Shown here: in pieces, positions 1 to 57,482 of the stretch | Layout: every line of letters begins with the position of its first letter | How positions within the stretch are numbered: position 1 is the first letter of the stretch | DNA from: an uncultured virus (IMG/VR IMGVR_UViG_3300025840_000014) | Lineage: Duplodnaviria; Heunggongvirae; Uroviricota; Caudoviricetes | Virus record (IMG/VR): IMGVR_UViG_3300025840_000014 | DNA: 57,482 nucleotides | Reading direction: 5' to 3' (one strand) | Program-made: the position numbers and the translations under genes | Notes under the pieces: generated by a model | Database searches by the model: none | Told to the model about the DNA's origin: nothing | What the model saw: only the letters and a program-made list of their open reading frames with translations

Positions 1-1
1 A

Positions 2-415
2 AAAGGCATCCCACGTCTCATTGATTTACGAAACTGGGTCATGGACGCTGTGTATGAAAACAAAATCGACTTTGTGTGCATCGAGTCATATTCGTTTTCT
101 TCGCGGAACTCTCATGCGCATTCTCTCGGTGAACTCGGCGGTGTGATCCGTGTGGCTCTATACGAAACAAACATACCTTGGGCGGATATCCCGCCTACAT
201 CAAGAAGCAAGTTTGCCACCGGCAAAGGTAATGCTTCTAAAAACGAAGTAGTGAGTTCAATATCTGCGAGAACCGGCATCGTGTGGTCTGGCAAAGGTGC
301 CGATGACATGTGTGACGCATGGGTTCTACGCCAGATGGGACTTAGCCATTTCGGTGAAAGCAACATTAATTGGCCTGAATCACATTTGGCCGCCCTAGAC
401 AAAATTGAGTGGTGA
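2..415 (+). CDS. RuvC-like Holliday junction resolvase (5'-truncated by window)
   Basis: Frame is open from base 2. Motifs VCIES, LGELGGVI, KFATGKGNASK and D-x2-DA match RuvC-family motifs. Confidence 0.75.
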   Translation, partial: KGIPRLIDLRNWVMDAVYENKIDFVCIESYSFSSRNSHAHSLGELGGVIRVALYETNIPWADIPPTSRSKFATGKGNASKNEVVSSISARTGIVWSGKGADDMCDAWVLRQMGLSHFGESNINWPESHLAALDKIEW

Positions 416-416
416 C

Positions 417-764
417 ATGAACCGTAGGAACAGCCCGATCAGCCAAATCGAGATCGAGAATAACTTGCTTGAGTTGATCGACGATTTGGAAGAAGAAACT
501 GAGGCATTTGAAATACTTGCCGAAGATCTCGCAAAGAAAGAGGCTATTCATAAATCATCTTGGGCGAAAGAATACTTGAGCGCCAAGGGGTCAATTAAGG
601 AACGCGAGTCATGGGCCGATTACAAAATGGCTGACTCGCAGTACGACTTCAAGATCGCCGAAGCCCTGCTCAAAGCAAAACGAGAAAAACTTCTTTCCTT
701 GCGGACGTCTATCGACGCGCTGCGTACTCTCAATGCTAACGTCCGGGCACAGGTGCAACCATGA
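417..764 (+). CDS. Helical hypothetical protein (possibly UvsY-like recombination mediator)
   Basis: ATG at 417 follows the RuvC stop. All-helical charged sequence; the UvsY resemblance is weak. Confidence 0.5.
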   Translation: MNRRNSPISQIEIENNLLELIDDLEEETEAFEILAEDLAKKEAIHKSSWAKEYLSAKGSIKERESWADYKMADSQYDFKIAEALLKAKREKLLSLRTSIDALRTLNANVRAQVQP

Positions 765-1540
765 GTAACATTCACGAAAATCTGTCCGACCTTCTTGTTG
801 ACCTCGATGACCTCGTTCCGCTGGATGGCAATCCGCGCAAAGGGAACATCGACGCTATTGCGGCTTCATACCGGGAGTTTGGGCAAGTCAAGCCAATTGT
901 TGTTCGAGCAAATGACGATGGCTCGATGACAGTCATCGCTGGAAACCACCAAGTAGAGGCGGCGCGCCGTCTTGGTTGGACGCAGATTGCTGCTGTCAAA
1001 ATGGATGGGGACATGTCGAAGGCCGTTGCCTTCGCGCTTGCGGATAACCGGACTACTGAACTCGGACAAAGCGATTCCGGCGCCGTCTATGATCTCATGC
1101 AGACCATCAACGAGGATTTTTCAAATCTTTTTGATGGTTTGGGATGGGACGAGTTTGAGATCGCCACCTACGAGGAGGCATCGTTCGGCAATAATGCGAA
1201 CAGTGATTCCGTCGGTTCGTCTTCGTACCTTCCCCCGACTATTCAAGACACACCTTTGCCGGAGTTTAAGCCGACGGTTCAAGAGGGAGAGGACGGCGAA
1301 CGTCGAATTGTCGCTGGTAGCGAAGTTGACCACAAGCAGGTAGCAATTCAGGGCAGCGGCGTCACCGGTCAAGGTGCGGCTCCCCAAGCGGTTGTCCAGT
1401 ACACGCTCGTTTTCGATGACCCGGAACAGCAACGCAGATGGTATGACTTCATCCGCTGGTTGCGCAACGATGCTGGTTACGACGGCGCGACAACGGCGGA
1501 AAAGATTATGTCGTTTATCGACGCACATTCGGAGGTCTAG
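761..1540 (+). CDS. ParB/Srx-like N-terminal domain protein
   Basis: GNPRKG, SYREFGQVKPIVV, VIAGNH, ALADNRT are ParB-N motifs. ATGA-type overlap with the upstream gene. Confidence 0.8.
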   Translation: MSNIHENLSDLLVDLDDLVPLDGNPRKGNIDAIAASYREFGQVKPIVVRANDDGSMTVIAGNHQVEAARRLGWTQIAAVKMDGDMSKAVAFALADNRTTELGQSDSGAVYDLMQTINEDFSNLFDGLGWDEFEIATYEEASFGNNANSDSVGSSSYLPPTIQDTPLPEFKPTVQEGEDGERRIVAGSEVDHKQVAIQGSGVTGQGAAPQAVVQYTLVFDDPEQQRRWYDFIRWLRNDAGYDGATTAEKIMSFIDAHSEV

Positions 1541-1541
1541 A

Positions 1542-2210
1542 GTGATTCACGAACATGGATTTGTTCGGCTAGATGGCGCTATGGCGGACGATCTGTCGGT
1601 TGTCAACTCTGCCCGCGTTTCTTTCGGCAACAAAGTTGAAACGATGAGCAAGGCAGATGAAGGTCTGATCAACTTCTTGATGCGAGAGCGTCACGGTACG
1701 CCTTTCGAACACAACTCGTTCCGCTTCCACGTCAAGTGCCCGATTTTCGTGGCGCGCGAGTGGTTCCGGCATCGGATCGGTTCCTTCAACGAATTGTCGG
1801 GCCGTTATACCCGTCTTGAAAATGAAGGGTATGTCCCACGGGGTGAGTACGTCAGGGAGCAAGTTGGCAAGCCCGGCAACTACACCTTCACGCCTGTTGA
1901 CGGTGAATTGGCTGACGAGATAAGTCAAACGATTTGGGCTGCGGAGAGACACGCCTTCGGAACGTATAACTATCTTTTGGAGCGAGGCGTTGCCCGCGAG
2001 GTTGCTCGTGTCGTGCTGCCTGTCGGAACGTTTACGGAGTTTTATTGGACGGTCAATGCGCGTGCCTTGATGAACTTCTTGTCGCTGCGGACAGATCCGA
2101 CTGCTCAGCGTGAAATTCGAGATTATGCAGACGAAGTTGAGAAATTATTTGCGGAAAAAATGCCGGTGACGTTTGACTCTTGGGTGGGCAACGATAAAGT
2201 TGCCCCATGA
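1542..2210 (+). CDS. thyX: FAD-dependent thymidylate synthase
   Basis: NSARVS, HGTPFEH, REWFRHR-x-SFNELSGRY signature, AQREIR. GTG start at 1542 with GGAGG at 1531. Confidence 0.95.
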   Translation: MIHEHGFVRLDGAMADDLSVVNSARVSFGNKVETMSKADEGLINFLMRERHGTPFEHNSFRFHVKCPIFVAREWFRHRIGSFNELSGRYTRLENEGYVPRGEYVREQVGKPGNYTFTPVDGELADEISQTIWAAERHAFGTYNYLLERGVAREVARVVLPVGTFTEFYWTVNARALMNFLSLRTDPTAQREIRDYADEVEKLFAEKMPVTFDSWVGNDKVAP

Positions 2211-2806
2211 CAAAACCAATTCGGCACGGCGAACATGCCGGGTATTCAAGGGGTTGTCGCTGTGATGCCTGCCTTGTTGCTCACCGCATATACAACCGCG
2301 ACCGCATGCGTATTATACGTAGGTATAAACAAGGGACAGGGCCCGCCCCAGTCAGAAGGTCAGTATCTCCCGACGTCACCCAGCGACACCTACTGTGGCT
2401 GAAAGAAAAAGGCCTAAGCATAAATGCCGTAGCGCTTAGGTCGGGGATCAACGAACAAACGTTGAAGAAGATCCGCTCTGGTCGCTCAAAAGAAGTGTGG
2501 AGAACAACAGAAGCCGCCGTGCTGCGCGTCCGCCCGGACGATTACGGGCCGAAGCAAATGGTGCGCTCAACGTACTGTAGAAAAATCGCTCAAAAAATTC
2601 GTGACGCTGGATACACGGTAGTAGAGATAAACCAGATGATGGGTCGCTCTCCCCACCCCTCCCCGCTGATTAGAGGCAAATGGATACGGATCGAGACGCA
2701 GGACAAGTGGGAAGCCCTGTACTTGGGCCTCTTCAAGCACCCCGTGCCATTCAAGAGGCCGACAGAGACTAAGTTGGCCCATGACGTTCGGAAGGGAAAA
2801 GTGTGA
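2207..2806 (+). CDS. Putative DNA-binding protein (HG-x3-GY-x2-GCRC-x2-C motif + HTH)
   Basis: HGEHAGYSRGCRCDAC then GLSINAVALRSGINEQTLKKIRSG (HTH-like). Architecture familiar from actinophages. Confidence 0.65.
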   Translation: MTKPIRHGEHAGYSRGCRCDACLVAHRIYNRDRMRIIRRYKQGTGPAPVRRSVSPDVTQRHLLWLKEKGLSINAVALRSGINEQTLKKIRSGRSKEVWRTTEAAVLRVRPDDYGPKQMVRSTYCRKIAQKIRDAGYTVVEINQMMGRSPHPSPLIRGKWIRIETQDKWEALYLGLFKHPVPFKRPTETKLAHDVRKGKV

Positions 2807-3957
2807 CTCGGCAACGCATGTTCTTAGACATCAGCGTCGTGGATGCTGCTAGGGAGAGAATCCGGCACGTCTACGACACGTTCGACACCGTCTGCGTTCA
2901 ATTCTCTGGCGGCAAAGACTCAACAGCAGTTCTGTACCTCGCAAAAGAAATCCATGAAGAACGCGGCTTGGGTCCGGTCAAGGTGATCTTCCGCGACGAG
3001 GAAATGGTTTCCCCGGCGACCATCAAGTACATCGAAATGGTGCGAGATTTCGATTGGGTCGACATGGAGTGGTACTGCTTGCCGTATGGCGCAGAAGTGT
3101 GGGTTTTGGGAAGACGCCAATCCGTTGTTCTCTGGAGCGACGTCCGCAAAGCGGAGGGGCGCTGGGTCCGCGACATGCCCGAAAACGCGATTACGGCCTA
3201 CCACTTCGGTCTTGACCATTCCGAAGGTCTGCCCGAATCTGTTGATTACTACACCATGCAAGGCAAGAAAGGATCTACGGCTTTCATTACCGGTGTTCGT
3301 GCGGCTGAATCCATGATTCGCTACCGGTCTTGCGTCCAGAAACTTCATGAAAATTATCTGGTTCGTCCCTACCGCTTGAAGCGCGGCATCCCCTTGCAGT
3401 TCGCCAAAATCATTTATGACTGGCAAGTCGATGATGTTCTCAAGTACATCACGGAGGAGCACAATGCCCCATACTGCGAATTCTACGATCTCGCTTCCCT
3501 GACGGGATCAAACACTCGCGTTGGCATCCCGCTGCACTCGGTCGCCATTCGACGTATCGGTGACGTGGTAGCAACGGAGCCCGAGTTCTACGATCGTCTT
3601 TACGAGTGCTTCCCGTACATTGACGCTCAACGTCGCTGGTGGCCTGAGTTTGATGTCGAGGGTGTCATTGAATCTTTTGCTGAGCGCGGGTGGGACGGCG
3701 TGAAGGAGTTCATCAACACGTTCATGCTGGGTGATGAAAAAAAGACTCGCGCGAGGGCATACGTGGCGGAGTTCCGCAAGAAGCATAATGCCGACCCGTA
3801 TTCGTACCCCTTGAACTGGCTTGTGCGGAATCTGCTCCTCAACGAATTGACCGTCACTGCGGCGTCGCCGGTTGGGCCGAAAACTCGCGCCGACACGCTG
3901 CGTAAGAAAGCAAAAGAAAAACTTGCCGAACAGGAGATTGCTGATGCAAATAGTTGA
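2803..3957 (+). CDS. PAPS-reductase-like PP-loop protein (IbrA/YbdN-like)
   Basis: FSGGKDS PP-loop, WYCLP, ITGVRAAES-x2-R, IYDW; adjacent ParB-like partner. Confidence 0.85.
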   Translation: MTRQRMFLDISVVDAARERIRHVYDTFDTVCVQFSGGKDSTAVLYLAKEIHEERGLGPVKVIFRDEEMVSPATIKYIEMVRDFDWVDMEWYCLPYGAEVWVLGRRQSVVLWSDVRKAEGRWVRDMPENAITAYHFGLDHSEGLPESVDYYTMQGKKGSTAFITGVRAAESMIRYRSCVQKLHENYLVRPYRLKRGIPLQFAKIIYDWQVDDVLKYITEEHNAPYCEFYDLASLTGSNTRVGIPLHSVAIRRIGDVVATEPEFYDRLYECFPYIDAQRRWWPEFDVEGVIESFAERGWDGVKEFINTFMLGDEKKTRARAYVAEFRKKHNADPYSYPLNWLVRNLLLNELTVTAASPVGPKTRADTLRKKAKEKLAEQEIADANS

Positions 3958-4492
3958 TGTTGACCCAGAGGAATTGAGTATCCCTTCATGGCACGCGACG
4001 TATATTCTTCGACCGGATTTGCTGGTTCTCGCAGAATCGCTTGGGACCGATGGAATTTTGTCTCCCGTGGTAGTTCAGCGGAGCACTGGAAGAATCATCG
4101 ATGGTTCTCAGCGAGTGCGTCTTATTTTGGGTAATAAGCACTTGCGTGGCATGTTCCCGACCGTTCCTGTTCTGTATAAGGACGTAACGGACGTTCAGGC
4201 CATGACGATGCACATCCAGTTGAACCGTGGACGAGGGTCGATTGTTGCGAAGTCTCTATCTTCGATCGTTCGGAAGTTGTTCCGGTCGCGCGCGATGACA
4301 GCAGATGATTTCATCCGGAAATTCAATATGCGTGGTGACGAGGTTGAACTAATGCTCAACCCGTCCATTATTAAGCAAAGAGCCGTCAAGGAACATAGGT
4401 ATTCTCGTGCTTGGGTTCCTGTCGAAGCGCCACCCGGAACGGTCGACAGCGCAGGTCAGGAAATTGAGACCCCGCCCAACAAAGACAGGTAA
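3944..4492 (+). CDS. ParB-like protein (IbrB/YbdM-like)
   Basis: GILSPVVV, IIDGSQR, HIQLNRGRG, YSRAWVP. ATG at 3944 after AGGAG, overlapping the PAPS-reductase-like gene. Confidence 0.8.
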   Translation: MQIVDVDPEELSIPSWHATYILRPDLLVLAESLGTDGILSPVVVQRSTGRIIDGSQRVRLILGNKHLRGMFPTVPVLYKDVTDVQAMTMHIQLNRGRGSIVAKSLSSIVRKLFRSRAMTADDFIRKFNMRGDEVELMLNPSIIKQRAVKEHRYSRAWVPVEAPPGTVDSAGQEIETPPNKDR

Positions 4493-4519
4493 TTACTGGC
4501 TATAAGCCACTGCCTCTGG

Positions 4520-4528
4520 TGGTACAAT
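4520..4528 (+). promoter_or_regulatory. Extended -10 promoter element TGGTACAAT
   Basis: TGn-TAnAAT consensus in an intergenic gap ahead of the structural operon; the same motif recurs at other operon starts. Confidence 0.5.
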
Positions 4529-4554
4529 CGTGAAGAACCTCAAGGAGTGTGATC

Positions 4555-4722
4555 ATGGCTGTACCCGGAAGAGGACGCGAAACAGTAAGACGGCCCGGGC
4601 GTATTCGTCGTATTGGTCGTTCTGTCGGTCAGGGCGTTGGTCGAGTAATTGGCCGTAACACCCGTCGTGACGAGCGTGTCCGCGACATCGTTCGCGAAGC
4701 ACTTCGCCGTCGTCGGGGGTGA
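4555..4722 (+). CDS. Small Arg-rich basic protein, 55 aa (not in ORF track)
   Basis: AAGGAG RBS at about 4542, ATG 4555, TGA 4720-4722. MAVPGRGRETVRRPGRIRR...ALRRRRG; 19 of 55 residues are Arg. Confidence 0.7.
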   Translation: MAVPGRGRETVRRPGRIRRIGRSVGQGVGRVIGRNTRRDERVRDIVREALRRRRG

Positions 4723-4739
4723 CCCTTAGGTAGTCACCG

Positions 4740-5366
4740 ATGTTGGTATCAATCAATGACCTGATGACGTATATGGACATCTCATTTTCGCTGCGTCAAC
4801 AGGATGCGGCGGAAATGGTGCTGGCCGGTCTTCAAAGCGAACTAGAGGCATATCTCCGCCGACCGGTAGAGCAGGCCAATTTCGTTGAGGAGCACACTCT
4901 CGACTCCAACCATGTTGGCGTCCCCATGTCGTCGTTCTTCTACAACACTTCACTTGACACGACGATGTCCCCGATTACGTATACCCAACCACCGACAACA
5001 ATTTATCTCGACAATTCTCCGATCAACTCTGTAAGTCAGGTTCGGCTCAAGCCAAACCTGAATGATGACTGGCAGGTCATGGAGAACGAGCGAGATTACG
5101 TTGTCCGAAGGTATGGCGTTGACCTCTTCAGAGGGTGGGCCGATGACCGAGTCGAGATCACCTACAACGGCGGCTTGGACGGAACACAAATCAAAGTTTT
5201 CAAACTTCTGATCCTTCGTGCCGCCACACGCGAAATGCAAAACATGCACGATGACGTGGTTGGCGTCAAAGACCTTGAGTCGCGGAACGTTGCCCCCTTG
5301 GAGACAGGATTCTTGGAAAAGGAATTGATGTCGGTCAAGAAGTACCGTCGCGTAAGGGTGGGCTGA
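4740..5366 (+). CDS. Head-tail connector/adaptor protein
   Basis: First gene of the neck block. LVSINDLMTY start, VEITYNGG and C-terminal KKYRRVRV are typical of head-tail adaptors. Confidence 0.65.
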   Translation: MLVSINDLMTYMDISFSLRQQDAAEMVLAGLQSELEAYLRRPVEQANFVEEHTLDSNHVGVPMSSFFYNTSLDTTMSPITYTQPPTTIYLDNSPINSVSQVRLKPNLNDDWQVMENERDYVVRRYGVDLFRGWADDRVEITYNGGLDGTQIKVFKLLILRAATREMQNMHDDVVGVKDLESRNVAPLETGFLEKELMSVKKYRRVRVG

Positions 5367-5367
5367 C

Positions 5368-5853
5368 ATGGCTCGCACTGGGCGCTACTCGGACGTGGAT
5401 TGGGATCCATCAGAAATGGACGACAAGGTCGGTGACATGCAGCACCGATCCGACAACTTCAAGCCTGTTTTTCGCGAAATGAAAGACTACTTAGAAGACG
5501 CTTGGGCTGGGAACTTTTTAAGCAACGGCTTGCGTGTCGGCGGATGGCAACCCCTCGATGCGAAGTACGCATCATGGAAAGCGGTCAGGTATCCCGGAGC
5601 GCAGCCGCTTGTCCAGACCGGGGAACTTTTCCGAAGCATACGCAATCTAAACAGCGCTGATGTTGAGATTGGGGATCGGGAAGCGAGTTTTGGGACCTCT
5701 ATCGAATACGCAAAATTTCACCAGTACGGCACGTCGAAAATGCCGAAACGTGAAATTATTTTCCAGCCCGAGGATTTTGAGCGTAAGTGGGGCGAATTGA
5801 CGGCACGTTTTATTGCCGATGGCGATACTGGCCTGAATGTGACGGCGATCTGA
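5368..5853 (+). CDS. Virion morphogenesis / tail completion protein (Mu gpG / P2 gpS-like)
   Basis: WQPL, LVQTGELFRSI, FGTSIEYAKFHQYGT-x-KMPKR motifs. Confidence 0.8.
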   Translation: MARTGRYSDVDWDPSEMDDKVGDMQHRSDNFKPVFREMKDYLEDAWAGNFLSNGLRVGGWQPLDAKYASWKAVRYPGAQPLVQTGELFRSIRNLNSADVEIGDREASFGTSIEYAKFHQYGTSKMPKREIIFQPEDFERKWGELTARFIADGDTGLNVTAI

Positions 5854-5854
5854 C

Positions 5855-6451
5855 ATGGATTTGATGCACGGCCCCCAGTTCGCGAAGCAGTACGTTACAA
5901 GATACTTGGAACTCGACATGCCTCAACGGCTTGTGTCGTACCGCAACGGTTGGGGAATGGACGACAGGACTTTGCCTTCACCGTTGAAGTACCTGACTTA
6001 CGAGCCCATTGCACTTGACGCATGGCCGACGATCATTACGGTTGTCATATCGACGCTCGGCATGGAGCGGATGGATTACGACAGATCTCACCCTATATAT
6101 CGTGTTGGTTACAACATGCGCACTTACGTCTGGGTTCGTGATGGTGGTTCCGAGCAGGCGACACTAATGCGAGATCAGTTGACTACTGTCGTCCGTTCTG
6201 CCCTGTTAGATCGGCCGTGCATGAAAGCCACTGACCCTCGCAAAACGTTTATGGCGATGATCGACGAGGGAACGCTTCGAGAAGAATTCTCTGATTTGAC
6301 GTTGCTCAAGGGTGACCGTGTTTTGGCCGGGTCGTATTTGTCGTATCAAATGCACATCAACGAGATCGTCGCGCGTGAGGACATCGGCCATGTTTCGGAA
6401 ATCGAAATCACCACCACATACCCAGACGAGCAAGGAAATCTTGAATCATGA
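5855..6451 (+). CDS. Putative tail terminator / neck protein
   Basis: Position between the morphogenesis protein and the sheath; 198 aa. Confidence 0.5.
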   Translation: MDLMHGPQFAKQYVTRYLELDMPQRLVSYRNGWGMDDRTLPSPLKYLTYEPIALDAWPTIITVVISTLGMERMDYDRSHPIYRVGYNMRTYVWVRDGGSEQATLMRDQLTTVVRSALLDRPCMKATDPRKTFMAMIDEGTLREEFSDLTLLKGDRVLAGSYLSYQMHINEIVAREDIGHVSEIEITTTYPDEQGNLES

Positions 6452-6708
6452 GCGAATGCAGATGCAGAGTTTTGAAGAATGGTGTGCCCGACGTGTTTGG
6501 GTTCGGCATTGATGCTTCCGGGATGGTTGCTGTGCACAACGTTTCAGCGAACGTTTTAGAGGTTTGCGATGCTGGCCACAAGGTTGAACCCGGACAGGTC
6601 ATTTTGGTTGACCCGGCACTGCCTTTAATCGTTTCTAACCGCAAAGGAAAGCGCTTGATCCTTAAGGCTGAGTTCAACTCAAAGGGTCAAATTTCCAAGA
6701 GCAAATAA
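6448..6708 (+). CDS. Hypothetical protein
   Basis: ATGA overlap with the upstream gene, AAGGA upstream. Confidence 0.55.
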   Translation: MSECRCRVLKNGVPDVFGFGIDASGMVAVHNVSANVLEVCDAGHKVEPGQVILVDPALPLIVSNRKGKRLILKAEFNSKGQISKSK

Positions 6709-6722
6709 GGTATACTGAGCAC

Positions 6723-7085
6723 ATGGCAACGAAGTTTTTCCAGATTTGTGACCGCGCGACGGCCAACCATGCCAAGACAGACGGCAAGGTCGGGTTCCAG
6801 AACGTGTCGCTGCATTCGCAGCAGGTTACCGAGCAGGGTAATCGCATCGGGCCACAGGAGCACGGGATCGTCGACAAGGTCGATTCGGTGTTGCAATCGC
6901 TCATTGATAACGGTGTTTGTGTTGTCAATGAGGTCGAAGTTGTTCCGCCTCCCAAAAAGGCGAAAGCAAAGGCGTCAGAACCCGCTCCGGAAGAGGAGCC
7001 AGCAACCGAGGAACCTGCTGCGGAAATTTCCGTGGAAGAGCCGGATGCTGCAGCGTCAGATGGGGATGGGTCTGATACCCTATAA
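6723..7085 (+). CDS. Hypothetical protein with acidic Pro/Glu/Ala tail
   Basis: Pre-sheath small protein. TATACT lies 6 nt before the ATG (leaderless-type spacing). Confidence 0.6.
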   Translation: MATKFFQICDRATANHAKTDGKVGFQNVSLHSQQVTEQGNRIGPQEHGIVDKVDSVLQSLIDNGVCVVNEVEVVPPPKKAKAKASEPAPEEEPATEEPAAEISVEEPDAAASDGDGSDTL

Positions 7086-7172
7086 GGAGCAGTTGCAATT
7101 GCTTGAAGAGATTCTCTGTACAATTGACAGAGGGTTTCGGAGAGTCAGCAGACTTAGAAGAGGAAGAGTCCT

Positions 7173-8642
7173 ATGCCGGGAGTCGTAATTTCAACAGCAG
7201 TTCGTACGGGCCCCACTGGGACCACGGTCCGCGAGTCTTCGCAGGCCTTCTTCGTCGGAATGGCCGAGCGCGGCCCACACGACGTCGCTACGAGAATCCG
7301 CAGCATGGAGGAGTTCGAGGCCGCCTACGGTGGCTACCAGTCGTACTCCTACCTGTATGACACGGTGGACGTCTTCTTCGAAGAGGGCGGAACCCAGTGC
7401 TATGTCGCTCGTGTCGTCGGACCGAACGCAACCGAAGGTTCAGAAACCCTCGTCAACGACGCTGGTGACAACGCAATCACGCTGACCGCGAACGGTCCGG
7501 GTGCATGGAGCGCAAACGTTGAGGTTGAGGTTGTGGCCGGAATTGCTGCCGGTTCCCGTCGCCTCAAGTTGTACTACGACGGCGCTCAGGTGTTCGACAC
7601 CGATGACTGCAGCACCGTCGAGCAGATGGCAGGCCGGATCAACTCCAGCAGCCTCGCCAACCGTTACGTGAGCGCCACGGTTGTGACCGCTTCTGTGCTT
7701 CCGTCGGTCACGGCGGCTCCAATTCCGACTCTGTCGGCTGGTGATGATGACCGTGCGGCTATCACTGACACTGAGCATGCGACCGCCCTTGCGCTGTTCT
7801 CCGATGCTCTTGGCACTGGGGTTGTTGCTAACGCCGACAGCACCTCGGCCACTGTCCGAGACGGGCTGATCGCTCACGCGAACACCTACAACCGGATTGC
7901 TTTCGTGTGCGCCCCTCTTGCGACGACCGCGACTGATGCCGCTACGGCTGGACGTACCGTCGCTGCCAACACGGCAAGCGCCGAGCATGGCGCGATGTAC
8001 TTCCCGTGGGTGCACCGCCCCACCGCGATTCCCGGTGTCAACCGTGCGATCCCGCCTTTGGGTTACGCCGCTGGCGCTCGTGCCCGCGCCCACAATCAGG
8101 TCGGCGCTGCTCAGCCCGGTGCCGGAATCGTCTCGAACGCCCGTTTCATCAACGGCGTCGAATTTGACCTCGACAAGGCGGCCGGCGATGCGCTGGATGC
8201 CGCTCACGTCAACGCCATCCGCACGATCAACAACACGATCCGCATCTACGGTGCGCGGTCGCTGTCCGCTGACACTGCGAACTTCCGCTACTACACCGGT
8301 CAGGACATCGTCAACCACGTGGTTGTCGAGGCCAACCGGTCACTTGAGGATCTTCTGTTCAGCGTCATCGACGGACGAAACAACATTTTTGCCAGCGTTG
8401 AAGCCAAACTGATCGCCATTCTTGAGCCGCTCCGCGTCTCTGGCGCTCTGTATGAGGCTTTTGACGAGAATGGCAAGCGGATCGACTACGGGTACACGGT
8501 GAAGTGCGACGCTTCACTGAACCCGACCACGCAACTTGCTGACGGCCTCATCAAGGCCAAGGTCGGTATGCGTGTGTCGAGCGTCGGCGACAAGATCGAA
8601 GTCGACATCGTAAAGAGCAACTTGACCGCCTCGGTTGTCTGA
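7173..8642 (+). CDS. Contractile tail sheath protein
   Basis: MPGV start, FVGMAERGP, FFEEGG-x2-CYVARV, YFPWV, PPLG, VNAIR, IYGARSL sheath motifs; 489 aa. Confidence 0.92.
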   Translation: MPGVVISTAVRTGPTGTTVRESSQAFFVGMAERGPHDVATRIRSMEEFEAAYGGYQSYSYLYDTVDVFFEEGGTQCYVARVVGPNATEGSETLVNDAGDNAITLTANGPGAWSANVEVEVVAGIAAGSRRLKLYYDGAQVFDTDDCSTVEQMAGRINSSSLANRYVSATVVTASVLPSVTAAPIPTLSAGDDDRAAITDTEHATALALFSDALGTGVVANADSTSATVRDGLIAHANTYNRIAFVCAPLATTATDAATAGRTVAANTASAEHGAMYFPWVHRPTAIPGVNRAIPPLGYAAGARARAHNQVGAAQPGAGIVSNARFINGVEFDLDKAAGDALDAAHVNAIRTINNTIRIYGARSLSADTANFRYYTGQDIVNHVVVEANRSLEDLLFSVIDGRNNIFASVEAKLIAILEPLRVSGALYEAFDENGKRIDYGYTVKCDASLNPTTQLADGLIKAKVGMRVSSVGDKIEVDIVKSNLTASVV

Positions 8643-8659
8643 CCAAGGGAGAATGACAG

Positions 8660-9124
8660 ATGGCCAAAACTTCACAGCGACAGATTCTCGCCGACATCGC
8701 GCCGGTTGACACCAACCACCCCAAGTGGGAGGGTTTCCGCTTCGCGCAGGTGTCGGGTGGCGAGATCACCGCGTCCGTCGAAAAAATCTATGAGGGTGGT
8801 GCCAAGTTCCCGACGGTTCTGTGCGCCCCCTTCGAGATTGGCGACATCACGCTTACCGCCCACTACGACGACGATTTCACCGAGAGTGACGGCGCTGCCG
8901 GTCTCGCTCGCAAGATCGCCCAGTTGCGACCGCTCGTCGGTCAGGCGTACTACAACGTGAACGTCAAGACGTACGACTGCGACATCGAGGTCATCGGCAC
9001 TGACCGTGTGTACCCGAACGCGCTTTTGGTGGGGATCACCGAGCCCGAGGGTGACTCGTCTTCGGGTGCTCCGGCGACCTTCGCTCTCACTTTCGCGATT
9101 CAGAACGTCAACTCGGCAACCTGA
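8660..9124 (+). CDS. Tail tube protein
   Basis: Directly after the sheath, 154 aa. FAQVSGG, GDITLT and D-S-S-S-x-A-x-ATFALTF are typical tube motifs. Confidence 0.85.
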   Translation: MAKTSQRQILADIAPVDTNHPKWEGFRFAQVSGGEITASVEKIYEGGAKFPTVLCAPFEIGDITLTAHYDDDFTESDGAAGLARKIAQLRPLVGQAYYNVNVKTYDCDIEVIGTDRVYPNALLVGITEPEGDSSSGAPATFALTFAIQNVNSAT

Positions 9125-9160
9125 TCGCTCGTTTCGAGCGGCCATTGAGCCGTTCGTTCT

Positions 9161-9202
9161 AGGGGCCTCATTCCGTTTTCCTCCTGACGGGATGAGGCCC
9201 CT
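9161..9202 (+). terminator. Stem-loop / probable terminator after sheath-tube
   Basis: AGGGGCCTCATTCCGT (9161-9176) pairs with ACGGGATGAGGCCCCT (9187-9202): a 16-bp stem with one G-U pair. Confidence 0.7.
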
Positions 9203-9255
9203 CTATTTACCCCCACTTCCGCCATTTGGCCTGTGTTTGTGCTACGTTTCGCGGT

Positions 9256-9777
9256 ATGCCTGAACTCTACGAAACTGATGATGACAAGCCGACTGCTGCG
9301 CCTGCCACTCCGCTGGCTGCTGCGATGCCGGAGGAAAGCCCGCTTCAGCGTTTGCGTAAAACCATTTCCGCGAAGGTTGAGCGTCCGCTGGTCCTTTTGG
9401 AGGTCCCAGACCGTCCAGATGTGTGCCTGAGGATCAGCCCGAACATCTCGCAGAAAGCGATGAAGTCGTGGCGCAAGAACGCTGGCGAAGACACCAAAAA
9501 GGGCTTGGATCCGACGATTTTCGCCTCTTACGTGATCGGCCACACTACTGTTGGTATCGAAATCGACGGTGAAGAAGTGTTTGATGATGACGGTCACTCG
9601 CTGAACTTCGCTTCTGCCGACATTTTGCAGTCAACTGGCACTACGCGGCCGGTCCCTGACGCTGTTTTGGCGTTTTTTAACACCGATCCGCATGTCGAGT
9701 CTGCTGCTCTCGCTATTTTGGAGGCTGCAGGGTACGGCGAGACCGTTGATACGGTGGACCCTACGAAGAACTCCTAG
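9256..9777 (+). CDS. Tail assembly chaperone (gpG-like)
   Basis: Between tube and tape measure; ATG 9256; ends ...VDPTKNS. Confidence 0.75.
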   Translation: MPELYETDDDKPTAAPATPLAAAMPEESPLQRLRKTISAKVERPLVLLEVPDRPDVCLRISPNISQKAMKSWRKNAGEDTKKGLDPTIFASYVIGHTTVGIEIDGEEVFDDDGHSLNFASADILQSTGTTRPVPDAVLAFFNTDPHVESAALAILEAAGYGETVDTVDPTKNS

Positions 9778-9959
9778 ACGAACTAGCCGACGACAACCAT
9801 GTCAAGTCGGCAGCAAGACTAGGAGAATTGTGGGGGACCAACCCTCTGGACCTTTTATCACTTGATGATGATGACTGGTTGGTATTACTAGCATGTGCTA
9901 AAGTGGTAGAACGGGATCGCGAGGAGCAGGAACGTCGCAGAAACCAGAATAGATCGTAG
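9750..9959 (+). CDS. gpT-like -1 frame extension of the tail assembly chaperone (not in ORF track)
   Basis: -1 frame is open from 9750 to TAG 9957-9959 (YEELLDELADD...RNQNRS). No ATG; fills the gap up to the tape measure gene. Confidence 0.7.
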   Translation, partial: YGGPYEELLDELADDNHVKSAARLGELWGTNPLDLLSLDDDDWLVLLACAKVVERDREEQERRRNQNRS

Positions 9960-9970
9960 GACGGACCCTG

Positions 9971-12900
9971 ATGGCAGATGCAAATCTTTTAGTTCGCATC
10001 AGAGCCTCGGGCGAACGAAATCTTGTACAGGTTAGGCGACAACTTGACCGCATCACCGCATCTGCAACTGCCGCCGGTTTAGCACTAAAAGCGTTTTCGC
10101 GTGGTTATGCCGACGACCTGAAATCTCGTCTCTCCAAGACAGAGAATCGGTGGAAAAAGCATTTTGACGAACTTGACGGCATGGTCCGCATGTTCGGAAA
10201 AATCACCCTTCGTGGTCTAAGTCTTGCCCTGAAGGCTACGGCTGCCGAGTTCGCCCTAGTAGGCGCCTCAATGGTTGCTGTACATGGCTTATTTGCCGCA
10301 GGGCAACAGATAATGCGTGGCTACCATGCGTTCCTCAACGTTGTCGCTGCTGGCGCGGCTGCTGCCGCTGTTGCTATTGCTGGTGTTGCGGCTGCCCTTC
10401 GCGAGCAAAACGCGGCGATGTTCGCCTACAAGGCTTCTGGATATAGCCAGTTCGGAAACAACCTCAATCAGGTCCGCGTCATCATGCGTGGTCTGGAGCG
10501 TGATTCACGCTTGGCTTCGGTCGGAGTCGAGAATCTACAGGCTGCTTATGCTGCCGTTTCTCAGCGCTCAACGTTTACGCAAGGCTCCCGAGGTCTTCTT
10601 CGTGGGTTGATGGACTTCGCTTCGGCTGGTCAGCCCATTGAAGACGGGGTTAAGGCAGCCGGTGAACTTATCGGCGTGTTGCAAGATCCGAAAGCGTCGT
10701 TTGCGGAGGTTACGAAAGCCGCTGAGGCGTTGGGCCCATCGATGAAGAAAGCCTTGGAGGAGGCCAAGAAGCAGGGCATCGATACTGCGGATGAACTGAA
10801 GAAAGCGATTCAGGACGGTTCGCTTTCTGTTTTGGGCGGAGTTGAAGGCCAGTTCGATGCGGTGAACTCGACGGTTATTTCGGTTGCTAAGGCCGGGTTT
10901 AACCAGATTCGTGCGGAGTTCGCGGATTTGGGTCAGCCGCTCCTTGCGCCAATCAAAGAAGCGTTAGATGAAGTAACTCGGGTTTTCACACGAACGTTTA
11001 TGCGTGTGCGTGGCGAACTTGTCAAGTTTGGGCGTAGCGATTTCGTTGATAGCATCGTTGGGTTCGCGGAGAAGTTGGAAAGCATCTTTGTCAAATTGTT
11101 TCGAACGTATCTGCCTCGTGCTGATGGGATGATGGAACGTCTCGCTGACAGGTGGGATCGTTTTACCAGAGGCTGGAATGATTTGAAAGAATCATTGCGT
11201 CCGCTGATTAAGGGCGCACGAATTCTTGAACAGGTTTTCAAAAATATTTTTGGTCCTGTTTGGGAACAAATTAAAGCCACGTTCACGACCCTTAACGTGC
11301 AGTTGCAGGATAACGAAACTCAACTTCTTGAGTTTGGCGACAAACTGGGCGCCATTCTTGTCACTGCAAAACAAGTGATCGAAACGATCCGCGAACTGTT
11401 CTTCAAATCGCTGCCATTCGTGAACAAACTTCTTGAAGGTGTCCGCGATGTCGTTCAGATGATTGCCGACATGCTCAAAGGTTTGTCTGACACGTTTGGC
11501 GGTTCTGGTTTTGGAGCGTTTGCAACCCTGATGGGTATTGGCATTGTTGGCCGTGGGATGAAAAACACTAAAGGTGGTTTTCTTCCGCAAAGTGTCCAGA
11601 ACATGAATGTGAACGCCGGAAATGTAACTGTTACTGGGTTTACTGCCGGTGGTCAGATGAACGCTTTGGCTGCACGTAACCAGCGTCTTGTTGGCAACCC
11701 GTTGGGTCTTTCTCCTGCTGCTGGCGGTTCGTTCTCTGGGCCTTCCTCGCCGATTGGTGGTGGCGCAGCGGCAGGATTGCGTTCAAGTAGGAGTTCTGGG
11801 TTTGGTTACACAATGCTCGGTGGAACCCGGGCGGCAAACCAAGCGTATTATGCTCAAACTGGGCAGTTGCCCCCATCGTTCTTGCAACGTTTTTCTGGAT
11901 CTATGGGCCCGCGTGCAGGACGTGATAGTTATCAGTTTAAGCGCTTGATGCAGATGAACCAGCGCCCATCAGCGATGATGGGAACGATGCTGGGTCTCGG
12001 CATGTTGGGCAGCATCATGCCAGAAGAAACGCAGGGCGCTATGAATCTTGGCGCGGCGGTTGGTGCTTTCAACCCGCTTGCCGGTCTTGCTGTTGCTGGT
12101 CTTGGTACGGCGTTGACTTCGGAGAACGAGGCTGTCGGAATGCTGGGCGGTCTTGGTGGCGGTGTGGCTGCGGGCGCAATGGTTGGCGGTCTTCCGGGAG
12201 CCATTGTGGGTGGTGTTGCTGGCGCTTTGGTCGGTGGCATGAAGGCATGGTGGAACCGGAATGAACGGAAGAAAGAAGAGGCACGCGAGGTTGGCGCTGC
12301 GGTAGCGGAAGATCTTTTTGGTTCCGTTCTTGAGGGTATTGCCGGCGTCGGAAGTATGGCCATGGGTGGACCGCGTGGACCGTTGAGCATGAACCGAGAA
12401 AATCGGTTGCGCGGAATCGCGGATCGTGCCGCTTACAACACCAACATCTTTAAATCTGGTCGCGGAAGCAGGAATGACGAGAACAAAGCGATGAAGCAGC
12501 AGATCGATGATCTGTACAACCAACAGGCGAAATATGGCATCGAGATGGAGGAAGCCGATTACCTGAAGGCTTTGGAAAAGCCACGAGAGTTTTTGATGAC
12601 ACTTAGTGAAGACGTTTTGGCTATGGCTGACTCGTCCAAACTTCTTCGCGAATCATATGACGCCAGAATGGCGAACAGGTGGACTTCCGCTCTCGGTATG
12701 ACTGAGGATGCTGTGATCAGTTTGGCTGACGAACTCGGTGTCAACTTGTATGACGCCACGAAGAGCGCAGATGAAATTCTGTCTCAACTCACACGCAATA
12801 TGGTTCATAGTTACAAAGAGTTGGAGCACGCATTCTCCGATGCTGCAGCAGAGGCTATTTCCGCTCTCGATGTTGCTATTGCACGCGAGGAAGCGCCGCT

Positions 12901-13972
12901 GGTCTTGAACGAAGCCGCACAAAACATCAAGGACATGATTGATGAGGGTGGTTTCAAGGATGCGGACATTATCCGCGAACTTCAAGCCATGTACGGCGGC
13001 TATCTCGATTTCTTCGAAGGTGACGCGATTAAGGCTGGGGTTGCGTTCCAGCAGGAACTTGTCGAGGGTGGCGCTTTCGGCCAAGGCAAATTGCTTGGTG
13101 GCGGTGAGTACGGGTCAATCGTTCAGCGGATTGTGTCTGACATCCCGTCGTTGATCCCGACCGGGTCAATCGGGGAAATGATCCGAAACACGATTGGTGC
13201 ACAAGGTTTCGAAGTTGCCGGAATGCGTGGCAGTGATGCGACGTTGGATCAGGTCCTTTCCGGTATGACCACTTCTCAGTTGACGACTTTGTTGTCTGGT
13301 CTTGAGGGCGCTGGTGACTTCAAGGATATGGATGTCGGGCAAATCCAAACCGCCTTGCGCAACATGGGACTTGATGTGATGATCCAATCAATTAAGGATC
13401 AGAGTGAGAACGATGCGCAGACGTTTGAGGATGCGAGCGATAAATTCCAAAGTTCCGTAAACCGGTTGATTAATGCTCTGGACGAAGCGGCGATCAAGAT
13501 TGCGGGTGAAGGTGACACGTCAACTCCTCGTGGAGATACGACATCGAGCAGGTTTGCTAGGACAATGTCAGCACATAATTCGCTCTCGTCGATGATTGCT
13601 GGCAAGCAGATTGTTACTTCAGGGTGGCGAAACAGTAATCTTGGCTCTCCGAGTTCGGATCATCTGTATGGTCGAGCGCTCGACTTGACGGGCCAAAATT
13701 TGGGTCTTTACAAGACTGCGGTTGAGGCTCAGGGCGGTTTCGCCGAGTTCCACGGTTCAAATGGAGGACGCCACCTTCATGTTGTGCCTAACGTTGAGGC
13801 ACAGGGCGACTCGTCGTCCCCGGTCGCTATTGGTATGGGTGGCTCGGGTGGTTCTGCAACCTATAACTATACGATCAATGTGAATGGGGCGGGGGCTGAC
13901 CCGCAGGAGATCGCGGAGACTGTTATGACTCGTATTAAAGCGCGTGAGCGTTCTGATCGGGAGCGTCGATAA
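9971..13972 (+). CDS. Tape measure protein with C-terminal M15-like Zn peptidase domain
   Basis: 1333 aa, Ala/Gly-rich and helical, after the chaperones. C-terminal TSGWR...SDHLYGRALD...HLHV. Confidence 0.88.
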   Translation: MADANLLVRIRASGERNLVQVRRQLDRITASATAAGLALKAFSRGYADDLKSRLSKTENRWKKHFDELDGMVRMFGKITLRGLSLALKATAAEFALVGASMVAVHGLFAAGQQIMRGYHAFLNVVAAGAAAAAVAIAGVAAALREQNAAMFAYKASGYSQFGNNLNQVRVIMRGLERDSRLASVGVENLQAAYAAVSQRSTFTQGSRGLLRGLMDFASAGQPIEDGVKAAGELIGVLQDPKASFAEVTKAAEALGPSMKKALEEAKKQGIDTADELKKAIQDGSLSVLGGVEGQFDAVNSTVISVAKAGFNQIRAEFADLGQPLLAPIKEALDEVTRVFTRTFMRVRGELVKFGRSDFVDSIVGFAEKLESIFVKLFRTYLPRADGMMERLADRWDRFTRGWNDLKESLRPLIKGARILEQVFKNIFGPVWEQIKATFTTLNVQLQDNETQLLEFGDKLGAILVTAKQVIETIRELFFKSLPFVNKLLEGVRDVVQMIADMLKGLSDTFGGSGFGAFATLMGIGIVGRGMKNTKGGFLPQSVQNMNVNAGNVTVTGFTAGGQMNALAARNQRLVGNPLGLSPAAGGSFSGPSSPIGGGAAAGLRSSRSSGFGYTMLGGTRAANQAYYAQTGQLPPSFLQRFSGSMGPRAGRDSYQFKRLMQMNQRPSAMMGTMLGLGMLGSIMPEETQGAMNLGAAVGAFNPLAGLAVAGLGTALTSENEAVGMLGGLGGGVAAGAMVGGLPGAIVGGVAGALVGGMKAWWNRNERKKEEAREVGAAVAEDLFGSVLEGIAGVGSMAMGGPRGPLSMNRENRLRGIADRAAYNTNIFKSGRGSRNDENKAMKQQIDDLYNQQAKYGIEMEEADYLKALEKPREFLMTLSEDVLAMADSSKLLRESYDARMANRWTSALGMTEDAVISLADELGVNLYDATKSADEILSQLTRNMVHSYKELEHAFSDAAAEAISALDVAIAREEAPLVLNEAAQNIKDMIDEGGFKDADIIRELQAMYGGYLDFFEGDAIKAGVAFQQELVEGGAFGQGKLLGGGEYGSIVQRIVSDIPSLIPTGSIGEMIRNTIGAQGFEVAGMRGSDATLDQVLSGMTTSQLTTLLSGLEGAGDFKDMDVGQIQTALRNMGLDVMIQSIKDQSENDAQTFEDASDKFQSSVNRLINALDEAAIKIAGEGDTSTPRGDTTSSRFARTMSAHNSLSSMIAGKQIVTSGWRNSNLGSPSSDHLYGRALDLTGQNLGLYKTAVEAQGGFAEFHGSNGGRHLHVVPNVEAQGDSSSPVAIGMGGSGGSATYNYTINVNGAGADPQEIAETVMTRIKARERSDRERR

Positions 13973-15612
13973 TGGCATCGTCTTGGCCTGACTATGTTGT
14001 CAAAGTTAAGAGTGGCGGCACCAAGTATTCGGACATCCGCCGTAGCGGCACGACGGGTGGCCGGGGTTCTGGTGTTACTCGCTATAGGCACACAGGTTAT
14101 TGGGGCATTGTCGTGTTGGGGAACGATCAGTACATTGTTCCGTTGTTTGCGCGCGAGCAAAGAAGTGGCCCATATGGGGCGTTGAAGAATTCCGGCGGAA
14201 CACCAGTTACGCATGAGCAACACTTGGACAACGTGCACACCGAAAACATGAGAGTCGCAGGAACCGACGAACCTCAAAAAAAGCCGACTTACTATTACGA
14301 CGGCAAGGCATATCATTGGGACGGGAAAACATACGCTTACGGCACGTCCAACTATCTTGGTATTGATAAACGAACCTATACTTGGGATCCAACTGCTGCC
14401 GGTGCAAAATACTATTTCGGTGATGGACGGTCGGCTCGGGTATACCCAAATGATTTCCAAAAGAAAACTAGCGGGTCAAAAGACGTGCACCTCCAAAGGT
14501 ACGGAGCAACGTCATCTTCTACCAGCACTGAAGTTTTTCAAGATAACGATGTTTCTCAGTTGGATATCGACTCTGACCGTCGTCTAGAAAGCGCGCGTAC
14601 TGCTGCAAGAATCGCGATGGATGCTATCGCTGATGGCGGCAACCAGCGAAAATTGAGTGGCCAGTCGAGGCAAGAATGGTTTTCTAATCAGAGTGTAAAA
14701 ACTGCTGCTGAGAATGCTTTGCGTGCAAAAGGTTATTCAGATGCGATGATCGCTTGGTATTTTAACCCGAGCACAAACTTTCCTACCTCACAGGTGTTTA
14801 CCGGTCCGTCTGGCAATAACACTGGTACAAATTCTGGTGGTTCTGGTGGCGGTGGACAGAGCAGCCCTCCACGCACACAGATCGCTCCTACGCCTGCGGT
14901 GACTCGCGTGACTATTCGTGCACCTTTCGGCTATGCGGCACCTCCGGAGAAAGCACCTGATGTTCGACCTCAGTTGGTGCAGAATTACACTGATTACGAG
15001 CGAGATGCTGGTGTTGAATCAGGTTATCGTTCGCGGAAAAAGCAGTCTGTTTTTTACTTCCCTTATGTTCCTTCGCAGGTTCAATATTCTGGTCTTGGTT
15101 CCGAGTGGGTCGAAATTCCACGACAAGGCAATTTCCCGATTGTTGAATGGTCGAACTGGAACTTGCTTAAAGTACAAATGGAATTTCTGATCGCTGAGGA
15201 TCGTCAGGAAAATGGTGGCGCAACTGTTCCTGACGGCATTTTCAACAGCGTTTCTCGACGTATCCAAACGTTGCGTGAAATGGCGCAGAGGCAGGCAGCG
15301 GTAAGTGTTTTTAACTTGGACGACATGTTCCGGGTCCAACTACTTCGTGCGAAACAAACTGGTAAACCAATGCAGTTTGTTATTAGCGGGTTGGAAATAA
15401 CCGCACTGCGACGGTCGCAAAACTCTATCGAGAAAGAAATAACTGCTGCTCAAGTGAATTTGACGTTGCAGGAAATTCCGATTGAAGAGGTTACTCTCGT
15501 AAAGATGTCGCCTCCTGAATTTTCCGAAGATCCACCGAAACGTAAAAAAGATAACGACGACACCGAACCATCAAACCCCCTTTATACAGATACATTCGAT
15601 TTCTTCTGGTAG
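13972..15612 (+). CDS. Tail tube initiator / baseplate protein with long N-terminal extension
   Basis: C-terminal FPYVPSQVQY...WVEIPRQG..PIVEW...VNLTLQE resembles P2 gpU-like tube-initiator domains; located after the tape measure. Confidence 0.6.
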   Translation: MASSWPDYVVKVKSGGTKYSDIRRSGTTGGRGSGVTRYRHTGYWGIVVLGNDQYIVPLFAREQRSGPYGALKNSGGTPVTHEQHLDNVHTENMRVAGTDEPQKKPTYYYDGKAYHWDGKTYAYGTSNYLGIDKRTYTWDPTAAGAKYYFGDGRSARVYPNDFQKKTSGSKDVHLQRYGATSSSTSTEVFQDNDVSQLDIDSDRRLESARTAARIAMDAIADGGNQRKLSGQSRQEWFSNQSVKTAAENALRAKGYSDAMIAWYFNPSTNFPTSQVFTGPSGNNTGTNSGGSGGGGQSSPPRTQIAPTPAVTRVTIRAPFGYAAPPEKAPDVRPQLVQNYTDYERDAGVESGYRSRKKQSVFYFPYVPSQVQYSGLGSEWVEIPRQGNFPIVEWSNWNLLKVQMEFLIAEDRQENGGATVPDGIFNSVSRRIQTLREMAQRQAAVSVFNLDDMFRVQLLRAKQTGKPMQFVISGLEITALRRSQNSIEKEITAAQVNLTLQEIPIEEVTLVKMSPPEFSEDPPKRKKDNDDTEPSNPLYTDTFDFFW

Positions 15613-15617
15613 GCGTC

Positions 15618-16676
15618 ATGAGCGAAAAAGACATTGCCGAACGCCGTGGGGATCTGATTTTTTTTGATCCTAAATACGCAGACAGCGAAAGTGATCTAAG
15701 CCGCAACCTGTTGAGTCTCGAAGTGTCGATGGGTATCGATTTGGCCACTCAGGTTACCGCTCAGGTGCACGACAGCCAATTTCGACTTGCGCAAAACAAC
15801 TACTTTGTTATAGGCAGGGACGCATTTTTCCGTACATCTACTGTCGGTGATTTGAGTGAAATTCATGGCACCAACAGCGTCCGCCTGCAGGACAATTTGT
15901 TCATGCGTCTAGAAATTGCGGCCGTTGCTTGCTCGGCTGGGGTTGGGGCGCAACCGGTGTGGACTGTTGAACTCCGCAATAAAGCGGTTCAGCAGATGCG
16001 TCGCGATAAGAACCCTGCATCGATCGAAGGCAGTGCGCATGACTACGTTATTAACGCGGCTCAAAAGTATGGTCTGGATGTAGTTGCTCAACCGACTGAT
16101 AAAACGCGGAAGATCAATAAGGCAACTTCTGATCGTGCTGCCGATTCGGTGTGGGATGTGTTGCAAAATTTGGCTAGCGAGTCAAAGTATGTGGTATTCG
16201 AAACCGAAAATATTTTGTTTTTCGGTTCTCAAAAATGGCTTCTTGGTAGATGGGGTTCAAAGACGTCGGCTTGGCCTTTCGAATCTATTGCATATCACCT
16301 TAAGCCCGGCGATCGTTACAATTATTGCCTCGTAAGTTTCCCACCCAAGAAAGACGAAACGTTCCGTCCGGTAACAATGCCTGACATGCGCCGGTCGGAT
16401 AACGATCCCCTTGAAGTTCAGGGGTCGGTTGAGTTGGAAAGGGAAGCCGGTTCTGCGTTGCGCCCGGGAATGAGTGTTTATATTGCCAACTATCCGACAT
16501 TTGAAGGGCTGTATCTAATTGACAACGTCGAGTATTCACATCTTGGCACGGCTCCTGTCCGGGTTTCCTTCCGCTCTCCGGAACGAGAAGAAAAAGATAT
16601 TCGCCAATTGAAGGTTTTGGACGAATACATTGACCCATACGAGGGCAACAGTACGTTTTATGCGAGGAAGTTTTGA
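15618..16676 (+). CDS. Baseplate hub protein (gpD/gp27-like)
   Basis: AQKYGL, DSVWDVLQNLA, LRPGMSV...FEGLYLIDNVEY hub motifs. Confidence 0.75.
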   Translation: MSEKDIAERRGDLIFFDPKYADSESDLSRNLLSLEVSMGIDLATQVTAQVHDSQFRLAQNNYFVIGRDAFFRTSTVGDLSEIHGTNSVRLQDNLFMRLEIAAVACSAGVGAQPVWTVELRNKAVQQMRRDKNPASIEGSAHDYVINAAQKYGLDVVAQPTDKTRKINKATSDRAADSVWDVLQNLASESKYVVFETENILFFGSQKWLLGRWGSKTSAWPFESIAYHLKPGDRYNYCLVSFPPKKDETFRPVTMPDMRRSDNDPLEVQGSVELEREAGSALRPGMSVYIANYPTFEGLYLIDNVEYSHLGTAPVRVSFRSPEREEKDIRQLKVLDEYIDPYEGNSTFYARKF

Positions 16677-17092
16677 TGGCCGCTAACTTCATTTCACAGC
16701 AGAGCGGCGCGTCTCACCCGTTACAGCCCGGAGGTATTTATCTAGGTACCGTCGCAGGGATCAATGGGCGCAAATTGCGTATTTCCGTGGAACACATTGG
16801 TATTACTGTTGAGACCAGTTTTGTTGCGGCGCGTTCCCCAAAGGAGCCTTTCCGTAAGGGTGATCGTGTCGTATGTGCTTTTCTGAATTTAGAAAAAAAC
16901 GATTTGGTGGTTCTTGGCCATGTCAATAGAAATTGGGATGTGTTTACGCTTCAGACGTTCTCGAACGTCCTCCAAAGCAGGATTACCGCCCTTGAGGAAG
17001 AAGTGGAAACCCTATCCAGCCGTCTGGCAAATGCAGAAACAGCGATAAACGCGTTGCAAACAGGCAAGGCGAATGTCGGCCACACCCACTAA
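16676..17092 (+). CDS. Baseplate spike protein (gpV-like) with terminal HxH
   Basis: OB-fold-like N-terminus (GIYLGTV...KGDRVVCAF...VVLG), coiled coil, ends GHTH. Confidence 0.7.
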   Translation: MAANFISQQSGASHPLQPGGIYLGTVAGINGRKLRISVEHIGITVETSFVAARSPKEPFRKGDRVVCAFLNLEKNDLVVLGHVNRNWDVFTLQTFSNVLQSRITALEEEVETLSSRLANAETAINALQTGKANVGHTH

Positions 17093-17122
17093 TACCATGT
17101 AAAATATAGCCAGAGGTGCCCG

Positions 17123-17416
17123 ATGGACTCAATTAAATTCCCCATGCAATTTACTTCTGGCGGTCTGTCTCGCGTCGCGGAGGAGTCTGACGAGTATTAT
17201 CGCCAACTTCTAGCGATCTCAGCGTTGACTGAGCCCAACTCGCTTCCGCTTACTCCGGATTTCGGTATTTGGGACCCCACCTTCTCGACCGTCGAGAAAG
17301 GCCAGTTTGTGCTTCACTCGTCGCGATTTGTCCCAGAAGTCGAAATTGAAGAAGTTGACGTGAGCATCAACGACGAAGGTGAGTCGGTCGTTAGTTTTGC
17401 GTATAGGAGACGGTAA
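17123..17416 (+). CDS. Baseplate wedge / sheath initiator (gp25-like)
   Basis: IKFPMQF, P-x-PDFG, RFVPEVEI; 97 aa, directly before the J-like gene. Confidence 0.7.
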   Translation: MDSIKFPMQFTSGGLSRVAEESDEYYRQLLAISALTEPNSLPLTPDFGIWDPTFSTVEKGQFVLHSSRFVPEVEIEEVDVSINDEGESVVSFAYRRR

Positions 17417-17418
17417 AG

Positions 17419-18660
17419 ATGCCCATGGATTTCACTGAATATGTTGATCTAAGCGTCCACGACCTCAGCCCTACCGATATTTATCTGGGGGCCATCGAAC
17501 TGGCGCGTCTCGTTTTGCCGGAATTCGAGTTGCGTCAGGGCACTCCCGATGATGCGCTGTTTCAAGCAATGGCACAAATGTCGGCTTTGCAGGTTGTAGC
17601 AATCAATCGTCTCCCGAATCGCTTGATGCAAGGCATTGGGGCGATTATGGGTGTTCAGCGTGACGAGGGTCGACGTTCGACAGTTACTGCGACAATCGTT
17701 GCTGACTATGACGGCGCGTTTATTCCGGCGAACACAAACGTTATTCAAAATGCCACTATTCTCGGTGAGCAGGAGCAGTACTACTATTCTACTGCCACAG
17801 ATGTGACTATCCCGGCCGTGACAGTTACTGAGAACCCAGATGGTTCACCGGCTGCTTTTCCTTCCGCCGATGTTGAACTGGTTGCGTTGTACACCGGTAT
17901 TCAGCCGACCGTGAACGCCAACACTGATTTCGTACTAGATGTCGTCAATCCAAGCGTTTTGAACATTTTTTCTCTCGACGATTTTGTTAACGGCTCAAAT
18001 GCCGAAGAAGCAACTGCTTACATGGATCGTCTGGCAACAAGCCTTCGTGGCGCCAGTAATACCGTCACCACCGCAAACCAAATGCAGGCATACTTGTTGG
18101 CTAACCGAACAGACCTCAGCAAGGTGAAGGTTTACGACAACACGGACCCGGAGGATGCGTATTCTGCTCAAATTGGGTCCGCGCCTTCACGCGGCTATAC
18201 CGCGATTTACGCCTACGGCATCAACCGAACCCTAACTGAAGAAGAGTTGTATGAAGTCACTGTCGACATTTCGGAGGTGTCGACCGCTGGTTTGAATATC
18301 TCAACGCAGAACTTTACCTTTATCGATCTTGGCGTAACTGTTTCATTTGTTGTCGATCGGGCCTATGACCTCGGCGATATGCAGCAACTCGTTGTTGACC
18401 GGATCCAAGATTTGCTTTCCCCAACTGGATTCACCAGCGAAGCGGAAGCAGTACAGACTTCTGAAATCGCAAACGTTGTTCGAAGTCTGACAGGCATCCG
18501 ATATGTTGAATCGGTGGCGCTGTCTGACCCAGACAATCTTCTTGCCAGCGGCGATCCTCTCATTCAGGTCGACGCCTTTGGCAACTACAATTTCACGAAA
18601 AAGGGAATTCTTCCTTTCATCGACGCTGTGAATATAACTGCGACGGGTCGGGTGCAGTAA
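17419..18660 (+). CDS. Baseplate J-like protein
   Basis: G-x-PDDALFQA, GVQR, NGSNAEE...Y-x-DRL, IRYVESV; size and position fit. Confidence 0.8.
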   Translation: MPMDFTEYVDLSVHDLSPTDIYLGAIELARLVLPEFELRQGTPDDALFQAMAQMSALQVVAINRLPNRLMQGIGAIMGVQRDEGRRSTVTATIVADYDGAFIPANTNVIQNATILGEQEQYYYSTATDVTIPAVTVTENPDGSPAAFPSADVELVALYTGIQPTVNANTDFVLDVVNPSVLNIFSLDDFVNGSNAEEATAYMDRLATSLRGASNTVTTANQMQAYLLANRTDLSKVKVYDNTDPEDAYSAQIGSAPSRGYTAIYAYGINRTLTEEELYEVTVDISEVSTAGLNISTQNFTFIDLGVTVSFVVDRAYDLGDMQQLVVDRIQDLLSPTGFTSEAEAVQTSEIANVVRSLTGIRYVESVALSDPDNLLASGDPLIQVDAFGNYNFTKKGILPFIDAVNITATGRVQ

Positions 18661-18661
18661 G

Positions 18662-21600
18662 TTGGCTCGCACAGTAAATCTGCTTTCGTCAGATGACAGT
18701 CTGTCCGCTCTTAATGCGAGCGGGGTTCTTCGCGACGTATCAGAAGTCAATCATGGGTGGACCCTTTCGGGTGGATCGGCCGCTCTGGTAGCGACGCAGG
18801 CCAACCGAGTTTCCCCTAACTACTTCTCTCTTAGAATTACTCCCGACAACGAAGTGACGCCTGTGCAAATCAACATGCCGTTCATTAACGTGGACCTCGG
18901 GCAGATTCCTGATACGGAAGTAATTTTCCATTGTCTCGTCAACTGCGAACGTCCCCTTTTGGCTGTTGGCAAATTGACTGAGTACACAAGCGCTTTCGGT
19001 GACGAGGATGGTGTTCGGTCACGAACCGAGGACGGCCGTTTTTCGTCAATACGAACCAACCATGTGCCGTTCGAAGCCGGGCAAACTAATAAAAATTTGA
19101 AAATTCGAGTCCAGTTCACCGAACACCAAGGGAATCCGATTTTTTTCACGATTCCTGTTTTGATGGATGACGATGCTTATCTGCGAAGCATGGCTGTTCA
19201 AAACATGCGGAAGCAGTTGCCCACATTTTATTGGGATATTGATTCTCAAGAAACGAACCCCGATAACCCGTTTTTCAAATTGATTGATATTTTGACTTAC
19301 GCAACTGATAATGTCGCTCAGTCGTATATCGAGATGTTTGATTACGAGTTGAACGAACTGTCTATTTTGAACGATGGGACTGAGGATTGGGCTCGCAGTA
19401 CGCTCACCGACGCCAAGTATGTTGACGAAGATAAACGTTTGTGGCTCGCGCAGTTTACCGGTGGCGATCTTAAGTCTAATGTTTCATACCAATCGTTTAC
19501 ATACAACACGAACGAATTTGTGAATGTTGACCCCAACGTTTCACCGTTTGACGACCAGTATTGGCTCACTGAATTTTATGGGACACGAAACACCGATGTA
19601 AGCACCACTTACACTGGGAGCGATAATTATTACGCGCTTCAGCATCAATATTGGAGCAAGTTGAATGGCACATACAACTGGGGCAACTTGCGTCAAAACA
19701 TGGACTATTTGTCTTGCCCGTATTTGCTCCGGGAGATGGACGACGATGCTGGCCGTTTGTTTTTCAATTGGGAATTCAACTTAAAATCGGCTGACTACAA
19801 TGTAAATCCAACCGATCCCTTTCCGTACGTCAACATGAATCTGCGTGATCCTCTTAGTGGAGGTTACTACGACATCCCTGCTATTGCTATGGAATGGTCA
19901 TACAACTCCCAAACTGTCCATAGTTTGAAACAAACGGATGACCCGACTGAGTGGTTTTACAGTGAGAAAGACCCTGCTTTTCAAGCATTGGCCCGCTTCC
20001 TAGGCAAGCACATTGTTATCGATCCATGTAGTTTCAACGGTTACTGGCGGCCATACCGGATCGGGTATATGACAAATCACGATTTCAACCCCGACAACAA
20101 GACGGCTACTACATCACTTCAAGAAATAAATTCATACGGGGGGCCGAGCGCGAATAAACTTGTTCTCGACCCGACCACTGTAGACATGTCGAGAGATATG
20201 CACCACGCAATTTTCGCGTCCCCATATACCGAAAACGAAGTGTATATCGCCAAATACTATGTGCAGGCCACACACTCGCCCGTAAGTGGTTACAACACTT
20301 TCGTCACCCAAACTATTGCTAATACATTCGGAAACGCGAGTTTCGGTTCCCGGCTTTGTATTTCTGGTTCTGGTAACGCCTGCGCAGCGTCCGACGAAGA
20401 CCACAACATTTACGTGTATCGAGAAGTAGTCAACAACATGGTTCAAGTCGGGAATGCTTTGAACGGCGAACTGGATGTTGTTGACATGAAAATGGACTTC
20501 GATGGCACGAATCTGTTTGTTTTATATCACGCCGGCGACTACATGGTTGTTCGCGTATACGAGTATTTCACGGCTAACAACGATTGGAATGTTATCCACG
20601 AAATGCGCATCGACGGAAGCCCACTGTATTTAGATGCTCTCAACGATTTCACCCCTCAGTACCGGCCCTACGGACGGCTCGTTGTTTCTGATGATGGCAA
20701 CACGATCGCGGTAGCCAACCCTGTAGCCAGCCTTATTGACAACAACCAAAATTTTGTATCCGACAATCATGATGGCAACCATGGTTTTGTTCGGGTGTAT
20801 AAAAAGCGTGACAACCAGTATCTTCAAGTTGGTGAAGATATTTACCGTGCTGTTCTGCAAGATCCTTCTACTTTGCCGAGCGGCGCATCAGTTGTTTTTG
20901 GAACATGTATAGATTTGGACTCTAAGGGTGACACGCTGGTTGTCAACTATGGCTGCTTGTATGATTTGATGTCCCCGGCCTTGATGAGGCCGAAATCGGA
21001 ATCCGCTGAGGATACTGAATGGCGAGAGTCCGGTCCTCCCGCTGCAGATGTTTATGATTTGAAACAGTCTGGATGGACTTTGCGAGAAACGCTCTCTAGC
21101 CAAATTGACTCAACATACTATATTGGTACGAGCCCTATTGAGCGTCCGACAATCGTTTTCCCGCAATCTGTAACTCTGAGCGACAACGGCGAAATCGTAT
21201 CAATTTTGCATAACGACAATTTTTTTGCTTCTGACGAAGTGTTGGAAACATCGTTTACATGGGACCGTGACCTAAAACGCTACAGGCGCACGTTTCAGGG
21301 TAGTACATCGGTTGAGACTACACCGGCGATTTCAATCAAAACGCTTCAGGACCAAGTGTTCCGCGAAAGGCCGATGCATCGCATCTCTCAATACGCGATG
21401 ATGCCGAAGTATGCGGATCTTTTTTCTAAGGATGGCTTCGATTGGTCGCTCACCTACGACTACACGAATCCCAACAATACGCCGTCACCACGCGTTTTGA
21501 TCGGATTTTCCAAATACGACAATGGCTATTATTTGACACGCAACAACGCTTTCGAAACTTTTTTAAAAACGAACGCTGGGACAATCGGCAACAAGTTTTA

Positions 21601-22210
21601 CGTTGAGCAAGGCGACACCGTCTGGGAAATCGGTTACTCGGGCCAATGGTGGTTTTCGGACCAATTGGGCGCTGGGGGGCCAGACCCGACAAACGAGGGC
21701 TACTACTGGGTTTCGTACGAATACATCGAGAAAGTTGTTGGTTCTGGCGATAGAACTCCAAGCAAAAATGAGTTCGAATCGTTTAACTTCACTGGTTTCC
21801 CACACAACAACATTGGGTGCAAACTCCATTTGGTCGACTCGGAAAACGACGAAACCGTGTTTATCGGCAACGGCGACTTTATTGAGTGGCAGTTGGCGAA
21901 CTCGTATTATGGTCGGTCTGCTGGTTCTCGTACGTCGATGGTTGGGGCCGTTCAACAGGTCCTCACCGGATCGAGAATTGTTGCTGTGTCGCCAAACTAT
22001 GAGGACCAGTTCCATCGTATCCATCTTCGCACCTTGACCTCGGAGACGCCCACGGTCGATCCTGTGACGACATCGTCGGGTGCGGTGCTGACAGCGGTGG
22101 AGCCGACACGGCCTGCCGGATTCATCTTCACACACGAGACAGTTGATAAACTGTTCATTACACTCAATAACATTGGTATCGGGCGACTCGATCTTTTCGA
22201 ACTCGGTTAG
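18662..22210 (+). CDS. Baseplate wedge (P2 gpI-like) protein with a large inserted domain
   Basis: LPTFYW...LWLAQFTG half-motif and C-terminal WQL...GS..SM..AVQQVL...RPAGF, separated by about 800 aa. TTG start. Confidence 0.65.
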   Translation: MARTVNLLSSDDSLSALNASGVLRDVSEVNHGWTLSGGSAALVATQANRVSPNYFSLRITPDNEVTPVQINMPFINVDLGQIPDTEVIFHCLVNCERPLLAVGKLTEYTSAFGDEDGVRSRTEDGRFSSIRTNHVPFEAGQTNKNLKIRVQFTEHQGNPIFFTIPVLMDDDAYLRSMAVQNMRKQLPTFYWDIDSQETNPDNPFFKLIDILTYATDNVAQSYIEMFDYELNELSILNDGTEDWARSTLTDAKYVDEDKRLWLAQFTGGDLKSNVSYQSFTYNTNEFVNVDPNVSPFDDQYWLTEFYGTRNTDVSTTYTGSDNYYALQHQYWSKLNGTYNWGNLRQNMDYLSCPYLLREMDDDAGRLFFNWEFNLKSADYNVNPTDPFPYVNMNLRDPLSGGYYDIPAIAMEWSYNSQTVHSLKQTDDPTEWFYSEKDPAFQALARFLGKHIVIDPCSFNGYWRPYRIGYMTNHDFNPDNKTATTSLQEINSYGGPSANKLVLDPTTVDMSRDMHHAIFASPYTENEVYIAKYYVQATHSPVSGYNTFVTQTIANTFGNASFGSRLCISGSGNACAASDEDHNIYVYREVVNNMVQVGNALNGELDVVDMKMDFDGTNLFVLYHAGDYMVVRVYEYFTANNDWNVIHEMRIDGSPLYLDALNDFTPQYRPYGRLVVSDDGNTIAVANPVASLIDNNQNFVSDNHDGNHGFVRVYKKRDNQYLQVGEDIYRAVLQDPSTLPSGASVVFGTCIDLDSKGDTLVVNYGCLYDLMSPALMRPKSESAEDTEWRESGPPAADVYDLKQSGWTLRETLSSQIDSTYYIGTSPIERPTIVFPQSVTLSDNGEIVSILHNDNFFASDEVLETSFTWDRDLKRYRRTFQGSTSVETTPAISIKTLQDQVFRERPMHRISQYAMMPKYADLFSKDGFDWSLTYDYTNPNNTPSPRVLIGFSKYDNGYYLTRNNAFETFLKTNAGTIGNKFYVEQGDTVWEIGYSGQWWFSDQLGAGGPDPTNEGYYWVSYEYIEKVVGSGDRTPSKNEFESFNFTGFPHNNIGCKLHLVDSENDETVFIGNGDFIEWQLANSYYGRSAGSRTSMVGAVQQVLTGSRIVAVSPNYEDQFHRIHLRTLTSETPTVDPVTTSSGAVLTAVEPTRPAGFIFTHETVDKLFITLNNIGIGRLDLFELG

Positions 22211-22218
22211 GGGTAATC

Positions 22219-22524
22219 ATGGCTGGCGCAGGCTTCAAAGAATTCCAATCAGAATCAGTCCTGACGGCGACACAAGTAAATACGTACTTGATGCAGCAGT
22301 CGGTCATGAATTTCAGTGACACTTCTGCCGCGTCGGCTCAGATCGTCGACGTTAACGGGTCGAGTCTGTTGTCTGAAGGCATGGTCGTCTATTCCCAGCA
22401 GGAAGAGCGTCTGTTTGTTCGCAATGGTTCTGGGTCATGGGATCGCGTGGGGACGAAAGACGAGATTGATGCTCAGGAGGCTCGTTCTGGCCAGATTCTG
22501 GTTTACATGGAAGTCATTAACTGA
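22219..22524 (+). CDS. Small virion / tail protein
   Basis: GFKEF..ESVLTATQVNTYLMQQ N-terminus is common in actinophage minor tail proteins. Confidence 0.55.
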   Translation: MAGAGFKEFQSESVLTATQVNTYLMQQSVMNFSDTSAASAQIVDVNGSSLLSEGMVVYSQQEERLFVRNGSGSWDRVGTKDEIDAQEARSGQILVYMEVIN

Positions 22525-22536
22525 TCGACTTCAGAC

Positions 22537-22545
22537 TGGTATAAT
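22537..22545 (+). promoter_or_regulatory. Extended -10 promoter TGGTATAAT
   Basis: Perfect TGn-TATAAT in the intergenic gap before the holin-like gene. Confidence 0.6.
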
Positions 22546-22582
22546 GTATAAGACGTAACCGACTCCTCCAAAGGGGATTCCT

Positions 22583-22798
22583 ATGAACGCCACTTTCATC
22601 AAAGATGCTGCCGAGCGCGCTGCCAAAACCTTCATTCAGGCCTATCTGGGTGTCTGGATGGCGACGGGCGCCGATTTTGACGGCCTCGCTTCCGGAGACA
22701 ACCTCAAGGCGGGTGTTGTCGCTGTTGCCCTTTCGATCGCCATGAGCATGGGCCTCAAGAACGTTGGCCCGAATAAGGGTTCTGCTTCCGCAGTCTGA
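22583..22798 (+). CDS. Holin-like protein (r1t family)
   Basis: DAAERAAKTFIQA motif, two hydrophobic segments, 71 aa. Confidence 0.7.
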   Translation: MNATFIKDAAERAAKTFIQAYLGVWMATGADFDGLASGDNLKAGVVAVALSIAMSMGLKNVGPNKGSASAV

Positions 22799-22870
22799 TT
22801 GGCAAATCTTTGCCCGGTTTAACCGGGTCTCTGATCTACAATTGAGTAGGTTTAGGGAGAAGAGGCGCCA

Positions 22871-23248
22871 ATGATCGCAGGCACTTACAACATTACATGC
22901 GAGCAGGGCGCGTCCTTTCTTCGCGTCATCAGGCTAAAAAGCCCTGATCCGACTGACCCCACGGGTGAAACCTACGTCGATTACGACCTAGAGAACTACA
23001 CGGCACGCCTACAGGTGCGTAGAACCGTGTCATCTGACTCGTTCCAGATCGAATTAACCACGGAAAATGGTGGGATTGTTCTGGAGAACGGCGGGCAAAA
23101 GGGTGAAATCCGTTTGATTATGACGGACGAACAGACGGCTGCCCTGACCAGCGACGGGGTTTATGACCTCGAAATCGAGTCAGCCGGCGGTTTCGTGAGC
23201 CGTGTCGTCGAAGGGACATTCACTCTGAAGTTGGAGGTGACGCGGTGA
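22871..23248 (+). CDS. Virion structural protein (Ig-like fibre adaptor)
   Basis: YNITCEQGASF...GVYDLEI...RVVEGTF..EVTR pattern, recurrent before phage fibre genes. Confidence 0.6.
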   Translation: MIAGTYNITCEQGASFLRVIRLKSPDPTDPTGETYVDYDLENYTARLQVRRTVSSDSFQIELTTENGGIVLENGGQKGEIRLIMTDEQTAALTSDGVYDLEIESAGGFVSRVVEGTFTLKLEVTR

Positions 23249-23556
23249 GCGAGGCTGTCCCCAATCAGGTATACGTGTATCAGGATTCTCCTAATTCCGT
23301 TACGGTAGAAGAAGATGCGCCTACGATTATCGAGGTTCGCACCGGAATTTCGTCTGGGAATACGCGACGCCACGTTCATGTCCAGTCATCTCCTGAAAAT
23401 TCGTGGATTGTCAACCATACGCTTGGTGGGAAACCTTCGGTAATGGTGGTTGATTCTGCAGATACAATCATCGTCGGTGATGTAACATATATAAGCAACA
23501 CGGAAATTCGCATCGACTTCACATCAGCGTTTTCCGGCTCAGTATATCTCACGTGA
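23245..23556 (+). CDS. Small tail-associated protein
   Basis: HVQSSP..SWIVNHTLG..PSVMVVD...FSG motif; similar to the C-terminal domain of 23569..24933. Confidence 0.55.
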   Translation: MSEAVPNQVYVYQDSPNSVTVEEDAPTIIEVRTGISSGNTRRHVHVQSSPENSWIVNHTLGGKPSVMVVDSADTIIVGDVTYISNTEIRIDFTSAFSGSVYLT

Positions 23557-23568
23557 GGCGGGTCCTAG

Positions 23569-24933
23569 ATGGCAACGAAATTCGTCACAAATCTTGATCT
23601 AAACGAGAATCAGGTTCTGAACGGACGTTTTGAGTCCCTCGCATCAGACCCGACGACGAACAACTTTGATGGTCGCCTGATCTACAACACGACCGAAGGC
23701 ACCATCAAGGTTTACGACGCAGATACCTCAACGTGGCGCAAAGCGCTCCACGCCCTCTCGTCGAACACCACCGCACTCACTATCAGTGAGTCTGCGGGTT
23801 CCGTCACCTTCTCCATCGCTGACTCTGTCGCGTCGGGCGCTTCCGGGTTGCTTACCGGATCCGATAAGCAGAAACTCGATGACGCCGCATACGTCAACAC
23901 CGGCTCCGTTCTCGCTATCCGTGACGCCAACGGCCGTCTGCAGGTTTCAGCGCCAGTCAACGATCTTGATGCCGCCAACAAAGCATACGTTGACGCTGCC
24001 CGTACCGGACTCGACGTCAAAGCCTCAGTGCGCGCAGCGACCACCGGAGCACTTAGCATCACCACTGACCTCGAACCCGGAGACACCGTCGACGGAGTCA
24101 CACTTGCTCAAGGCGACCGTGTTCTCGTAAAAGATCAGGCTTCCGGTGCAGAAAACGGCATTTATGTCGTTCAGGCATCTGGCGCCGCTGTTCGCGCTGA
24201 TGATGCTGACAGCACCGCTGAGGTTTCCCCGGGCATGTTCACCTTCGTTGAGGAAGGAACGATCAACGCTGACGCTGGCTGGGTTCTGACGAACAACGGA
24301 ACGATCACGGTCGGCACTACCGCCCTTGAGTTTGCCCTCTTCTCGGTTGCCGGAACGATCCTCGCTGGAGACGGCCTGTCGAAGACCGGCGATGTCATGG
24401 ATGTCAATGTCGCGGCGACCGGTGGCATCCAGATCACCAGCGACAATCTCGAAATCAAGATCGACAGCAACTACAGCGGCTTGACCACGACTGGTGACGG
24501 TCTTGCGCTTCATAGCGATGTTGCTGGTACAGGCCTGACCTTCACTAACGGCGTTCTTTCGGTCGACACCATCGACCTGACCAGCGCTTCGGGTAACGGT
24601 GTTAGCGGCCTGCTTCCGATCTCCAATGGTGGTACCAACGCTTCTACGGCTGCGGGTGCTCGTGGCACCCTTGCTGAAACCTCAGCCACCGGGCTTACGA
24701 CCAGCACCCCTGTTCTTGCGCGAGTTGCCGCGCAGTCGCTGGGTGATGGCACAAGCACTTCGTTTACTGTTCAGCACAACTTCGGAACGCGTGACGTAAT
24801 CGTACAGATTTACGATTCAACGACGTATGACACGGTCATCGCTGATGTGGTGCGAACAAACACGAACTCGGTGACTGTTGCGTTCTCGACTGCTCCCGCC
24901 TCGGGTGCGTTCAAGGCTGTCGTCACCGGTTGA
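23569..24933 (+). CDS. Tail fibre protein
   Basis: DAANKAYVD, GLDVKASVRAATT, GDRVLVKDQ...ENGIYVV, LPISNGGT fibre motifs. Confidence 0.8.
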   Translation: MATKFVTNLDLNENQVLNGRFESLASDPTTNNFDGRLIYNTTEGTIKVYDADTSTWRKALHALSSNTTALTISESAGSVTFSIADSVASGASGLLTGSDKQKLDDAAYVNTGSVLAIRDANGRLQVSAPVNDLDAANKAYVDAARTGLDVKASVRAATTGALSITTDLEPGDTVDGVTLAQGDRVLVKDQASGAENGIYVVQASGAAVRADDADSTAEVSPGMFTFVEEGTINADAGWVLTNNGTITVGTTALEFALFSVAGTILAGDGLSKTGDVMDVNVAATGGIQITSDNLEIKIDSNYSGLTTTGDGLALHSDVAGTGLTFTNGVLSVDTIDLTSASGNGVSGLLPISNGGTNASTAAGARGTLAETSATGLTTSTPVLARVAAQSLGDGTSTSFTVQHNFGTRDVIVQIYDSTTYDTVIADVVRTNTNSVTVAFSTAPASGAFKAVVTG

Positions 24934-24937
24934 TAAT

Positions 24938-24957
24938 AACCGCCTTGAGGGGCGGTT
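24938..24957 (+). terminator. Short stem-loop after tail fibre gene
   Basis: AACCGCC-ttgagg-GGCGGTT; no U tract. Confidence 0.35.
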
Positions 24958-24991
24958 CGACAATTTGACGATCAGTTGAGGCTGGTTCAGC

Positions 24992-25720
24992 ATGACAAGA
25001 TTTGTAGGGACGCCTGTAAAGGGCGTCGAATTCGCGAACTTAGGAGACGAAGCCGTCTCCGTCAGGGTCAATGGAGATTCTGTTGCGCGAGTCCGAATCG
25101 ATGCTGGCGGCCGATTCACTTGGTCTGATGGCTCCCAAACCGGAGATGTCAACCTTTACCGGTCTGATGGAAGCACACTCAAGACCGACGACACGCTATT
25201 TGCTGCAAATGGCGTAATTACTCTTACCACTTCCGGTGCTCCGACAACGTCGCTCCCTGATGGTGCGATGGCAATCGATACGTCAACTGATCGTCTGTAT
25301 TTGCGCAGCCAAGGTGCATGGGTCAAAGCAGGAAGTGCAAGCGTTGAACTCTCCGACTCCACACCGACAGGCGACATCGCTGACGGCGATATGTGGTTCG
25401 ACACCGACGACGGCATTCTGTATGTCCGTAACAACAATCAGTGGGTAAGCGCTACGGGTGCAATCGACTTGAACTCGTTGTCCGACGTAGATGCCGCCAG
25501 CCCAACCGACGGACAGGTACTCCAGTACAACACTTCGACCGCCAAGTGGGAAGCAAGCACTTTTTATGCGCTTCCGGCGGGCGGCACGACAGGCCAAGTT
25601 CTCACGAAAAATGACAATACGGACTACAATTATTCATGGCAGGATGTGATTTCGGCTGACGGTGGTGCCCCAACCACTTGGCTCCGTGCTCATGTCTCAA
25701 TCGATGCAGGCGGGGTTTAA
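24992..25720 (+). CDS. Tail fibre-associated protein
   Basis: GDMWFDTDDG, LNSLSDV..SPTDGQVLQY, PAGGTTGQVL.K fibre modules. Confidence 0.7.
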   Translation: MTRFVGTPVKGVEFANLGDEAVSVRVNGDSVARVRIDAGGRFTWSDGSQTGDVNLYRSDGSTLKTDDTLFAANGVITLTTSGAPTTSLPDGAMAIDTSTDRLYLRSQGAWVKAGSASVELSDSTPTGDIADGDMWFDTDDGILYVRNNNQWVSATGAIDLNSLSDVDAASPTDGQVLQYNTSTAKWEASTFYALPAGGTTGQVLTKNDNTDYNYSWQDVISADGGAPTTWLRAHVSIDAGGV

Positions 25721-28700
25721 ATGAGCGCAAATGTCGTAATTCAGTTCAGGCGAGGAACAGCGAGCGAGTGGTCGACCGCTAACCCCACCCTTGCCGCTGG
25801 CGAACTCGCGATCGAGACAGATACCAACAAACTTAAGGTTGGTGACGGAAGCACGGCTTACAACAGTCTTACCTACGTCTCGACACTTGAGGCAGGCGTT
25901 CTTGGGGATATCAGCAACGTCACCCTCACCAGCGAAGCCGACGGCGATTTCCTTCGTTGGAACGGAACCGCGTGGATTAACGATGCGGTTAACCTCGGCA
26001 CCGACTCTGTCGGCGACTATGTCCAGAACCTTGTTGCGGGAACCGGTGTAACGCTTGCTGATAATACGGGAGAAGGTGCAACGCCAACCGTTTCAATTGG
26101 CCAAAGTGTTGACACTAGCGCCGACGTAACCTTTAACACCGTTTCAGCGAACCTGAGCGGCAATGTCACTGGCGATGTGACCGGTGATCTGACCGGCAAC
26201 GCGGACACGGCAACAAGCCTTGAAACCGCTCGCACAATTCAGGTTTCTGGTGATGTTGCCGGCTCTGCAACCTTTGACGGCACCGCAGACATCAACATCT
26301 CGACAACCGTTCAGCCCGACAGCGTCGCCCTCGGAACAGATACTACGGGTGATTACGTCGAAAGCATGTCTGCTGGAACTGGCGTCACCGTCACCGGTGG
26401 TACCGGTGAAGGCTCAACGCCCGTAATCGCCATTGCTCAGAGTGTTGCAACCACGGCAGATGTCACGTTCAACAGTGTTGAGACGACCGCTGACGTAATC
26501 ATTGGCGGAGATCTAACGGTCAACGGAACCACGACAACGATCAATACGGCAACCCTCGAAGTTGAAGACAACATCGTCACCCTCAATTCCAACGTCACTG
26601 GCGCCCCAAGCACCGACGCTGGTATCGAGATCGAACGGGGAACTTCAACAAACGTTTTGCTCCGCTGGAATGAAACAAGCGACATTTGGGAATTCACCAA
26701 CGACGGAACAACTTTCTACCCGCTGCCGACCGTCATTGACGATGTTTCTGACGTCAACGCCTCTGGTGCTTCAGATGGCGACATCCTCGTTTACGACGCG
26801 GCGAATTCCGTCTGGCAGCGAACCACTCCGGACCTGAGTCTTTCTACTGGCCGAAGCGATGTCACGATCACCTCGGCACAGGATGGCGACTATCTCCGTT
26901 GGAACGGCACTGCGTGGGTCAACGACCCAATCAACCTTGGAAGCGACACCGTTGGCGACTACGTCCAGAATCTGACTGCGGGAACAGGTGTCGCTCTGGT
27001 CGGGAACTCTGGCGAAGGAGCGACCCCGACAGTTTCTATCGGTCAGCCAGTTGGAACAGCAGATGACGTCCAGTTCGGCACCGTCACCGCCAACCTCACC
27101 GGTGACGTTACGGGCAATGCTGATACGGCCACAGCACTGGAAACTGCTCGCACGATCTCGCTCAGCGGTGATGTTGCTGGGTCTGTTTCCTTCGACGGAA
27201 CTGGTGACGTTGACATCACCGCAACGGTTCAGGCAAACAGCGTTGCACTTGGTTCCGACACGACCGGTGATTACGTTCAAAACCTTGTTGCTGGCAATGG
27301 AGTTACTATTACCAACAACTCTGGTGAGGGCGCAACCCCGACCATCACTCTCGACTCGACCGCTAACGCGACCTTCGAAGACCTGACCGTCAACGGTCTA
27401 CTTGATGCCTCACATATCCATGGCCAGTTGGCTGGTCCTGTCTATTTGCACGTCAAGAACACCAGCGGTTCAACGATCGCCAAGGGAACACCTGTCTACG
27501 CTACGGGTTCGGTTGGAGCGAGCGGCGCCACGGAAGTTGCTCCTTCTGATGCGGCAACAGCGGGAACGATGCCCGCACTGGGTATGACAACCGCAGAACT
27601 CGCGAACAATGGCGAGGGTCATGCCGTAATTCTTGGTGTCATCGACAACATGAACACCAACTCGTACACGGTTAACACGGTTCTGTATGTTGCCGATGGT
27701 GGAGGACTAACCTCGACACGCCCGACCGGTGAGGACGACAAGATTCAGGCTATTGGTCGCGTCATTCGACAGGACCAGTCCACGGGAGAAATCCTGATCC
27801 TTGGCGCGGGTCGCGCCAACGACACTCCAAACCACCTCGACACCGACTACATCGATTGGGATGTTTCGTCGTACACGCCTACGTCGAAGCCGACCCACGC
27901 GGAAAGCCGCGTTTGGTACGACTCAGCAAACGACGCTCTCCGCATGGACACCAGCCAGACCGGTGTCGATATTGCGCTCGGTCAGGAGCGCGCCCTGTAC
28001 GTATACAACAACTCAGGGGCCAGCATTCCCGCCGGGTCGGTTGTTTACTACACCGGGGAAAATTCTGCCATTCCAACCATCTCCCTCGCTGATGCGAGCG
28101 ATCCTGACAAAATCAACGTTGCCGGCGTAACCAAGGGGACCATCGCAAACGGCGCCCATGGTTTCATCATCATCGACGGAATTCTTCTCGGTATCGACCT
28201 CTCGTCGTACTCCGTTGGCGATCGACTCCACTTGTCGGCTGCAACTCCGGGTGGACTAACAACCAACCCGCCGACCTACCCGAACTACGCGGTCGAAATC
28301 GCAGAAGTCCTTCTCGCCTCGAACCCGGGCTGCTATCGGGTCAACATCGTTTCGGAAGTTTTCGACGATATCCGCGTTCGGGAAGATGCCCGAATTGACG
28401 GAAACCTGACTGTTGCTGGAAACCTCAGCATTCTCGGAACACAGTCAACCGTTTCGGTCAACAACCTTGCTGTCGATGACTCGTGGATCTACCTCAACGG
28501 CGGCAACACGATTGAGACCACCTCATTCTCTGGTTCGGGCCTCAACGACGGAACGCTTGTTGGTCACTTCACCGGAACATCCAGCACCACCTACTACGTC
28601 CGCATTGACAGCGTGGGCGGTGGAACTGGCGGCGTTGACACGTTCGAATGGTCAACCGACAACTTCTCGACAACCGAAGCAACTGGTGTCGACATCGGCA

Positions 28701-31627
28701 CCTCGCCAACTTCCTTGTCTGACGGTATCAGTATCGAATTTGTTGCCACGACCGGTCACACTTCCGGCGACACGTGGTCCGGCACCGCGTCTCCAGTCAA
28801 TATCGACTTGGGAATCGCCGGTAACTACAACGACGGTACCTACGCCCATACTGGTTTCTTCCGTGACACCACTGACGGCTACTGGAAGATTTTCGACGGT
28901 TACACCCCCGAGGTGGACGGCGACGTAAATACCGGTCATGCCTCGTTCAACCTTGCCGACATGCAAGCCGCCAACTTCCGTGGAGATCTCGTTGGCAACG
29001 CCGACACTGCGACTGCTCTCGAAACCGGACGCACGATCTCGATCAGTGGCGATGTTGCTGGATCGGTCACCTTCGACGGTACCGCTAACGTTGATATCGC
29101 GGCGACCATCCAAGCCAACTCGGTCGCTCTTGGCACAGACACAACTGGCGATTATGTGCAAAATCTTGTCGCCGGCACCGGTGTCACGCTGTCGTCCACT
29201 ACTGGGGAAAGCGACACGCCAACCGTTTCCATCGGTCAGGCAGTTGCAACATCTGACGATGTCACCTTCAACACGGTGACTCTTGGAACCGCCCCCACCC
29301 AAGACAGTCATGCGGTCACAAAGTCGTACGTTGACAACATTGCGTCTGGCATTGATTGGCATGAAGCAGCCGATCTAGGTACTGCCGCAGCCCTGCCAAA
29401 CAGCCCGACCTACAGCAATGGAACATCTGGGGTTGGGGCAACCCTCACTGCCGGCTCACAAGCCCGCCTCGTTGTTGATGGCACGAACGCAACTGCGGGA
29501 GATCGTATTCTCGTCAAGAATCAGGCGACCGCCTACGAAAACGGCATTTACGTTGTCACCACACAAGGCGCTTCCGGCGTGGCGGCGTGGGTTCTTACGC
29601 GAGTTGCCGACTTTGACGGCGGCGATACGGGCGAGGTTGTTCCCGGTGAAGCCGTTCTTGTCCTTGGTGGGGCAACGAATGCTCGTCAGGGTTTTGTTGT
29701 CACATCGACTTCTGATCCTCACACCATCGGCACGGACGCGATTACGTTCACCCAGTTCACTGGAACCCAAGCATTCACGGCAGGCGCCGGTCTCACTCAG
29801 ACTGGCAACACGCTCAATATCGAAACTGCCGACACGGGCCGCATTGTCGTCAATGCTGACACCATCGATCTCGGATCTGTCGCCGTTGGCAGCACAACGG
29901 GATCGAATACGTCTGATTTTGTTTCGTCAATCACAACCGACGCATACGGTCGCGTAACTTCTGTTGAAACGTCGAATGTCGGCCAGTCCCTGATCACGAC
30001 TGCCGATGTTACTTTCAACACGGTCGCTGCCGACCTGACGGGTGACGTTACCGGCAACGCCGATACGGCTTCCGCTCTCGCCACGGCTCGAACGATTCAG
30101 ATTTCTGGCGATGTTGCTGGCACGGCGACGTTTGATGGTTCCGCAGATATCAACATTTCGACGACCATTCAGGCCGATTCGATTGCGCTGGGCACGGACA
30201 CCACTGGCGATTACGTGCAGTCACTCGTTGCGGGAACTGGCGTAACTCTTGCCGACAATACTGGCGAGACCGCGACCCCGACGATCTCTATTGGTCAGTC
30301 TGTCGCTACAACCGACAACGTTACGTTTGCTGACGCAACGCTTGATTCGATCAAACTGACTACCGGTGGAACCGATGCCGTTATCGATTGGGTTACGGAT
30401 TCTGTCCGCTTGTCCAACGATGGGACCAACTACTACCAGATTTTGACGGTCAACGATACGTTCGGTGATCTTTCCGACGTCGACATGTCATCCCTCGCTC
30501 CGTCAACTGGCGACATCGCGTACTTCGACGGATCCAACTGGGTTCCGTATCCGTTGACCATTCAGAACGCAGGGAACGTTTCTACGTCAAGTGAGGCGTC
30601 CGGCGACATCCTGCTCTACAACGGAACGGACTACGCGAACACCCCGCACACGGTTGCGAACATCACGGATGTCTCGATTACCGCTGCTGCGTCCGGCGAC
30701 ATTTTGCTGCACAACGGCACAGACTGGGTCGACACAGAGCACACCCTTGGGAATATCACCAACGTCACCTTGACTTCTGAGACGGACGGCGAGTTCCTGA
30801 AGTACAACGGCACCGCTTGGGTTAATGCCTCCATCCCGGAGATCAACACCCTCAACGATGTCGGCAACGTGACAATCACGTCGGTTGCTTCAGGCGAATT
30901 CCTCAAGTGGGACGGCTCTGCGTGGGTCAACGCGTCAATCCCTGAAATCAATACGTTGAACGATGTTGGCAACGTCACAATTACGAGTGCCACATCGGGT
31001 GAGGTTCTTCAGTGGGACGGCACGGCATGGATCAACACGGATCTTCTTGCGAGCCCATCGCTTACCGGCACGCCGACCGCTCCTACTGCGGCGACGACGA
31101 CGAATACAACTCAGGTTGCTACGACGGCGTTTGTCCAGCAGGAAATCGCTGCTCTGGTCGACTCGGCACCCGGAACCCTTGACACGTTGAACGAGTTGGC
31201 CGCTGCTCTCGGCGACGACGCCAACTTCTCGACGACAGTCACTAACTCGCTTGCGCTGAAGGCGCCACTGGCTTCACCGACGTTCACGGGAACGGTGACC
31301 CTGCCGTCTGGCACGAACGTTACCGCTGGCATCGTGTCGTCTACTGGTAACAGGACGTTGGCACTCACCGATGCTGCTGATGTTGTGATGATGAACTCAA
31401 CCTCGGCCCTGACAGTTACCGTGCCAACAAATGCTGCGGTTCCATTCCCGGTGGGTACGAGCATCACGATCGTTCGCCAAAACACTGGCGATGTCACGGT
31501 TTCGCAGTCGTCAGGAGTCACAGTAAATGCTGCCGTGGGTAAAAAAGCCCGCGCCCGTTACTCTGCTATAGTTTTGACCAAGTACGCAACCGACACATGG
31601 CTGTTGACGGGTGACCAGAAGGCGTGA
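25721..31627 (+). CDS. Long modular tail fibre (1968 aa) with Mtd/hyaluronidase-type N-terminal domain
   Basis: IQFRRGTASEW..ANPTLAAGELAIETDT..LKVGDG. Six LG(T/S)D-x2-GDYV...AG(T/N)G modules, many G-D/E-x-L-x-W/Y-x-G-x2-W repeats, TLDTLNELAAALGDDANF. Confidence 0.88.
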   Translation: MSANVVIQFRRGTASEWSTANPTLAAGELAIETDTNKLKVGDGSTAYNSLTYVSTLEAGVLGDISNVTLTSEADGDFLRWNGTAWINDAVNLGTDSVGDYVQNLVAGTGVTLADNTGEGATPTVSIGQSVDTSADVTFNTVSANLSGNVTGDVTGDLTGNADTATSLETARTIQVSGDVAGSATFDGTADINISTTVQPDSVALGTDTTGDYVESMSAGTGVTVTGGTGEGSTPVIAIAQSVATTADVTFNSVETTADVIIGGDLTVNGTTTTINTATLEVEDNIVTLNSNVTGAPSTDAGIEIERGTSTNVLLRWNETSDIWEFTNDGTTFYPLPTVIDDVSDVNASGASDGDILVYDAANSVWQRTTPDLSLSTGRSDVTITSAQDGDYLRWNGTAWVNDPINLGSDTVGDYVQNLTAGTGVALVGNSGEGATPTVSIGQPVGTADDVQFGTVTANLTGDVTGNADTATALETARTISLSGDVAGSVSFDGTGDVDITATVQANSVALGSDTTGDYVQNLVAGNGVTITNNSGEGATPTITLDSTANATFEDLTVNGLLDASHIHGQLAGPVYLHVKNTSGSTIAKGTPVYATGSVGASGATEVAPSDAATAGTMPALGMTTAELANNGEGHAVILGVIDNMNTNSYTVNTVLYVADGGGLTSTRPTGEDDKIQAIGRVIRQDQSTGEILILGAGRANDTPNHLDTDYIDWDVSSYTPTSKPTHAESRVWYDSANDALRMDTSQTGVDIALGQERALYVYNNSGASIPAGSVVYYTGENSAIPTISLADASDPDKINVAGVTKGTIANGAHGFIIIDGILLGIDLSSYSVGDRLHLSAATPGGLTTNPPTYPNYAVEIAEVLLASNPGCYRVNIVSEVFDDIRVREDARIDGNLTVAGNLSILGTQSTVSVNNLAVDDSWIYLNGGNTIETTSFSGSGLNDGTLVGHFTGTSSTTYYVRIDSVGGGTGGVDTFEWSTDNFSTTEATGVDIGTSPTSLSDGISIEFVATTGHTSGDTWSGTASPVNIDLGIAGNYNDGTYAHTGFFRDTTDGYWKIFDGYTPEVDGDVNTGHASFNLADMQAANFRGDLVGNADTATALETGRTISISGDVAGSVTFDGTANVDIAATIQANSVALGTDTTGDYVQNLVAGTGVTLSSTTGESDTPTVSIGQAVATSDDVTFNTVTLGTAPTQDSHAVTKSYVDNIASGIDWHEAADLGTAAALPNSPTYSNGTSGVGATLTAGSQARLVVDGTNATAGDRILVKNQATAYENGIYVVTTQGASGVAAWVLTRVADFDGGDTGEVVPGEAVLVLGGATNARQGFVVTSTSDPHTIGTDAITFTQFTGTQAFTAGAGLTQTGNTLNIETADTGRIVVNADTIDLGSVAVGSTTGSNTSDFVSSITTDAYGRVTSVETSNVGQSLITTADVTFNTVAADLTGDVTGNADTASALATARTIQISGDVAGTATFDGSADINISTTIQADSIALGTDTTGDYVQSLVAGTGVTLADNTGETATPTISIGQSVATTDNVTFADATLDSIKLTTGGTDAVIDWVTDSVRLSNDGTNYYQILTVNDTFGDLSDVDMSSLAPSTGDIAYFDGSNWVPYPLTIQNAGNVSTSSEASGDILLYNGTDYANTPHTVANITDVSITAAASGDILLHNGTDWVDTEHTLGNITNVTLTSETDGEFLKYNGTAWVNASIPEINTLNDVGNVTITSVASGEFLKWDGSAWVNASIPEINTLNDVGNVTITSATSGEVLQWDGTAWINTDLLASPSLTGTPTAPTAATTTNTTQVATTAFVQQEIAALVDSAPGTLDTLNELAAALGDDANFSTTVTNSLALKAPLASPTFTGTVTLPSGTNVTAGIVSSTGNRTLALTDAADVVMMNSTSALTVTVPTNAAVPFPVGTSITIVRQNTGDVTVSQSSGVTVNAAVGKKARARYSAIVLTKYATDTWLLTGDQKA

Positions 31628-31633
31628 TAATCG

Positions 31634-32263
31634 ATGATTAACAGGATAGGCGATCTTCCAAAAGGCGATTTCACGTTCACTGATAACAGCAGCGCCTCTG
31701 CTCAGCGAGATGCGGTTGCTGCCCTCGGTTTTACAAACGTTTCTTGGACAGCCAATACAGCGAATACGACGAACGCTGGCCTCGTTGGGTCCGCGCATCA
31801 GGTTGTTGTCGACGGTACCGCATATACTGCAACTACATCGTTCACTGGTCTCCATTATGCGACTTCGATCGAGTTCCGTGCTTTCGGCCCGTTTTTCCCG
31901 CCGCACTTCCCGCCCCACTTCCCGCCCCACTTCCCACCGTTTTTCCCGCCATTTTTCCCACCTCACTTCCCGCCGTTCTTCCCTCCGTTCTTCCCGCCTC
32001 ACTTCCCTCCGTTCTTCCCGCCGTTCTTCCCACCGCACTTCCCGCCGTTCTTCCCACCGTTCTTCCCACCTCACTTCCCTCCCTTCTTCCCACCGTGGTT
32101 CCCACCGCACTTCCCGCCGCACTTCCCACCACATTTCCCGCCGCACTTCCCACCATTCTTCCCGCCGCATTTCCCACCACACTTCCCGCCGCACTTCCCA
32201 CCATTCTTCCCACCGCACTTCCCGCCGCACTTCCCGCCGTTCTTCCCTCCCCGATTCAAGTAG
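31634..32263 (+). CDS. Repeat protein: 86-aa N-terminal domain + 30 x (H/F/W)FPP; candidate substrate/precursor
   Basis: Starts 6 nt after the fibre stop. Pro codons vary synonymously while the peptide period stays perfect. Confidence 0.85.
   Translation: MINRIGDLPKGDFTFTDNSSASAQRDAVAALGFTNVSWTANTANTTNAGLVGSAHQVVVDGTAYTATTSFTGLHYATSIEFRAFGPFFPPHFPPHFPPHFPPFFPPFFPPHFPPFFPPFFPPHFPPFFPPFFPPHFPPFFPPFFPPHFPPFFPPWFPPHFPPHFPPHFPPHFPPFFPPHFPPHFPPHFPPFFPPHFPPHFPPFFPPRFK
31892..32251 (+). repeat. Coding 12-bp-period tandem repeat (16 HFPP, 13 FFPP, 1 WFPP)
   Basis: Direct count from the translation; unit (CAC/CAT/TTC/TTT/TGG)-TTC-CCN-CCN. Confidence 0.95.
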
Positions 32264-32275
32264 GGGAGGGAGACG

Positions 32276-32551
32276 GTGCCCCCATTGGTAAAAAAGTATT
32301 GGGGGCCGGTCGAGATTGATAAAGGCAGTCGAAGAACTGGCGCGATCGGTTGGGCTTTGCTAGTCATATACATAGTGTGTTATGACGTATACGCGATTAG
32401 AACCAAGCACGTCGAAACGTTGACTCGTGCCTACTGGCGTGGGTCTGCCAGCCGACGCGGCTCTCTTCTCGTTCATCTGCTTTGGGGTATCGCCACCTTC
32501 CATCTTGTTGCTGAGCATCGAGTAAGAAAAGCGATTTACAAGCGACTCTAA
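32276..32551 (+). CDS. Small membrane protein (2 predicted TM segments)
   Basis: GGAGG RBS, GTG start; hydrophobic GWALLVIYIVCY and LLVHLLWGIATFHLV. Confidence 0.6.
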   Translation: MPPLVKKYWGPVEIDKGSRRTGAIGWALLVIYIVCYDVYAIRTKHVETLTRAYWRGSASRRGSLLVHLLWGIATFHLVAEHRVRKAIYKRL

Positions 32552-32573
32552 GATGTGCTAAAGTCGCATCACT

Positions 32574-33203
32574 ATGGAGGAGCCCGAGAAATCTCTTATC
32601 GAGCCGGGCCATTTCGGAACAGGCGTAGAAAACATCGTCATCATTGAAGACTTTGTCGAGCCCGACGATCTGGCGAAAATTCAAGCCTTCTTCCCGACTA
32701 TCAACGAATGGGAAAACCCGAAGGCTGATGAGTACAACGAAGACGGCACTTGCATTTATGACGCCTCGTATTGGTGGGATCGCATGTGCAGCGGTGAAAT
32801 TTTGAAACGAATTGGTCCAGAGATATATGATCTTGTGGATAAATACGTTTACAAAATGCAAGACGTTCTTGAACAAAAGTTCAACGTCCAGTTGTATTCA
32901 CGCTCGCCAGTTCTTATTCGATGGTTGCCGGGGAACGAGCAGCAACCACACGCAGACAAGCAACTCAACGATGGTACGCCAAACCCGTTCCCGACATACG
33001 ACATCAATTCGATCATTTACTGGAATGACGAATTCGAAGGCGGCCAGTTTTATTATCCGGAATTTGATATCGAACTTGATATCAAACCGGGCCTTGCGGT
33101 TGCTCACCCGGGCGACGTACACTACCTGCACGGCGTAAAGCAGATCATTTCTGGTGAGCGCTGGACAACACCATCCTTTTACACAATTACCGACCTGAAC
33201 TGA
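32574..33203 (+). CDS. 2OG-Fe(II) oxygenase, prolyl-4-hydroxylase-like
   Basis: HAD...YWNDEFEGG...HGV...RWT: intact HxD...H triad and 2OG-binding R-x-T. Confidence 0.9.
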   Translation: MEEPEKSLIEPGHFGTGVENIVIIEDFVEPDDLAKIQAFFPTINEWENPKADEYNEDGTCIYDASYWWDRMCSGEILKRIGPEIYDLVDKYVYKMQDVLEQKFNVQLYSRSPVLIRWLPGNEQQPHADKQLNDGTPNPFPTYDINSIIYWNDEFEGGQFYYPEFDIELDIKPGLAVAHPGDVHYLHGVKQIISGERWTTPSFYTITDLN

Positions 33204-33209
33204 GGAACA

Positions 33210-33917
33210 ATGCGAGTTGCTGGAACTCTCGGCACATCAACTGACGGAATCATCCTGTACAAGGACGTGTGGCCCAAGGACTCTGATTTTGTCGGACGCC
33301 TCGAACGAGGCCTTGAAGGAAGCGCCACCGACTACTTCACATGGAAGCAGGCAATGGTCGGTGACAACGAGATCATGAAGGATTACCGTGACTGCTTCGA
33401 TTTCAAGTTGCGGCAGGGCGACATGCCAGTTCCCGACGAGTTCTCAGATCTCGGCAAGGTTTACGAAGAGGTGATTGCCGGTGTACGTGCGTGCGTAAAG
33501 CACTATTCGTCGCTTTTCAATCTTTCGCTCGACTACGAGGAAGCAACCAACTTCGTAAAATATGGTCCGGGCCAACACTTCTCGGTCCACCCCGACTCTG
33601 GATTCTCCTACTCGTGTGCGGTGTCCGCCATCGGCTACATCAACGACGATTACGAAGGCGGCGAATACATGATGCCGTACAAAAATCTCAAGTTCAAGCC
33701 AGAATTCGGTGACGTCATCGTTCATCCGAGTGACTTCATCTACGCTCACGCGTCACTCCCTGTTTCGTCCGGAACTAAATACTCCGCTGTGACGATGTAC
33801 GACTACAACGATCGCAACCACCAAGAGCACGGCGGCTCGGGAGGTTACGCATCAGCGGGAATGCCCGGACTCGGGCTACCTGATGCGAACTCGCAAGTCA
33901 CCATGCTTGGCGCGTGA
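33210..33917 (+). CDS. 2OG-Fe(II) oxygenase, prolyl-4-hydroxylase-like
   Basis: KYGPGQHFSVHPD...YINDDYEGG...HASLPV..GTKYS. Confidence 0.9.
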   Translation: MRVAGTLGTSTDGIILYKDVWPKDSDFVGRLERGLEGSATDYFTWKQAMVGDNEIMKDYRDCFDFKLRQGDMPVPDEFSDLGKVYEEVIAGVRACVKHYSSLFNLSLDYEEATNFVKYGPGQHFSVHPDSGFSYSCAVSAIGYINDDYEGGEYMMPYKNLKFKPEFGDVIVHPSDFIYAHASLPVSSGTKYSAVTMYDYNDRNHQEHGGSGGYASAGMPGLGLPDANSQVTMLGA

Positions 33918-33918
33918 T

Positions 33919-34647
33919 ATGGAAGTTACGCTCACCCGAAGCCATCAGAATCCTCCAGAAATTCGACAGGCGTCCGTGCGTCGAGACTGGATGGATGAAA
34001 CATACAAGAAGCACGCGTACAAGTGCCTTCCGTTGACTGAGGCCAACGTCAATGGCTGGGAAGTTCTTCTGCAGCACGACGTTGTCGTCCAGTATGACGG
34101 GGGCCCAACTGTTCCGCGAATTCTGGAAGGCCATACCAAGACGTTCGAGATTGACGGGCACTCATACGAACGCGACATCGTCATGCCGAGCATCGTCGGC
34201 ATTATGTCGTTTTGTGTCGGCTGGAAGTTCGCGACACCTCCGGGAGTCGCAACATGGATTACCGGATCCCCCAACTATTTCGTTGATGGTGCCGTACCCC
34301 TGACTGGACATATTCCTTCGGATTGGTGGCCTGATGAGTTCAACATGAACTGGAAGATCACCAAAATCGGCGAGCCTGTAGTGTTCCCAGCGGGAATGCC
34401 TTTCATGTTTTTCCAGTTCTATGACACAAGTCTCATGCCTAGTGTCGAGTTCAATGTGAACAACATGTGGGATGATGACCAAAAGGAATTAAACGACGCC
34501 CGTATGAGATACAGCGTCGCTAAAAGAGAAAAATTGGTCAACGAACCATGGACATGGATGGGTGGGATCCGTACCGGTTTGGACGAAGAAGGAAACCGTA
34601 TCGGTCCTGAATTTTCAGGACACCCAAAACTAAAGGAGCCATCATGA
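33919..34647 (+). CDS. DUF6065-like protein
   Basis: RRDWMD...HAYKCLPL..AN..GW, F.TPPG...GSPN...PLTG...DWWP..F.MNWK motifs recalled for this family. ATG 33919. Confidence 0.65.
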   Translation: MEVTLTRSHQNPPEIRQASVRRDWMDETYKKHAYKCLPLTEANVNGWEVLLQHDVVVQYDGGPTVPRILEGHTKTFEIDGHSYERDIVMPSIVGIMSFCVGWKFATPPGVATWITGSPNYFVDGAVPLTGHIPSDWWPDEFNMNWKITKIGEPVVFPAGMPFMFFQFYDTSLMPSVEFNVNNMWDDDQKELNDARMRYSVAKREKLVNEPWTWMGGIRTGLDEEGNRIGPEFSGHPKLKEPS

Positions 34648-36218
34648 AAGGCGTCGGCGGGATCGCAGTCGGTCTTCGACTAGGAAACCTCGGATTCAAA
34701 ATCAAGGGCGTAACCGCTCAACAGGTGCTCGCTGAACCCGAGTACTTCAAGGAAATCTTGAAGAAGAACAAGATGATTGGTTTCATCGGGATGCACCCGA
34801 CCAACGAGGAACATGCCGCGCTGGTTCACGCCCTTTACGACGGCGAGTACAAACCTGACGAGCATGACCATGGCTACTACCAGCGTGGCCTTCTCAAAGA
34901 TCAGTGGCACGAAACAATCAAAGACGTTGAAAACAAAGAAGACCCAGAGTGGTTTCTTCGTTGCAACTGGCATGTCGACAACCCGTTTTTCGACGAACCA
35001 CCTAGCCTCATTTCTATCCACATGACGACTTACAATGTGGAACAAGGTTACGGCAATACTTTCTGGGTCAGCCTGCGGAATCTTTTCGACGAGTGCCCTG
35101 CCGAATTGCGGGAGCATTTGAAAACGGCCCGATTCCGTGGTGAGACTGGCAGCGAAGAGCACGATGTCAAATCTCATCCTGCTCTCCGCACGCACCCGGA
35201 TACTGGCGAAACAATGCTGTATTGGACCGGGCCGGGGACCATTCTCGAAGGCGAAGAAACGCCTTGGTTCCAAGACCTTCGTAAATATGTAGAGGACTAC
35301 TGCGCCGAGCCACGGAACCGCTACCAGTGGGATTGGGAAGTTGGCGATGTTGTCATTTGGGATAACCGCGCCGTGATGCATGGTTTCTATCCCGGCTGGG
35401 AACGCAAAGACCGCATCTTCCAGCGAGTCGAAGCGGGTACCGACCAGCCGTTCTATGACCCCGAATATCGTGCTGAAATCAACGAAAACTTCGGTGATGT
35501 TCTTGCCGATGAGGATCATCAACGAGACACCAGCATGGGGCCGAACCCGGACCACATCCCTCTCGTTTTCACCAAAGGTTTTTACGCTCTTGAGGGTCTA
35601 GAGGAGTACTACCAAAAGGTGGTTATGTTCACCATCGAAGACGAAGATGGGAACGCTCGCTCGCTATTGCAGGAACTTGAAAATCAAGTAGACGACGACG
35701 AGTTCTTTATCTACCGGGTTCCGCACGATGAGAACAACAGGATTTTCGCAAACCTGAAGCGTTATCGGGATCACATCATGCCCGATTACCCGATGGCTGG
35801 CTGCTCCTTTGTCTGCAACAGGAATGGTGACTTTCACCTGTTCCTCGAACCGGACAGGAATCTGCTGGAAAACGACAACCCTGATCCACTTAGGTGCATC
35901 CCGAACCAGATCCGTGGTTTCCTTGAGTGGCACCCAGATATGCGACACGCGGGCCATGCTTGGCACTACCCGGATTGGTTCCCGCATCAGCCTCTGCAGT
36001 ACAGGCCGTGGAGTTACCACAACTGCTCGTTTATGCAGTATTACAAGTCGGACGGCAATCATCCTCCGGAAGACTTCGTGGTTCAATTCGCGATCGACTC
36101 GCTGTACGGCTGCTTCAACGGGCTGAAAGACAACGAGGATCGTCTTCGTGTAATCTCTCGGGTACACGATTACATCGGATACATGCTCGAACTTAATGAG
36201 CACGAAAACGACAGGTAG
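34644..36218 (+). CDS. TauD/TfdA-family dioxygenase fused to an unknown C-terminal domain
   Basis: WHVD, G.GNT.W, HPALRTHPDTGE, W..GDVVIWDNRAVMH...R; about 250 extra C-terminal residues. Confidence 0.85.
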   Translation: MKGVGGIAVGLRLGNLGFKIKGVTAQQVLAEPEYFKEILKKNKMIGFIGMHPTNEEHAALVHALYDGEYKPDEHDHGYYQRGLLKDQWHETIKDVENKEDPEWFLRCNWHVDNPFFDEPPSLISIHMTTYNVEQGYGNTFWVSLRNLFDECPAELREHLKTARFRGETGSEEHDVKSHPALRTHPDTGETMLYWTGPGTILEGEETPWFQDLRKYVEDYCAEPRNRYQWDWEVGDVVIWDNRAVMHGFYPGWERKDRIFQRVEAGTDQPFYDPEYRAEINENFGDVLADEDHQRDTSMGPNPDHIPLVFTKGFYALEGLEEYYQKVVMFTIEDEDGNARSLLQELENQVDDDEFFIYRVPHDENNRIFANLKRYRDHIMPDYPMAGCSFVCNRNGDFHLFLEPDRNLLENDNPDPLRCIPNQIRGFLEWHPDMRHAGHAWHYPDWFPHQPLQYRPWSYHNCSFMQYYKSDGNHPPEDFVVQFAIDSLYGCFNGLKDNEDRLRVISRVHDYIGYMLELNEHENDR

Positions 36219-36226
36219 GTAGAGAA

Positions 36227-37075
36227 ATGTCGGTCGACGAGACCCAAACCGAAGCACCGCCAAAAGGGGTTCACCTAGGCGGCGGCATCGTTATGTACGA
36301 AAACGCTTTCGATCTCGACTGGGATTGGATGCGAGAATTTTGCCAAAACACTCTGCGTGAGGAACGTGAGACTTCGTACACTCCGGGGGTCGACCCGATT
36401 ACAGGACAAGAGGGCTACATCAACCGGAGCAAGTTTTTCTTCGAAAAAGACACTTTGGATGAGATGCCTTGGCGGGGAAGTTTGGTCCACCAAAACCCTG
36501 ACCCCAAAGTGATCGAAACTCTCGATTACATCGAGTCGCGCCGAGATCTGTGTCTCCTTGATTACCTCAATCAGTTCCCCATGGCAGGGAAAACCATTTG
36601 GTGGAAGATTCGTGGACACATTGTCGCTTACCCTAAAGGCGCGTTTCTGGGCACGCACTCGGATGTGAGTACCGATTACGAGTACGGCAAGCCTCATCCT
36701 CGCGATCAGTTGGCCACACGCTCATCCGTGAGCGTTGTTGCTTACATCAACGACTGGGTCGAAACAGAGGACGAACTTGACGGAACAAACTTCACGGGTG
36801 GCGAACACAGTTTTGCCTACTACGACATCAGCATCAAACCCAAGCGTGGGAATATGATCTTCTTTCCAGCCAACTACCTTGCTGCTCACGAAGTAAAGCC
36901 GGTTACTGGGGGATGGAGGTACTCCTACTTGGGTTGGTACTGTCAGGGTTCGCCAAATGGCCAGTATTTGGAAGCAGTTGCCGACCCCGTGACTGAACCA
37001 GAAACAGCAAAAATTGCCTCGAACGTCTACATGACGGAGGGGTACTCGATTCTTCCCCCGATTGGATTCAACTGA
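36227..37075 (+). CDS. 2OG-Fe(II) oxygenase
   Basis: LGTHSD...FTGGE...FFPANYLAAHEVKPVTGGWRYS. Confidence 0.88.
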   Translation: MSVDETQTEAPPKGVHLGGGIVMYENAFDLDWDWMREFCQNTLREERETSYTPGVDPITGQEGYINRSKFFFEKDTLDEMPWRGSLVHQNPDPKVIETLDYIESRRDLCLLDYLNQFPMAGKTIWWKIRGHIVAYPKGAFLGTHSDVSTDYEYGKPHPRDQLATRSSVSVVAYINDWVETEDELDGTNFTGGEHSFAYYDISIKPKRGNMIFFPANYLAAHEVKPVTGGWRYSYLGWYCQGSPNGQYLEAVADPVTEPETAKIASNVYMTEGYSILPPIGFN

Positions 37076-37076
37076 A

Positions 37077-37667
37077 ATGATTGAAGCAAAAACCACTATT
37101 GGCATCTGTTCTGTTGGTCGCATGGGCGCAACGCTCGCCTACAGTTTGAAAGATCAAGGCCACCGCCTTGTCACCTTCGCCGCTGACCGCTCTGATGAAA
37201 CCAAGGCTCGCGCCGAAGAGCATGGTGTAGAACAACTCGATTCAATGGCCGAAGTTATGGAAACGTCCGACTACATCTTCGTGATCACCAACGGTGACGG
37301 TGCTGAAAACATTTGCAAAGAATTGACAAATGGGAAGTACCAAGGCTGCGTAATTGAATCGAACGGCCTATGGGGTTTGGAATCAGAGGAAGAATTCCGT
37401 GGTCGTTACATCGATGCTGGCGTTTCCTATGTGGATGCTTCGCTCTACGGGTGGCCCCACCCCGGACGTGATGGGTACACGAACGAACACACCATCTACC
37501 TTTCGGGCGAAAGGGCCAAGGAAGTCGCCGAACTGTTTGGCGACAGCGGCTACTGGAATATTGAAATCACCGATGAAGGCGATGAACCTGAGCACGCCAA
37601 GGCGTTCCGTCGATACCGCAACGATCGCGAGCGCGCAGAGAACGAGGCCCGAGGTCACCCTGTATGA
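37077..37667 (+). CDS. NAD(P)-binding dehydrogenase (6PGD / 3-hydroxyisobutyrate DH-like N-terminal domain)
   Basis: IGICSVGRMG..LA..L...GH, YVDASLYG.P, IYLSG. Confidence 0.65.
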   Translation: MIEAKTTIGICSVGRMGATLAYSLKDQGHRLVTFAADRSDETKARAEEHGVEQLDSMAEVMETSDYIFVITNGDGAENICKELTNGKYQGCVIESNGLWGLESEEEFRGRYIDAGVSYVDASLYGWPHPGRDGYTNEHTIYLSGERAKEVAELFGDSGYWNIEITDEGDEPEHAKAFRRYRNDRERAENEARGHPV

Positions 37668-38323
37668 AATCGATCCTTCATGGCTACGGGGTCATGGAGT
37701 TCCAAGATGTCGTCGAGATCGACCCAGATTTTTTTGATGGCTGGCTGGAACGCCGTAAGGCTAATGAGCCGAGCGACTATATTCTGCAGGATGACGGTAC
37801 CTACCTCAACCGAGGCGGTTACCGCTTTACCGCAGAACAGGTAAACGAATCTCCAAGCCGCATCTTGCGTCTTGAAGAAAACGCCTCACAGGAAGATATT
37901 GATTTTTATCAGTCCGTGTACAACGGAATGGGCGAATGCATCAAGGTTTACTGCCAGCACTTTCCAGAGGTTGAGCCATGCATCTGGTGGAGGGCTCATC
38001 CGCATGTCGCTACCTATGCCGTAACCGGAAACATGGGTTTCCATCATGACAACCTCATCGGTGACGGTAAAGAAAGCAATAACGCCATTTTTACTGTGCT
38101 GACAGGATCTTTGATTTTGAAAGATCGCTGCGAAGGCGGGAACCTACTGTTCAAGTATGCCGGACTAGATATTGCCCCCAAAGCGGGAAGTGCCTTTATC
38201 TACTCGGCAGGATATTTGGGCACCCATGCCGTAGAGCCTGTCACATCAGGCGAGCGTGTCTCGTACCTTGAATTCTTCGGGCACGGCCCGCAAGAAGGTT
38301 CAACAGAATTTGCTTGGCGTTAA
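37664..38323 (+). CDS. 2OG-Fe(II) oxygenase
   Basis: MGFHHDN...EGGNL.F...THAVEPVTSGERVS. Confidence 0.88.
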   Translation: MKSILHGYGVMEFQDVVEIDPDFFDGWLERRKANEPSDYILQDDGTYLNRGGYRFTAEQVNESPSRILRLEENASQEDIDFYQSVYNGMGECIKVYCQHFPEVEPCIWWRAHPHVATYAVTGNMGFHHDNLIGDGKESNNAIFTVLTGSLILKDRCEGGNLLFKYAGLDIAPKAGSAFIYSAGYLGTHAVEPVTSGERVSYLEFFGHGPQEGSTEFAWR

Positions 38324-39336
38324 CGCCTAACAGGGATCGGCCAAGTCTCTCCGTACTCAAGTTTCTCGCCAGTCGGAGGACCCTCAGTTGAGCGCTCCTG
38401 ATTGTGGACAGTTGCGGCGTCAAGTCCGACAGCCCGACTGTTCTCGCTTGAGAAATGTGAATATTCGGACTGCATGAACCGCGCGGTGTCCTGATACAAG
38501 AACGGCATCCACACTGGACACAGCCAGTCGACGCTCTCGTTCGGCTCTTTCACTTCGTACTTGTGAAGACCACCGTGGCCGTACTGAGCCAAATAGGTGT
38601 AACGCTCGCCGGAAGTAACTGGGGCAACCCCATGGGTTCCCATGTAGTTCGCCGGGAAGAAAATCATGTCGCCACGCTTCGGCTTGACACTAATGTCGAG
38701 ATACGGGAAGTGCATCTCTCCGCCCTCGTACTCCTCGTTGAGATACACCAAACAGTTGGTCACCTGATACATCGCAATCTCGCGGCCAGACAGGTGGCGC
38801 TGCCCATCGATGATCAGCGAGTTGGTGTCGTTGTCGTTGTGAATCCCAAGTGATGCTCCGGGCAGGTACTTGAGGCAATGGCCTCGGGCTCTCCACCACA
38901 ACTGGTTCACGACGAGCGGGTACAGGTCGACGTATCGACAGAGCGCGAAGTACATCGTCTCTTCGAAATTTTCGAAAATCTCTCGAATGTTCTCTGGCGT
39001 TGTGGGATTGACCGGCTCTGGCATTCCCATTCCGCCGACCCGCATCGGGAGGGCTAGGAGGTCGTCCATTGAGACGATTTTCCCGTCGAAGGTTTCGCCA
39101 TGGAGCATGTTGCCTTCGTCATCTTTGATGATTTCCAGACCGCATGAAGGAACGTACGACATCATGTCGATGTAGGGCAGCAAAACGTCCGAGTCGAAAT
39201 CAACTGCTCCGTGGAAATGCACGACACCACCGGGGTGATTCGTGTATTCGAGATCGGCGATCAGTTTGAAATCGCTGTCAGTCAACTTGTGGTAGGCGTG
39301 CTTGATGTTGTCTTCGGGTCCGTATAGCCGAGCCAT
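38320..39336 (-). CDS. 2OG-Fe(II) oxygenase (paralogue of 36227 and 37664 genes)
   Basis: LGIHND...YLNEEYEGGE...FFPANYMGTHGVAPVTSGERYT. Confidence 0.9.
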   Translation of the reverse strand: MARLYGPEDNIKHAYHKLTDSDFKLIADLEYTNHPGGVVHFHGAVDFDSDVLLPYIDMMSYVPSCGLEIIKDDEGNMLHGETFDGKIVSMDDLLALPMRVGGMGMPEPVNPTTPENIREIFENFEETMYFALCRYVDLYPLVVNQLWWRARGHCLKYLPGASLGIHNDNDTNSLIIDGQRHLSGREIAMYQVTNCLVYLNEEYEGGEMHFPYLDISVKPKRGDMIFFPANYMGTHGVAPVTSGERYTYLAQYGHGGLHKYEVKEPNESVDWLCPVWMPFLYQDTARFMQSEYSHFSSENSRAVGLDAATVHNQERSTEGPPTGEKLEYGETWPIPVRR

Positions 39337-39345
39337 TTTCGTTCC

Positions 39346-40128
39346 TTAGTTTGTGGGTAGTTTGCGAGCGATAACCAATCCGTTTTGGAAGGCCACATGA
39401 CGAGAATACACGTTTTCTTTGCTCGCAATGTAACGGCTCTGGTCTGCCCAAAACGATTGATGAACCGTGAGGTCATCGAGATACATTCCGGTTCCATGCG
39501 CCATGCCGCGACCCATGAAAAGACCACCGGGTTTTAGGCAGTCAAACAATTTGTCAATGATTGTTTCGGTGCAGTTGACGAACTGGTGTACGCCGAGGCG
39601 AATGACGTCGAACATCTCGCCGAGCGATCCGTCCATGATTTCCTGATACGTGACCTGACCGTAAACAAGGTCTTCGTAATCCGGATAGTCGGCAGACGTC
39701 TCAAGCGTTTTTTCGAAAATTCTTGCTTCTACCTCGTTGAGGATGTACGTCTGCACATTTCCTGTTCGGAGGTTGACATCGATTGGCCAGAACGGGGGGA
39801 GCCCAGAGGTCAACTCGACAATCGGCTCGTCTTTGACGTATGAAAAATCCTGATACATCTCGACAAAGGTTGTGGTCATCGCGCCCATCGCCCATGCTGA
39901 TTCGATCCATTCGGGCGCCATGCCGACGTAGGAGCGGTGCCGGTAGAAGTAGTGGTCATCTCCCGTGGCGATCTCTCGGCTGTCAACGGCAGCGAGATCG
40001 TTCAGGTTTGATCCGACTGTCCCATAATCGGACATGATCCCAACTTTGGAATCCCATTCTTCACCGGTCTGCCCGTTGGAAAGGTAACGTGCTACTCGGT
40101 TTCTTGCGATCGAAGGATTAATACTCAT
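39346..40128 (-). CDS. Methyltransferase-fold-like protein
   Basis: FDVI...LFDCLKPGGLF resembles class I SAM-methyltransferase motifs; motif I (GxG) is not clear. Confidence 0.5.
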   Translation of the reverse strand: MSINPSIARNRVARYLSNGQTGEEWDSKVGIMSDYGTVGSNLNDLAAVDSREIATGDDHYFYRHRSYVGMAPEWIESAWAMGAMTTTFVEMYQDFSYVKDEPIVELTSGLPPFWPIDVNLRTGNVQTYILNEVEARIFEKTLETSADYPDYEDLVYGQVTYQEIMDGSLGEMFDVIRLGVHQFVNCTETIIDKLFDCLKPGGLFMGRGMAHGTGMYLDDLTVHQSFWADQSRYIASKENVYSRHVAFQNGLVIARKLPTN

Positions 40129-40453
40129 TTTCGCTCAACCATTTCGCTAGGTGCAGTTCACGCCAGTGGCGGCGAGCCACATTAGTGAGTTTGTTTTGCT
40201 GTTTACGGATGAACGCCTGAGATCCGATGTAATACCGGTTTTTGCCCTCGATGGCATCTTCGGTCAGCATCGACTCGCCATAATCAAAAACGTCCAGAAT
40301 TCCTGCGATGATCTCGTCGATGGTTACCGTGTCGATGTTTGCTGGGTCGAGCCCGGCAATCATCATTGCGACTGCGACCTCACCTTCGATCCATTCGATA
40401 TTTGCGGCGTTGTCATAGAGAGGCTTGGCGTCAGTCGAGGTGTGCTTAGGCAT
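40118..40453 (-). CDS. Hypothetical protein (paralogue of 47129..47416)
   Basis: Overlaps both neighbours; MPK start, GLDPANIDTVTIDE, ends AKWLSENEY. Confidence 0.7.
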   Translation of the reverse strand: MPKHTSTDAKPLYDNAANIEWIEGEVAVAMMIAGLDPANIDTVTIDEIIAGILDVFDYGESMLTEDAIEGKNRYYIGSQAFIRKQQNKLTNVARRHWRELHLAKWLSENEY

Positions 40454-40673
40454 TGCTGGCTTCTTCCTCTAAGGGGTCGAAAAGAGTGGTTCCGCAAATA
40501 AACGCTTCACCTGTTCCCGGTCGCACTGCCGCTCCAGCCTCTGAAGACCAGAAAAAAACTTCTGTGCTGTCTTCCTCTTGGCCCTTTGGGGTCGTGTACA
40601 GGCCGTGTTGAGCGAGGCGGTCTTCCCATTTGATTGGGCGAGAGCGGCGAAGTGATTCGCTGCTGAAGTTCAT
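40446..40673 (-). CDS. Small hypothetical protein
   Basis: Translationally coupled to its neighbours; acidic end LFDPLEEEASNA. Confidence 0.6.
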   Translation of the reverse strand: MNFSSESLRRSRPIKWEDRLAQHGLYTTPKGQEEDSTEVFFWSSEAGAAVRPGTGEAFICGTTLFDPLEEEASNA

Positions 40674-40888
40674 GACGCAGCAGGGATCGCGCTCAACGCC
40701 TCCAGTTGTTTCTGCAGTGACAGGTACTGGTCGTACTGCGGATGACCTTCGGCGACAGGGATAGTGTAAGGATGGTCTACTGAAGCAGGGTCAACACCCA
40801 GAAGCAGGCACAGAACGTAAATTGAATATTCGAGAAATGCTCTCGCTTCAGATTCCGCTTGCGCTTGACGTGATGCGCTTAGTGCCAT
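40670..40888 (-). CDS. Small helical G(I/V)DP-family protein
   Basis: GGAG RBS; LLLGVDPASVD. Confidence 0.7.
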   Translation of the reverse strand: MALSASRQAQAESEARAFLEYSIYVLCLLLGVDPASVDHPYTIPVAEGHPQYDQYLSLQKQLEALSAIPAAS

Positions 40889-40906
40889 GTTGGGTCTCCA
40901 CTTCTA

Positions 40907-41122
40907 TCAGAGCGTCTGAACCCAGTCTAGCCGATCAAGCCAAGTGCGGAGTTCATCCTGCCCGAGCGAGCCGTCAGATGTGAACGTGGCCGAGTCGAGG
41001 TCGGCAGGGTCGATGCCTTCCTGCCACGAGCAGCGGAAAACGTTCTCTTCAATGATGCGAAGCGCCTCAGACTTGGCTGTGGCTTTCTCGTCTGAGTGGA
41101 AAAGATCAGAAAAAATCATCAT
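40907..41122 (-). CDS. Small helical G(I/V)DP-family protein
   Basis: WQEGIDPADLD; overlap with the upstream gene. Confidence 0.7.
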   Translation of the reverse strand: MMIFSDLFHSDEKATAKSEALRIIEENVFRCSWQEGIDPADLDSATFTSDGSLGQDELRTWLDRLDWVQTL

Positions 41123-41337
41123 GCACCAGCCTTCAGGTCAGCGAGTTCGCCGAGCAAACGCGACAGTTCGGCGTGGTAGGTGTCCGAACCTTCGGGAGCG
41201 GTGTAGGAATCACCGAGATCGGCGGGGTCGATCCCGCAGACAACGGCGTAAGTCCAGACGTGCTGCTCTTTGCCGGCGATGATAAGCGTTTTTGCCGAAT
41301 TCTTGTATTCGTCAGAAATGTTGTTCAAGGCAACCAT
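41119..41337 (-). CDS. Small helical G(I/V)DP-family protein
   Basis: Likely start ATG at 41337 after GGGGG; VVCGIDPADLG. Confidence 0.7.
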   Translation of the reverse strand: MVALNNISDEYKNSAKTLIIAGKEQHVWTYAVVCGIDPADLGDSYTAPEGSDTYHAELSRLLGELADLKAGA

Positions 41338-41373
41338 GTGTAAACCCCCGTAGGAAACGGTGTGTGCCTTGTA

Positions 41374-41382
41374 AGTATACCA
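41374..41382 (-). promoter_or_regulatory. Extended -10 promoter TGGTATACT driving the minus-strand operon
   Basis: Reverse complement of AGTATACCA in the divergent intergenic gap. Confidence 0.55.
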
Positions 41383-41425
41383 GTCACGTTCATCGGCTAG
41401 AACGAACATCATGTAAGATAATGGC

Positions 41426-42088
41426 ATGACGATGAGCACAGAAACCGTTATTTCACAGGAAATGCTTGACGTTTTGACGAGCATTCATGACCTTGGTCCG
41501 ACTTCCGATGGCGAAAGCGTTTACGACATCGAAGTGCGCGACGTCACCGGCGACAAAAACGCCTTAGCCGACCGAAAAGGCAAGGTGACCATGATTGTCA
41601 ACGTCACTGGCGAATGCGGCAACTCAATGCAGTACCCGATCCTTCAGGTCCTCCAGTACGACTACGCCAATACTGGCTTTTCGATCGTTTGTGTCCCCAC
41701 GAACGATTACTGCGAGTTTGGTTACGGCGAATTCAAAGACTCTCGAAGCAGCGCTGAGGATTGTGAGCGGTTTGCCCACAGTCACTACCGGGTCCGACTG
41801 CCCTTTACCGAACTGGTCACGTCACGCTACAGTCGCGATGATGACGACGACACCTTTGAACCACACCCTCTGTACAAGCGCCTCGGTGCGGGAACTGCCC
41901 CCATCCTCGGCAATTTCGAGAAGTTCATCGTTTCCAAGGACGGCAAGCGTGTTTGTCGATTCACAAATGGCAGCCTTCTCCCGGCCAACTTCGAAATGGG
42001 GAAGGACAACTACTCCCCCGAAGAAGCGCTTGAGCGGATTCGCGCCGCGATCAACATGTTTTTGGCGGAGCCCGACCCCGAAGGCTGA
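41426..42088 (+). CDS. Glutathione peroxidase-family protein (Cys-type, atypical)
   Basis: GKV.MIVNVTGECG...QY, VPTNDYC, HPLYK.L, NFEKFIV.KDG. Confidence 0.85.
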   Translation: MTMSTETVISQEMLDVLTSIHDLGPTSDGESVYDIEVRDVTGDKNALADRKGKVTMIVNVTGECGNSMQYPILQVLQYDYANTGFSIVCVPTNDYCEFGYGEFKDSRSSAEDCERFAHSHYRVRLPFTELVTSRYSRDDDDDTFEPHPLYKRLGAGTAPILGNFEKFIVSKDGKRVCRFTNGSLLPANFEMGKDNYSPEEALERIRAAINMFLAEPDPEG

Positions 42089-42090
42089 AA

Positions 42091-43050
42091 ATGCATAACT
42101 TCATGGTTGTTGGCGCAACCATCGAAGATGTCGAAAGCAACCCCAGCGAATTCATTGACATCTTCCGCGAGCATGGGCTTATCGGTTTCCGAGATAGCAA
42201 TTGCGTCGATCCAGCAGTAGACCCAATACGACTTCTTGATGCGTTCGCACAAGAACTTTCGTGGACGCCCCACCCGGCTCAACCCGACGGAAGCCTTTCA
42301 GGTAGTTGGGGCTACCTCCAACAGTACGACGACGTTCTGGCGGAACGCGAAGTCGACGTCTCCGAGGACTTGATCCAGTGGCATATCGAAGGAATTTCGA
42401 AGTTGCGCACACAGGCCGCTGCTGCTTGGTTCATGTATAAATTTAGCGCCGCTCCCGGAACGGGATCAACCGGCTTTGTCGACATGTCGAAGTTGCTTGA
42501 CAAAATGCCGGACAACTTCCGCGAAATCGCCGAGCGGGCGGCCACAGTTCATTACCCGCCGTTCCCCTCCACGACAGAAGACATCGAGTCGTTCAGAACT
42601 CAGCGCGACAATCTGCGGAACGTCCTTGCTGTCCCAGCAGGAGACGGGCGTGACGTTTTGGCGTTCCCCCGTCAAGTTGTCGAACATCATCCAGATTTTG
42701 GATTTGATGTCCTGCGTCTCTGTCCCTGCCGTGAATGGTTTGGTTGCCAGCACCACATTTACAGCATCGACGGAGAACGCCCGGAGGCAAACGACCTCGA
42801 TCTTTTTTTTAGGATGCAAGATTGGGTAAACCGTGAAATCGTGTCGGTCAAAGAGAATCAAATTTTCTGGGACTGGGCCGAAGGCGACGTAGTGATTCCT
42901 GATTTGTTCAGGATGGCTCATGGCGTGCGTGGCGGCTTTACACCGGGTCAACGGTATTTCCAAGGATATTGGGCTTTCCCCGTTGGCGTGGCCCAATACG
43001 CTGAGTATTTCGCGGACCCCGACTCTGCTAATGTGAACGCTCATGAGTGA
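42091..43050 (+). CDS. TauD/TfdA-family dioxygenase
   Basis: HGLIGFR, WHIE (HxE), G.TGFVDM, W.EGDVVIPD...AH...R. Confidence 0.8.
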   Translation: MHNFMVVGATIEDVESNPSEFIDIFREHGLIGFRDSNCVDPAVDPIRLLDAFAQELSWTPHPAQPDGSLSGSWGYLQQYDDVLAEREVDVSEDLIQWHIEGISKLRTQAAAAWFMYKFSAAPGTGSTGFVDMSKLLDKMPDNFREIAERAATVHYPPFPSTTEDIESFRTQRDNLRNVLAVPAGDGRDVLAFPRQVVEHHPDFGFDVLRLCPCREWFGCQHHIYSIDGERPEANDLDLFFRMQDWVNREIVSVKENQIFWDWAEGDVVIPDLFRMAHGVRGGFTPGQRYFQGYWAFPVGVAQYAEYFADPDSANVNAHE

Positions 43051-43204
43051 CATGCCATTCGACACCAAAGCCGTGATTGAGGACCTTTCCGAGCAGGTCA
43101 AACAGTTGTCGTTGAATAACACGATTCTTCGATCGATGGTTCAGACTGCTCAGCGTCAGATCCAAGAACTACAGGAGCAAATGGCGGAACCGCCGGCCGA
43201 GTGA
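43043..43204 (+). CDS. Small coiled-coil protein, 53 aa (not in ORF track)
   Basis: MSDMPFDTKAVIEDLSEQVKQLSLNNTILRSMVQTAQRQIQELQEQMAEPPAE fills the gap exactly. Confidence 0.65.
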   Translation: MSDMPFDTKAVIEDLSEQVKQLSLNNTILRSMVQTAQRQIQELQEQMAEPPAE

Positions 43205-43205
43205 C

Positions 43206-43625
43206 ATGGACCGTGTTGTTTATTGCCCTGATGAACAGAGGCTGCCCGAAGCAGAGCATCTGGCCAAAGAGTGGAACGTTTCCGTTCAATTGGGCGATTC
43301 ACCCCGAACTTTAAATCTTGATTTTGATCGAGACAATGTCTGCTTGATTGGCATCCCCATGGAGCAATGGTTCTCTGTCAAACCAAGAAAGCCGGGAAGG
43401 AACAGGAAAATCACCGCTCATTACGTTGACGAGTTCCATCCAACAAAAGATGTGTACCTTGAGTGCGAGCACGAGAATGGCCAGATCTTTACATTTCCGT
43501 ATGAGGTTCTATCCGGGAAACATAAATCAGTTTTTTGTATCCAATTGCAAGTCCCCGGTAAGTACAAACTCAAGGCTTGCGACCAAGACGGGGTAATTGC
43601 CGTAGAGGAAATCGAAGTTATATGA
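43206..43625 (+). CDS. Hypothetical protein (beta-rich C-terminus)
   Basis: Tightly packed in the operon. Confidence 0.6.
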   Translation: MDRVVYCPDEQRLPEAEHLAKEWNVSVQLGDSPRTLNLDFDRDNVCLIGIPMEQWFSVKPRKPGRNRKITAHYVDEFHPTKDVYLECEHENGQIFTFPYEVLSGKHKSVFCIQLQVPGKYKLKACDQDGVIAVEEIEVI

Positions 43626-44215
43626 CAACAGCATCAATTCGAGGAAAACTTGAATCTCTTATCCAAGTTTACGATCTGGATATCGCAGACGACTGCGAGA
43701 GTTTGGTTGAGTCGGTTGAGACTTATCCGTATCTGTCTGACTTTCCGACATCGTGGACGCAGGGTAAAACTGGGTCTTCAACTGTAAGCAATTACAGGAC
43801 TTCACAGTTTCTCCACATGAATCCTATGATTGAAACGCCCGAACTCGACACGCATCCAATGACAGTTCCGTTCAGAAATATGCTGTGGGAGATTGATAAA
43901 AAAATTATCGAGTATCGAGATGAACATGATCTTCACCTGAACAAGGATGAGGTTTGGGGTCTAAATAAATACGGTGTAGGTGGCCAGTATAAAGCGCACT
44001 ATGATCACGGCCCGAACTCCCCCAGATTACTGAGTGCAGTTGCTTTCGTAAATGACGATTTTGAAGGCGGAGAACTTCAGTTCCAGTATTTCAATAAAAG
44101 CATTCATCCTAAAACTGGGCGCCTAGTTCTTTTTCCGTCATCTTTCATTTACCGACATTCGTCTATTCCAGTCGAGGAAGGTGTCAAGTACTCTTTAGTG
44201 ACTTGGTTGATATGA
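43622..44215 (+). CDS. 2OG-Fe(II) oxygenase, prolyl-4-hydroxylase-like
   Basis: KYGVGGQYKAHYD...VNDDFEGGEL.F...FPSSFIYRH...GVKYS. ATG 43622. Confidence 0.9.
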   Translation: MTTASIRGKLESLIQVYDLDIADDCESLVESVETYPYLSDFPTSWTQGKTGSSTVSNYRTSQFLHMNPMIETPELDTHPMTVPFRNMLWEIDKKIIEYRDEHDLHLNKDEVWGLNKYGVGGQYKAHYDHGPNSPRLLSAVAFVNDDFEGGELQFQYFNKSIHPKTGRLVLFPSSFIYRHSSIPVEEGVKYSLVTWLI

Positions 44216-44790
44216 GCACAATCGAAAATATTACAGACTTTGTCACTAAGTACAGCGGGTTCATGAACCCGGATTTACTTCCAGTTGACGAAATCATGAA
44301 GGAGGCCTCCCGCGATTGGGGATTTATCTCTTTCGGTGGTGGCAGCAGCAATCAGGCTGGCTTGGCCAATTCGTCGCGTGCTTCTTTGGATGCTTTGTTT
44401 CAACCAAAGATTTGGGGTCATCTTGAATCCATCAAAGACTGGTATTCAAGCGAGTACGAGAACGCATCTGAAGCAGCACTGAAAGATTACATCGCTGAAT
44501 GGGAGCCTGACTTGCACGAATCAAGTCAAGGTGATTTGATTAAAATTTCGAAAAATCCTTCAGACGGAGGTTGCGAAAGCGCAGCAATCGAGGCGCCTCA
44601 CTCAATTGGCGCGGTTGCTGTTATCACCTGTCTGGGTCATGACGGTGGGTTTGTGAACTTCACAAATTTTGACGATTTACGTATCCCGATTACGCCAACG
44701 GAAATTATTATTGCTCCTGCCGATTTCCCGTTCAGAAAGAAATTCGGAACTTCTGGCGAAACTCTTTACTTGACGCGCTATCTGAAGTAA
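44212..44790 (+). CDS. Degenerate 2OG-Fe(II) oxygenase-like protein
   Basis: C-terminus aligns by eye with the upstream oxygenase (AVA...GG...F..F...P.DFPFR) but lacks the HxD and distal His ligands. Confidence 0.5.
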   Translation: MSTIENITDFVTKYSGFMNPDLLPVDEIMKEASRDWGFISFGGGSSNQAGLANSSRASLDALFQPKIWGHLESIKDWYSSEYENASEAALKDYIAEWEPDLHESSQGDLIKISKNPSDGGCESAAIEAPHSIGAVAVITCLGHDGGFVNFTNFDDLRIPITPTEIIIAPADFPFRKKFGTSGETLYLTRYLK

Positions 44791-44793
44791 GCC

Positions 44794-46254
44794 ATGAAGA
44801 GGATCGCTATCGTTGGTTCGGGCACTGCTGGCCTCATCGCAGCCAACATATTGATCAAGGCTTATCCGACTTATTCCATATCTGTAATTTCTTCTGACAA
44901 GGTTCCAATTATTGGAGTCGGGGAGGGGAGCACAGAGCACTGGACAACGTTTGAGCAGTTTTGCCAAATCAAACGTAGTGCCATGGTCAAAAAAACCGAA
45001 GCGACGTTCAAGTTCGGGATTCGGTTCAAAGATTGGAATGTAGACGGAGATTATTTTCATAGTATTTCCGGAGGCCAGATTCACTCGTCGTCTTTCAACG
45101 CTGGCTACAACTATGTGAATGCGATGGGCAAACGGTTGACACCGTTCTTCGCTCACCCAGCACTAATAATGAATCAGGTGCAGGACTTGGGTGAGAACAC
45201 GCTTAAGCAGAGCAACCAATTTCACTTCGATACGTTCAAGTTGAACACTTTTTTGACAGAACACGCCTCCGACTCGGGTGTTTCATTTATTAAAGGCACG
45301 GTTCTTGATGTCGTACTCCAACCGGAAACAGGAGAGATCGAAGCACTGCAGTTAGAAGACCGAACTCACGCATGTGATTTCGTTATCGATGCAACCGGTT
45401 TCCATAAGAAAATTCTTTCGAAGTTAGGCGATCCGGGGTGGGAATCACATCTCGAATATCTTCCCAACGACTCGGCAATGGTGTTTCAGACTCCAGCAGA
45501 GGACAATCGCGAAATTAAGCCATACACGCTGGCCCAAGCCATGGAATGCGGGTGGATGTGGGAAATCCCAACCCAGAGCAGGCGCGGTAACGGTTACGTG
45601 TTTGCTTCGGATTATGCATCCCATGACCAAATTGTTGAAGAGGCGTCAAGGGTGAGTGGTTTCGACATTGACAATCCGCGTTTTATTTCGTACGATCCGG
45701 GATACGTCAAAACCCCATGGATTAAAAATTGCGTCGCGATTGGCCTTAGTTCTAACTTTATTGAGCCTCTAGAAGCAACATCGATTTCTTCAAGCATTCA
45801 GCAAACGTTTTTGCTCACATCGTATTTGGGCGTCTACGATCAGAATGACGATTGGACGCGTCGAGAATACAACCGCATTTTCGTTAGCATCATGGAGAAC
45901 CTTGCGGCCATGATCTGTCTTCACTATGTCTCCAACAGGGACGACACTCCATTTTGGTCGCACCAGAAAAATCGACCGAAGCCGCAACTCCTAGAAACCT
46001 TGCTCGAAGTGTGCAAGCGTCGAGGTTTCGAACATCACGACATTCCATCGACAAACTTCGAGTTGTTCCAAGCGTTCCATTTTTGGCATGTCGCTCAGGG
46101 GCAAGGGCTGATCGATTCTGAAACGTCTATGTCGCTCATGCGTCAACGCGACTTACTGAACCCGGTTGGGGGTAGTGTTGAGTCGATGTTCAATCAAAAA
46201 ATGTCCGAACCCGTGATTCCTCATCGGGATGCGCTTGAAAGGTGGATGTCCTAG
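44794..46254 (+). CDS. Flavin-dependent tryptophan-halogenase-family protein
   Basis: GSGTAG, IGVGEGS, ATFKFGI (catalytic Lys position), GWMWEIP (WxWxIP), FIEPLEATSI, DTPFW. Confidence 0.9.
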   Translation: MKRIAIVGSGTAGLIAANILIKAYPTYSISVISSDKVPIIGVGEGSTEHWTTFEQFCQIKRSAMVKKTEATFKFGIRFKDWNVDGDYFHSISGGQIHSSSFNAGYNYVNAMGKRLTPFFAHPALIMNQVQDLGENTLKQSNQFHFDTFKLNTFLTEHASDSGVSFIKGTVLDVVLQPETGEIEALQLEDRTHACDFVIDATGFHKKILSKLGDPGWESHLEYLPNDSAMVFQTPAEDNREIKPYTLAQAMECGWMWEIPTQSRRGNGYVFASDYASHDQIVEEASRVSGFDIDNPRFISYDPGYVKTPWIKNCVAIGLSSNFIEPLEATSISSSIQQTFLLTSYLGVYDQNDDWTRREYNRIFVSIMENLAAMICLHYVSNRDDTPFWSHQKNRPKPQLLETLLEVCKRRGFEHHDIPSTNFELFQAFHFWHVAQGQGLIDSETSMSLMRQRDLLNPVGGSVESMFNQKMSEPVIPHRDALERWMS

Positions 46255-46988
46255 TGAAGGACGCAAAATATTGGTTCCCGGCTGGTAAAAACGGCCATAT
46301 CCTTGTTGCTGACAACATGTTCAGGAAATCGCTGTCTAAGCAACTCGTTGAAGAATGCAAATTGTTCTACAAGGAGTTGTTTGACGTCGGGCCAACGATG
46401 GGTGGCTTCATGCCGAACATCAAGAATTCGATGGATTTCAATTATTCGGTCGGCAACTTGGAGGCAGCAGGACTTGCAACTGAGAGGTTTCTTACCGCCG
46501 ATCAGGAAATCGCTGCCGGTCTAGCCAGAGCCATTTGCAAATATCGTGATACTTATCCATCGATATGGCCTTGGCCAAATATTCACGACTCCGGGTTTCG
46601 TCTTCAGCATTACGCTCGCTCGTACGGCTTCTATCGAACGCATTGCGATTCCTTCCCATGGGATCCTCCGGGAGATGTCGGCAACCGAGTCCTCGGAGCC
46701 GTCATTTACCTAAACGATGTTGAAGATGGGGGAGAAACATATTTTCCGCAGCATGAGGTCGGTGTCCCTCCGCGCGCCGGTCGCATTACTCTTTTCCCAA
46801 CAAGTTGGACGCACCCACATACGGGTTTAACACCGCTATCTGATGACAAGTGGATGATTAGCACTTTCATTATGTGCTCAACTGATGCAAAGCCGCCTCC
46901 TGTTTATCGCGAAAATGATCCCACTCCCCTCAAGTCTGACAATGGTACAATTGATGGGGATTTGGAGAACGGGGACGTAAATGAGTGA
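46242..46988 (+). CDS. 2OG-Fe(II) oxygenase
   Basis: FYRTHCD...IYLNDVEDGGETYF...LFPTSWTHPH...KW. Confidence 0.9.
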   Translation: MDVLVKDAKYWFPAGKNGHILVADNMFRKSLSKQLVEECKLFYKELFDVGPTMGGFMPNIKNSMDFNYSVGNLEAAGLATERFLTADQEIAAGLARAICKYRDTYPSIWPWPNIHDSGFRLQHYARSYGFYRTHCDSFPWDPPGDVGNRVLGAVIYLNDVEDGGETYFPQHEVGVPPRAGRITLFPTSWTHPHTGLTPLSDDKWMISTFIMCSTDAKPPPVYRENDPTPLKSDNGTIDGDLENGDVNE

Positions 46989-47136
46989 TTTCCCATCGCC
47001 CCAGTTGTACGACAGCGGGCTTGATCTTTTTGTCGGAACTGATGGCGTGGTCATGGACTGTCCTTTATACGACATAAAGACGTCTATTTTTGATGATGCG
47101 TCACTGCCTGAGGAAGAATTGATACAAGATGCCTAA
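46981..47136 (+). CDS. Small acidic protein, 51 aa (not in ORF track)
   Basis: MSDFPSPQ...IFDDASLPEEELIQDA. Preceded by TGGTACAAT (46943); ATGCCTAA overlap with the next gene. Confidence 0.6.
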   Translation: MSDFPSPQLYDSGLDLFVGTDGVVMDCPLYDIKTSIFDDASLPEEELIQDA

Positions 47137-47416
47137 ATACGATGCTTTTTTGGATCTCAACTACTGTGTTTCTGAGTTGTATCGTCTTATGGCTTACGTC
47201 GGCTGTGAAGAATCGTTTGACGCTAACGACGTAACTCTTGACGAATTGTTGTCATCGAGTGCGACATACTTCGATCTAAACGAACAGCCAATGCAGTCGC
47301 TTTCTTCGGTCGACCAGCGGCAGGCACTACGCAAGAAGTATCGCTGGAACCAAAGTGCCCGGAAGTTTATTTATCAACGTGATCTGGTGAAAGCGTGGAT
47401 GGCGGAAAATGTCTGA
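47129..47416 (+). CDS. Hypothetical protein (paralogue of 40118..40453)
   Basis: MPKYDA..., DANDVTLDE, ends KAWMAENV. Confidence 0.7.
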   Translation: MPKYDAFLDLNYCVSELYRLMAYVGCEESFDANDVTLDELLSSSATYFDLNEQPMQSLSSVDQRQALRKKYRWNQSARKFIYQRDLVKAWMAENV

Positions 47417-48122
47417 GAATTTTGATCAACCAGTGCAAGTAGCAACTTTCGCCAACTCCCTGTCCTCGTCGAAGTGGTCAGATTTTGTCGAGTCCGCAGA
47501 TTTTCTTGCTTTTTGCAGGGCTGCCGCACAGGCCGAGATTGATCTTGGGATGAATCGTAACCGCGAGGCCACTGGCCAAGTGCATGAACTCATGGTCTAC
47601 GAGATGTTTTCCACAGGCTCGTTCAGGTTTTCGACAATGCTGAGTTCTCTTATGACCTCTGCGGAGGCGATTGTTCGTACTTCTTCACCGAAATCTGTTT
47701 TGAGCGTTGGAAACCCCGGGCTCCTGCCGCTACTTGCCACCGAAAATTTTGAATCGCTCGTCGTCAGCAATGACGTGCACTTGGCTCACGCTGAGAAAAC
47801 TTGGACGAGTGCTATCGGTGACTACTCGACTGTCTCGTGGCAAGATATCGATTCTGGAACTCTGCCTTCATCATATGATTGCATTTTGGTAAGTGTTCCA
47901 AGCGTTGCTCACGATATCGATATTCTCAAAACTCTTGCTTCGTTTTTGACCGCGTCGGGGACAATGGTCATGTTGAGCGCTACTGATCACGGTAATCTCT
48001 TTAAGTACCGAGAAAATCACGACTATTACTCACTTTATTTAGATCTAAAGGAAATGTCGGGATTTTCCTTCAGTTTGATTCCATCCGGGCTAGGGATCGG
48101 TGTTCTGACACGCAACTCGTAA
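47409..48122 (+). CDS. Methyltransferase-fold-like protein (paralogue of 39346..40128)
   Basis: SPKSVLSVG, SYDCILV, LASFLTASGTMVM. Confidence 0.55.
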   Translation: MSENFDQPVQVATFANSLSSSKWSDFVESADFLAFCRAAAQAEIDLGMNRNREATGQVHELMVYEMFSTGSFRFSTMLSSLMTSAEAIVRTSSPKSVLSVGNPGLLPLLATENFESLVVSNDVHLAHAEKTWTSAIGDYSTVSWQDIDSGTLPSSYDCILVSVPSVAHDIDILKTLASFLTASGTMVMLSATDHGNLFKYRENHDYYSLYLDLKEMSGFSFSLIPSGLGIGVLTRNS

Positions 48123-48140
48123 AGTAGTAGTGTTCAAGTC

Positions 48141-48995
48141 ATGCGGCGGATCAAACAAGAAGATCTTATTGTAGCGAAGACCATTCACGACGTTGAACCT
48201 CTGCCGGGCCAAATTATTGTTGTCCCCAAGTCGAATCGGATGTACGAAGAGGCGTCAACCCCGGTGGACAACGCATTGGGTTGGCCTGAGTGGTTTCACA
48301 ACCTCGAAGTCGCTGATGGATCCCTCAAAAGATGTCAAGGAACACAAGATTTCCTTTCCCTTGGCATGACATTTAGGCTGCCAGCAGAAGTCCAAATCAG
48401 GAGAAACATCACCGGTCAAGGCTGGGACGCTCGATGGATGACGAACGAGCAAGGATTTTCTCCGGAGAATCCCCAGATGAGCCCAGACAACCTTTTCGAA
48501 ATCCAGTCTTTTTCCTTCCATCAAACCGGCGAAATACCGGCGACCGAGGATCGGAAATTGAAAGAAGCCAACTGGGTAAAAATTGTCAACCCGTGGCAAC
48601 TTAAAACTGCGCCCGGGTGGTCCTGCATGGTGCTTCCGGTTTACTGGGAGGGGCGCAGAAACTGGACGATCATGCCGGGAGTGGTCCACACCGACTTCTA
48701 TCACCACGTCAACTGGGTGTTAAACATCTACGAGGACGAAGATTTCACCATTCCGTATGGTCAGCCCATCGTTCACATCATCCCTTTCCCGCGTTATCCT
48801 CGGACTTCGGTCGGGTATGGGGACGATTCAATTCATCGCCTTATGAGATCTAGGGGTATGGGCACCGCTTACGACCCCTTGGTTCATAGCAGGAAATATC
48901 GCATCGCCCAGCGTAAGGCTGACAAGGAATGCCCATATCTGGCGCATCTGGAACAGCCCAAAAAGCGAAGGTTTTGGCCTTTCAGGAAGTCCTGA
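48141..48995 (+). CDS. DUF6065-like / conserved phage protein
   Basis: PEWF...SLKRC...DFLSLG, KIVNPWQLKTAPGWSC...PGVVHTDFYH..N...G.PIVHIIPF. Confidence 0.6.
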   Translation: MRRIKQEDLIVAKTIHDVEPLPGQIIVVPKSNRMYEEASTPVDNALGWPEWFHNLEVADGSLKRCQGTQDFLSLGMTFRLPAEVQIRRNITGQGWDARWMTNEQGFSPENPQMSPDNLFEIQSFSFHQTGEIPATEDRKLKEANWVKIVNPWQLKTAPGWSCMVLPVYWEGRRNWTIMPGVVHTDFYHHVNWVLNIYEDEDFTIPYGQPIVHIIPFPRYPRTSVGYGDDSIHRLMRSRGMGTAYDPLVHSRKYRIAQRKADKECPYLAHLEQPKKRRFWPFRKS

Positions 48996-49051
48996 AACCG
49001 TGCTATTTGCTGGTAACATGGTGTAGAGGTACGCTTTGAGAGGAACTTCAC

Positions 49052-49429
49052 ATGGCTCTACAGCAAACCCGAGTTTTCGGGCCCGCAGCGCTTGCAACGA
49101 CTACTAACTCGTCAACGCCCCCCGCAAACTATTCGTACGAGGCAGGACTCAACGAGACGATCATCATTAAGCAGATGATCTTTACCAATACGAGCGCTTC
49201 TGCTCAGACCATTGATTTGTGGCTTACGCCGGCTGGGACGGTGGCTCCCGCAGCATCTCATAAACTTTTCGCCAGTTTCACTGTGGCTGCCAACGAAACA
49301 ACTTTGGTTAACTTCTCTCTCGTCGTGGCTTACGACTCAAACCAATCTGATGGCGACAAAATTTGGGTGCGTGCGAGCACTGCTTCAGTCGTCAACATGA
49401 CCATCAACGCGATCGTAGAGACGCCGTAA
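49052..49429 (+). CDS. Virion structural protein (putative)
   Basis: IIKQMIFTNTS...TVAANET...GDKI motif common in phage fibre regions; TGGTAACAT upstream at 49011. Confidence 0.55.
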   Translation: MALQQTRVFGPAALATTTNSSTPPANYSYEAGLNETIIIKQMIFTNTSASAQTIDLWLTPAGTVAPAASHKLFASFTVAANETTLVNFSLVVAYDSNQSDGDKIWVRASTASVVNMTINAIVETP

Positions 49430-49438
49430 GGGGGGCAA

Positions 49439-50149
49439 ATGGGTGGCATTTATCGCCTCAACGCCCCTGATCCGTTAGAAGACTTCCTAGATTCACCTGA
49501 TGAAATCTACGGAACGGGAGCCGACGGCAACGTAACCATCAGTCAAAACACGACCTTGATGGGCGACATGTTCTATGAAAACTTGACTATCGCAAGCGGC
49601 GTCACTCTCGACACCTACGGATATCGAGTTTTTGTTAGAAACACTCTCCATTTTGAAGAAAACGCAGTGATGGGTTGTATCGGCGGTTTCTCTGGTCAAG
49701 GTTCTATCTCCGGCGGCGCCCAAGAAGGGCAAAGCGTCACAAACTCTCTTGGTGGCAATGGCCTAGACGCAAATGGGGTAGTGACCACTGCAAGCGCGCC
49801 CACCCCCGACGTTGGCGGAACTGGTTACTACTATTACGCCTCTCAGGCGATCAAAGGTTACTCTTTGACAGCCTCAACGACGTCTCCAGAATTCTTACGT
49901 GGAGGCGCTGGCGGCAACAACAATGGGGGGCTCGCAACCGGCGAAGGTGGCGGCGTAGTTATTGTTGCTGCTAGGTACATTTCCGCGAGTGGTCCTTGTC
50001 AAATTGCCGCGACCGGTGGTTTCGATGCTGGTGGAGGTGTCATTATTTGTGTTTCTTCCGCAAGCATTCTTAACAGCAATCTCACGTTGAACGTCGGCGG
50101 TCAGGGGAGCGGTACAGACGGCACAGCCATTTACCTTGAGGTGGACTGA
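49439..50149 (+). CDS. Glycine-rich fibre/adhesin-like protein
   Basis: YGTGADGNVT...FYENLTI...GYRVFV; GGAGG...GGGVVIVAAR. Confidence 0.65.
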   Translation: MGGIYRLNAPDPLEDFLDSPDEIYGTGADGNVTISQNTTLMGDMFYENLTIASGVTLDTYGYRVFVRNTLHFEENAVMGCIGGFSGQGSISGGAQEGQSVTNSLGGNGLDANGVVTTASAPTPDVGGTGYYYYASQAIKGYSLTASTTSPEFLRGGAGGNNNGGLATGEGGGVVIVAARYISASGPCQIAATGGFDAGGGVIICVSSASILNSNLTLNVGGQGSGTDGTAIYLEVD

Positions 50150-51984
50150 TGATCGTTCGCCCAAGCAAACAGTACGAGCAGCGTCTGGGTTTCCAGTCCG
50201 TGTACGGCGATGGCCAAGACGGAAACCAGACATTTTCTAGCGGGAACACTTACCATCTGACGCGGGATTACTATTACGAAAATCTCACGATTCAGAACGG
50301 CGCAGTGCTATTTACGAACGGGTACAAAATCTTCGTAAAAGACACGCTTACGCTAAACGGTTCAGCGGTTATAGGCATGCCAGAAAACGCAGACCCCACA
50401 AAAGATGTGGGAACACTTTGGGCTCGTTACGAGAACTACACGGGGGTCAAGGAATTCCGGATCGGCGACGATGTGCCAGAGTGGCTCAAAAATGACATCC
50501 AGTTCCTCGTCAACGGATGGACTTACGATATTGCAGATGGTTTCAAGCGTGTTGAGGGTGCCGACGATGGCCTACCCGGTGCAGACGCCCCATCGGTAGC
50601 AGGAGAACCCGGTACACCCGGTGGTGCGGGAGGTTTAGGAACTACCGCTAATGCTGGCGGTGCGGGCAATGCGGGAGGCGCTGGAACTGTGCAACCGTGG
50701 GGCTCATCTGGCGCTGGCAACCCCGGCAACCCCGGCAACCCGGGTACTGACGGCACTGACGGCAACCCGGGCAACCCGGGCGTGCAAGGTAACGCAAGCG
50801 GTGTCGGTGCTGGCGGTGCAGGCGGCGAGGGCGGCGGTCTTGTCGTCATCATTGCTCGACATATCGTAAAAACAGGAACTGGCACTCCGAGGATCGTCAG
50901 CGAAGGCCGAGTCGGGTATGCGGGTCTCAAGGGAACTGATGGGACAAAAGGTGCGGATGGTAACCCGGGGACAGCGGGCAGCGACGGCGTCGACGGCAAC
51001 CCGGGGACAGCAGGCACGAAAGGTACCGACTTCCCTTCGCAAACCCATGTAGGAAACGTCAACCCGGAATACCACTTTGTATCGGGTCACAACCCTTCAA
51101 CTCAAAACCATGCTGTTGTTCCCGGTAACGCAAACCCTGCGTCGCATAATCCGGCCACAGAAAACCATGCTCAGACGTCATCGCACACCCCGGCCACAAA
51201 AAACCATGCTCAGACGTCATCGCACACCGCTGCGACGGAAAACTACGGTACTACCGAGGGTGGAGCGACCGAGAACACCGACTGCAACGATCACACGAAT
51301 CCCATCGGGCATGACCACAAACGCTCTGCTTACCACTACCACTATCACACGCCGAACGCGCCAACGCAGAACCGCTGGTTCCACACCACTGACCCAAACA
51401 GCCAGAGCCCCCAATACAACGTTTCCCATCATTATGTGCAGCAGCACACCTACCGCTCCAACTATCACCATCAGTTTTCACATGGTGGCAACACGACACA
51501 GGTTTGCAACACTGGGCACAACCCTAACCATTTCCACCAATATGTGACAGGACATAACCCTGCAACCACGAACTATCACCAGTATGTCAGCGGACACAAC
51601 CCTGCAGAAACGAATTATCACCAGTATGTGGACGGCCACAACACGGCGCACCACACCCCTTCAACAACTAACCCTGACACAACCAATGTTCATGGTCACA
51701 ACCCGGAAACTGAAATTCACCAGAGAGTTCCGGAAAGTCACAATCCGGACATCACCAACCCGAAAATTCCGGGTGGTGCCGCTGGAACCGCAGGGGCACG
51801 TGGAACTAAAGGTTTTGCAGGCGCCGCTGGACTTGCTGGCATTGGTGGTGCTGGAGGTATTGGCCAAACTGGAGCAACAGGGTCAAAGGGTGGCGCCGGT
51901 GGTCTTCTGATTGTTTGTGACGACTACGACACAGGTATTTCGATTCAGTCGGGCGCGACTACGGCGATCTTCGTCAACTCGTGA
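50149..51984 (+). CDS. Gly-X-Y repeat fibre protein with His/Asn/Pro-rich insertion
   Basis: N-terminus paralogous to the 49439 gene. Long G-X-Y runs flank about 240 aa containing (G/S)HNP and NYHQYV repeats. Confidence 0.75.
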   Translation: MIVRPSKQYEQRLGFQSVYGDGQDGNQTFSSGNTYHLTRDYYYENLTIQNGAVLFTNGYKIFVKDTLTLNGSAVIGMPENADPTKDVGTLWARYENYTGVKEFRIGDDVPEWLKNDIQFLVNGWTYDIADGFKRVEGADDGLPGADAPSVAGEPGTPGGAGGLGTTANAGGAGNAGGAGTVQPWGSSGAGNPGNPGNPGTDGTDGNPGNPGVQGNASGVGAGGAGGEGGGLVVIIARHIVKTGTGTPRIVSEGRVGYAGLKGTDGTKGADGNPGTAGSDGVDGNPGTAGTKGTDFPSQTHVGNVNPEYHFVSGHNPSTQNHAVVPGNANPASHNPATENHAQTSSHTPATKNHAQTSSHTAATENYGTTEGGATENTDCNDHTNPIGHDHKRSAYHYHYHTPNAPTQNRWFHTTDPNSQSPQYNVSHHYVQQHTYRSNYHHQFSHGGNTTQVCNTGHNPNHFHQYVTGHNPATTNYHQYVSGHNPAETNYHQYVDGHNTAHHTPSTTNPDTTNVHGHNPETEIHQRVPESHNPDITNPKIPGGAAGTAGARGTKGFAGAAGLAGIGGAGGIGQTGATGSKGGAGGLLIVCDDYDTGISIQSGATTAIFVNS

Positions 51985-52009
51985 TGTAAAATTGTGGGAG
52001 AGGTGAGCC

Positions 52010-52291
52010 ATGTATTCAATTTCTCTCAGTGACGATGAAAAACGTCGAATTCTGATTAGAACACGTCAGGAAATCGAAGGCGAAATCATCAAGTTGTCGG
52101 CTTCTCTCGGAATTGATTTCGAATCGGTCGAGAATATTGCGGATCTCCCTATTCTTTGGTCTGATGAAGAGAGCGATTCGTATATTCCTGAAACGGATCC
52201 TTCCCGACATGTTTATGATCTTTTGACCAACCTTATTGGTCGTTTGATGCAACTTGTCAATAAACTTGAAGGCCCTAACAGGCTGATTTGA
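52010..52291 (+). CDS. Small helical protein related to the G(I/V)DP family
   Basis: SLSDDEK...EGEIIKLSASLGIDFESVE; GAGG RBS. Confidence 0.65.
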   Translation: MYSISLSDDEKRRILIRTRQEIEGEIIKLSASLGIDFESVENIADLPILWSDEESDSYIPETDPSRHVYDLLTNLIGRLMQLVNKLEGPNRLI

Positions 52292-54324
52292 TGCGTCGCG
52301 CCTATGCTCGACGACGCGGAAGTTGGATTTTTTGGCTCACCGCAATCTTTGCTTTTGTTGCGCCAAACGCTGTAAACGCCGCCTCGTACACGGTTACTGA
52401 AGAATCCGAATGGACATTCAGTCTTACCGAGGCGAAAACCGTATATATCTACGGAAACTCTAATCGAGCCTGCAACGAGGGTGGAGCCGACCCGTACCTG
52501 TGGTTGTACGACGATGGGCCTGAAACGGCTGGGACGCTGATCACCCAAGATGATGACGGCAACCACAACTCAACTGATCAGTGTGTGTCGTCAAAAATTG
52601 TTGCGAACCTGAACGCCGGGGATTATCTGATTCGGGCAGGGTATTGCTGCAATCAACGCGGGTTGGGATTCGACGGACCTGACTATGAACTGGTCATCAC
52701 AGATGTTGAGTTGATTGGTGGAACGCCGACCACCACGACCACAACTACTACGACCACAACGACTGTTCCGCAAACCATTGGGGCACCAACAAACCTCGCC
52801 CTGACTGTCGACTACTCCAACGGAACCGTTACCGCCGACTGGGATGCGCCAACAGACGGGAACGTTGACCCCGAGCGTTACGCCATCGGTTTCGGTCTGA
52901 ACGACGAGGGGAACGCTGGGCCGTACGGAGTGGCAACCGGAAACGTCGGCGACGAGAACGCCCTCAACACCCAATACACGTTCAACGCCTCGTATCTGGA
53001 GAGCCTGTTCAACGAGGCCCACGGCCTGTTCAACGTGATGATCCGGTCCGACAATGACACAAATGCGAAGTACTCGTCGTGGACTCCTGTGTCATCCGTG
53101 ACGATCATGAACATGCCGGATGTCGTGGAAGGCACGACAGTCAGCCAAGTTTTTGGTTCCGGAGTTGATGTGTCGTGGACGCCCTCATCGGACGGTTTCG
53201 TTGACCCGAGTTATTTCCGCGTTGCGTACAACCAGTCACAATCCGAGGAATCGTTTGAGACAAATACCACGAGCAGCAATTCCATCACTATTCCTTATTC
53301 CGCGATCCCTGACGGCACGTGGTATCTGAGGGTGTTGTCATGCGGCTCCGAAAACGATTGTGCCATAGGGAATACGGTCGAGGTAACCGTTTTTGACGAG
53401 GAAGCATCATGGGCAACGACAACAACGACTTCAACAACAACAACGACGACCACCACGGAGGTGCCGCCATCAACAACTACTTCGACCACTACGGTGCCCC
53501 CAACTACGAGCACCACCACGACAACCACCACATCAACTCTGCCCCCGCCGCCACCGCCGCCACCGGCAACAACGACGACGACTACTACGACAACCTTGCC
53601 ACCGACGACAACTACGTCAAGTACCACGACAACAGTTGCGCCGACGACAACAACAGTTGTCACGACGATCCCGCCGACCACAACAACAGTCGCTCCGACG
53701 ACCACAACTTCGGTGCCGAGTGGAACGACTACTACAACCGTTGGAACAACTACTTCGACAACCATCGCTAGTACAACAACCACAACGGAGGTGACCGTTG
53801 CACCAACAACAACCATCCCCAGAACCACAACAACCACAACGAATCCGGTACGTCAACCAGAAACGGTCAGCGAAAATCCACAAAAAATTGCAAAAGCCGC
53901 AGCGGTCACAGAATCAATCGAGGACGACCAACTTGCGGGTGAAGTGTTCAAAGTCGTTGCCGAAGAAACCGTAACGGTTGAATACGTCACAGCGATGGTG
54001 TCAAACGAGAATTTCGACACATTGGACGACAACCAGATTGGCCAGATCGCTGCTGCTCTTAGCGAGCAGGAGGACGAAGTAAAAGAGGTTTTTGAGGCCG
54101 AAGTGAACATTTTTGACGGCGCAACAGACGATTATGTGCCGGCTGGTTCCACGGTGACTGTTGCCGAAAGGCGTATAATTGTTGCAGCAACTGCGGTCGT
54201 TATGGCTGTTCCGGTTGCCGCGCCTTCACCGGCTGCGCCCTCTGGCGGGGGTGCGCCTTCAGGCGGAGGATCGGGGGGTTCTTCTGGCGGTGATGGGGGA
54301 TCAGATCGAAAGCGCAAACCCTGA
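52291..54324 (+). CDS. Secreted/membrane-anchored protein: signal peptide, PPC-like domain, FN3-like domains, Thr-rich stalk, C-terminal TM
   Basis: MRRAYARRR-hydrophobic-AVNA; DPYLWLYD...QDDDG; GAPTNLAL...WDAP; poly-Thr/Pro 53415-53840; RRIIVAATAVVMAV. Confidence 0.75.
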   Translation: MRRAYARRRGSWIFWLTAIFAFVAPNAVNAASYTVTEESEWTFSLTEAKTVYIYGNSNRACNEGGADPYLWLYDDGPETAGTLITQDDDGNHNSTDQCVSSKIVANLNAGDYLIRAGYCCNQRGLGFDGPDYELVITDVELIGGTPTTTTTTTTTTTTVPQTIGAPTNLALTVDYSNGTVTADWDAPTDGNVDPERYAIGFGLNDEGNAGPYGVATGNVGDENALNTQYTFNASYLESLFNEAHGLFNVMIRSDNDTNAKYSSWTPVSSVTIMNMPDVVEGTTVSQVFGSGVDVSWTPSSDGFVDPSYFRVAYNQSQSEESFETNTTSSNSITIPYSAIPDGTWYLRVLSCGSENDCAIGNTVEVTVFDEEASWATTTTTSTTTTTTTTEVPPSTTTSTTTVPPTTSTTTTTTTSTLPPPPPPPPATTTTTTTTTLPPTTTTSSTTTTVAPTTTTVVTTIPPTTTTVAPTTTTSVPSGTTTTTVGTTTSTTIASTTTTTEVTVAPTTTIPRTTTTTTNPVRQPETVSENPQKIAKAAAVTESIEDDQLAGEVFKVVAEETVTVEYVTAMVSNENFDTLDDNQIGQIAAALSEQEDEVKEVFEAEVNIFDGATDDYVPAGSTVTVAERRIIVAATAVVMAVPVAAPSPAAPSGGGAPSGGGSGGSSGGDGGSDRKRKP

Positions 54325-54333
54325 GGGGGGCCA

Positions 54334-54501
54334 ATGTTTAAACGGTTAAGAAATGAAATATTTGCGCTTTCTTGGACTTTGGGCGGCACGGGTCTTGTCC
54401 TGATTACGCTGTCTGGGGACACTTTGAAATGGGGTCTTTGGATCAGTGGTGCATCTCTGGTTTTACACATGATCGGTGTTGTTTTTACTGGAGATGACTG
54501 A
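54334..54501 (+). CDS. Small 2-TM membrane protein, 55 aa (not in ORF track)
   Basis: GAGGGGGG RBS; MFKRLRNEIFALSWTLGGTGLVLITLSGDTLKWGLWISGASLVLHMIGVVFTGDD. Confidence 0.7.
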   Translation: MFKRLRNEIFALSWTLGGTGLVLITLSGDTLKWGLWISGASLVLHMIGVVFTGDD

Positions 54502-54555
54502 CTGGCGTAGTGCTTATATGCGATAATGGGGGAACACAAGAAGTGAGGTTCTTCT

Positions 54556-55539
54556 ATGTCTAAGCGCCCTTATACAGGTTTTGATGTCATTGCTGGCGGT
54601 AAACGAGCCGGTACAGAAACCCTGATTGATCTTCTTGAGGCCCATTTCGGGCTTTGGAATAATGGATCGTTTGGTGTAAGAAAGAAAAGAGGGAAATCCT
54701 CTTATAGCGTACACGCTACAGGGCGTGCGGCTGACCTTTCTTGGCGTGGGGCCCCTCATCGTGGGCCCGGCAACTACGAAGCAGCGTGCAAGTTGATGGA
54801 CTTTCTCGTTGCCAACGCCGACGCCCTCCACATCGAGGCTGTCTTCGACTACTACCCGGCTCCGTTCGGTCGCGGATACAAGTGCGACCGTGATGCGTGG
54901 CAGGTGTACTCGAAGAAGGCGTTCTCTGGTGTGCCCGGCGGAGATTGGGTGCACTTCGAGATTTCGAATGCCAAAGCGGACGATGCCCAGTATTACATTG
55001 ACACAATGAAGCAACTTCTTGGCGACCCGCCGAAGGAAGTTAAGCCATCCGCCGCTCAGCCCGCCCCTAAAGCGCCTGCTGGGAAATCGCCTTGGTTGAC
55101 TCAAGGTTCCAAAGGTGACGAAGTAAAAGAAATGCAGAAAGTTGTTGGCGCTGAGCCTGTCGATGGTGATTTCGGGCCGAAAACCGCTGAAGCGCTCCGT
55201 GAATGGCAAGCCAAGCATGACCTGCATGTGGATGCCATTTGGGGTCCGGGTTCAGCAGCCCACGCCAAAGAATCTTGCGATCACGAATCAAACCCGCCCG
55301 CTGAAGGTGCCGAGCCGGAAAACTCTCCTGCTCCCACTTACCCGGGAAGCCCACTCAAGAAGGGTTCGAAGGGTGATGACGTGAAACTGGTTCAGACTGT
55401 TGTTATGGCCAAGCCGGACGGTGATTTCGGGCCCGCCACGGAGCGTCGCGTCAAGGCGTGGCAGAAGATCAATGCCAAGTGTTGCGGGCCAAGCGACGGT
55501 GTCGTCGGTCCAAAAACATGGGCATGCATGTTCGGGTGA
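54556..55539 (+). CDS. Endolysin: M15-like Zn peptidase + two peptidoglycan-binding domains
   Basis: SVHATGRAADL...WVHFE; two L..GSKGD.VK..Q.....DGDFGP.T...V/L..WQ repeats. Confidence 0.88.
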   Translation: MSKRPYTGFDVIAGGKRAGTETLIDLLEAHFGLWNNGSFGVRKKRGKSSYSVHATGRAADLSWRGAPHRGPGNYEAACKLMDFLVANADALHIEAVFDYYPAPFGRGYKCDRDAWQVYSKKAFSGVPGGDWVHFEISNAKADDAQYYIDTMKQLLGDPPKEVKPSAAQPAPKAPAGKSPWLTQGSKGDEVKEMQKVVGAEPVDGDFGPKTAEALREWQAKHDLHVDAIWGPGSAAHAKESCDHESNPPAEGAEPENSPAPTYPGSPLKKGSKGDDVKLVQTVVMAKPDGDFGPATERRVKAWQKINAKCCGPSDGVVGPKTWACMFG

Positions 55540-55545
55540 TCGGCA

Positions 55546-55779
55546 ATGATGGTCGAAATTATTGTCGCTGCAATTGGGGCACTAAGCGCAGTCGCAGTTG
55601 CTCTCACTGAAAAGAGCCGTCGCGAGAATAAACGCGACCATGGTGTTGTGTCAACGAAACTTGACATGATGGGTAAAAGTCTCGGAAGGTCGATTGATCG
55701 GGTGGAGGAGTCCGTTCAGCGAGCAGAAGAAAAATTGGACAATCACATCAATGAGCACGCCAAAGGATCATTTGATTAA
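55546..55779 (+). CDS. Lysis-cassette membrane protein (N-terminal TM + coiled coil)
   Basis: IIVAAIGALSAVAVAL, ENKRDHG, KLDNHINEH. Confidence 0.6.
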   Translation: MMVEIIVAAIGALSAVAVALTEKSRRENKRDHGVVSTKLDMMGKSLGRSIDRVEESVQRAEEKLDNHINEHAKGSFD

Positions 55780-55814
55780 AAGGATTTGGCGTCTGCTGGT
55801 CTGGGGGGATCAGT

Positions 55815-56069
55815 ATGAAAATGGACATGTTGGTCAACATCCTGTGGAGGATCGTTGCAGTATTTGTGGCTTCTGCGCTAAGTGTGATCGGCGCTGGCGC
55901 GATAGCCGGAATATCGATTATGCAATCTATGGCAGTCGCAGGCCTTGCCGGTGTAGCGACTGTCGTCGAGGGTTTAGCGCGCGCGTTCCTCAACGACGGT
56001 GAACTCGACAAAGACGAAGTGAACCAAGTGTTCAACGCCGCACCTACCAAGAAGCCGGGGACAAAATGA
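55815..56069 (+). CDS. Holin-like membrane protein
   Basis: Two hydrophobic segments, C-terminal DGELDKDEVN and basic tail; next to the endolysin. Confidence 0.6.
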   Translation: MKMDMLVNILWRIVAVFVASALSVIGAGAIAGISIMQSMAVAGLAGVATVVEGLARAFLNDGELDKDEVNQVFNAAPTKKPGTK

Positions 56070-56296
56070 AAGACATTAAAGATCGGATCATGTTGGTGCT
56101 GGCGATCGGTGTGATGGGTTGCATCATGCTTGCTATCGTCGGCGATTACGTCGTAGCGTCTTTTGAGACGTTTGAGACTGGTGAACCAGTTGATGTTTCT
56201 TCCGATGTGATGACCCTCGTGCAGACTGCTCTTGGTGGTGTCATCGGCATTATCGGCGGGTACTTTGGCGCCAAAGGTACCAAGAAAGACGACTGA
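56066..56296 (+). CDS. 2-TM membrane protein (holin-like)
   Basis: IMLVLAIGVMGCIMLAIV and ALGGVIGIIGGYFG. Confidence 0.6.
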   Translation: MKDIKDRIMLVLAIGVMGCIMLAIVGDYVVASFETFETGEPVDVSSDVMTLVQTALGGVIGIIGGYFGAKGTKKDD

Positions 56297-56299
56297 TTG

Positions 56300-56512
56300 T
56301 CACTTTTTCATATTGTGAAGACGCAATTGGGCCGCGAGCCATTCGGTCCACGCCAATTTCTCTGCCTCGTCTAGTTTGCTGAGGGCATAAATACGGTCCG
56401 CTGTCCACTCATCAGGTGCGATGGCGCACTCGAACTCCTCAATGGCTTCGCCGATCGTCTTGAGAAGACGTTCCGCTCTTTTGATGTCTTTGATTCCACG
56501 TTCGATATTCAT
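56300..56512 (-). CDS. Hypothetical helical protein
   Basis: ATG at 56512 after GGAG; convergent with the lysis genes. Confidence 0.55.
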   Translation of the reverse strand: MNIERGIKDIKRAERLLKTIGEAIEEFECAIAPDEWTADRIYALSKLDEAEKLAWTEWLAAQLRLHNMKK

Positions 56513-56693
56513 GATTTCTCCGTTTCTATGAGGTTTTTTCCTCATGCCGGATTAATCCGTCCGGACGGTCAGAACTGGTCAATCATGTCGTGACCCCCGA
56601 CGTTATGTGGTGTAAAATATAAGTGTTCGCGGCGTTCGCCGCCCTGTACAAAAACCCTTGTAAGTCATAAATCTATCTACTAAGGTAAAGCCT

Positions 56694-57017
56694 ATGAGCA
56701 TGACATCGTCCCAGTTCGACCTCGCGTGGAACAACGACGGTCACACCTTGACCCTTCAGATCAACAAAACCGATCTCGACATTTTGCAGGTCAACTGTCC
56801 GGGAGACGGGCCGTGCATCACCAGACATGGTTGCGTAGTCAAATACTTTGTCGAGCGATACGGGTTCGAGTGCAACATCGGAGTCTGTGCACCCGAAGAA
56901 ACGCTGGAAATCTGTTGGGCTCTCGTTGGCGACACCTACGATCTTGAGGTGTCGCAACTCTGGTTTGTGCCAGTCAAAGACGACGTTTTTTACGCTTGGA
57001 TGTCGTCGCGGGCTTAA
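56694..57017 (+). CDS. Hypothetical Cys-rich protein
   Basis: AAGGT upstream; six Cys in 107 aa. Confidence 0.55.
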   Translation: MSMTSSQFDLAWNNDGHTLTLQINKTDLDILQVNCPGDGPCITRHGCVVKYFVERYGFECNIGVCAPEETLEICWALVGDTYDLEVSQLWFVPVKDDVFYAWMSSRA

Positions 57018-57325
57018 ACCCGATAACGCAGCACCCGGCCAGTTTCCGACTTTTTTGCTGCACGGGTAGCCATTCGCTGCAAAGCAAAACGGCCTTCGAT
57101 CGTGATGGCCCACTCGTCGTCGCCGGTTTCTTCCAGAAGTCCGTGCGAAACGAGGTGTCGTGCCGTTTCACGAACTCGCGACTCTCTTTCAAAACGGTGC
57201 AAGATGTGCACCCCGTCCGAGGCTGTGACATAACCGACGGCATTTGTTCTGCTCGCCGCTACGAGAAGGAACGCATGACTTGCTGAATTGTAGATAAATG
57301 GAAGTCGACCGGTCTGGTTCATCAT
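57014..57325 (-). CDS. Putative winged-helix protein
   Basis: VRETARHLVSHGLLEE....WAITIEG pattern. Confidence 0.45.
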   Translation of the reverse strand: MMNQTGRLPFIYNSASHAFLLVAASRTNAVGYVTASDGVHILHRFERESRVRETARHLVSHGLLEETGDDEWAITIEGRFALQRMATRAAKKSETGRVLRYRV

Positions 57326-57482
57326 TGGTTGAAGGATAGGAAAACGGCCCCCGACCTGCAACTTTCCGTAAATTAAAAAGGTTCTTCAGTCGTGGAAGGG
57401 CGACGTCGCGGCGACAAAACAACCTTTGGCGGCTCTGGCGGCGGAGTAGAAATTGTCGGTTTTTTCAACAAATCCAAAAGTT

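Follow-up and report, generated by a model that had tools for sequence, protein, structure and literature searches.

The locus described here raises the question of why a tailed phage would carry a long array of oxygenase genes directly behind its tail fibre, and whether the proline-rich repeat protein encoded between the two could be what these enzymes modify. The window, the whole stretch of 57,482 nucleotides analysed from an uncultured virus of the Caudoviricetes (IMG/VR IMGVR_UViG_3300025840_000014), carries a repeat gene that starts 6 bases after the stop of the tail fibre gene (25721-31627) and is followed on its 3' side by an enzyme stretch of about 16 kb. The Pfam scan of this island region covered 30 ORFs, and the features are as follows.

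25721..31627, plus strand: long tail fibre protein, 1968 aa (tail-fibre PHROGs, phrog_454 at 6.9e-38 and others; Pfam Mtd_N over residues 7-45)
31634..32263, plus strand: repeat protein, 209 aa
31634..31891, plus strand: its PASTA-fold N-domain, residues 1-86 (AF2 and VIA)
31892..32263, plus strand: its xFPP array with RFK and stop codon (translation, TRF)
32276..32551, plus strand: small DUF7427 protein, 91 aa (PF24202, 3.5e-08)
32574..33203, plus strand: P4H-type 2OG-Fe(II) oxygenase (phrog_2297; HxD...H kept; paralogue of 33210 and 38320)
33210..33917, plus strand: P4H-type oxygenase, core partner of DUF6065 (PF13640, 4.1e-09)
33883..34647, plus strand: DUF6065 protein with dUTPase-like fold and conserved Cys (PF19541, 8e-42, 143.8 bits)
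34644..36218, plus strand: long TauD-family oxygenase, 524 aa (PF02668, 1.1e-31)
36227..37075, plus strand: P4H-type oxygenase (PF13640, 7.7e-12; catalytic motif kept)
37062..37667, plus strand: NAD(P)-binding dehydrogenase-like protein (NAD_binding_2, 1.5e-07, and other Rossmann families)
37664..38323, plus strand: P4H-type oxygenase (PF13640, 2.1e-07; catalytic motif kept)
38320..39336, minus strand: P4H-type oxygenase, 338 aa (PF13640, 1.2e-10; catalytic motif kept)
39346..41484, minus strand: block of a 260-aa protein and five small ORFs (111, 75, 72, 71 and 121 aa)
41426..42088, plus strand: glutathione-peroxidase-like (GSHPx) protein (PF00255, 2.6e-12)
42091..43050, plus strand: second TauD-family oxygenase (PF02668, 1e-15)
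43577..44215, plus strand: P4H-type oxygenase (PF13640, 2e-15)
44203..44790, plus strand: degenerate oxygenase-like protein (aligns with the paralogues; HxD/metal triad missing)
44794..46254, plus strand: flavin-dependent Trp-halogenase-family enzyme (PF04820, 2.3e-93, 314 bits)
46242..46988, plus strand: P4H-type oxygenase (PF13640, 2.1e-11; catalytic motif kept)
48141..48995, plus strand: second, divergent DUF6065-like protein, Syn9 gp43-like (phrog_7084, 1.5e-25)
50149..51984, plus strand: collagen-like fibre protein after the island, a possible alternative substrate (Pfam Collagen, 4.7e-07)

Translation of the repeat gene gives 86 N-terminal residues, 30 unbroken xFPP units (16 HFPP, 13 FFPP and 1 WFPP) and a closing RFK, and Tandem Repeats Finder scored the array at 356-447, which bears out the earlier note's description of 30 such units right after the tail fibre gene. 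Close relatives have between 12 and 34 units, and in each of 5 related genomes the 4-unit pattern matched the coding strand 11-23 times, against 0-3 times when read backwards, an excess that is not due to chance. In the model of the repeat protein the xFPP stretch has a pLDDT of about 50 and no secondary structure, while residues 10-85 of the N-domain were predicted by AF2 with pLDDT above 90. The N-domain has no Pfam match by sequence; its top 15 VIA matches were all PASTA domains (PknB, PrkC, StkP and PBP2x; Z 5.3-7.8, 57-71 aligned residues), and the best match outside that fold reached Z 3.9. The likeness to these proteins extends over the whole domain, but the window's protein has a single PASTA-fold domain and lacks a signal peptide and a kinase or PBP module. 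The N-domains of some relatives match Pfam PASTA directly and others have FN3 in its place.

The other end of the protein is informative through one relative, L030, the only one with a Peptidase_S74 intramolecular chaperone after the repeat (3.7e-11, above the Pfam cut-off). This domain, of the endosialidase type found in tailspikes and fibres, begins directly after the '...AFK' that closes the L030 repeat and is absent from the window's protein, which stops at RFK; 65 of 136 unique repeat ORFs likewise stop at an xFK-type end where the L030 chaperone begins. Chaperones of this type act by trimeric assembly, after which the C-terminal chaperone is shed, and its position in L030 points to such a fibre-like trimeric assembly. 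The window's protein belongs to a large phage family whose plan is a PASTA or FN3 domain, then (aromatic-F-P-P)n, then an xFK end, a small Cys-rich knob, an Ig-like or Hint-like domain or a self-cleaving fibre chaperone.

This anatomy bears on the proposal that the system is RiPP-like, with the repeat as a precursor from which peptides are cut and released after tailoring. A repeat substrate with clustered tailoring enzymes does resemble RiPP logic, and some relatives have a self-cleaving-type domain after the repeat. However, a folded PASTA or FN3 domain occupies the place of a leader, self-cleaving domains 3' of the repeat would leave it joined to that folded domain, and no protease, exporter or leader-recognition element was found by Pfam. 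We regard release as peptides as highly improbable, and this part of the earlier note is not supported. Its statement that the cluster has no protease, exporter or glycosyltransferase agrees with the scan of the 30 ORFs, and its preference for a modified structural protein over a secreted product fits the PASTA/FN3 domains, the position after the fibre and the L030 chaperone.

The enzymes themselves were largely as first described. Six P4H-type genes (33210, 36227, 37664, 38320 on the minus strand, 43577 and 46242) belong to Pfam family 2OG-FeII_Oxy_3. ORF 32574 has no Pfam match, but it aligns with these six paralogues and keeps HxD...H plus the basic residue, and therefore the island holds 7 intact P4H-type enzymes, HxD...H being kept in all seven in the alignment; the degenerate eighth, ORF 44203, has no Pfam match and no HxD. 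The nearest solved structures to ORF 43577 are the Bacillus anthracis P4H (3itq, 5hv0; 3.8e-07) and then human collagen P4H alpha-2 (7zsc; 0.0024), which share its HxD...H fold family PF13640. These matches are confined to the catalytic core, residues 122-210, and the known substrates of the solved enzymes are X-Pro-Gly collagen-type peptides, whereas Gly is absent from the xFPP stalk of the window's protein. Pfam also matched both TauD enzymes (the one at 34644 resembles the solved TauD and AtsK structures), the Trp halogenase, the dehydrogenase and the GPx. Two proteins taken for methyltransferase-like, ORFs 39346 (minus strand) and 47409, were not recovered as such, with no Pfam match beyond Anamorsin_N at E 0.096, and the tiny paralogues were only weakly borne out, as the similarity among ORFs 40670, 40907 and 41119 reaches no better than E about 3e-4. 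The minus-strand block 39346..41484 matched no Pfam or PHROG family.

Many of these genes are unevenly distributed. The DUF7427 gene behind the repeat gene is shared only by L054 and L069, the two closest relatives; homologues of the dehydrogenase (37062) were found at 10 loci, of ORF 40670 at 11 and of the GPx-like protein (41426) at 30, often straight after the repeat gene. The Trp halogenase lies in the same island in 2/5 related genomes, and just 1/80 flanked xFPP-seeded loci has such a gene. The halogenase is present in one relative whose array lacks W and absent from another whose array contains W, and this separation speaks against the suggestion that the halogenase acts on Trp in the repeat. 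A long TauD gene lies downstream of 16/26 His-containing arrays and 0/46 His-free ones, a contrast confounded by clade. P4H plus DUF6065 is the sole widely conserved core, with TauD, dehydrogenase, GPx and halogenase as lineage-specific extras.

The DUF6065 protein (33883) was modelled by AF2 at pLDDT 95.6, and both Foldseek and VIA (Z about 10) matched the model to dUTPases; its invariant residues are R21, W23, M24, T27, H31, Y33 and C35. The end of ORF 33210 overlaps its start, and a P4H overlaps the DUF6065 start in 67/91 phage copies, a 33210-type enzyme being immediately upstream in 63 of 91 unique DUF6065 ORFs. Natural fusions in other organisms were seen among 22 long family members, with 2OG-FeII_Oxy_3 in 5 and Cupin_8/JmjC in 5. 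Cellular DUF6065 genes sit among housekeeping genes, and P4H adjoined them in 0/7 loci inspected. Pfam gave no match above E 0.01, and a faint one to dUTPase (E 0.25), for the second DUF6065-like gene (48141); its assignment comes from phrog_7084, an alignment to the DUF6065 family at 17% identity and a tblastn match of its product to Syn9 gp43 (28.8% identity, 4e-5). The first gene (33883) had no tblastn match in GenBank phages.

A search of viral databases for xFPP repeats together with oxygenase and DUF6065 synteny had been suggested as a check, and in IMG/VR it revealed linkage in both directions. A 5-unit xFPP DNA pattern matched at least 121 stretches. Of the 71 repeat ORFs whose downstream flank is 3 kb or longer, 41 are followed by a P4H homologue within 1 kb, 50 within 3 kb and 58 within 10 kb, and the 22 flanked by 8 kb or more on each side have 81 P4H ORFs downstream against 15 upstream. 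Enzymes of the 32574 type are the commonest neighbours, coming first in 49 of the 66 repeat ORFs that have a P4H in the first kilobase downstream. Starting from DUF6065, a same-strand upstream xFPP ORF was found in 61/80 loci (the best 80 of 187), rising with flank length from 8/19 below 3 kb to 45/48 at 5 kb or more and 28/28 at 9 kb or more. Each of five genomes of 100-210 kb has one DUF6065 copy, and in 5/5 it follows the repeat gene at a distance of no more than 5.3 kb. The window's sheath has no detectable homologue in two complete genomes (~200 kb) that carry the module, repeat-linked DUF6065 copies diverge down to 21-29% identity and N-domains are PASTA or FN3; the module is therefore not limited to one narrow lineage. 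The gene content thus compared indicates that the pairing of repeat and P4H plus DUF6065 is common to many uncultured phages in both directions, and much of the synteny may be inherited and not independently selected. The number of P4H genes was only weakly related to the number of units (rho 0.21, p 0.076, uncorrected for phylogeny). Arrays of 7-10 P4H paralogues also adjoin FFPP-only repeats, and the need for so many enzymes is therefore unexplained. No P4H lies within 10 kb of five long FN3 proteins that have 6-9 units; the contigs of three of them were searched, and two carry a P4H elsewhere.

An enzyme cluster of this type was already described in 2010 in cyanophage Syn9, where the published account of the array counts 10 dioxygenases, 2 Trp halogenases and a dUTPase-fold protein (Iyer, Abhiman, de Souza & Aravind 2010, PMC2938197). 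For gp41-gp60 the authors proposed, in that account, secondary-metabolite synthesis and not virion-protein modification (PMC2938197). The two clusters are alike in that Syn9 gp43 matches the window's second DUF6065-like gene and that the Syn9 cluster comes just after genes annotated as tail fibre assembly, as the window's island follows a fibre gene. They differ in host, which is a cyanobacterium for Syn9, and in the adjacent Syn9 proteins, which are Gly-rich and fibre-like with no xFPP or other Pro-rich ORF nearby. The Syn9 proposal and this lack of a Pro-rich neighbour would suit a cluster that tailors small molecules or free amino-acid derivatives from a permissive site beside fibre genes, and the TauD and Trp-halogenase families present in the window usually have small-molecule substrates. 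Nevertheless, the Pfam scan of the island recovered neither a peptide synthetase nor a carrier protein or exporter, and peptidyl-prolyl hydroxylases are the closest match to the core enzymes. DUF6065 occurs in fusions with JmjC/Cupin_8 and P4H domains, and the link with a Pro-rich protein is close in both directions. We consider small-molecule tailoring unlikely.

It could also be that the oxygenases modify other virion proteins (the collagen-like protein, Gly-rich fibres or the 1968-aa fibre) and that the xFPP protein is a co-travelling accessory, a reading that is doubtful but deserves slightly more weight than small-molecule tailoring. The collagen-like protein just after the island has three G-X-Y runs of 9-14 triplets, and of the 55 repeat ORFs whose upstream flank is 3 kb or longer, 43 have a fibre homologue no more than 500 bp upstream, some phages having two fibre-plus-repeat cassettes. 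The nearest solved P4H is from Bacillus anthracis, a bacterium with collagen-like surface proteins. Distant loci with P4H plus DUF6065 adjoin collagen-like or Gly-rich fibre genes without xFPP, and among nine more distant P4H loci (contigs of 4.6-12.5 kb) a run of at least 4 xFPP units was found in 0/9, one having a PFPP-type tract and one a collagen-like ORF. However, collagen-like ORFs were found at only 11/80 and 12/80 loci against 61/80 for xFPP ORFs (28/28 with long flanks; best 80 of 187), and in the 1968-aa fibre no G-X-Y run reaches 8 triplets.

Host-takeover enzymes with proteins of the host as their targets for hydroxylation, such as translation factors or ribosomal proteins, placed here by the accident of a hypervariable island, are a still less probable explanation. 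Bacterial prolyl hydroxylases acting on translation factors exist, and cyanophage genomes carry homologues of these oxygenases at dispersed sites distant from fibre genes, one of them next to uvsX. Against this, 32 of 41 PF13640 matches in the five genomes of 100-210 kb fall in the 16 kb that follow the single repeat gene, and the island genes are packed with structural genes, with reading frames that overlap or nearly abut.

From the observed anatomy, domain folds and two-way linkage we infer the repeat as substrate, its location on the virion and the chemistry, and the explanation we favour, with modest confidence, is that a virion protein associated with the fibre has a proline stalk on which the enzymes act as hydroxylases. 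ORF 31634-32263 would be that protein, with a PASTA-fold domain, a 30-unit stalk and a conserved x-Phe-Lys C-terminus, and the P4H-type enzymes with their DUF6065 partner would hydroxylate the stalk prolines and perhaps neighbouring side chains. Because the repeat protein has no signal peptide, this would take place inside the infected cell, before virion assembly. By analogy with collagen and extensin, a greasy Pro/aromatic tract may thus become a stiffer, more polar polyproline-II-type rod that presents a wall-binding domain; the PASTA fold is used by PknB and PBP2x outside the cell wall. Plant extensins and hydroxyproline-rich glycoproteins have Pro-rich aromatic tandem repeats that P4H converts into stiff polyproline-II rods of the cell wall, but they pass through the secretory pathway and are then glycosylated and cross-linked by peroxidase, and Pfam found no glycosyltransferase among the 30 ORFs scanned. 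A viral parallel is Chlorovirus PBCV-1, whose P4H-type enzyme reportedly has virus-encoded Pro-rich tandem repeats as substrates, although that system reportedly belongs to an algal giant virus and has a single enzyme and a different repeated motif, with neither a DUF6065 protein as partner nor a fibre setting. The TauD enzymes, dehydrogenase, GPx-like protein and halogenase are lineage-specific additions to this core.

Taken together, our results support the first interpretation of this locus in part, and the region is best explained as belonging to an uncultured freshwater phage and forming the host-recognition end of its tail module. Relatives encode WhiB, and the host is therefore probably an actinobacterium, Actinobacteria being the probable hosts of these phages. 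For phage oxygenases of unknown function, the pairing of repeat and hydroxylases supplies a target that can be put to the test.

The window encodes the sheath, tube, tape measure and baseplate proteins of a contractile-tailed phage. Its sheath is approximately 38% identical to sheaths of Gordonia, Arthrobacter and Brevibacterium phages, and a Megablast search with 31000-37000 returned no DNA-level match among GenBank phages.

Features of the window around the fibre genes and the enzyme island
761-4492: two ParB-like genes with a thymidylate-synthase-like and a PAPS-reductase-like gene (phrog_2302, 9.5e-76), upstream of the virion genes
25721-31627: tail-fibre ORF of 1968 aa (tail-fibre PHROGs, Mtd_N)
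31634-32263, plus strand: repeat protein of 209 aa
33883-34647: first DUF6065 gene
48141-48995: second, divergent DUF6065-like gene
50149-51984: collagen-like protein with three G-X-Y runs, beyond the island end
52288-54324: 678-aa ORF with Thr-rich tandem repeats (TRF rows 53559-53719) and a sub-threshold PPC domain match
54556-55539: endolysin with PG_binding_1

The block at 761-4492 may be a DNA-modification or partition module. The fibre ORF opens with a major tropism determinant N-terminal domain (Mtd_N, 25721-25860, 1.4e-17) and is separated by 6 bases from the repeat ORF, and translation confirmed the claim of the earlier note that a protein with 30 xFPP units lies right after the fibre gene. 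Enzyme ORFs follow the repeat gene in overlapping or near-abutting frames. The collagen-like protein has a paralogue in ORF 49439-50149 (E 1.6e-12), and the product of 52288-54324 is probably a further fibre or adhesin protein. Since more fibre-like genes lie beyond the island end, the enzymes are placed inside the tail-fibre module. A scan of 25000-44900 for promoters and terminators gave fewer sites than shuffled sequences.

The repeat protein is composed of 86 residues, 30 unbroken xFPP units (x being F in 13, H in 16 and W in 1) and a terminal RFK. The AF2 model of its N-domain is confident (pLDDT >90 for residues 10-85), and PASTA domains account for all of its top 15 structural matches (Z 5.3-7.8, the next match having Z 3.9). 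The Pfam PASTA profile, PF03793, did not match the window protein, either whole or as the N-domain alone, and did match six relatives (L019, L023, L033, L043, L079 and L146). The stalk is modelled without secondary structure (pLDDT ~50) and is not collagen- or extensin-like, being built of a four-residue x-F-P-P unit with no Gly and no Ser. An alternative raised by the earlier note is that the protein is a RiPP precursor. A RiPP leader is at variance with an N-terminus that is a confidently folded PASTA domain (FN3 in relatives), and Pfam identified no leader protease or exporter among 30 window ORFs. The interpretation of that note is supported in part: the link between substrate and enzymes and the structural-protein reading are favoured; the RiPP scheme, the halogenase acting on Trp and the methyltransferases are not.

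When IMG/VR was searched with a degenerate nucleotide pattern of five xFPP units, at least 121 stretches matched, and 80 of these were analysed with up to 10 kb of flanking sequence; three of these 80 loci (L038, L074, L080) are spurious low-complexity ORFs. Across the 80 loci of at least 121, the x position is occupied by F (644), Y (235), H (129), W (12) or other residues (16), and arrays of close relatives have 12 to 34 units. The family is modular, with a PASTA domain or at least one FN3 domain preceding the array. Among 136 unique 3'-complete ORFs, 65 stop right after the array and a final x-F-K, 6 have a short tail that ends in GFK, 16 have another short tail and 49 a longer one. Small Cys-rich segments, He_PIG Ig-like domains (L031, L035, L050) and weakly Hint-like domains are among the longer tails. 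For the L058 tail, Pfam gave sub-threshold matches to Intein_splicing (22.8 bits, cut-off 35.8), PT-HINT (E 0.0083) and Hint_2 (E 0.015), and for L077 it gave Hint_2 at E 0.27. The tails of L005, L056 and L077 are Hint-like by eye only, and a Hint domain in them had no support from Pfam or PDB sequence searches. The tail of L030 is a Peptidase_S74 intramolecular chaperone that starts directly after '...AFK'. Such chaperones fold trimeric fibres and then cut themselves off, and L030 would accordingly mature to the x-F-K end seen in 65/136 relatives. Five loci (L023, L043, L051, L052 and L075) carry two cassettes of fibre and repeat protein, of which just the second is followed by the enzyme array. 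A tblastn search of GenBank phages with the repeat protein found no match, a result in which the BLAST low-complexity filter probably hides the repeat.

Our results show that the repeat gene and the enzymes occur together far beyond the window. In 80 of at least 121 xFPP loci, homologues of the window P4H-type ORFs (phmmer, E <1e-5) were found at 46-70 loci, depending on the paralogue, those of DUF6065 at 52 and those of the GPx-like protein at 30; the long TauD was found at 11, the short TauD at 7, the dehydrogenase at 10 and the halogenase at 1. The pattern search for synteny proposed in the earlier note bore out the association, since 71 repeat ORFs had at least 3 kb of downstream sequence and a P4H homologue lay within 1 kb of 41 of them, within 3 kb of 50 and within 10 kb of 58. 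The 13 repeat ORFs without a downstream P4H comprise five long FN3 proteins with 6-9 units, three spurious ORFs, three loci with the P4H array on the other side, L050 and L068. When whole contigs of five exceptions were searched, two had P4H genes farther off (1 and 6 copies), and the other three are fragments estimated to be 5-31% complete. The association is also directional: around the 22 ORFs with flanks of at least 8 kb on both sides, 81 P4H ORFs lie downstream versus 15 upstream.

The reverse test started from 187 IMG/VR stretches encoding relatives of the window DUF6065, retrieved with a single-protein query. Among the best 80 of these 187, an xFPP ORF in the same orientation precedes the DUF6065 gene in 61, and the fraction depends on the upstream flank: 28/28 at 9 kb or more, 45/48 at 5 kb or more and 8/19 below 3 kb. 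Five genomes of 100-210 kb carry one repeat gene each, with 32 of their 41 PF13640 matches within 16 kb downstream of it and, in 5/5, a single DUF6065 copy within 5.3 kb downstream. A homologue of the window sheath was undetected in two of the five, both complete and of about 200 kb, and has 47-67% identity in the other three; the module therefore extends beyond a single close lineage.

As partners, collagen-like ORFs are far less common (11/80 and 12/80 loci). A P4H-seeded scan of IMG/VR yielded 11 loci, two of them from the window's own phage, and is a weak reverse test because of this small number. xFPP was absent from 9/9 distant loci with P4H and DUF6065, one of which has a PFPP-type tract and another a collagen-like ORF. 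At L209, an FN3 protein (178-936) that combines a stretch of PFPP type (APPPFPPPFPPPFPP...) with a Cys-rich tail lies upstream of a distant P4H and DUF6065 set, which indicates that the stalk motif is wider than xFPP with an aromatic x. Repeat length and P4H gene number are weakly correlated (rho 0.21, p 0.076).

The enzyme inventory of the earlier note held for the P4H-type, TauD, DUF6065-like, halogenase, dehydrogenase and GPx-like genes, but the two ORFs described as methyltransferase-like had no Pfam support. Six window ORFs match PF13640 at 32.2-57.9 bits (cut-off 27), and ORF 32574, named by its start like the other P4H-type ORFs, has no Pfam match yet is a paralogue of them. The HxD...H iron triad and the basic 2OG-binding residue are kept in the seven aligned paralogues and lost in the degenerate ORF 44203. 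The nearest solved relatives hydroxylate peptidyl proline, and judging by them the window enzymes may act likewise. Two P4H types belong to the core: where a P4H follows the repeat gene within 1 kb, the leading one is of the 32574-type in 49 of 66 cases, and the end of the 33210-type overlaps the DUF6065 start in 63 of 91 unique DUF6065 ORFs (67/91 for any P4H type). TauD, the dehydrogenase, the halogenase and other extras are lineage-specific.

The halogenase lies inside the island only in the clade of the window, in 2/5 genomes. Halogenation of the Trp in the repeat, as the earlier note had it, fares poorly, as genome G004 has the halogenase and no W in its array, and G005 has W and no halogenase; across four phages, no pattern tied the enzyme to array Trp. 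The long TauD accompanies 16/26 His-containing arrays versus 0/46 without His, and the dehydrogenase 14/26 versus 4/46, a link that is only a hint because the positive loci share a related island.

The first DUF6065 protein, coded by ORF 33883, matches PF19541 with 143.8 bits (cut-off 26.6) over profile positions 5-188 of 236, and ORF 48141 had no Pfam match to this family. The AF2 model (52 sequences, pLDDT 95.6) is a dUTPase-like beta barrel with a C-terminal helix, and it matches 12 dUTPase-type chains (Z 8.2-10.4, 104-129 aligned residues; Foldseek E to 7.5e-05), one of them a dUTPase-like herpesvirus tegument protein and the rest dUTPases. At the sequence level, PF00692 gave a faint match to ORF 48141 (E 0.25) and none to ORF 33883, and a PDB profile search retrieved no dUTPase. 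The invariant residues, including Cys35, sit in the N-terminal helical segment. Complex prediction of DUF6065 with the repeat protein scored 0.00 in two runs made without controls, a score that speaks neither for nor against binding.

Among 1.84 billion representatives, 1970 DUF6065 clusters were identified by a profile search (E <=0.001). In 22 long members scanned, DUF6065 is fused to 2OG-FeII_Oxy_3 in five and to Cupin_8/JmjC in five, and these fusions tie it to protein hydroxylases beyond phages. Stf0 sulfotransferase domains are fused to or adjoin DUF6065 in 2/22 (P0091 and P0093), a pairing that recalls the idea of hydroxylation followed by sulfation in Iyer et al. (PMC2938197). The PF19541 family is present in 26/401 sampled genomes of one bacterial phylum, a tally that includes one genome flagged unpublished (G399) and on which no other result depends. 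At the seven bacterial loci inspected, DUF6065 is surrounded by housekeeping genes and has no adjacent P4H; in four of them (L216, L219, L223 and L224) its neighbour is a gene for an aminoacyl-tRNA editing domain (PF04073), and LysE or thioredoxin-TPR genes are often near. With the phage DUF6065 as query, only two MAG contigs were retrieved by a pattern scan over 185,579 species genomes, and a tblastn search of GenBank phages with the first DUF6065 gene found no match.

The Synechococcus phage Syn9 has a cluster in which ten dioxygenases in tandem are accompanied by two Trp halogenases and by a dUTPase-fold protein that has a conserved cysteine. A role in secondary-metabolite synthesis was proposed for this cluster (Iyer et al. 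2010, PMC2938197), and we found no other published proposal for the cluster type. The window is similar in having seven P4H-type and two TauD genes, one halogenase, two DUF6065-like genes and the invariant Cys35, and Syn9 gp43 matches its second DUF6065-like gene. This match and the shared make-up indicate that the island belongs to the Syn9-type clusters. Unlike the island, which follows an xFPP stalk, the Syn9 cluster adjoins Gly-rich fibre-like genes. One of these, gp38 (L235, 2344-3144), a Gly-rich 'tail fiber assembly' protein just upstream of the halogenase and dioxygenase cluster, ends in ...HFK, and its resemblance to the x-F-K of xFPP proteins may be coincidence. Given the P4H and DUF6065 sets without xFPP, the Gly-rich context in Syn9 and the weak correlation of repeat length with enzyme number, it is safer to regard the island as a module for modifying fibre proteins, most commonly paired with the xFPP stalk, than to regard the stalk as its sole substrate. 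No published description of the xFPP family, of its PASTA/FN3 architecture or of the two-way enzyme linkage was found in a literature coverage that excluded subscription journals and supplements.

WhiB, used in the literature as an actinophage marker (PMC6802176), is encoded in 5/5 large related genomes and psbA in 0/5; WhiB was found in 0/4 IMG/VR fragments of the window phage, which are each 11-13% complete and too short to be informative. The stretch was found in twenty public runs labelled freshwater metagenome. Contigs of four freshwater RNA libraries cover 19-28 of the 30 bins of 30000-49900, mostly at 99% identity or more, which is compatible with expression but not proof of it, because contigs reveal neither the strand nor the transcript level and may stem from carried-over DNA; no conclusion is drawn from the sparse coverage of the repeat. 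In these libraries the minus-strand small ORFs at 40000-41320 have the top summed depth (11-18 versus 0-7 elsewhere), contig depth being a poor measure.

Inspection of the translation revealed no signal peptide in the repeat protein, and the P4H-type enzymes would therefore hydroxylate the stalk prolines in the cytoplasm, ahead of virion assembly. Hydroxylation would stiffen and polarise a polyproline-II-type rod bearing a wall-binding domain, and the large number of paralogues might reflect a division of labour among different ring positions or adjacent side chains. We tentatively propose, as a possibility that falls somewhat short of an even chance, that freshwater actinophages have a dedicated multi-enzyme post-translational pathway, in which a P4H-type battery guided by a dUTPase-fold adaptor, DUF6065, hydroxylates the aromatic/Pro stalk of a virion protein many times, that some lineages further oxidise or halogenate it, and that the product is a Hyp-rich, possibly cross-linkable or adhesive rod that brings a peptidoglycan-binding domain to the host wall. 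Were this so, it would be a particle chemistry of a kind not described before, and DUF6065 would be a domain that partners protein hydroxylases generally in bacteria.

To our knowledge, arrays of 2OG-Fe(II) oxygenases have been catalogued in phages since 2010 without a substrate. The repeat protein, whose gene adjoins the enzyme genes in many uncultured phages, provides a candidate: it is small and soluble-looking, its 209 residues include 60 regularly arrayed prolines, and it can be tested cheaply. If the stalk is hydroxylated, no earlier system for the enzymatic hydroxylation of a phage particle protein is known to us, and a role would be assigned to DUF6065. Hydroxylation of the stalk would also have implications for host recognition by phages of the abundant freshwater Actinobacteria.

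Follow-up and report, generated by a model that had tools for sequence, protein, structure and literature searches.

An aromatic-Phe-Pro-Pro repeat gene of a freshwater phage lies behind a tail fibre gene and is linked to two prolyl-hydroxylase-like genes that may modify its product

Gene arrangement around the repeat gene

The window, by which we mean the whole stretch of 57,482 nucleotides that was analysed, covers the structural half of a phage record of 119,482 bases, with sheath, baseplate and fibre genes. It was found, whole or in part, in 23 runs of freshwater metagenomes. The phage genome carries a WhiB gene, which points to an actinobacterial host. The repeat gene (31634-32263, + strand) is an open reading frame of 209 amino acids. 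It consists of an 86-residue head with a predicted divergent PASTA fold (31634-31891, +), an array of 30 units of (His/Phe/Trp)-Phe-Pro-Pro (residues 87-206; 31892-32251, +) and a short C-terminal end, Arg-Phe-Lys-stop (32252-32263, +).

Six bases upstream of the repeat gene is the stop codon of a tail fibre gene (25721-31627, +) encoding 1968 amino acids, with an Mtd_N domain at the N-terminus (PF18454, E = 1.4e-17). The conserved C-terminal domain of the fibre (31325-31627, +) matches PHROG 8780, a minor tail protein (E = 7.3e-21), while a sequence search of the PDB with this domain gave nothing significant. Downstream of the repeat gene are a small protein assigned by family match to DUF7427 (32276-32551, +), two 2OG-Fe(II) oxygenase genes, OX0 (32574-33203, +) and OX1 (33210-33917, +), and a DUF6065 gene (33919-34647, +). 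These are followed by a variable island of tailoring enzymes of approximately 14 kb (34644-48995), recognized by family matches to two TauD proteins, five further 2OG-Fe(II) oxygenases, a Rossmann dehydrogenase-like and a glutathione peroxidase-like protein, a tryptophan halogenase and a second phrog_7084 protein. The last of these (48141-48995) matches PHROG 7084 as does the DUF6065 gene.

Several other genes of the same phage have unusual compositions. At the far border of the enzyme island, a 611-residue protein (50149-51984, +) has collagen-like Gly-X-Y arms flanking a long His/Asn/Pro/Tyr-rich middle with recurring G-H-N-P, and might be considered a second candidate substrate. Small acidic proteins of similar appearance are scattered in the island (40118-41484, -; 47129-47416; 52010-52291), and similar small ORFs also occur downstream of the repeat in relatives. 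A protein of 678 residues (52288-54324, +), which includes a run of eight prolines and in which a long mucin-like stretch is rich in Thr and Pro, adjoins an endolysin-like gene. Beyond the window, a second group of tailoring-type genes (L313; G000:C1, about 13000-23000) lies near WhiB and a primase-helicase, and includes a cytochrome P450, a carbamoyltransferase and another three 2OG-Fe(II) oxygenases.

Composition of the array and evidence for selection

Translation of the ORF gave 16 HFPP, 13 FFPP and one WFPP unit (TGG at 32096) and the terminal RFK, exactly as counted in an earlier note on this DNA. No second xFPP run was present anywhere in the 119,482-base genome. The same note had stated that the Pro codons use all four CCN triplets, which holds for the second Pro of the unit but not for the first, where only CCG, CCA and CCT occur. 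There are 18 distinct 12-mers among the 30, and exact internal repeats reach 29 nt at most; the silent sites have drifted, and the array is therefore old enough for this. The first-position residues follow the order FHHHFF-HFF-HFF-HFF-HF-W-HHHHFHHHFHHF. A block of (HFPP-FFPP-FFPP) x3-4 had been described as the opening of the array, ahead of His-rich units; the HFF block exists, but it comes later, and the array opens with F-HHH-FF. Agreement of the H/F order at lag 3 was 0.67 (p = 0.018 against shuffles, for one of four lags tested), a weak period-3 His rhythm. Since a 36-nt duplication suffices to produce this signal, the H/F order was not retained as a design rule.

The array was compared with other assemblies and sequencing runs. 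Two IMG/VR assemblies (L122 and L123) are identical to the repeat gene in all 627 coding bases and a third, cut at the 5' side (L125), has the same 30 units, all of them possibly from the same lake. In four other DNA runs, contigs connect the unique flank with the array at both ends. All six strain differences listed within the array in other DNA runs were at third positions of Pro codons (three of the six come from a single short contig and are possibly placed on the wrong units), and one further difference, in the codon directly before the array, was also at the third position of a Pro codon. The contig end L203 showed three synonymous changes and one Trp-to-Cys change in the array. Strain changes in the array are almost all synonymous, and the repeat is under protein-level selection. 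This had been proposed before, against a fresh DNA microsatellite, and both the synonymous variation and the aromatic first position conserved across the family agree with it. Although all 30 units encode their fixed Phe by TTC and no single listed Logan contig spans the array, the identical independent assemblies, the synonymous variation and the conserved family leave a microsatellite or an assembly artefact with a negligible probability; the ties of both array ends to unique flank likewise speak against an artefact. Broken reading frames, which had been suggested as a further check, do exist in homologues. They are located in the head, and none was noticed inside the arrays, which were not searched systematically. 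Parts of the fibre gene, of the repeat gene and of the enzyme genes are covered by contigs from four metatranscriptomes (for X15, positions 31420-31888 and 32157-32407); as they carry neither strand nor level, these contigs are not evidence of expression.

Distribution of the repeat family

A protein search returned 136 relatives of the repeat protein, of which 120 were listed. They have the repeat in common, while the head varies (PASTA, FN3 or Ig) and so does the tail (none, Cys-rich, Hint, S74 chaperone or more Ig). Heads are up to 1200 residues long, and the repeat is sometimes internal, between Ig/FN3 domains. In some relatives (P0045, P0090, L005, L054, L056 and L074 for the tails; L029, P0101 and P0106) the repeat is followed directly by a terminal Hint domain or by a fibre chaperone of the S74 type, and self-cleavage there would release the repeat C-terminus.

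At the DNA level, a five-unit pattern was estimated to occur in approximately 850 IMG/VR stretches. A four-unit pattern searched in 185,579 GTDB genomes returned 37 rows, and reading of the frames left head-plus-repeat genes in four MAGs; all four carry the enzyme trio (OX0, OX1 and DUF6065) and were taken for binned phage contigs. Judged by these searches, the repeat protein belongs to a large phage family that is almost absent from cells. The INPHARED phages, searched by tblastn with the low-complexity filter on, gave no match to the repeat protein, and therefore no cultured member was found.

The comparison of repeat number and variable residue among homologues, advised in the earlier note, was made with 134 distinct arrays. 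They have 5-34 units each, so that the 30 units of the window are near the upper end. In 1856 units the first position was F in 1125, Y in 462, H in 239, W in 27 and another residue in three, which makes it F, Y, H or W in 1853 of 1856; some of the arrays had been retrieved by a pattern that accepted only F, Y, H or L in four of its positions, and the count is biased accordingly. Leu was never found at the first position even though the retrieval pattern permitted it. The ending x-Phe-Lys-stop is shared by 65 of the 134 arrays. His is present in 31 arrays, and elsewhere Tyr, Phe and Trp are found instead.

Predicted fold of the head

An AF2 model of the head, based on a four-row alignment of close relatives, had a pLDDT of 82, and two of the five models were confident. 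The top 15 of 27 fold matches were all PASTA-domain proteins. The best was the PASTA domain of PknB (Z = 7.4, rmsd 3.1, 71 residues aligned), a middling score since Z is below 8, and the first non-PASTA match had a Z of 3.4. The model places one helix against a small beta sheet, as in a PASTA domain. The head is thus predicted to adopt a PASTA fold, in agreement with the PASTA-like N-terminus suggested earlier.

At the sequence level this relationship was not visible. The head resembles the PASTA domains of PknB, PrkC, StkP and PBP2x (PF03793) in predicted fold, and the Pfam PASTA domain is present in many homologues of the repeat protein; however, the head has at most 14% identity to those domains, is not matched by the PF03793 profile, occurs as a single copy and is not attached to a kinase or PBP. 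Neither the repeat protein nor the head matched a Pfam family at E 0.01 or a PHROGs family. A PASTA-head profile built in this analysis gave the head 5.6 bits, while shuffled sequences reached 8.5, and the profile-profile comparison of the head with PASTA heads had a probability of 3.7%. No usable match to residues 1-88 was obtained in the ESM Atlas, no homologue in a head-only search and nothing significant in the PDB by sequence. A four-head profile run against 1.84 billion proteins gave six matches, one a true relative and the others low-complexity. Neither a signal peptide nor a membrane segment was apparent in the head by eye.

The enzyme trio and its linkage with the repeat

The best solved match of OX0 was prolyl 3-hydroxylase 1 (8k0e, E = 8.1e-9), followed by prolyl 4-hydroxylases (E = 1.7e-6), whereas the best solved matches of OX1 were prolyl 4-hydroxylases (3itq, E = 1.1e-7). 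PiuC and lysyl hydroxylase ranked below the prolyl hydroxylases. These PDB matches cover the catalytic core only (E from 1e-9 to 1e-6) and do not fix substrate or regiochemistry. Both proteins have the H-x-D...H iron triad and a basic residue for 2-oxoglutarate binding: H126-x-D128, H186 and R196 are invariant in 24 aligned OX0 sequences, and H127-x-D129, H180 and K190 in 22 aligned OX1 sequences. R196 of OX0 aligns with the Arg of P3H1. Lys at the co-substrate position is a mark of collagen-type P4H. In a close high-GC relative (L052, around 5300-5900, -), OX1 is seemingly split in two frames.

The DUF6065 protein has a predicted dUTPase fold and an invariant H-A-Y-x-C-x-P motif. Its listed Foldseek matches were all dUTPases, the best of them at E = 1.7e-4 and none above 13% identity, while comparison by sequence with solved dUTPases and the PDB gave nothing significant. 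Of the five catalytic motifs of trimeric dUTPases, the Asp motif seems by eye not to be kept.

The neighbourhood of the repeat was evaluated for 67 repeat loci that had flanking sequence. Among the first 80 loci, 14 did not enter this count, as their short, cut or split genes provided no anchor ORF, and 41 further loci had short flanks. An oxygenase of the main cluster was found in 54 of the 67, OX0 in 46, OX1 in 38 and DUF6065 in 41, nearly all of them downstream. The DUF7427 gene was present in three of these loci only and is outside the conserved unit. On the upstream side, the fibre C-terminal domain of about 90 residues ends the gene directly before 81 of 101 arrays, showing that the array is usually placed behind one fibre C-terminal domain.

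In the reverse direction, OX0 was found in about 2200 viral stretches and DUF6065 in about 1600. The repeat was present in 66 of 80 OX0 loci (the best 80 of 598 confirmed) and in 61 of 80 DUF6065 loci (the best 80 of 590 confirmed). These reciprocal loci are the top matches of profiles built from repeat-adjacent genes and include many sister strains, so their independence is overstated. When only loci with 8 kb on both sides were counted, the repeat was found in 12 of 12 for OX0 and 13 of 13 for DUF6065, and the linkage also held where OX0 was inverted. These results show a two-way linkage of the repeat with OX0, OX1 and DUF6065, although a similar pattern could arise from common descent of a block of tail-side genes. 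Ten repeat loci had no trio nearby. OX0 was located elsewhere on the contig in three of them and was absent from seven, which are fragments 18-60% complete; most of these loci have the repeat as a linker between domains of the FN3 or Ig type.

A candidate four-base step at CGG-N in low-GC relatives

Many PASTA-repeat genes of relatives are split near the 5' end, within the head, and a +1 step at CGG-N brings their two parts into one frame. Scanning of 160 low-GC loci detected 77 junctions as candidates. Thirty-seven were in repeat genes (35 CGGA, one CGGT and one CGGG; L001, L013, L033, L039, L050 at 6823-6826 (+), L058, L065, L072, L172, L184 and others). The other 40, some of them probably chance matches, included fibre genes (L049, L066, L158, L164 and L170) and oxygenase genes (L068 and L215). 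The 28 split-gene loci contained one CGG codon in 72,009, compared to 488 in 95,764 for 20 intact-gene loci, of which 301 come from the window's genome; some low-GC intact-gene loci are also without CGG. When 25 of 26 junctions picked as plausible were aligned to intact homologues, the commonest residue was Gly in 19 and Arg in two.

In one tRNA called as Gly the anticodon arm exceeds the usual length by two bases, and the loop contains UCCG, the complement of CGGA. This tRNA was found in three of five records searched, namely the three complete ones (206-268 kb), one of which has a second gene. One copy is at L331:1501-1573 (-), with others in L333, L343, L339 and L344-L366; a pattern for the enlarged-arm tRNA detected 23 viral stretches with four distinct sequences. 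Near this tRNA CGG is rare but present (19 of 30,037 codons). The window's genome gave no match to the tRNA, and the CGG-N step is absent from its phage. The enlarged-arm tRNA could read CGGA or CGGN, and we regard tRNA-driven four-base reading at CGG-N in the low-GC relatives as fairly probable, the competing explanation being slippage at an unassigned CGG codon. If true, a single Gly step at CGG-N, together with the tRNA that matches it, would be a case of natural four-base decoding. Our literature searches gave no paper on such a step.

Possible function of the repeat protein

The repeat recurs in hundreds of phage fragments with these two prolyl-hydroxylase-like genes as neighbours, which makes it a likely, though putative, target of the two enzymes. 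The reading that we prefer, tentatively and at slightly less than an even chance, is that of a fibre-associated rod whose Pro-Pro pairs would be hydroxylated by OX1 and OX0 in the manner of collagen. An extended rod is a reasonable inference from the array; it would be a polyproline-type chain with a stripe of aromatic side chains, assembled together with the fibre as a virion appendage. The combination of the repeat with FN3, Ig, S74 chaperone or Hint domains in relatives is typical of virion fibres. The P4H-like OX1 may hydroxylate the second Pro of each pair and the P3H-like OX0 the first, after OX1 as in collagen, and enzymes of the variable island might decorate the rod further. The PASTA head could bind the cell wall or dock on the fibre, and the rod would likely help the phage adhere to the envelope of an actinobacterial host, or provide shielding close to it. 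A stronger version, in which every Pro-Pro of a glycine-free aromatic virion rod becomes 3Hyp-4Hyp, DUF6065 takes part either as a third enzyme or as a trimeric partner, and the island adds halogen, sulfate or carbamoyl groups, to give a new class of surface polymer in freshwater actinobacteria phages, is doubtful. The earlier note had missed the upstream fibre and the downstream trio; its selection and PASTA-like head find support, its His pattern and cyclic peptides do not.

Three known systems can be compared with the locus. In the available part of PMC3634087, chlorovirus PBCV-1 is described as having a prolyl 4-hydroxylase together with Pro-Ala-Pro-Lys repeats that the enzyme can hydroxylate, and it resembles the present case in pairing a prolyl 4-hydroxylase-type enzyme with proline-rich repeats in a virus. 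Here, in contrast, the virus is a bacteriophage, the units are aromatic-Phe-Pro-Pro, and two distinct putative oxygenases and DUF6065 are linked to the candidate substrate gene. The tandem dioxygenase cluster of Synechococcus phage Syn9 is similar in its tryptophan halogenase and its many 2OG-Fe(II) oxygenases, and Iyer et al. 2010 (PMC2938197) noted in it a protein of dUTPase fold in which a Cys is conserved. In the accessible portion of that paper the cluster is read as a secondary-metabolite or small-molecule pathway with no protein substrate named, a co-encoded tail-collar/collagen-like, fibre-type protein is proposed as the oxygenase substrate in some bacterial operons, and the aromatic-Phe-Pro-Pro repeat is not mentioned.

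In collagen, Pro-4Hyp-Gly is converted to 3Hyp-4Hyp-Gly, 3-hydroxylation following 4-hydroxylation (PMC7619536, as far as its text was available), and a Pro-Pro repeat with a P4H-like and a P3H-like enzyme fits this order by analogy. However, the array has no Gly and a period of four rather than three, which does not allow a collagen triple helix, the enzyme kinship concerns the catalytic core only, and collagen P3H requires a following Gly, of which the array has none. The array itself as collagen was ruled out, there being no Gly-X-Y period. In the part available of the main text of a preprint on EF-P (10.1101/2024.04.15.589488), FPP, PPF and PPH are absent. We found no paper on the aromatic-Phe-Pro-Pro repeat or on DUF6065, with limited coverage of subscription papers.

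The rod may instead be an unmodified stalk, a stiff spacer or sticky aromatic surface, with the enzymes serving small molecules, nucleotides or other proteins and the linkage reflecting a shared tail-side block. The use of the repeat as an internal FN3/Ig linker in lineages with no trio nearby, the seven trio-less fragments lacking OX0, the dUTPase fold of DUF6065, typical of a nucleotide enzyme, and the secondary metabolites proposed for Syn9 in the part of Iyer et al. 2010 (PMC2938197) at hand are all in line with this. Since the two-way linkage holds through inversion and changes of head domain, and the nearest solved relatives of OX0 and OX1 are peptide prolyl hydroxylases, we consider an unmodified stalk rather unlikely, though a serious contender. 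A modified protein that the infected cell produces and then releases or displays on its surface, as a decoy or exclusion factor bound to the cell wall through its head, would make good use of the predicted PASTA fold; with no export signal apparent, and with gene position and domain fusions that indicate a tail module, such a role is improbable.

A multi-core RiPP precursor, in which the head would be a leader and the repeat would be cut into short or cyclic PPFF peptides, had been proposed in the earlier note with antamanide and cyclolinopeptide A, reportedly PPFF cyclic peptides, as possible parallels. The bank of tailoring enzymes downstream and the Cys-rich or Hint tail of some relatives would suit such a precursor. 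The units, however, are joined head to tail with neither spacers nor recognition sites to separate cores, the heads are folded PASTA/FN3 domains that can be very long, and the repeat can lie between Ig/FN3 domains. A scan covering 34 proteins of the window and 64 repeat or neighbouring proteins gave no protease or cyclase family; many of these proteins had no family, and DUF6065 has invariant Cys and His. A RiPP precursor is therefore very improbable. A His-spaced metal-binding polymer, suggested by the 16 His at four-residue spacing in the window's array, is still less credible given that Tyr, Phe and Trp substitute freely for His across the family, which also removes His as the point of the repeat.

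The banks of 2OG-Fe(II) oxygenases in aquatic phages are often counted as auxiliary metabolic genes with no substrate. With a fibre-associated, hydroxylated rod as the preferred reading, this locus supplies a candidate substrate and a two-enzyme reaction in three small genes. If this reading is true, it would provide small, stand-alone prolyl 3- and 4-hydroxylases for protein engineering, and many phage oxygenase genes would serve to build the virion surface and not to rewire host metabolism.
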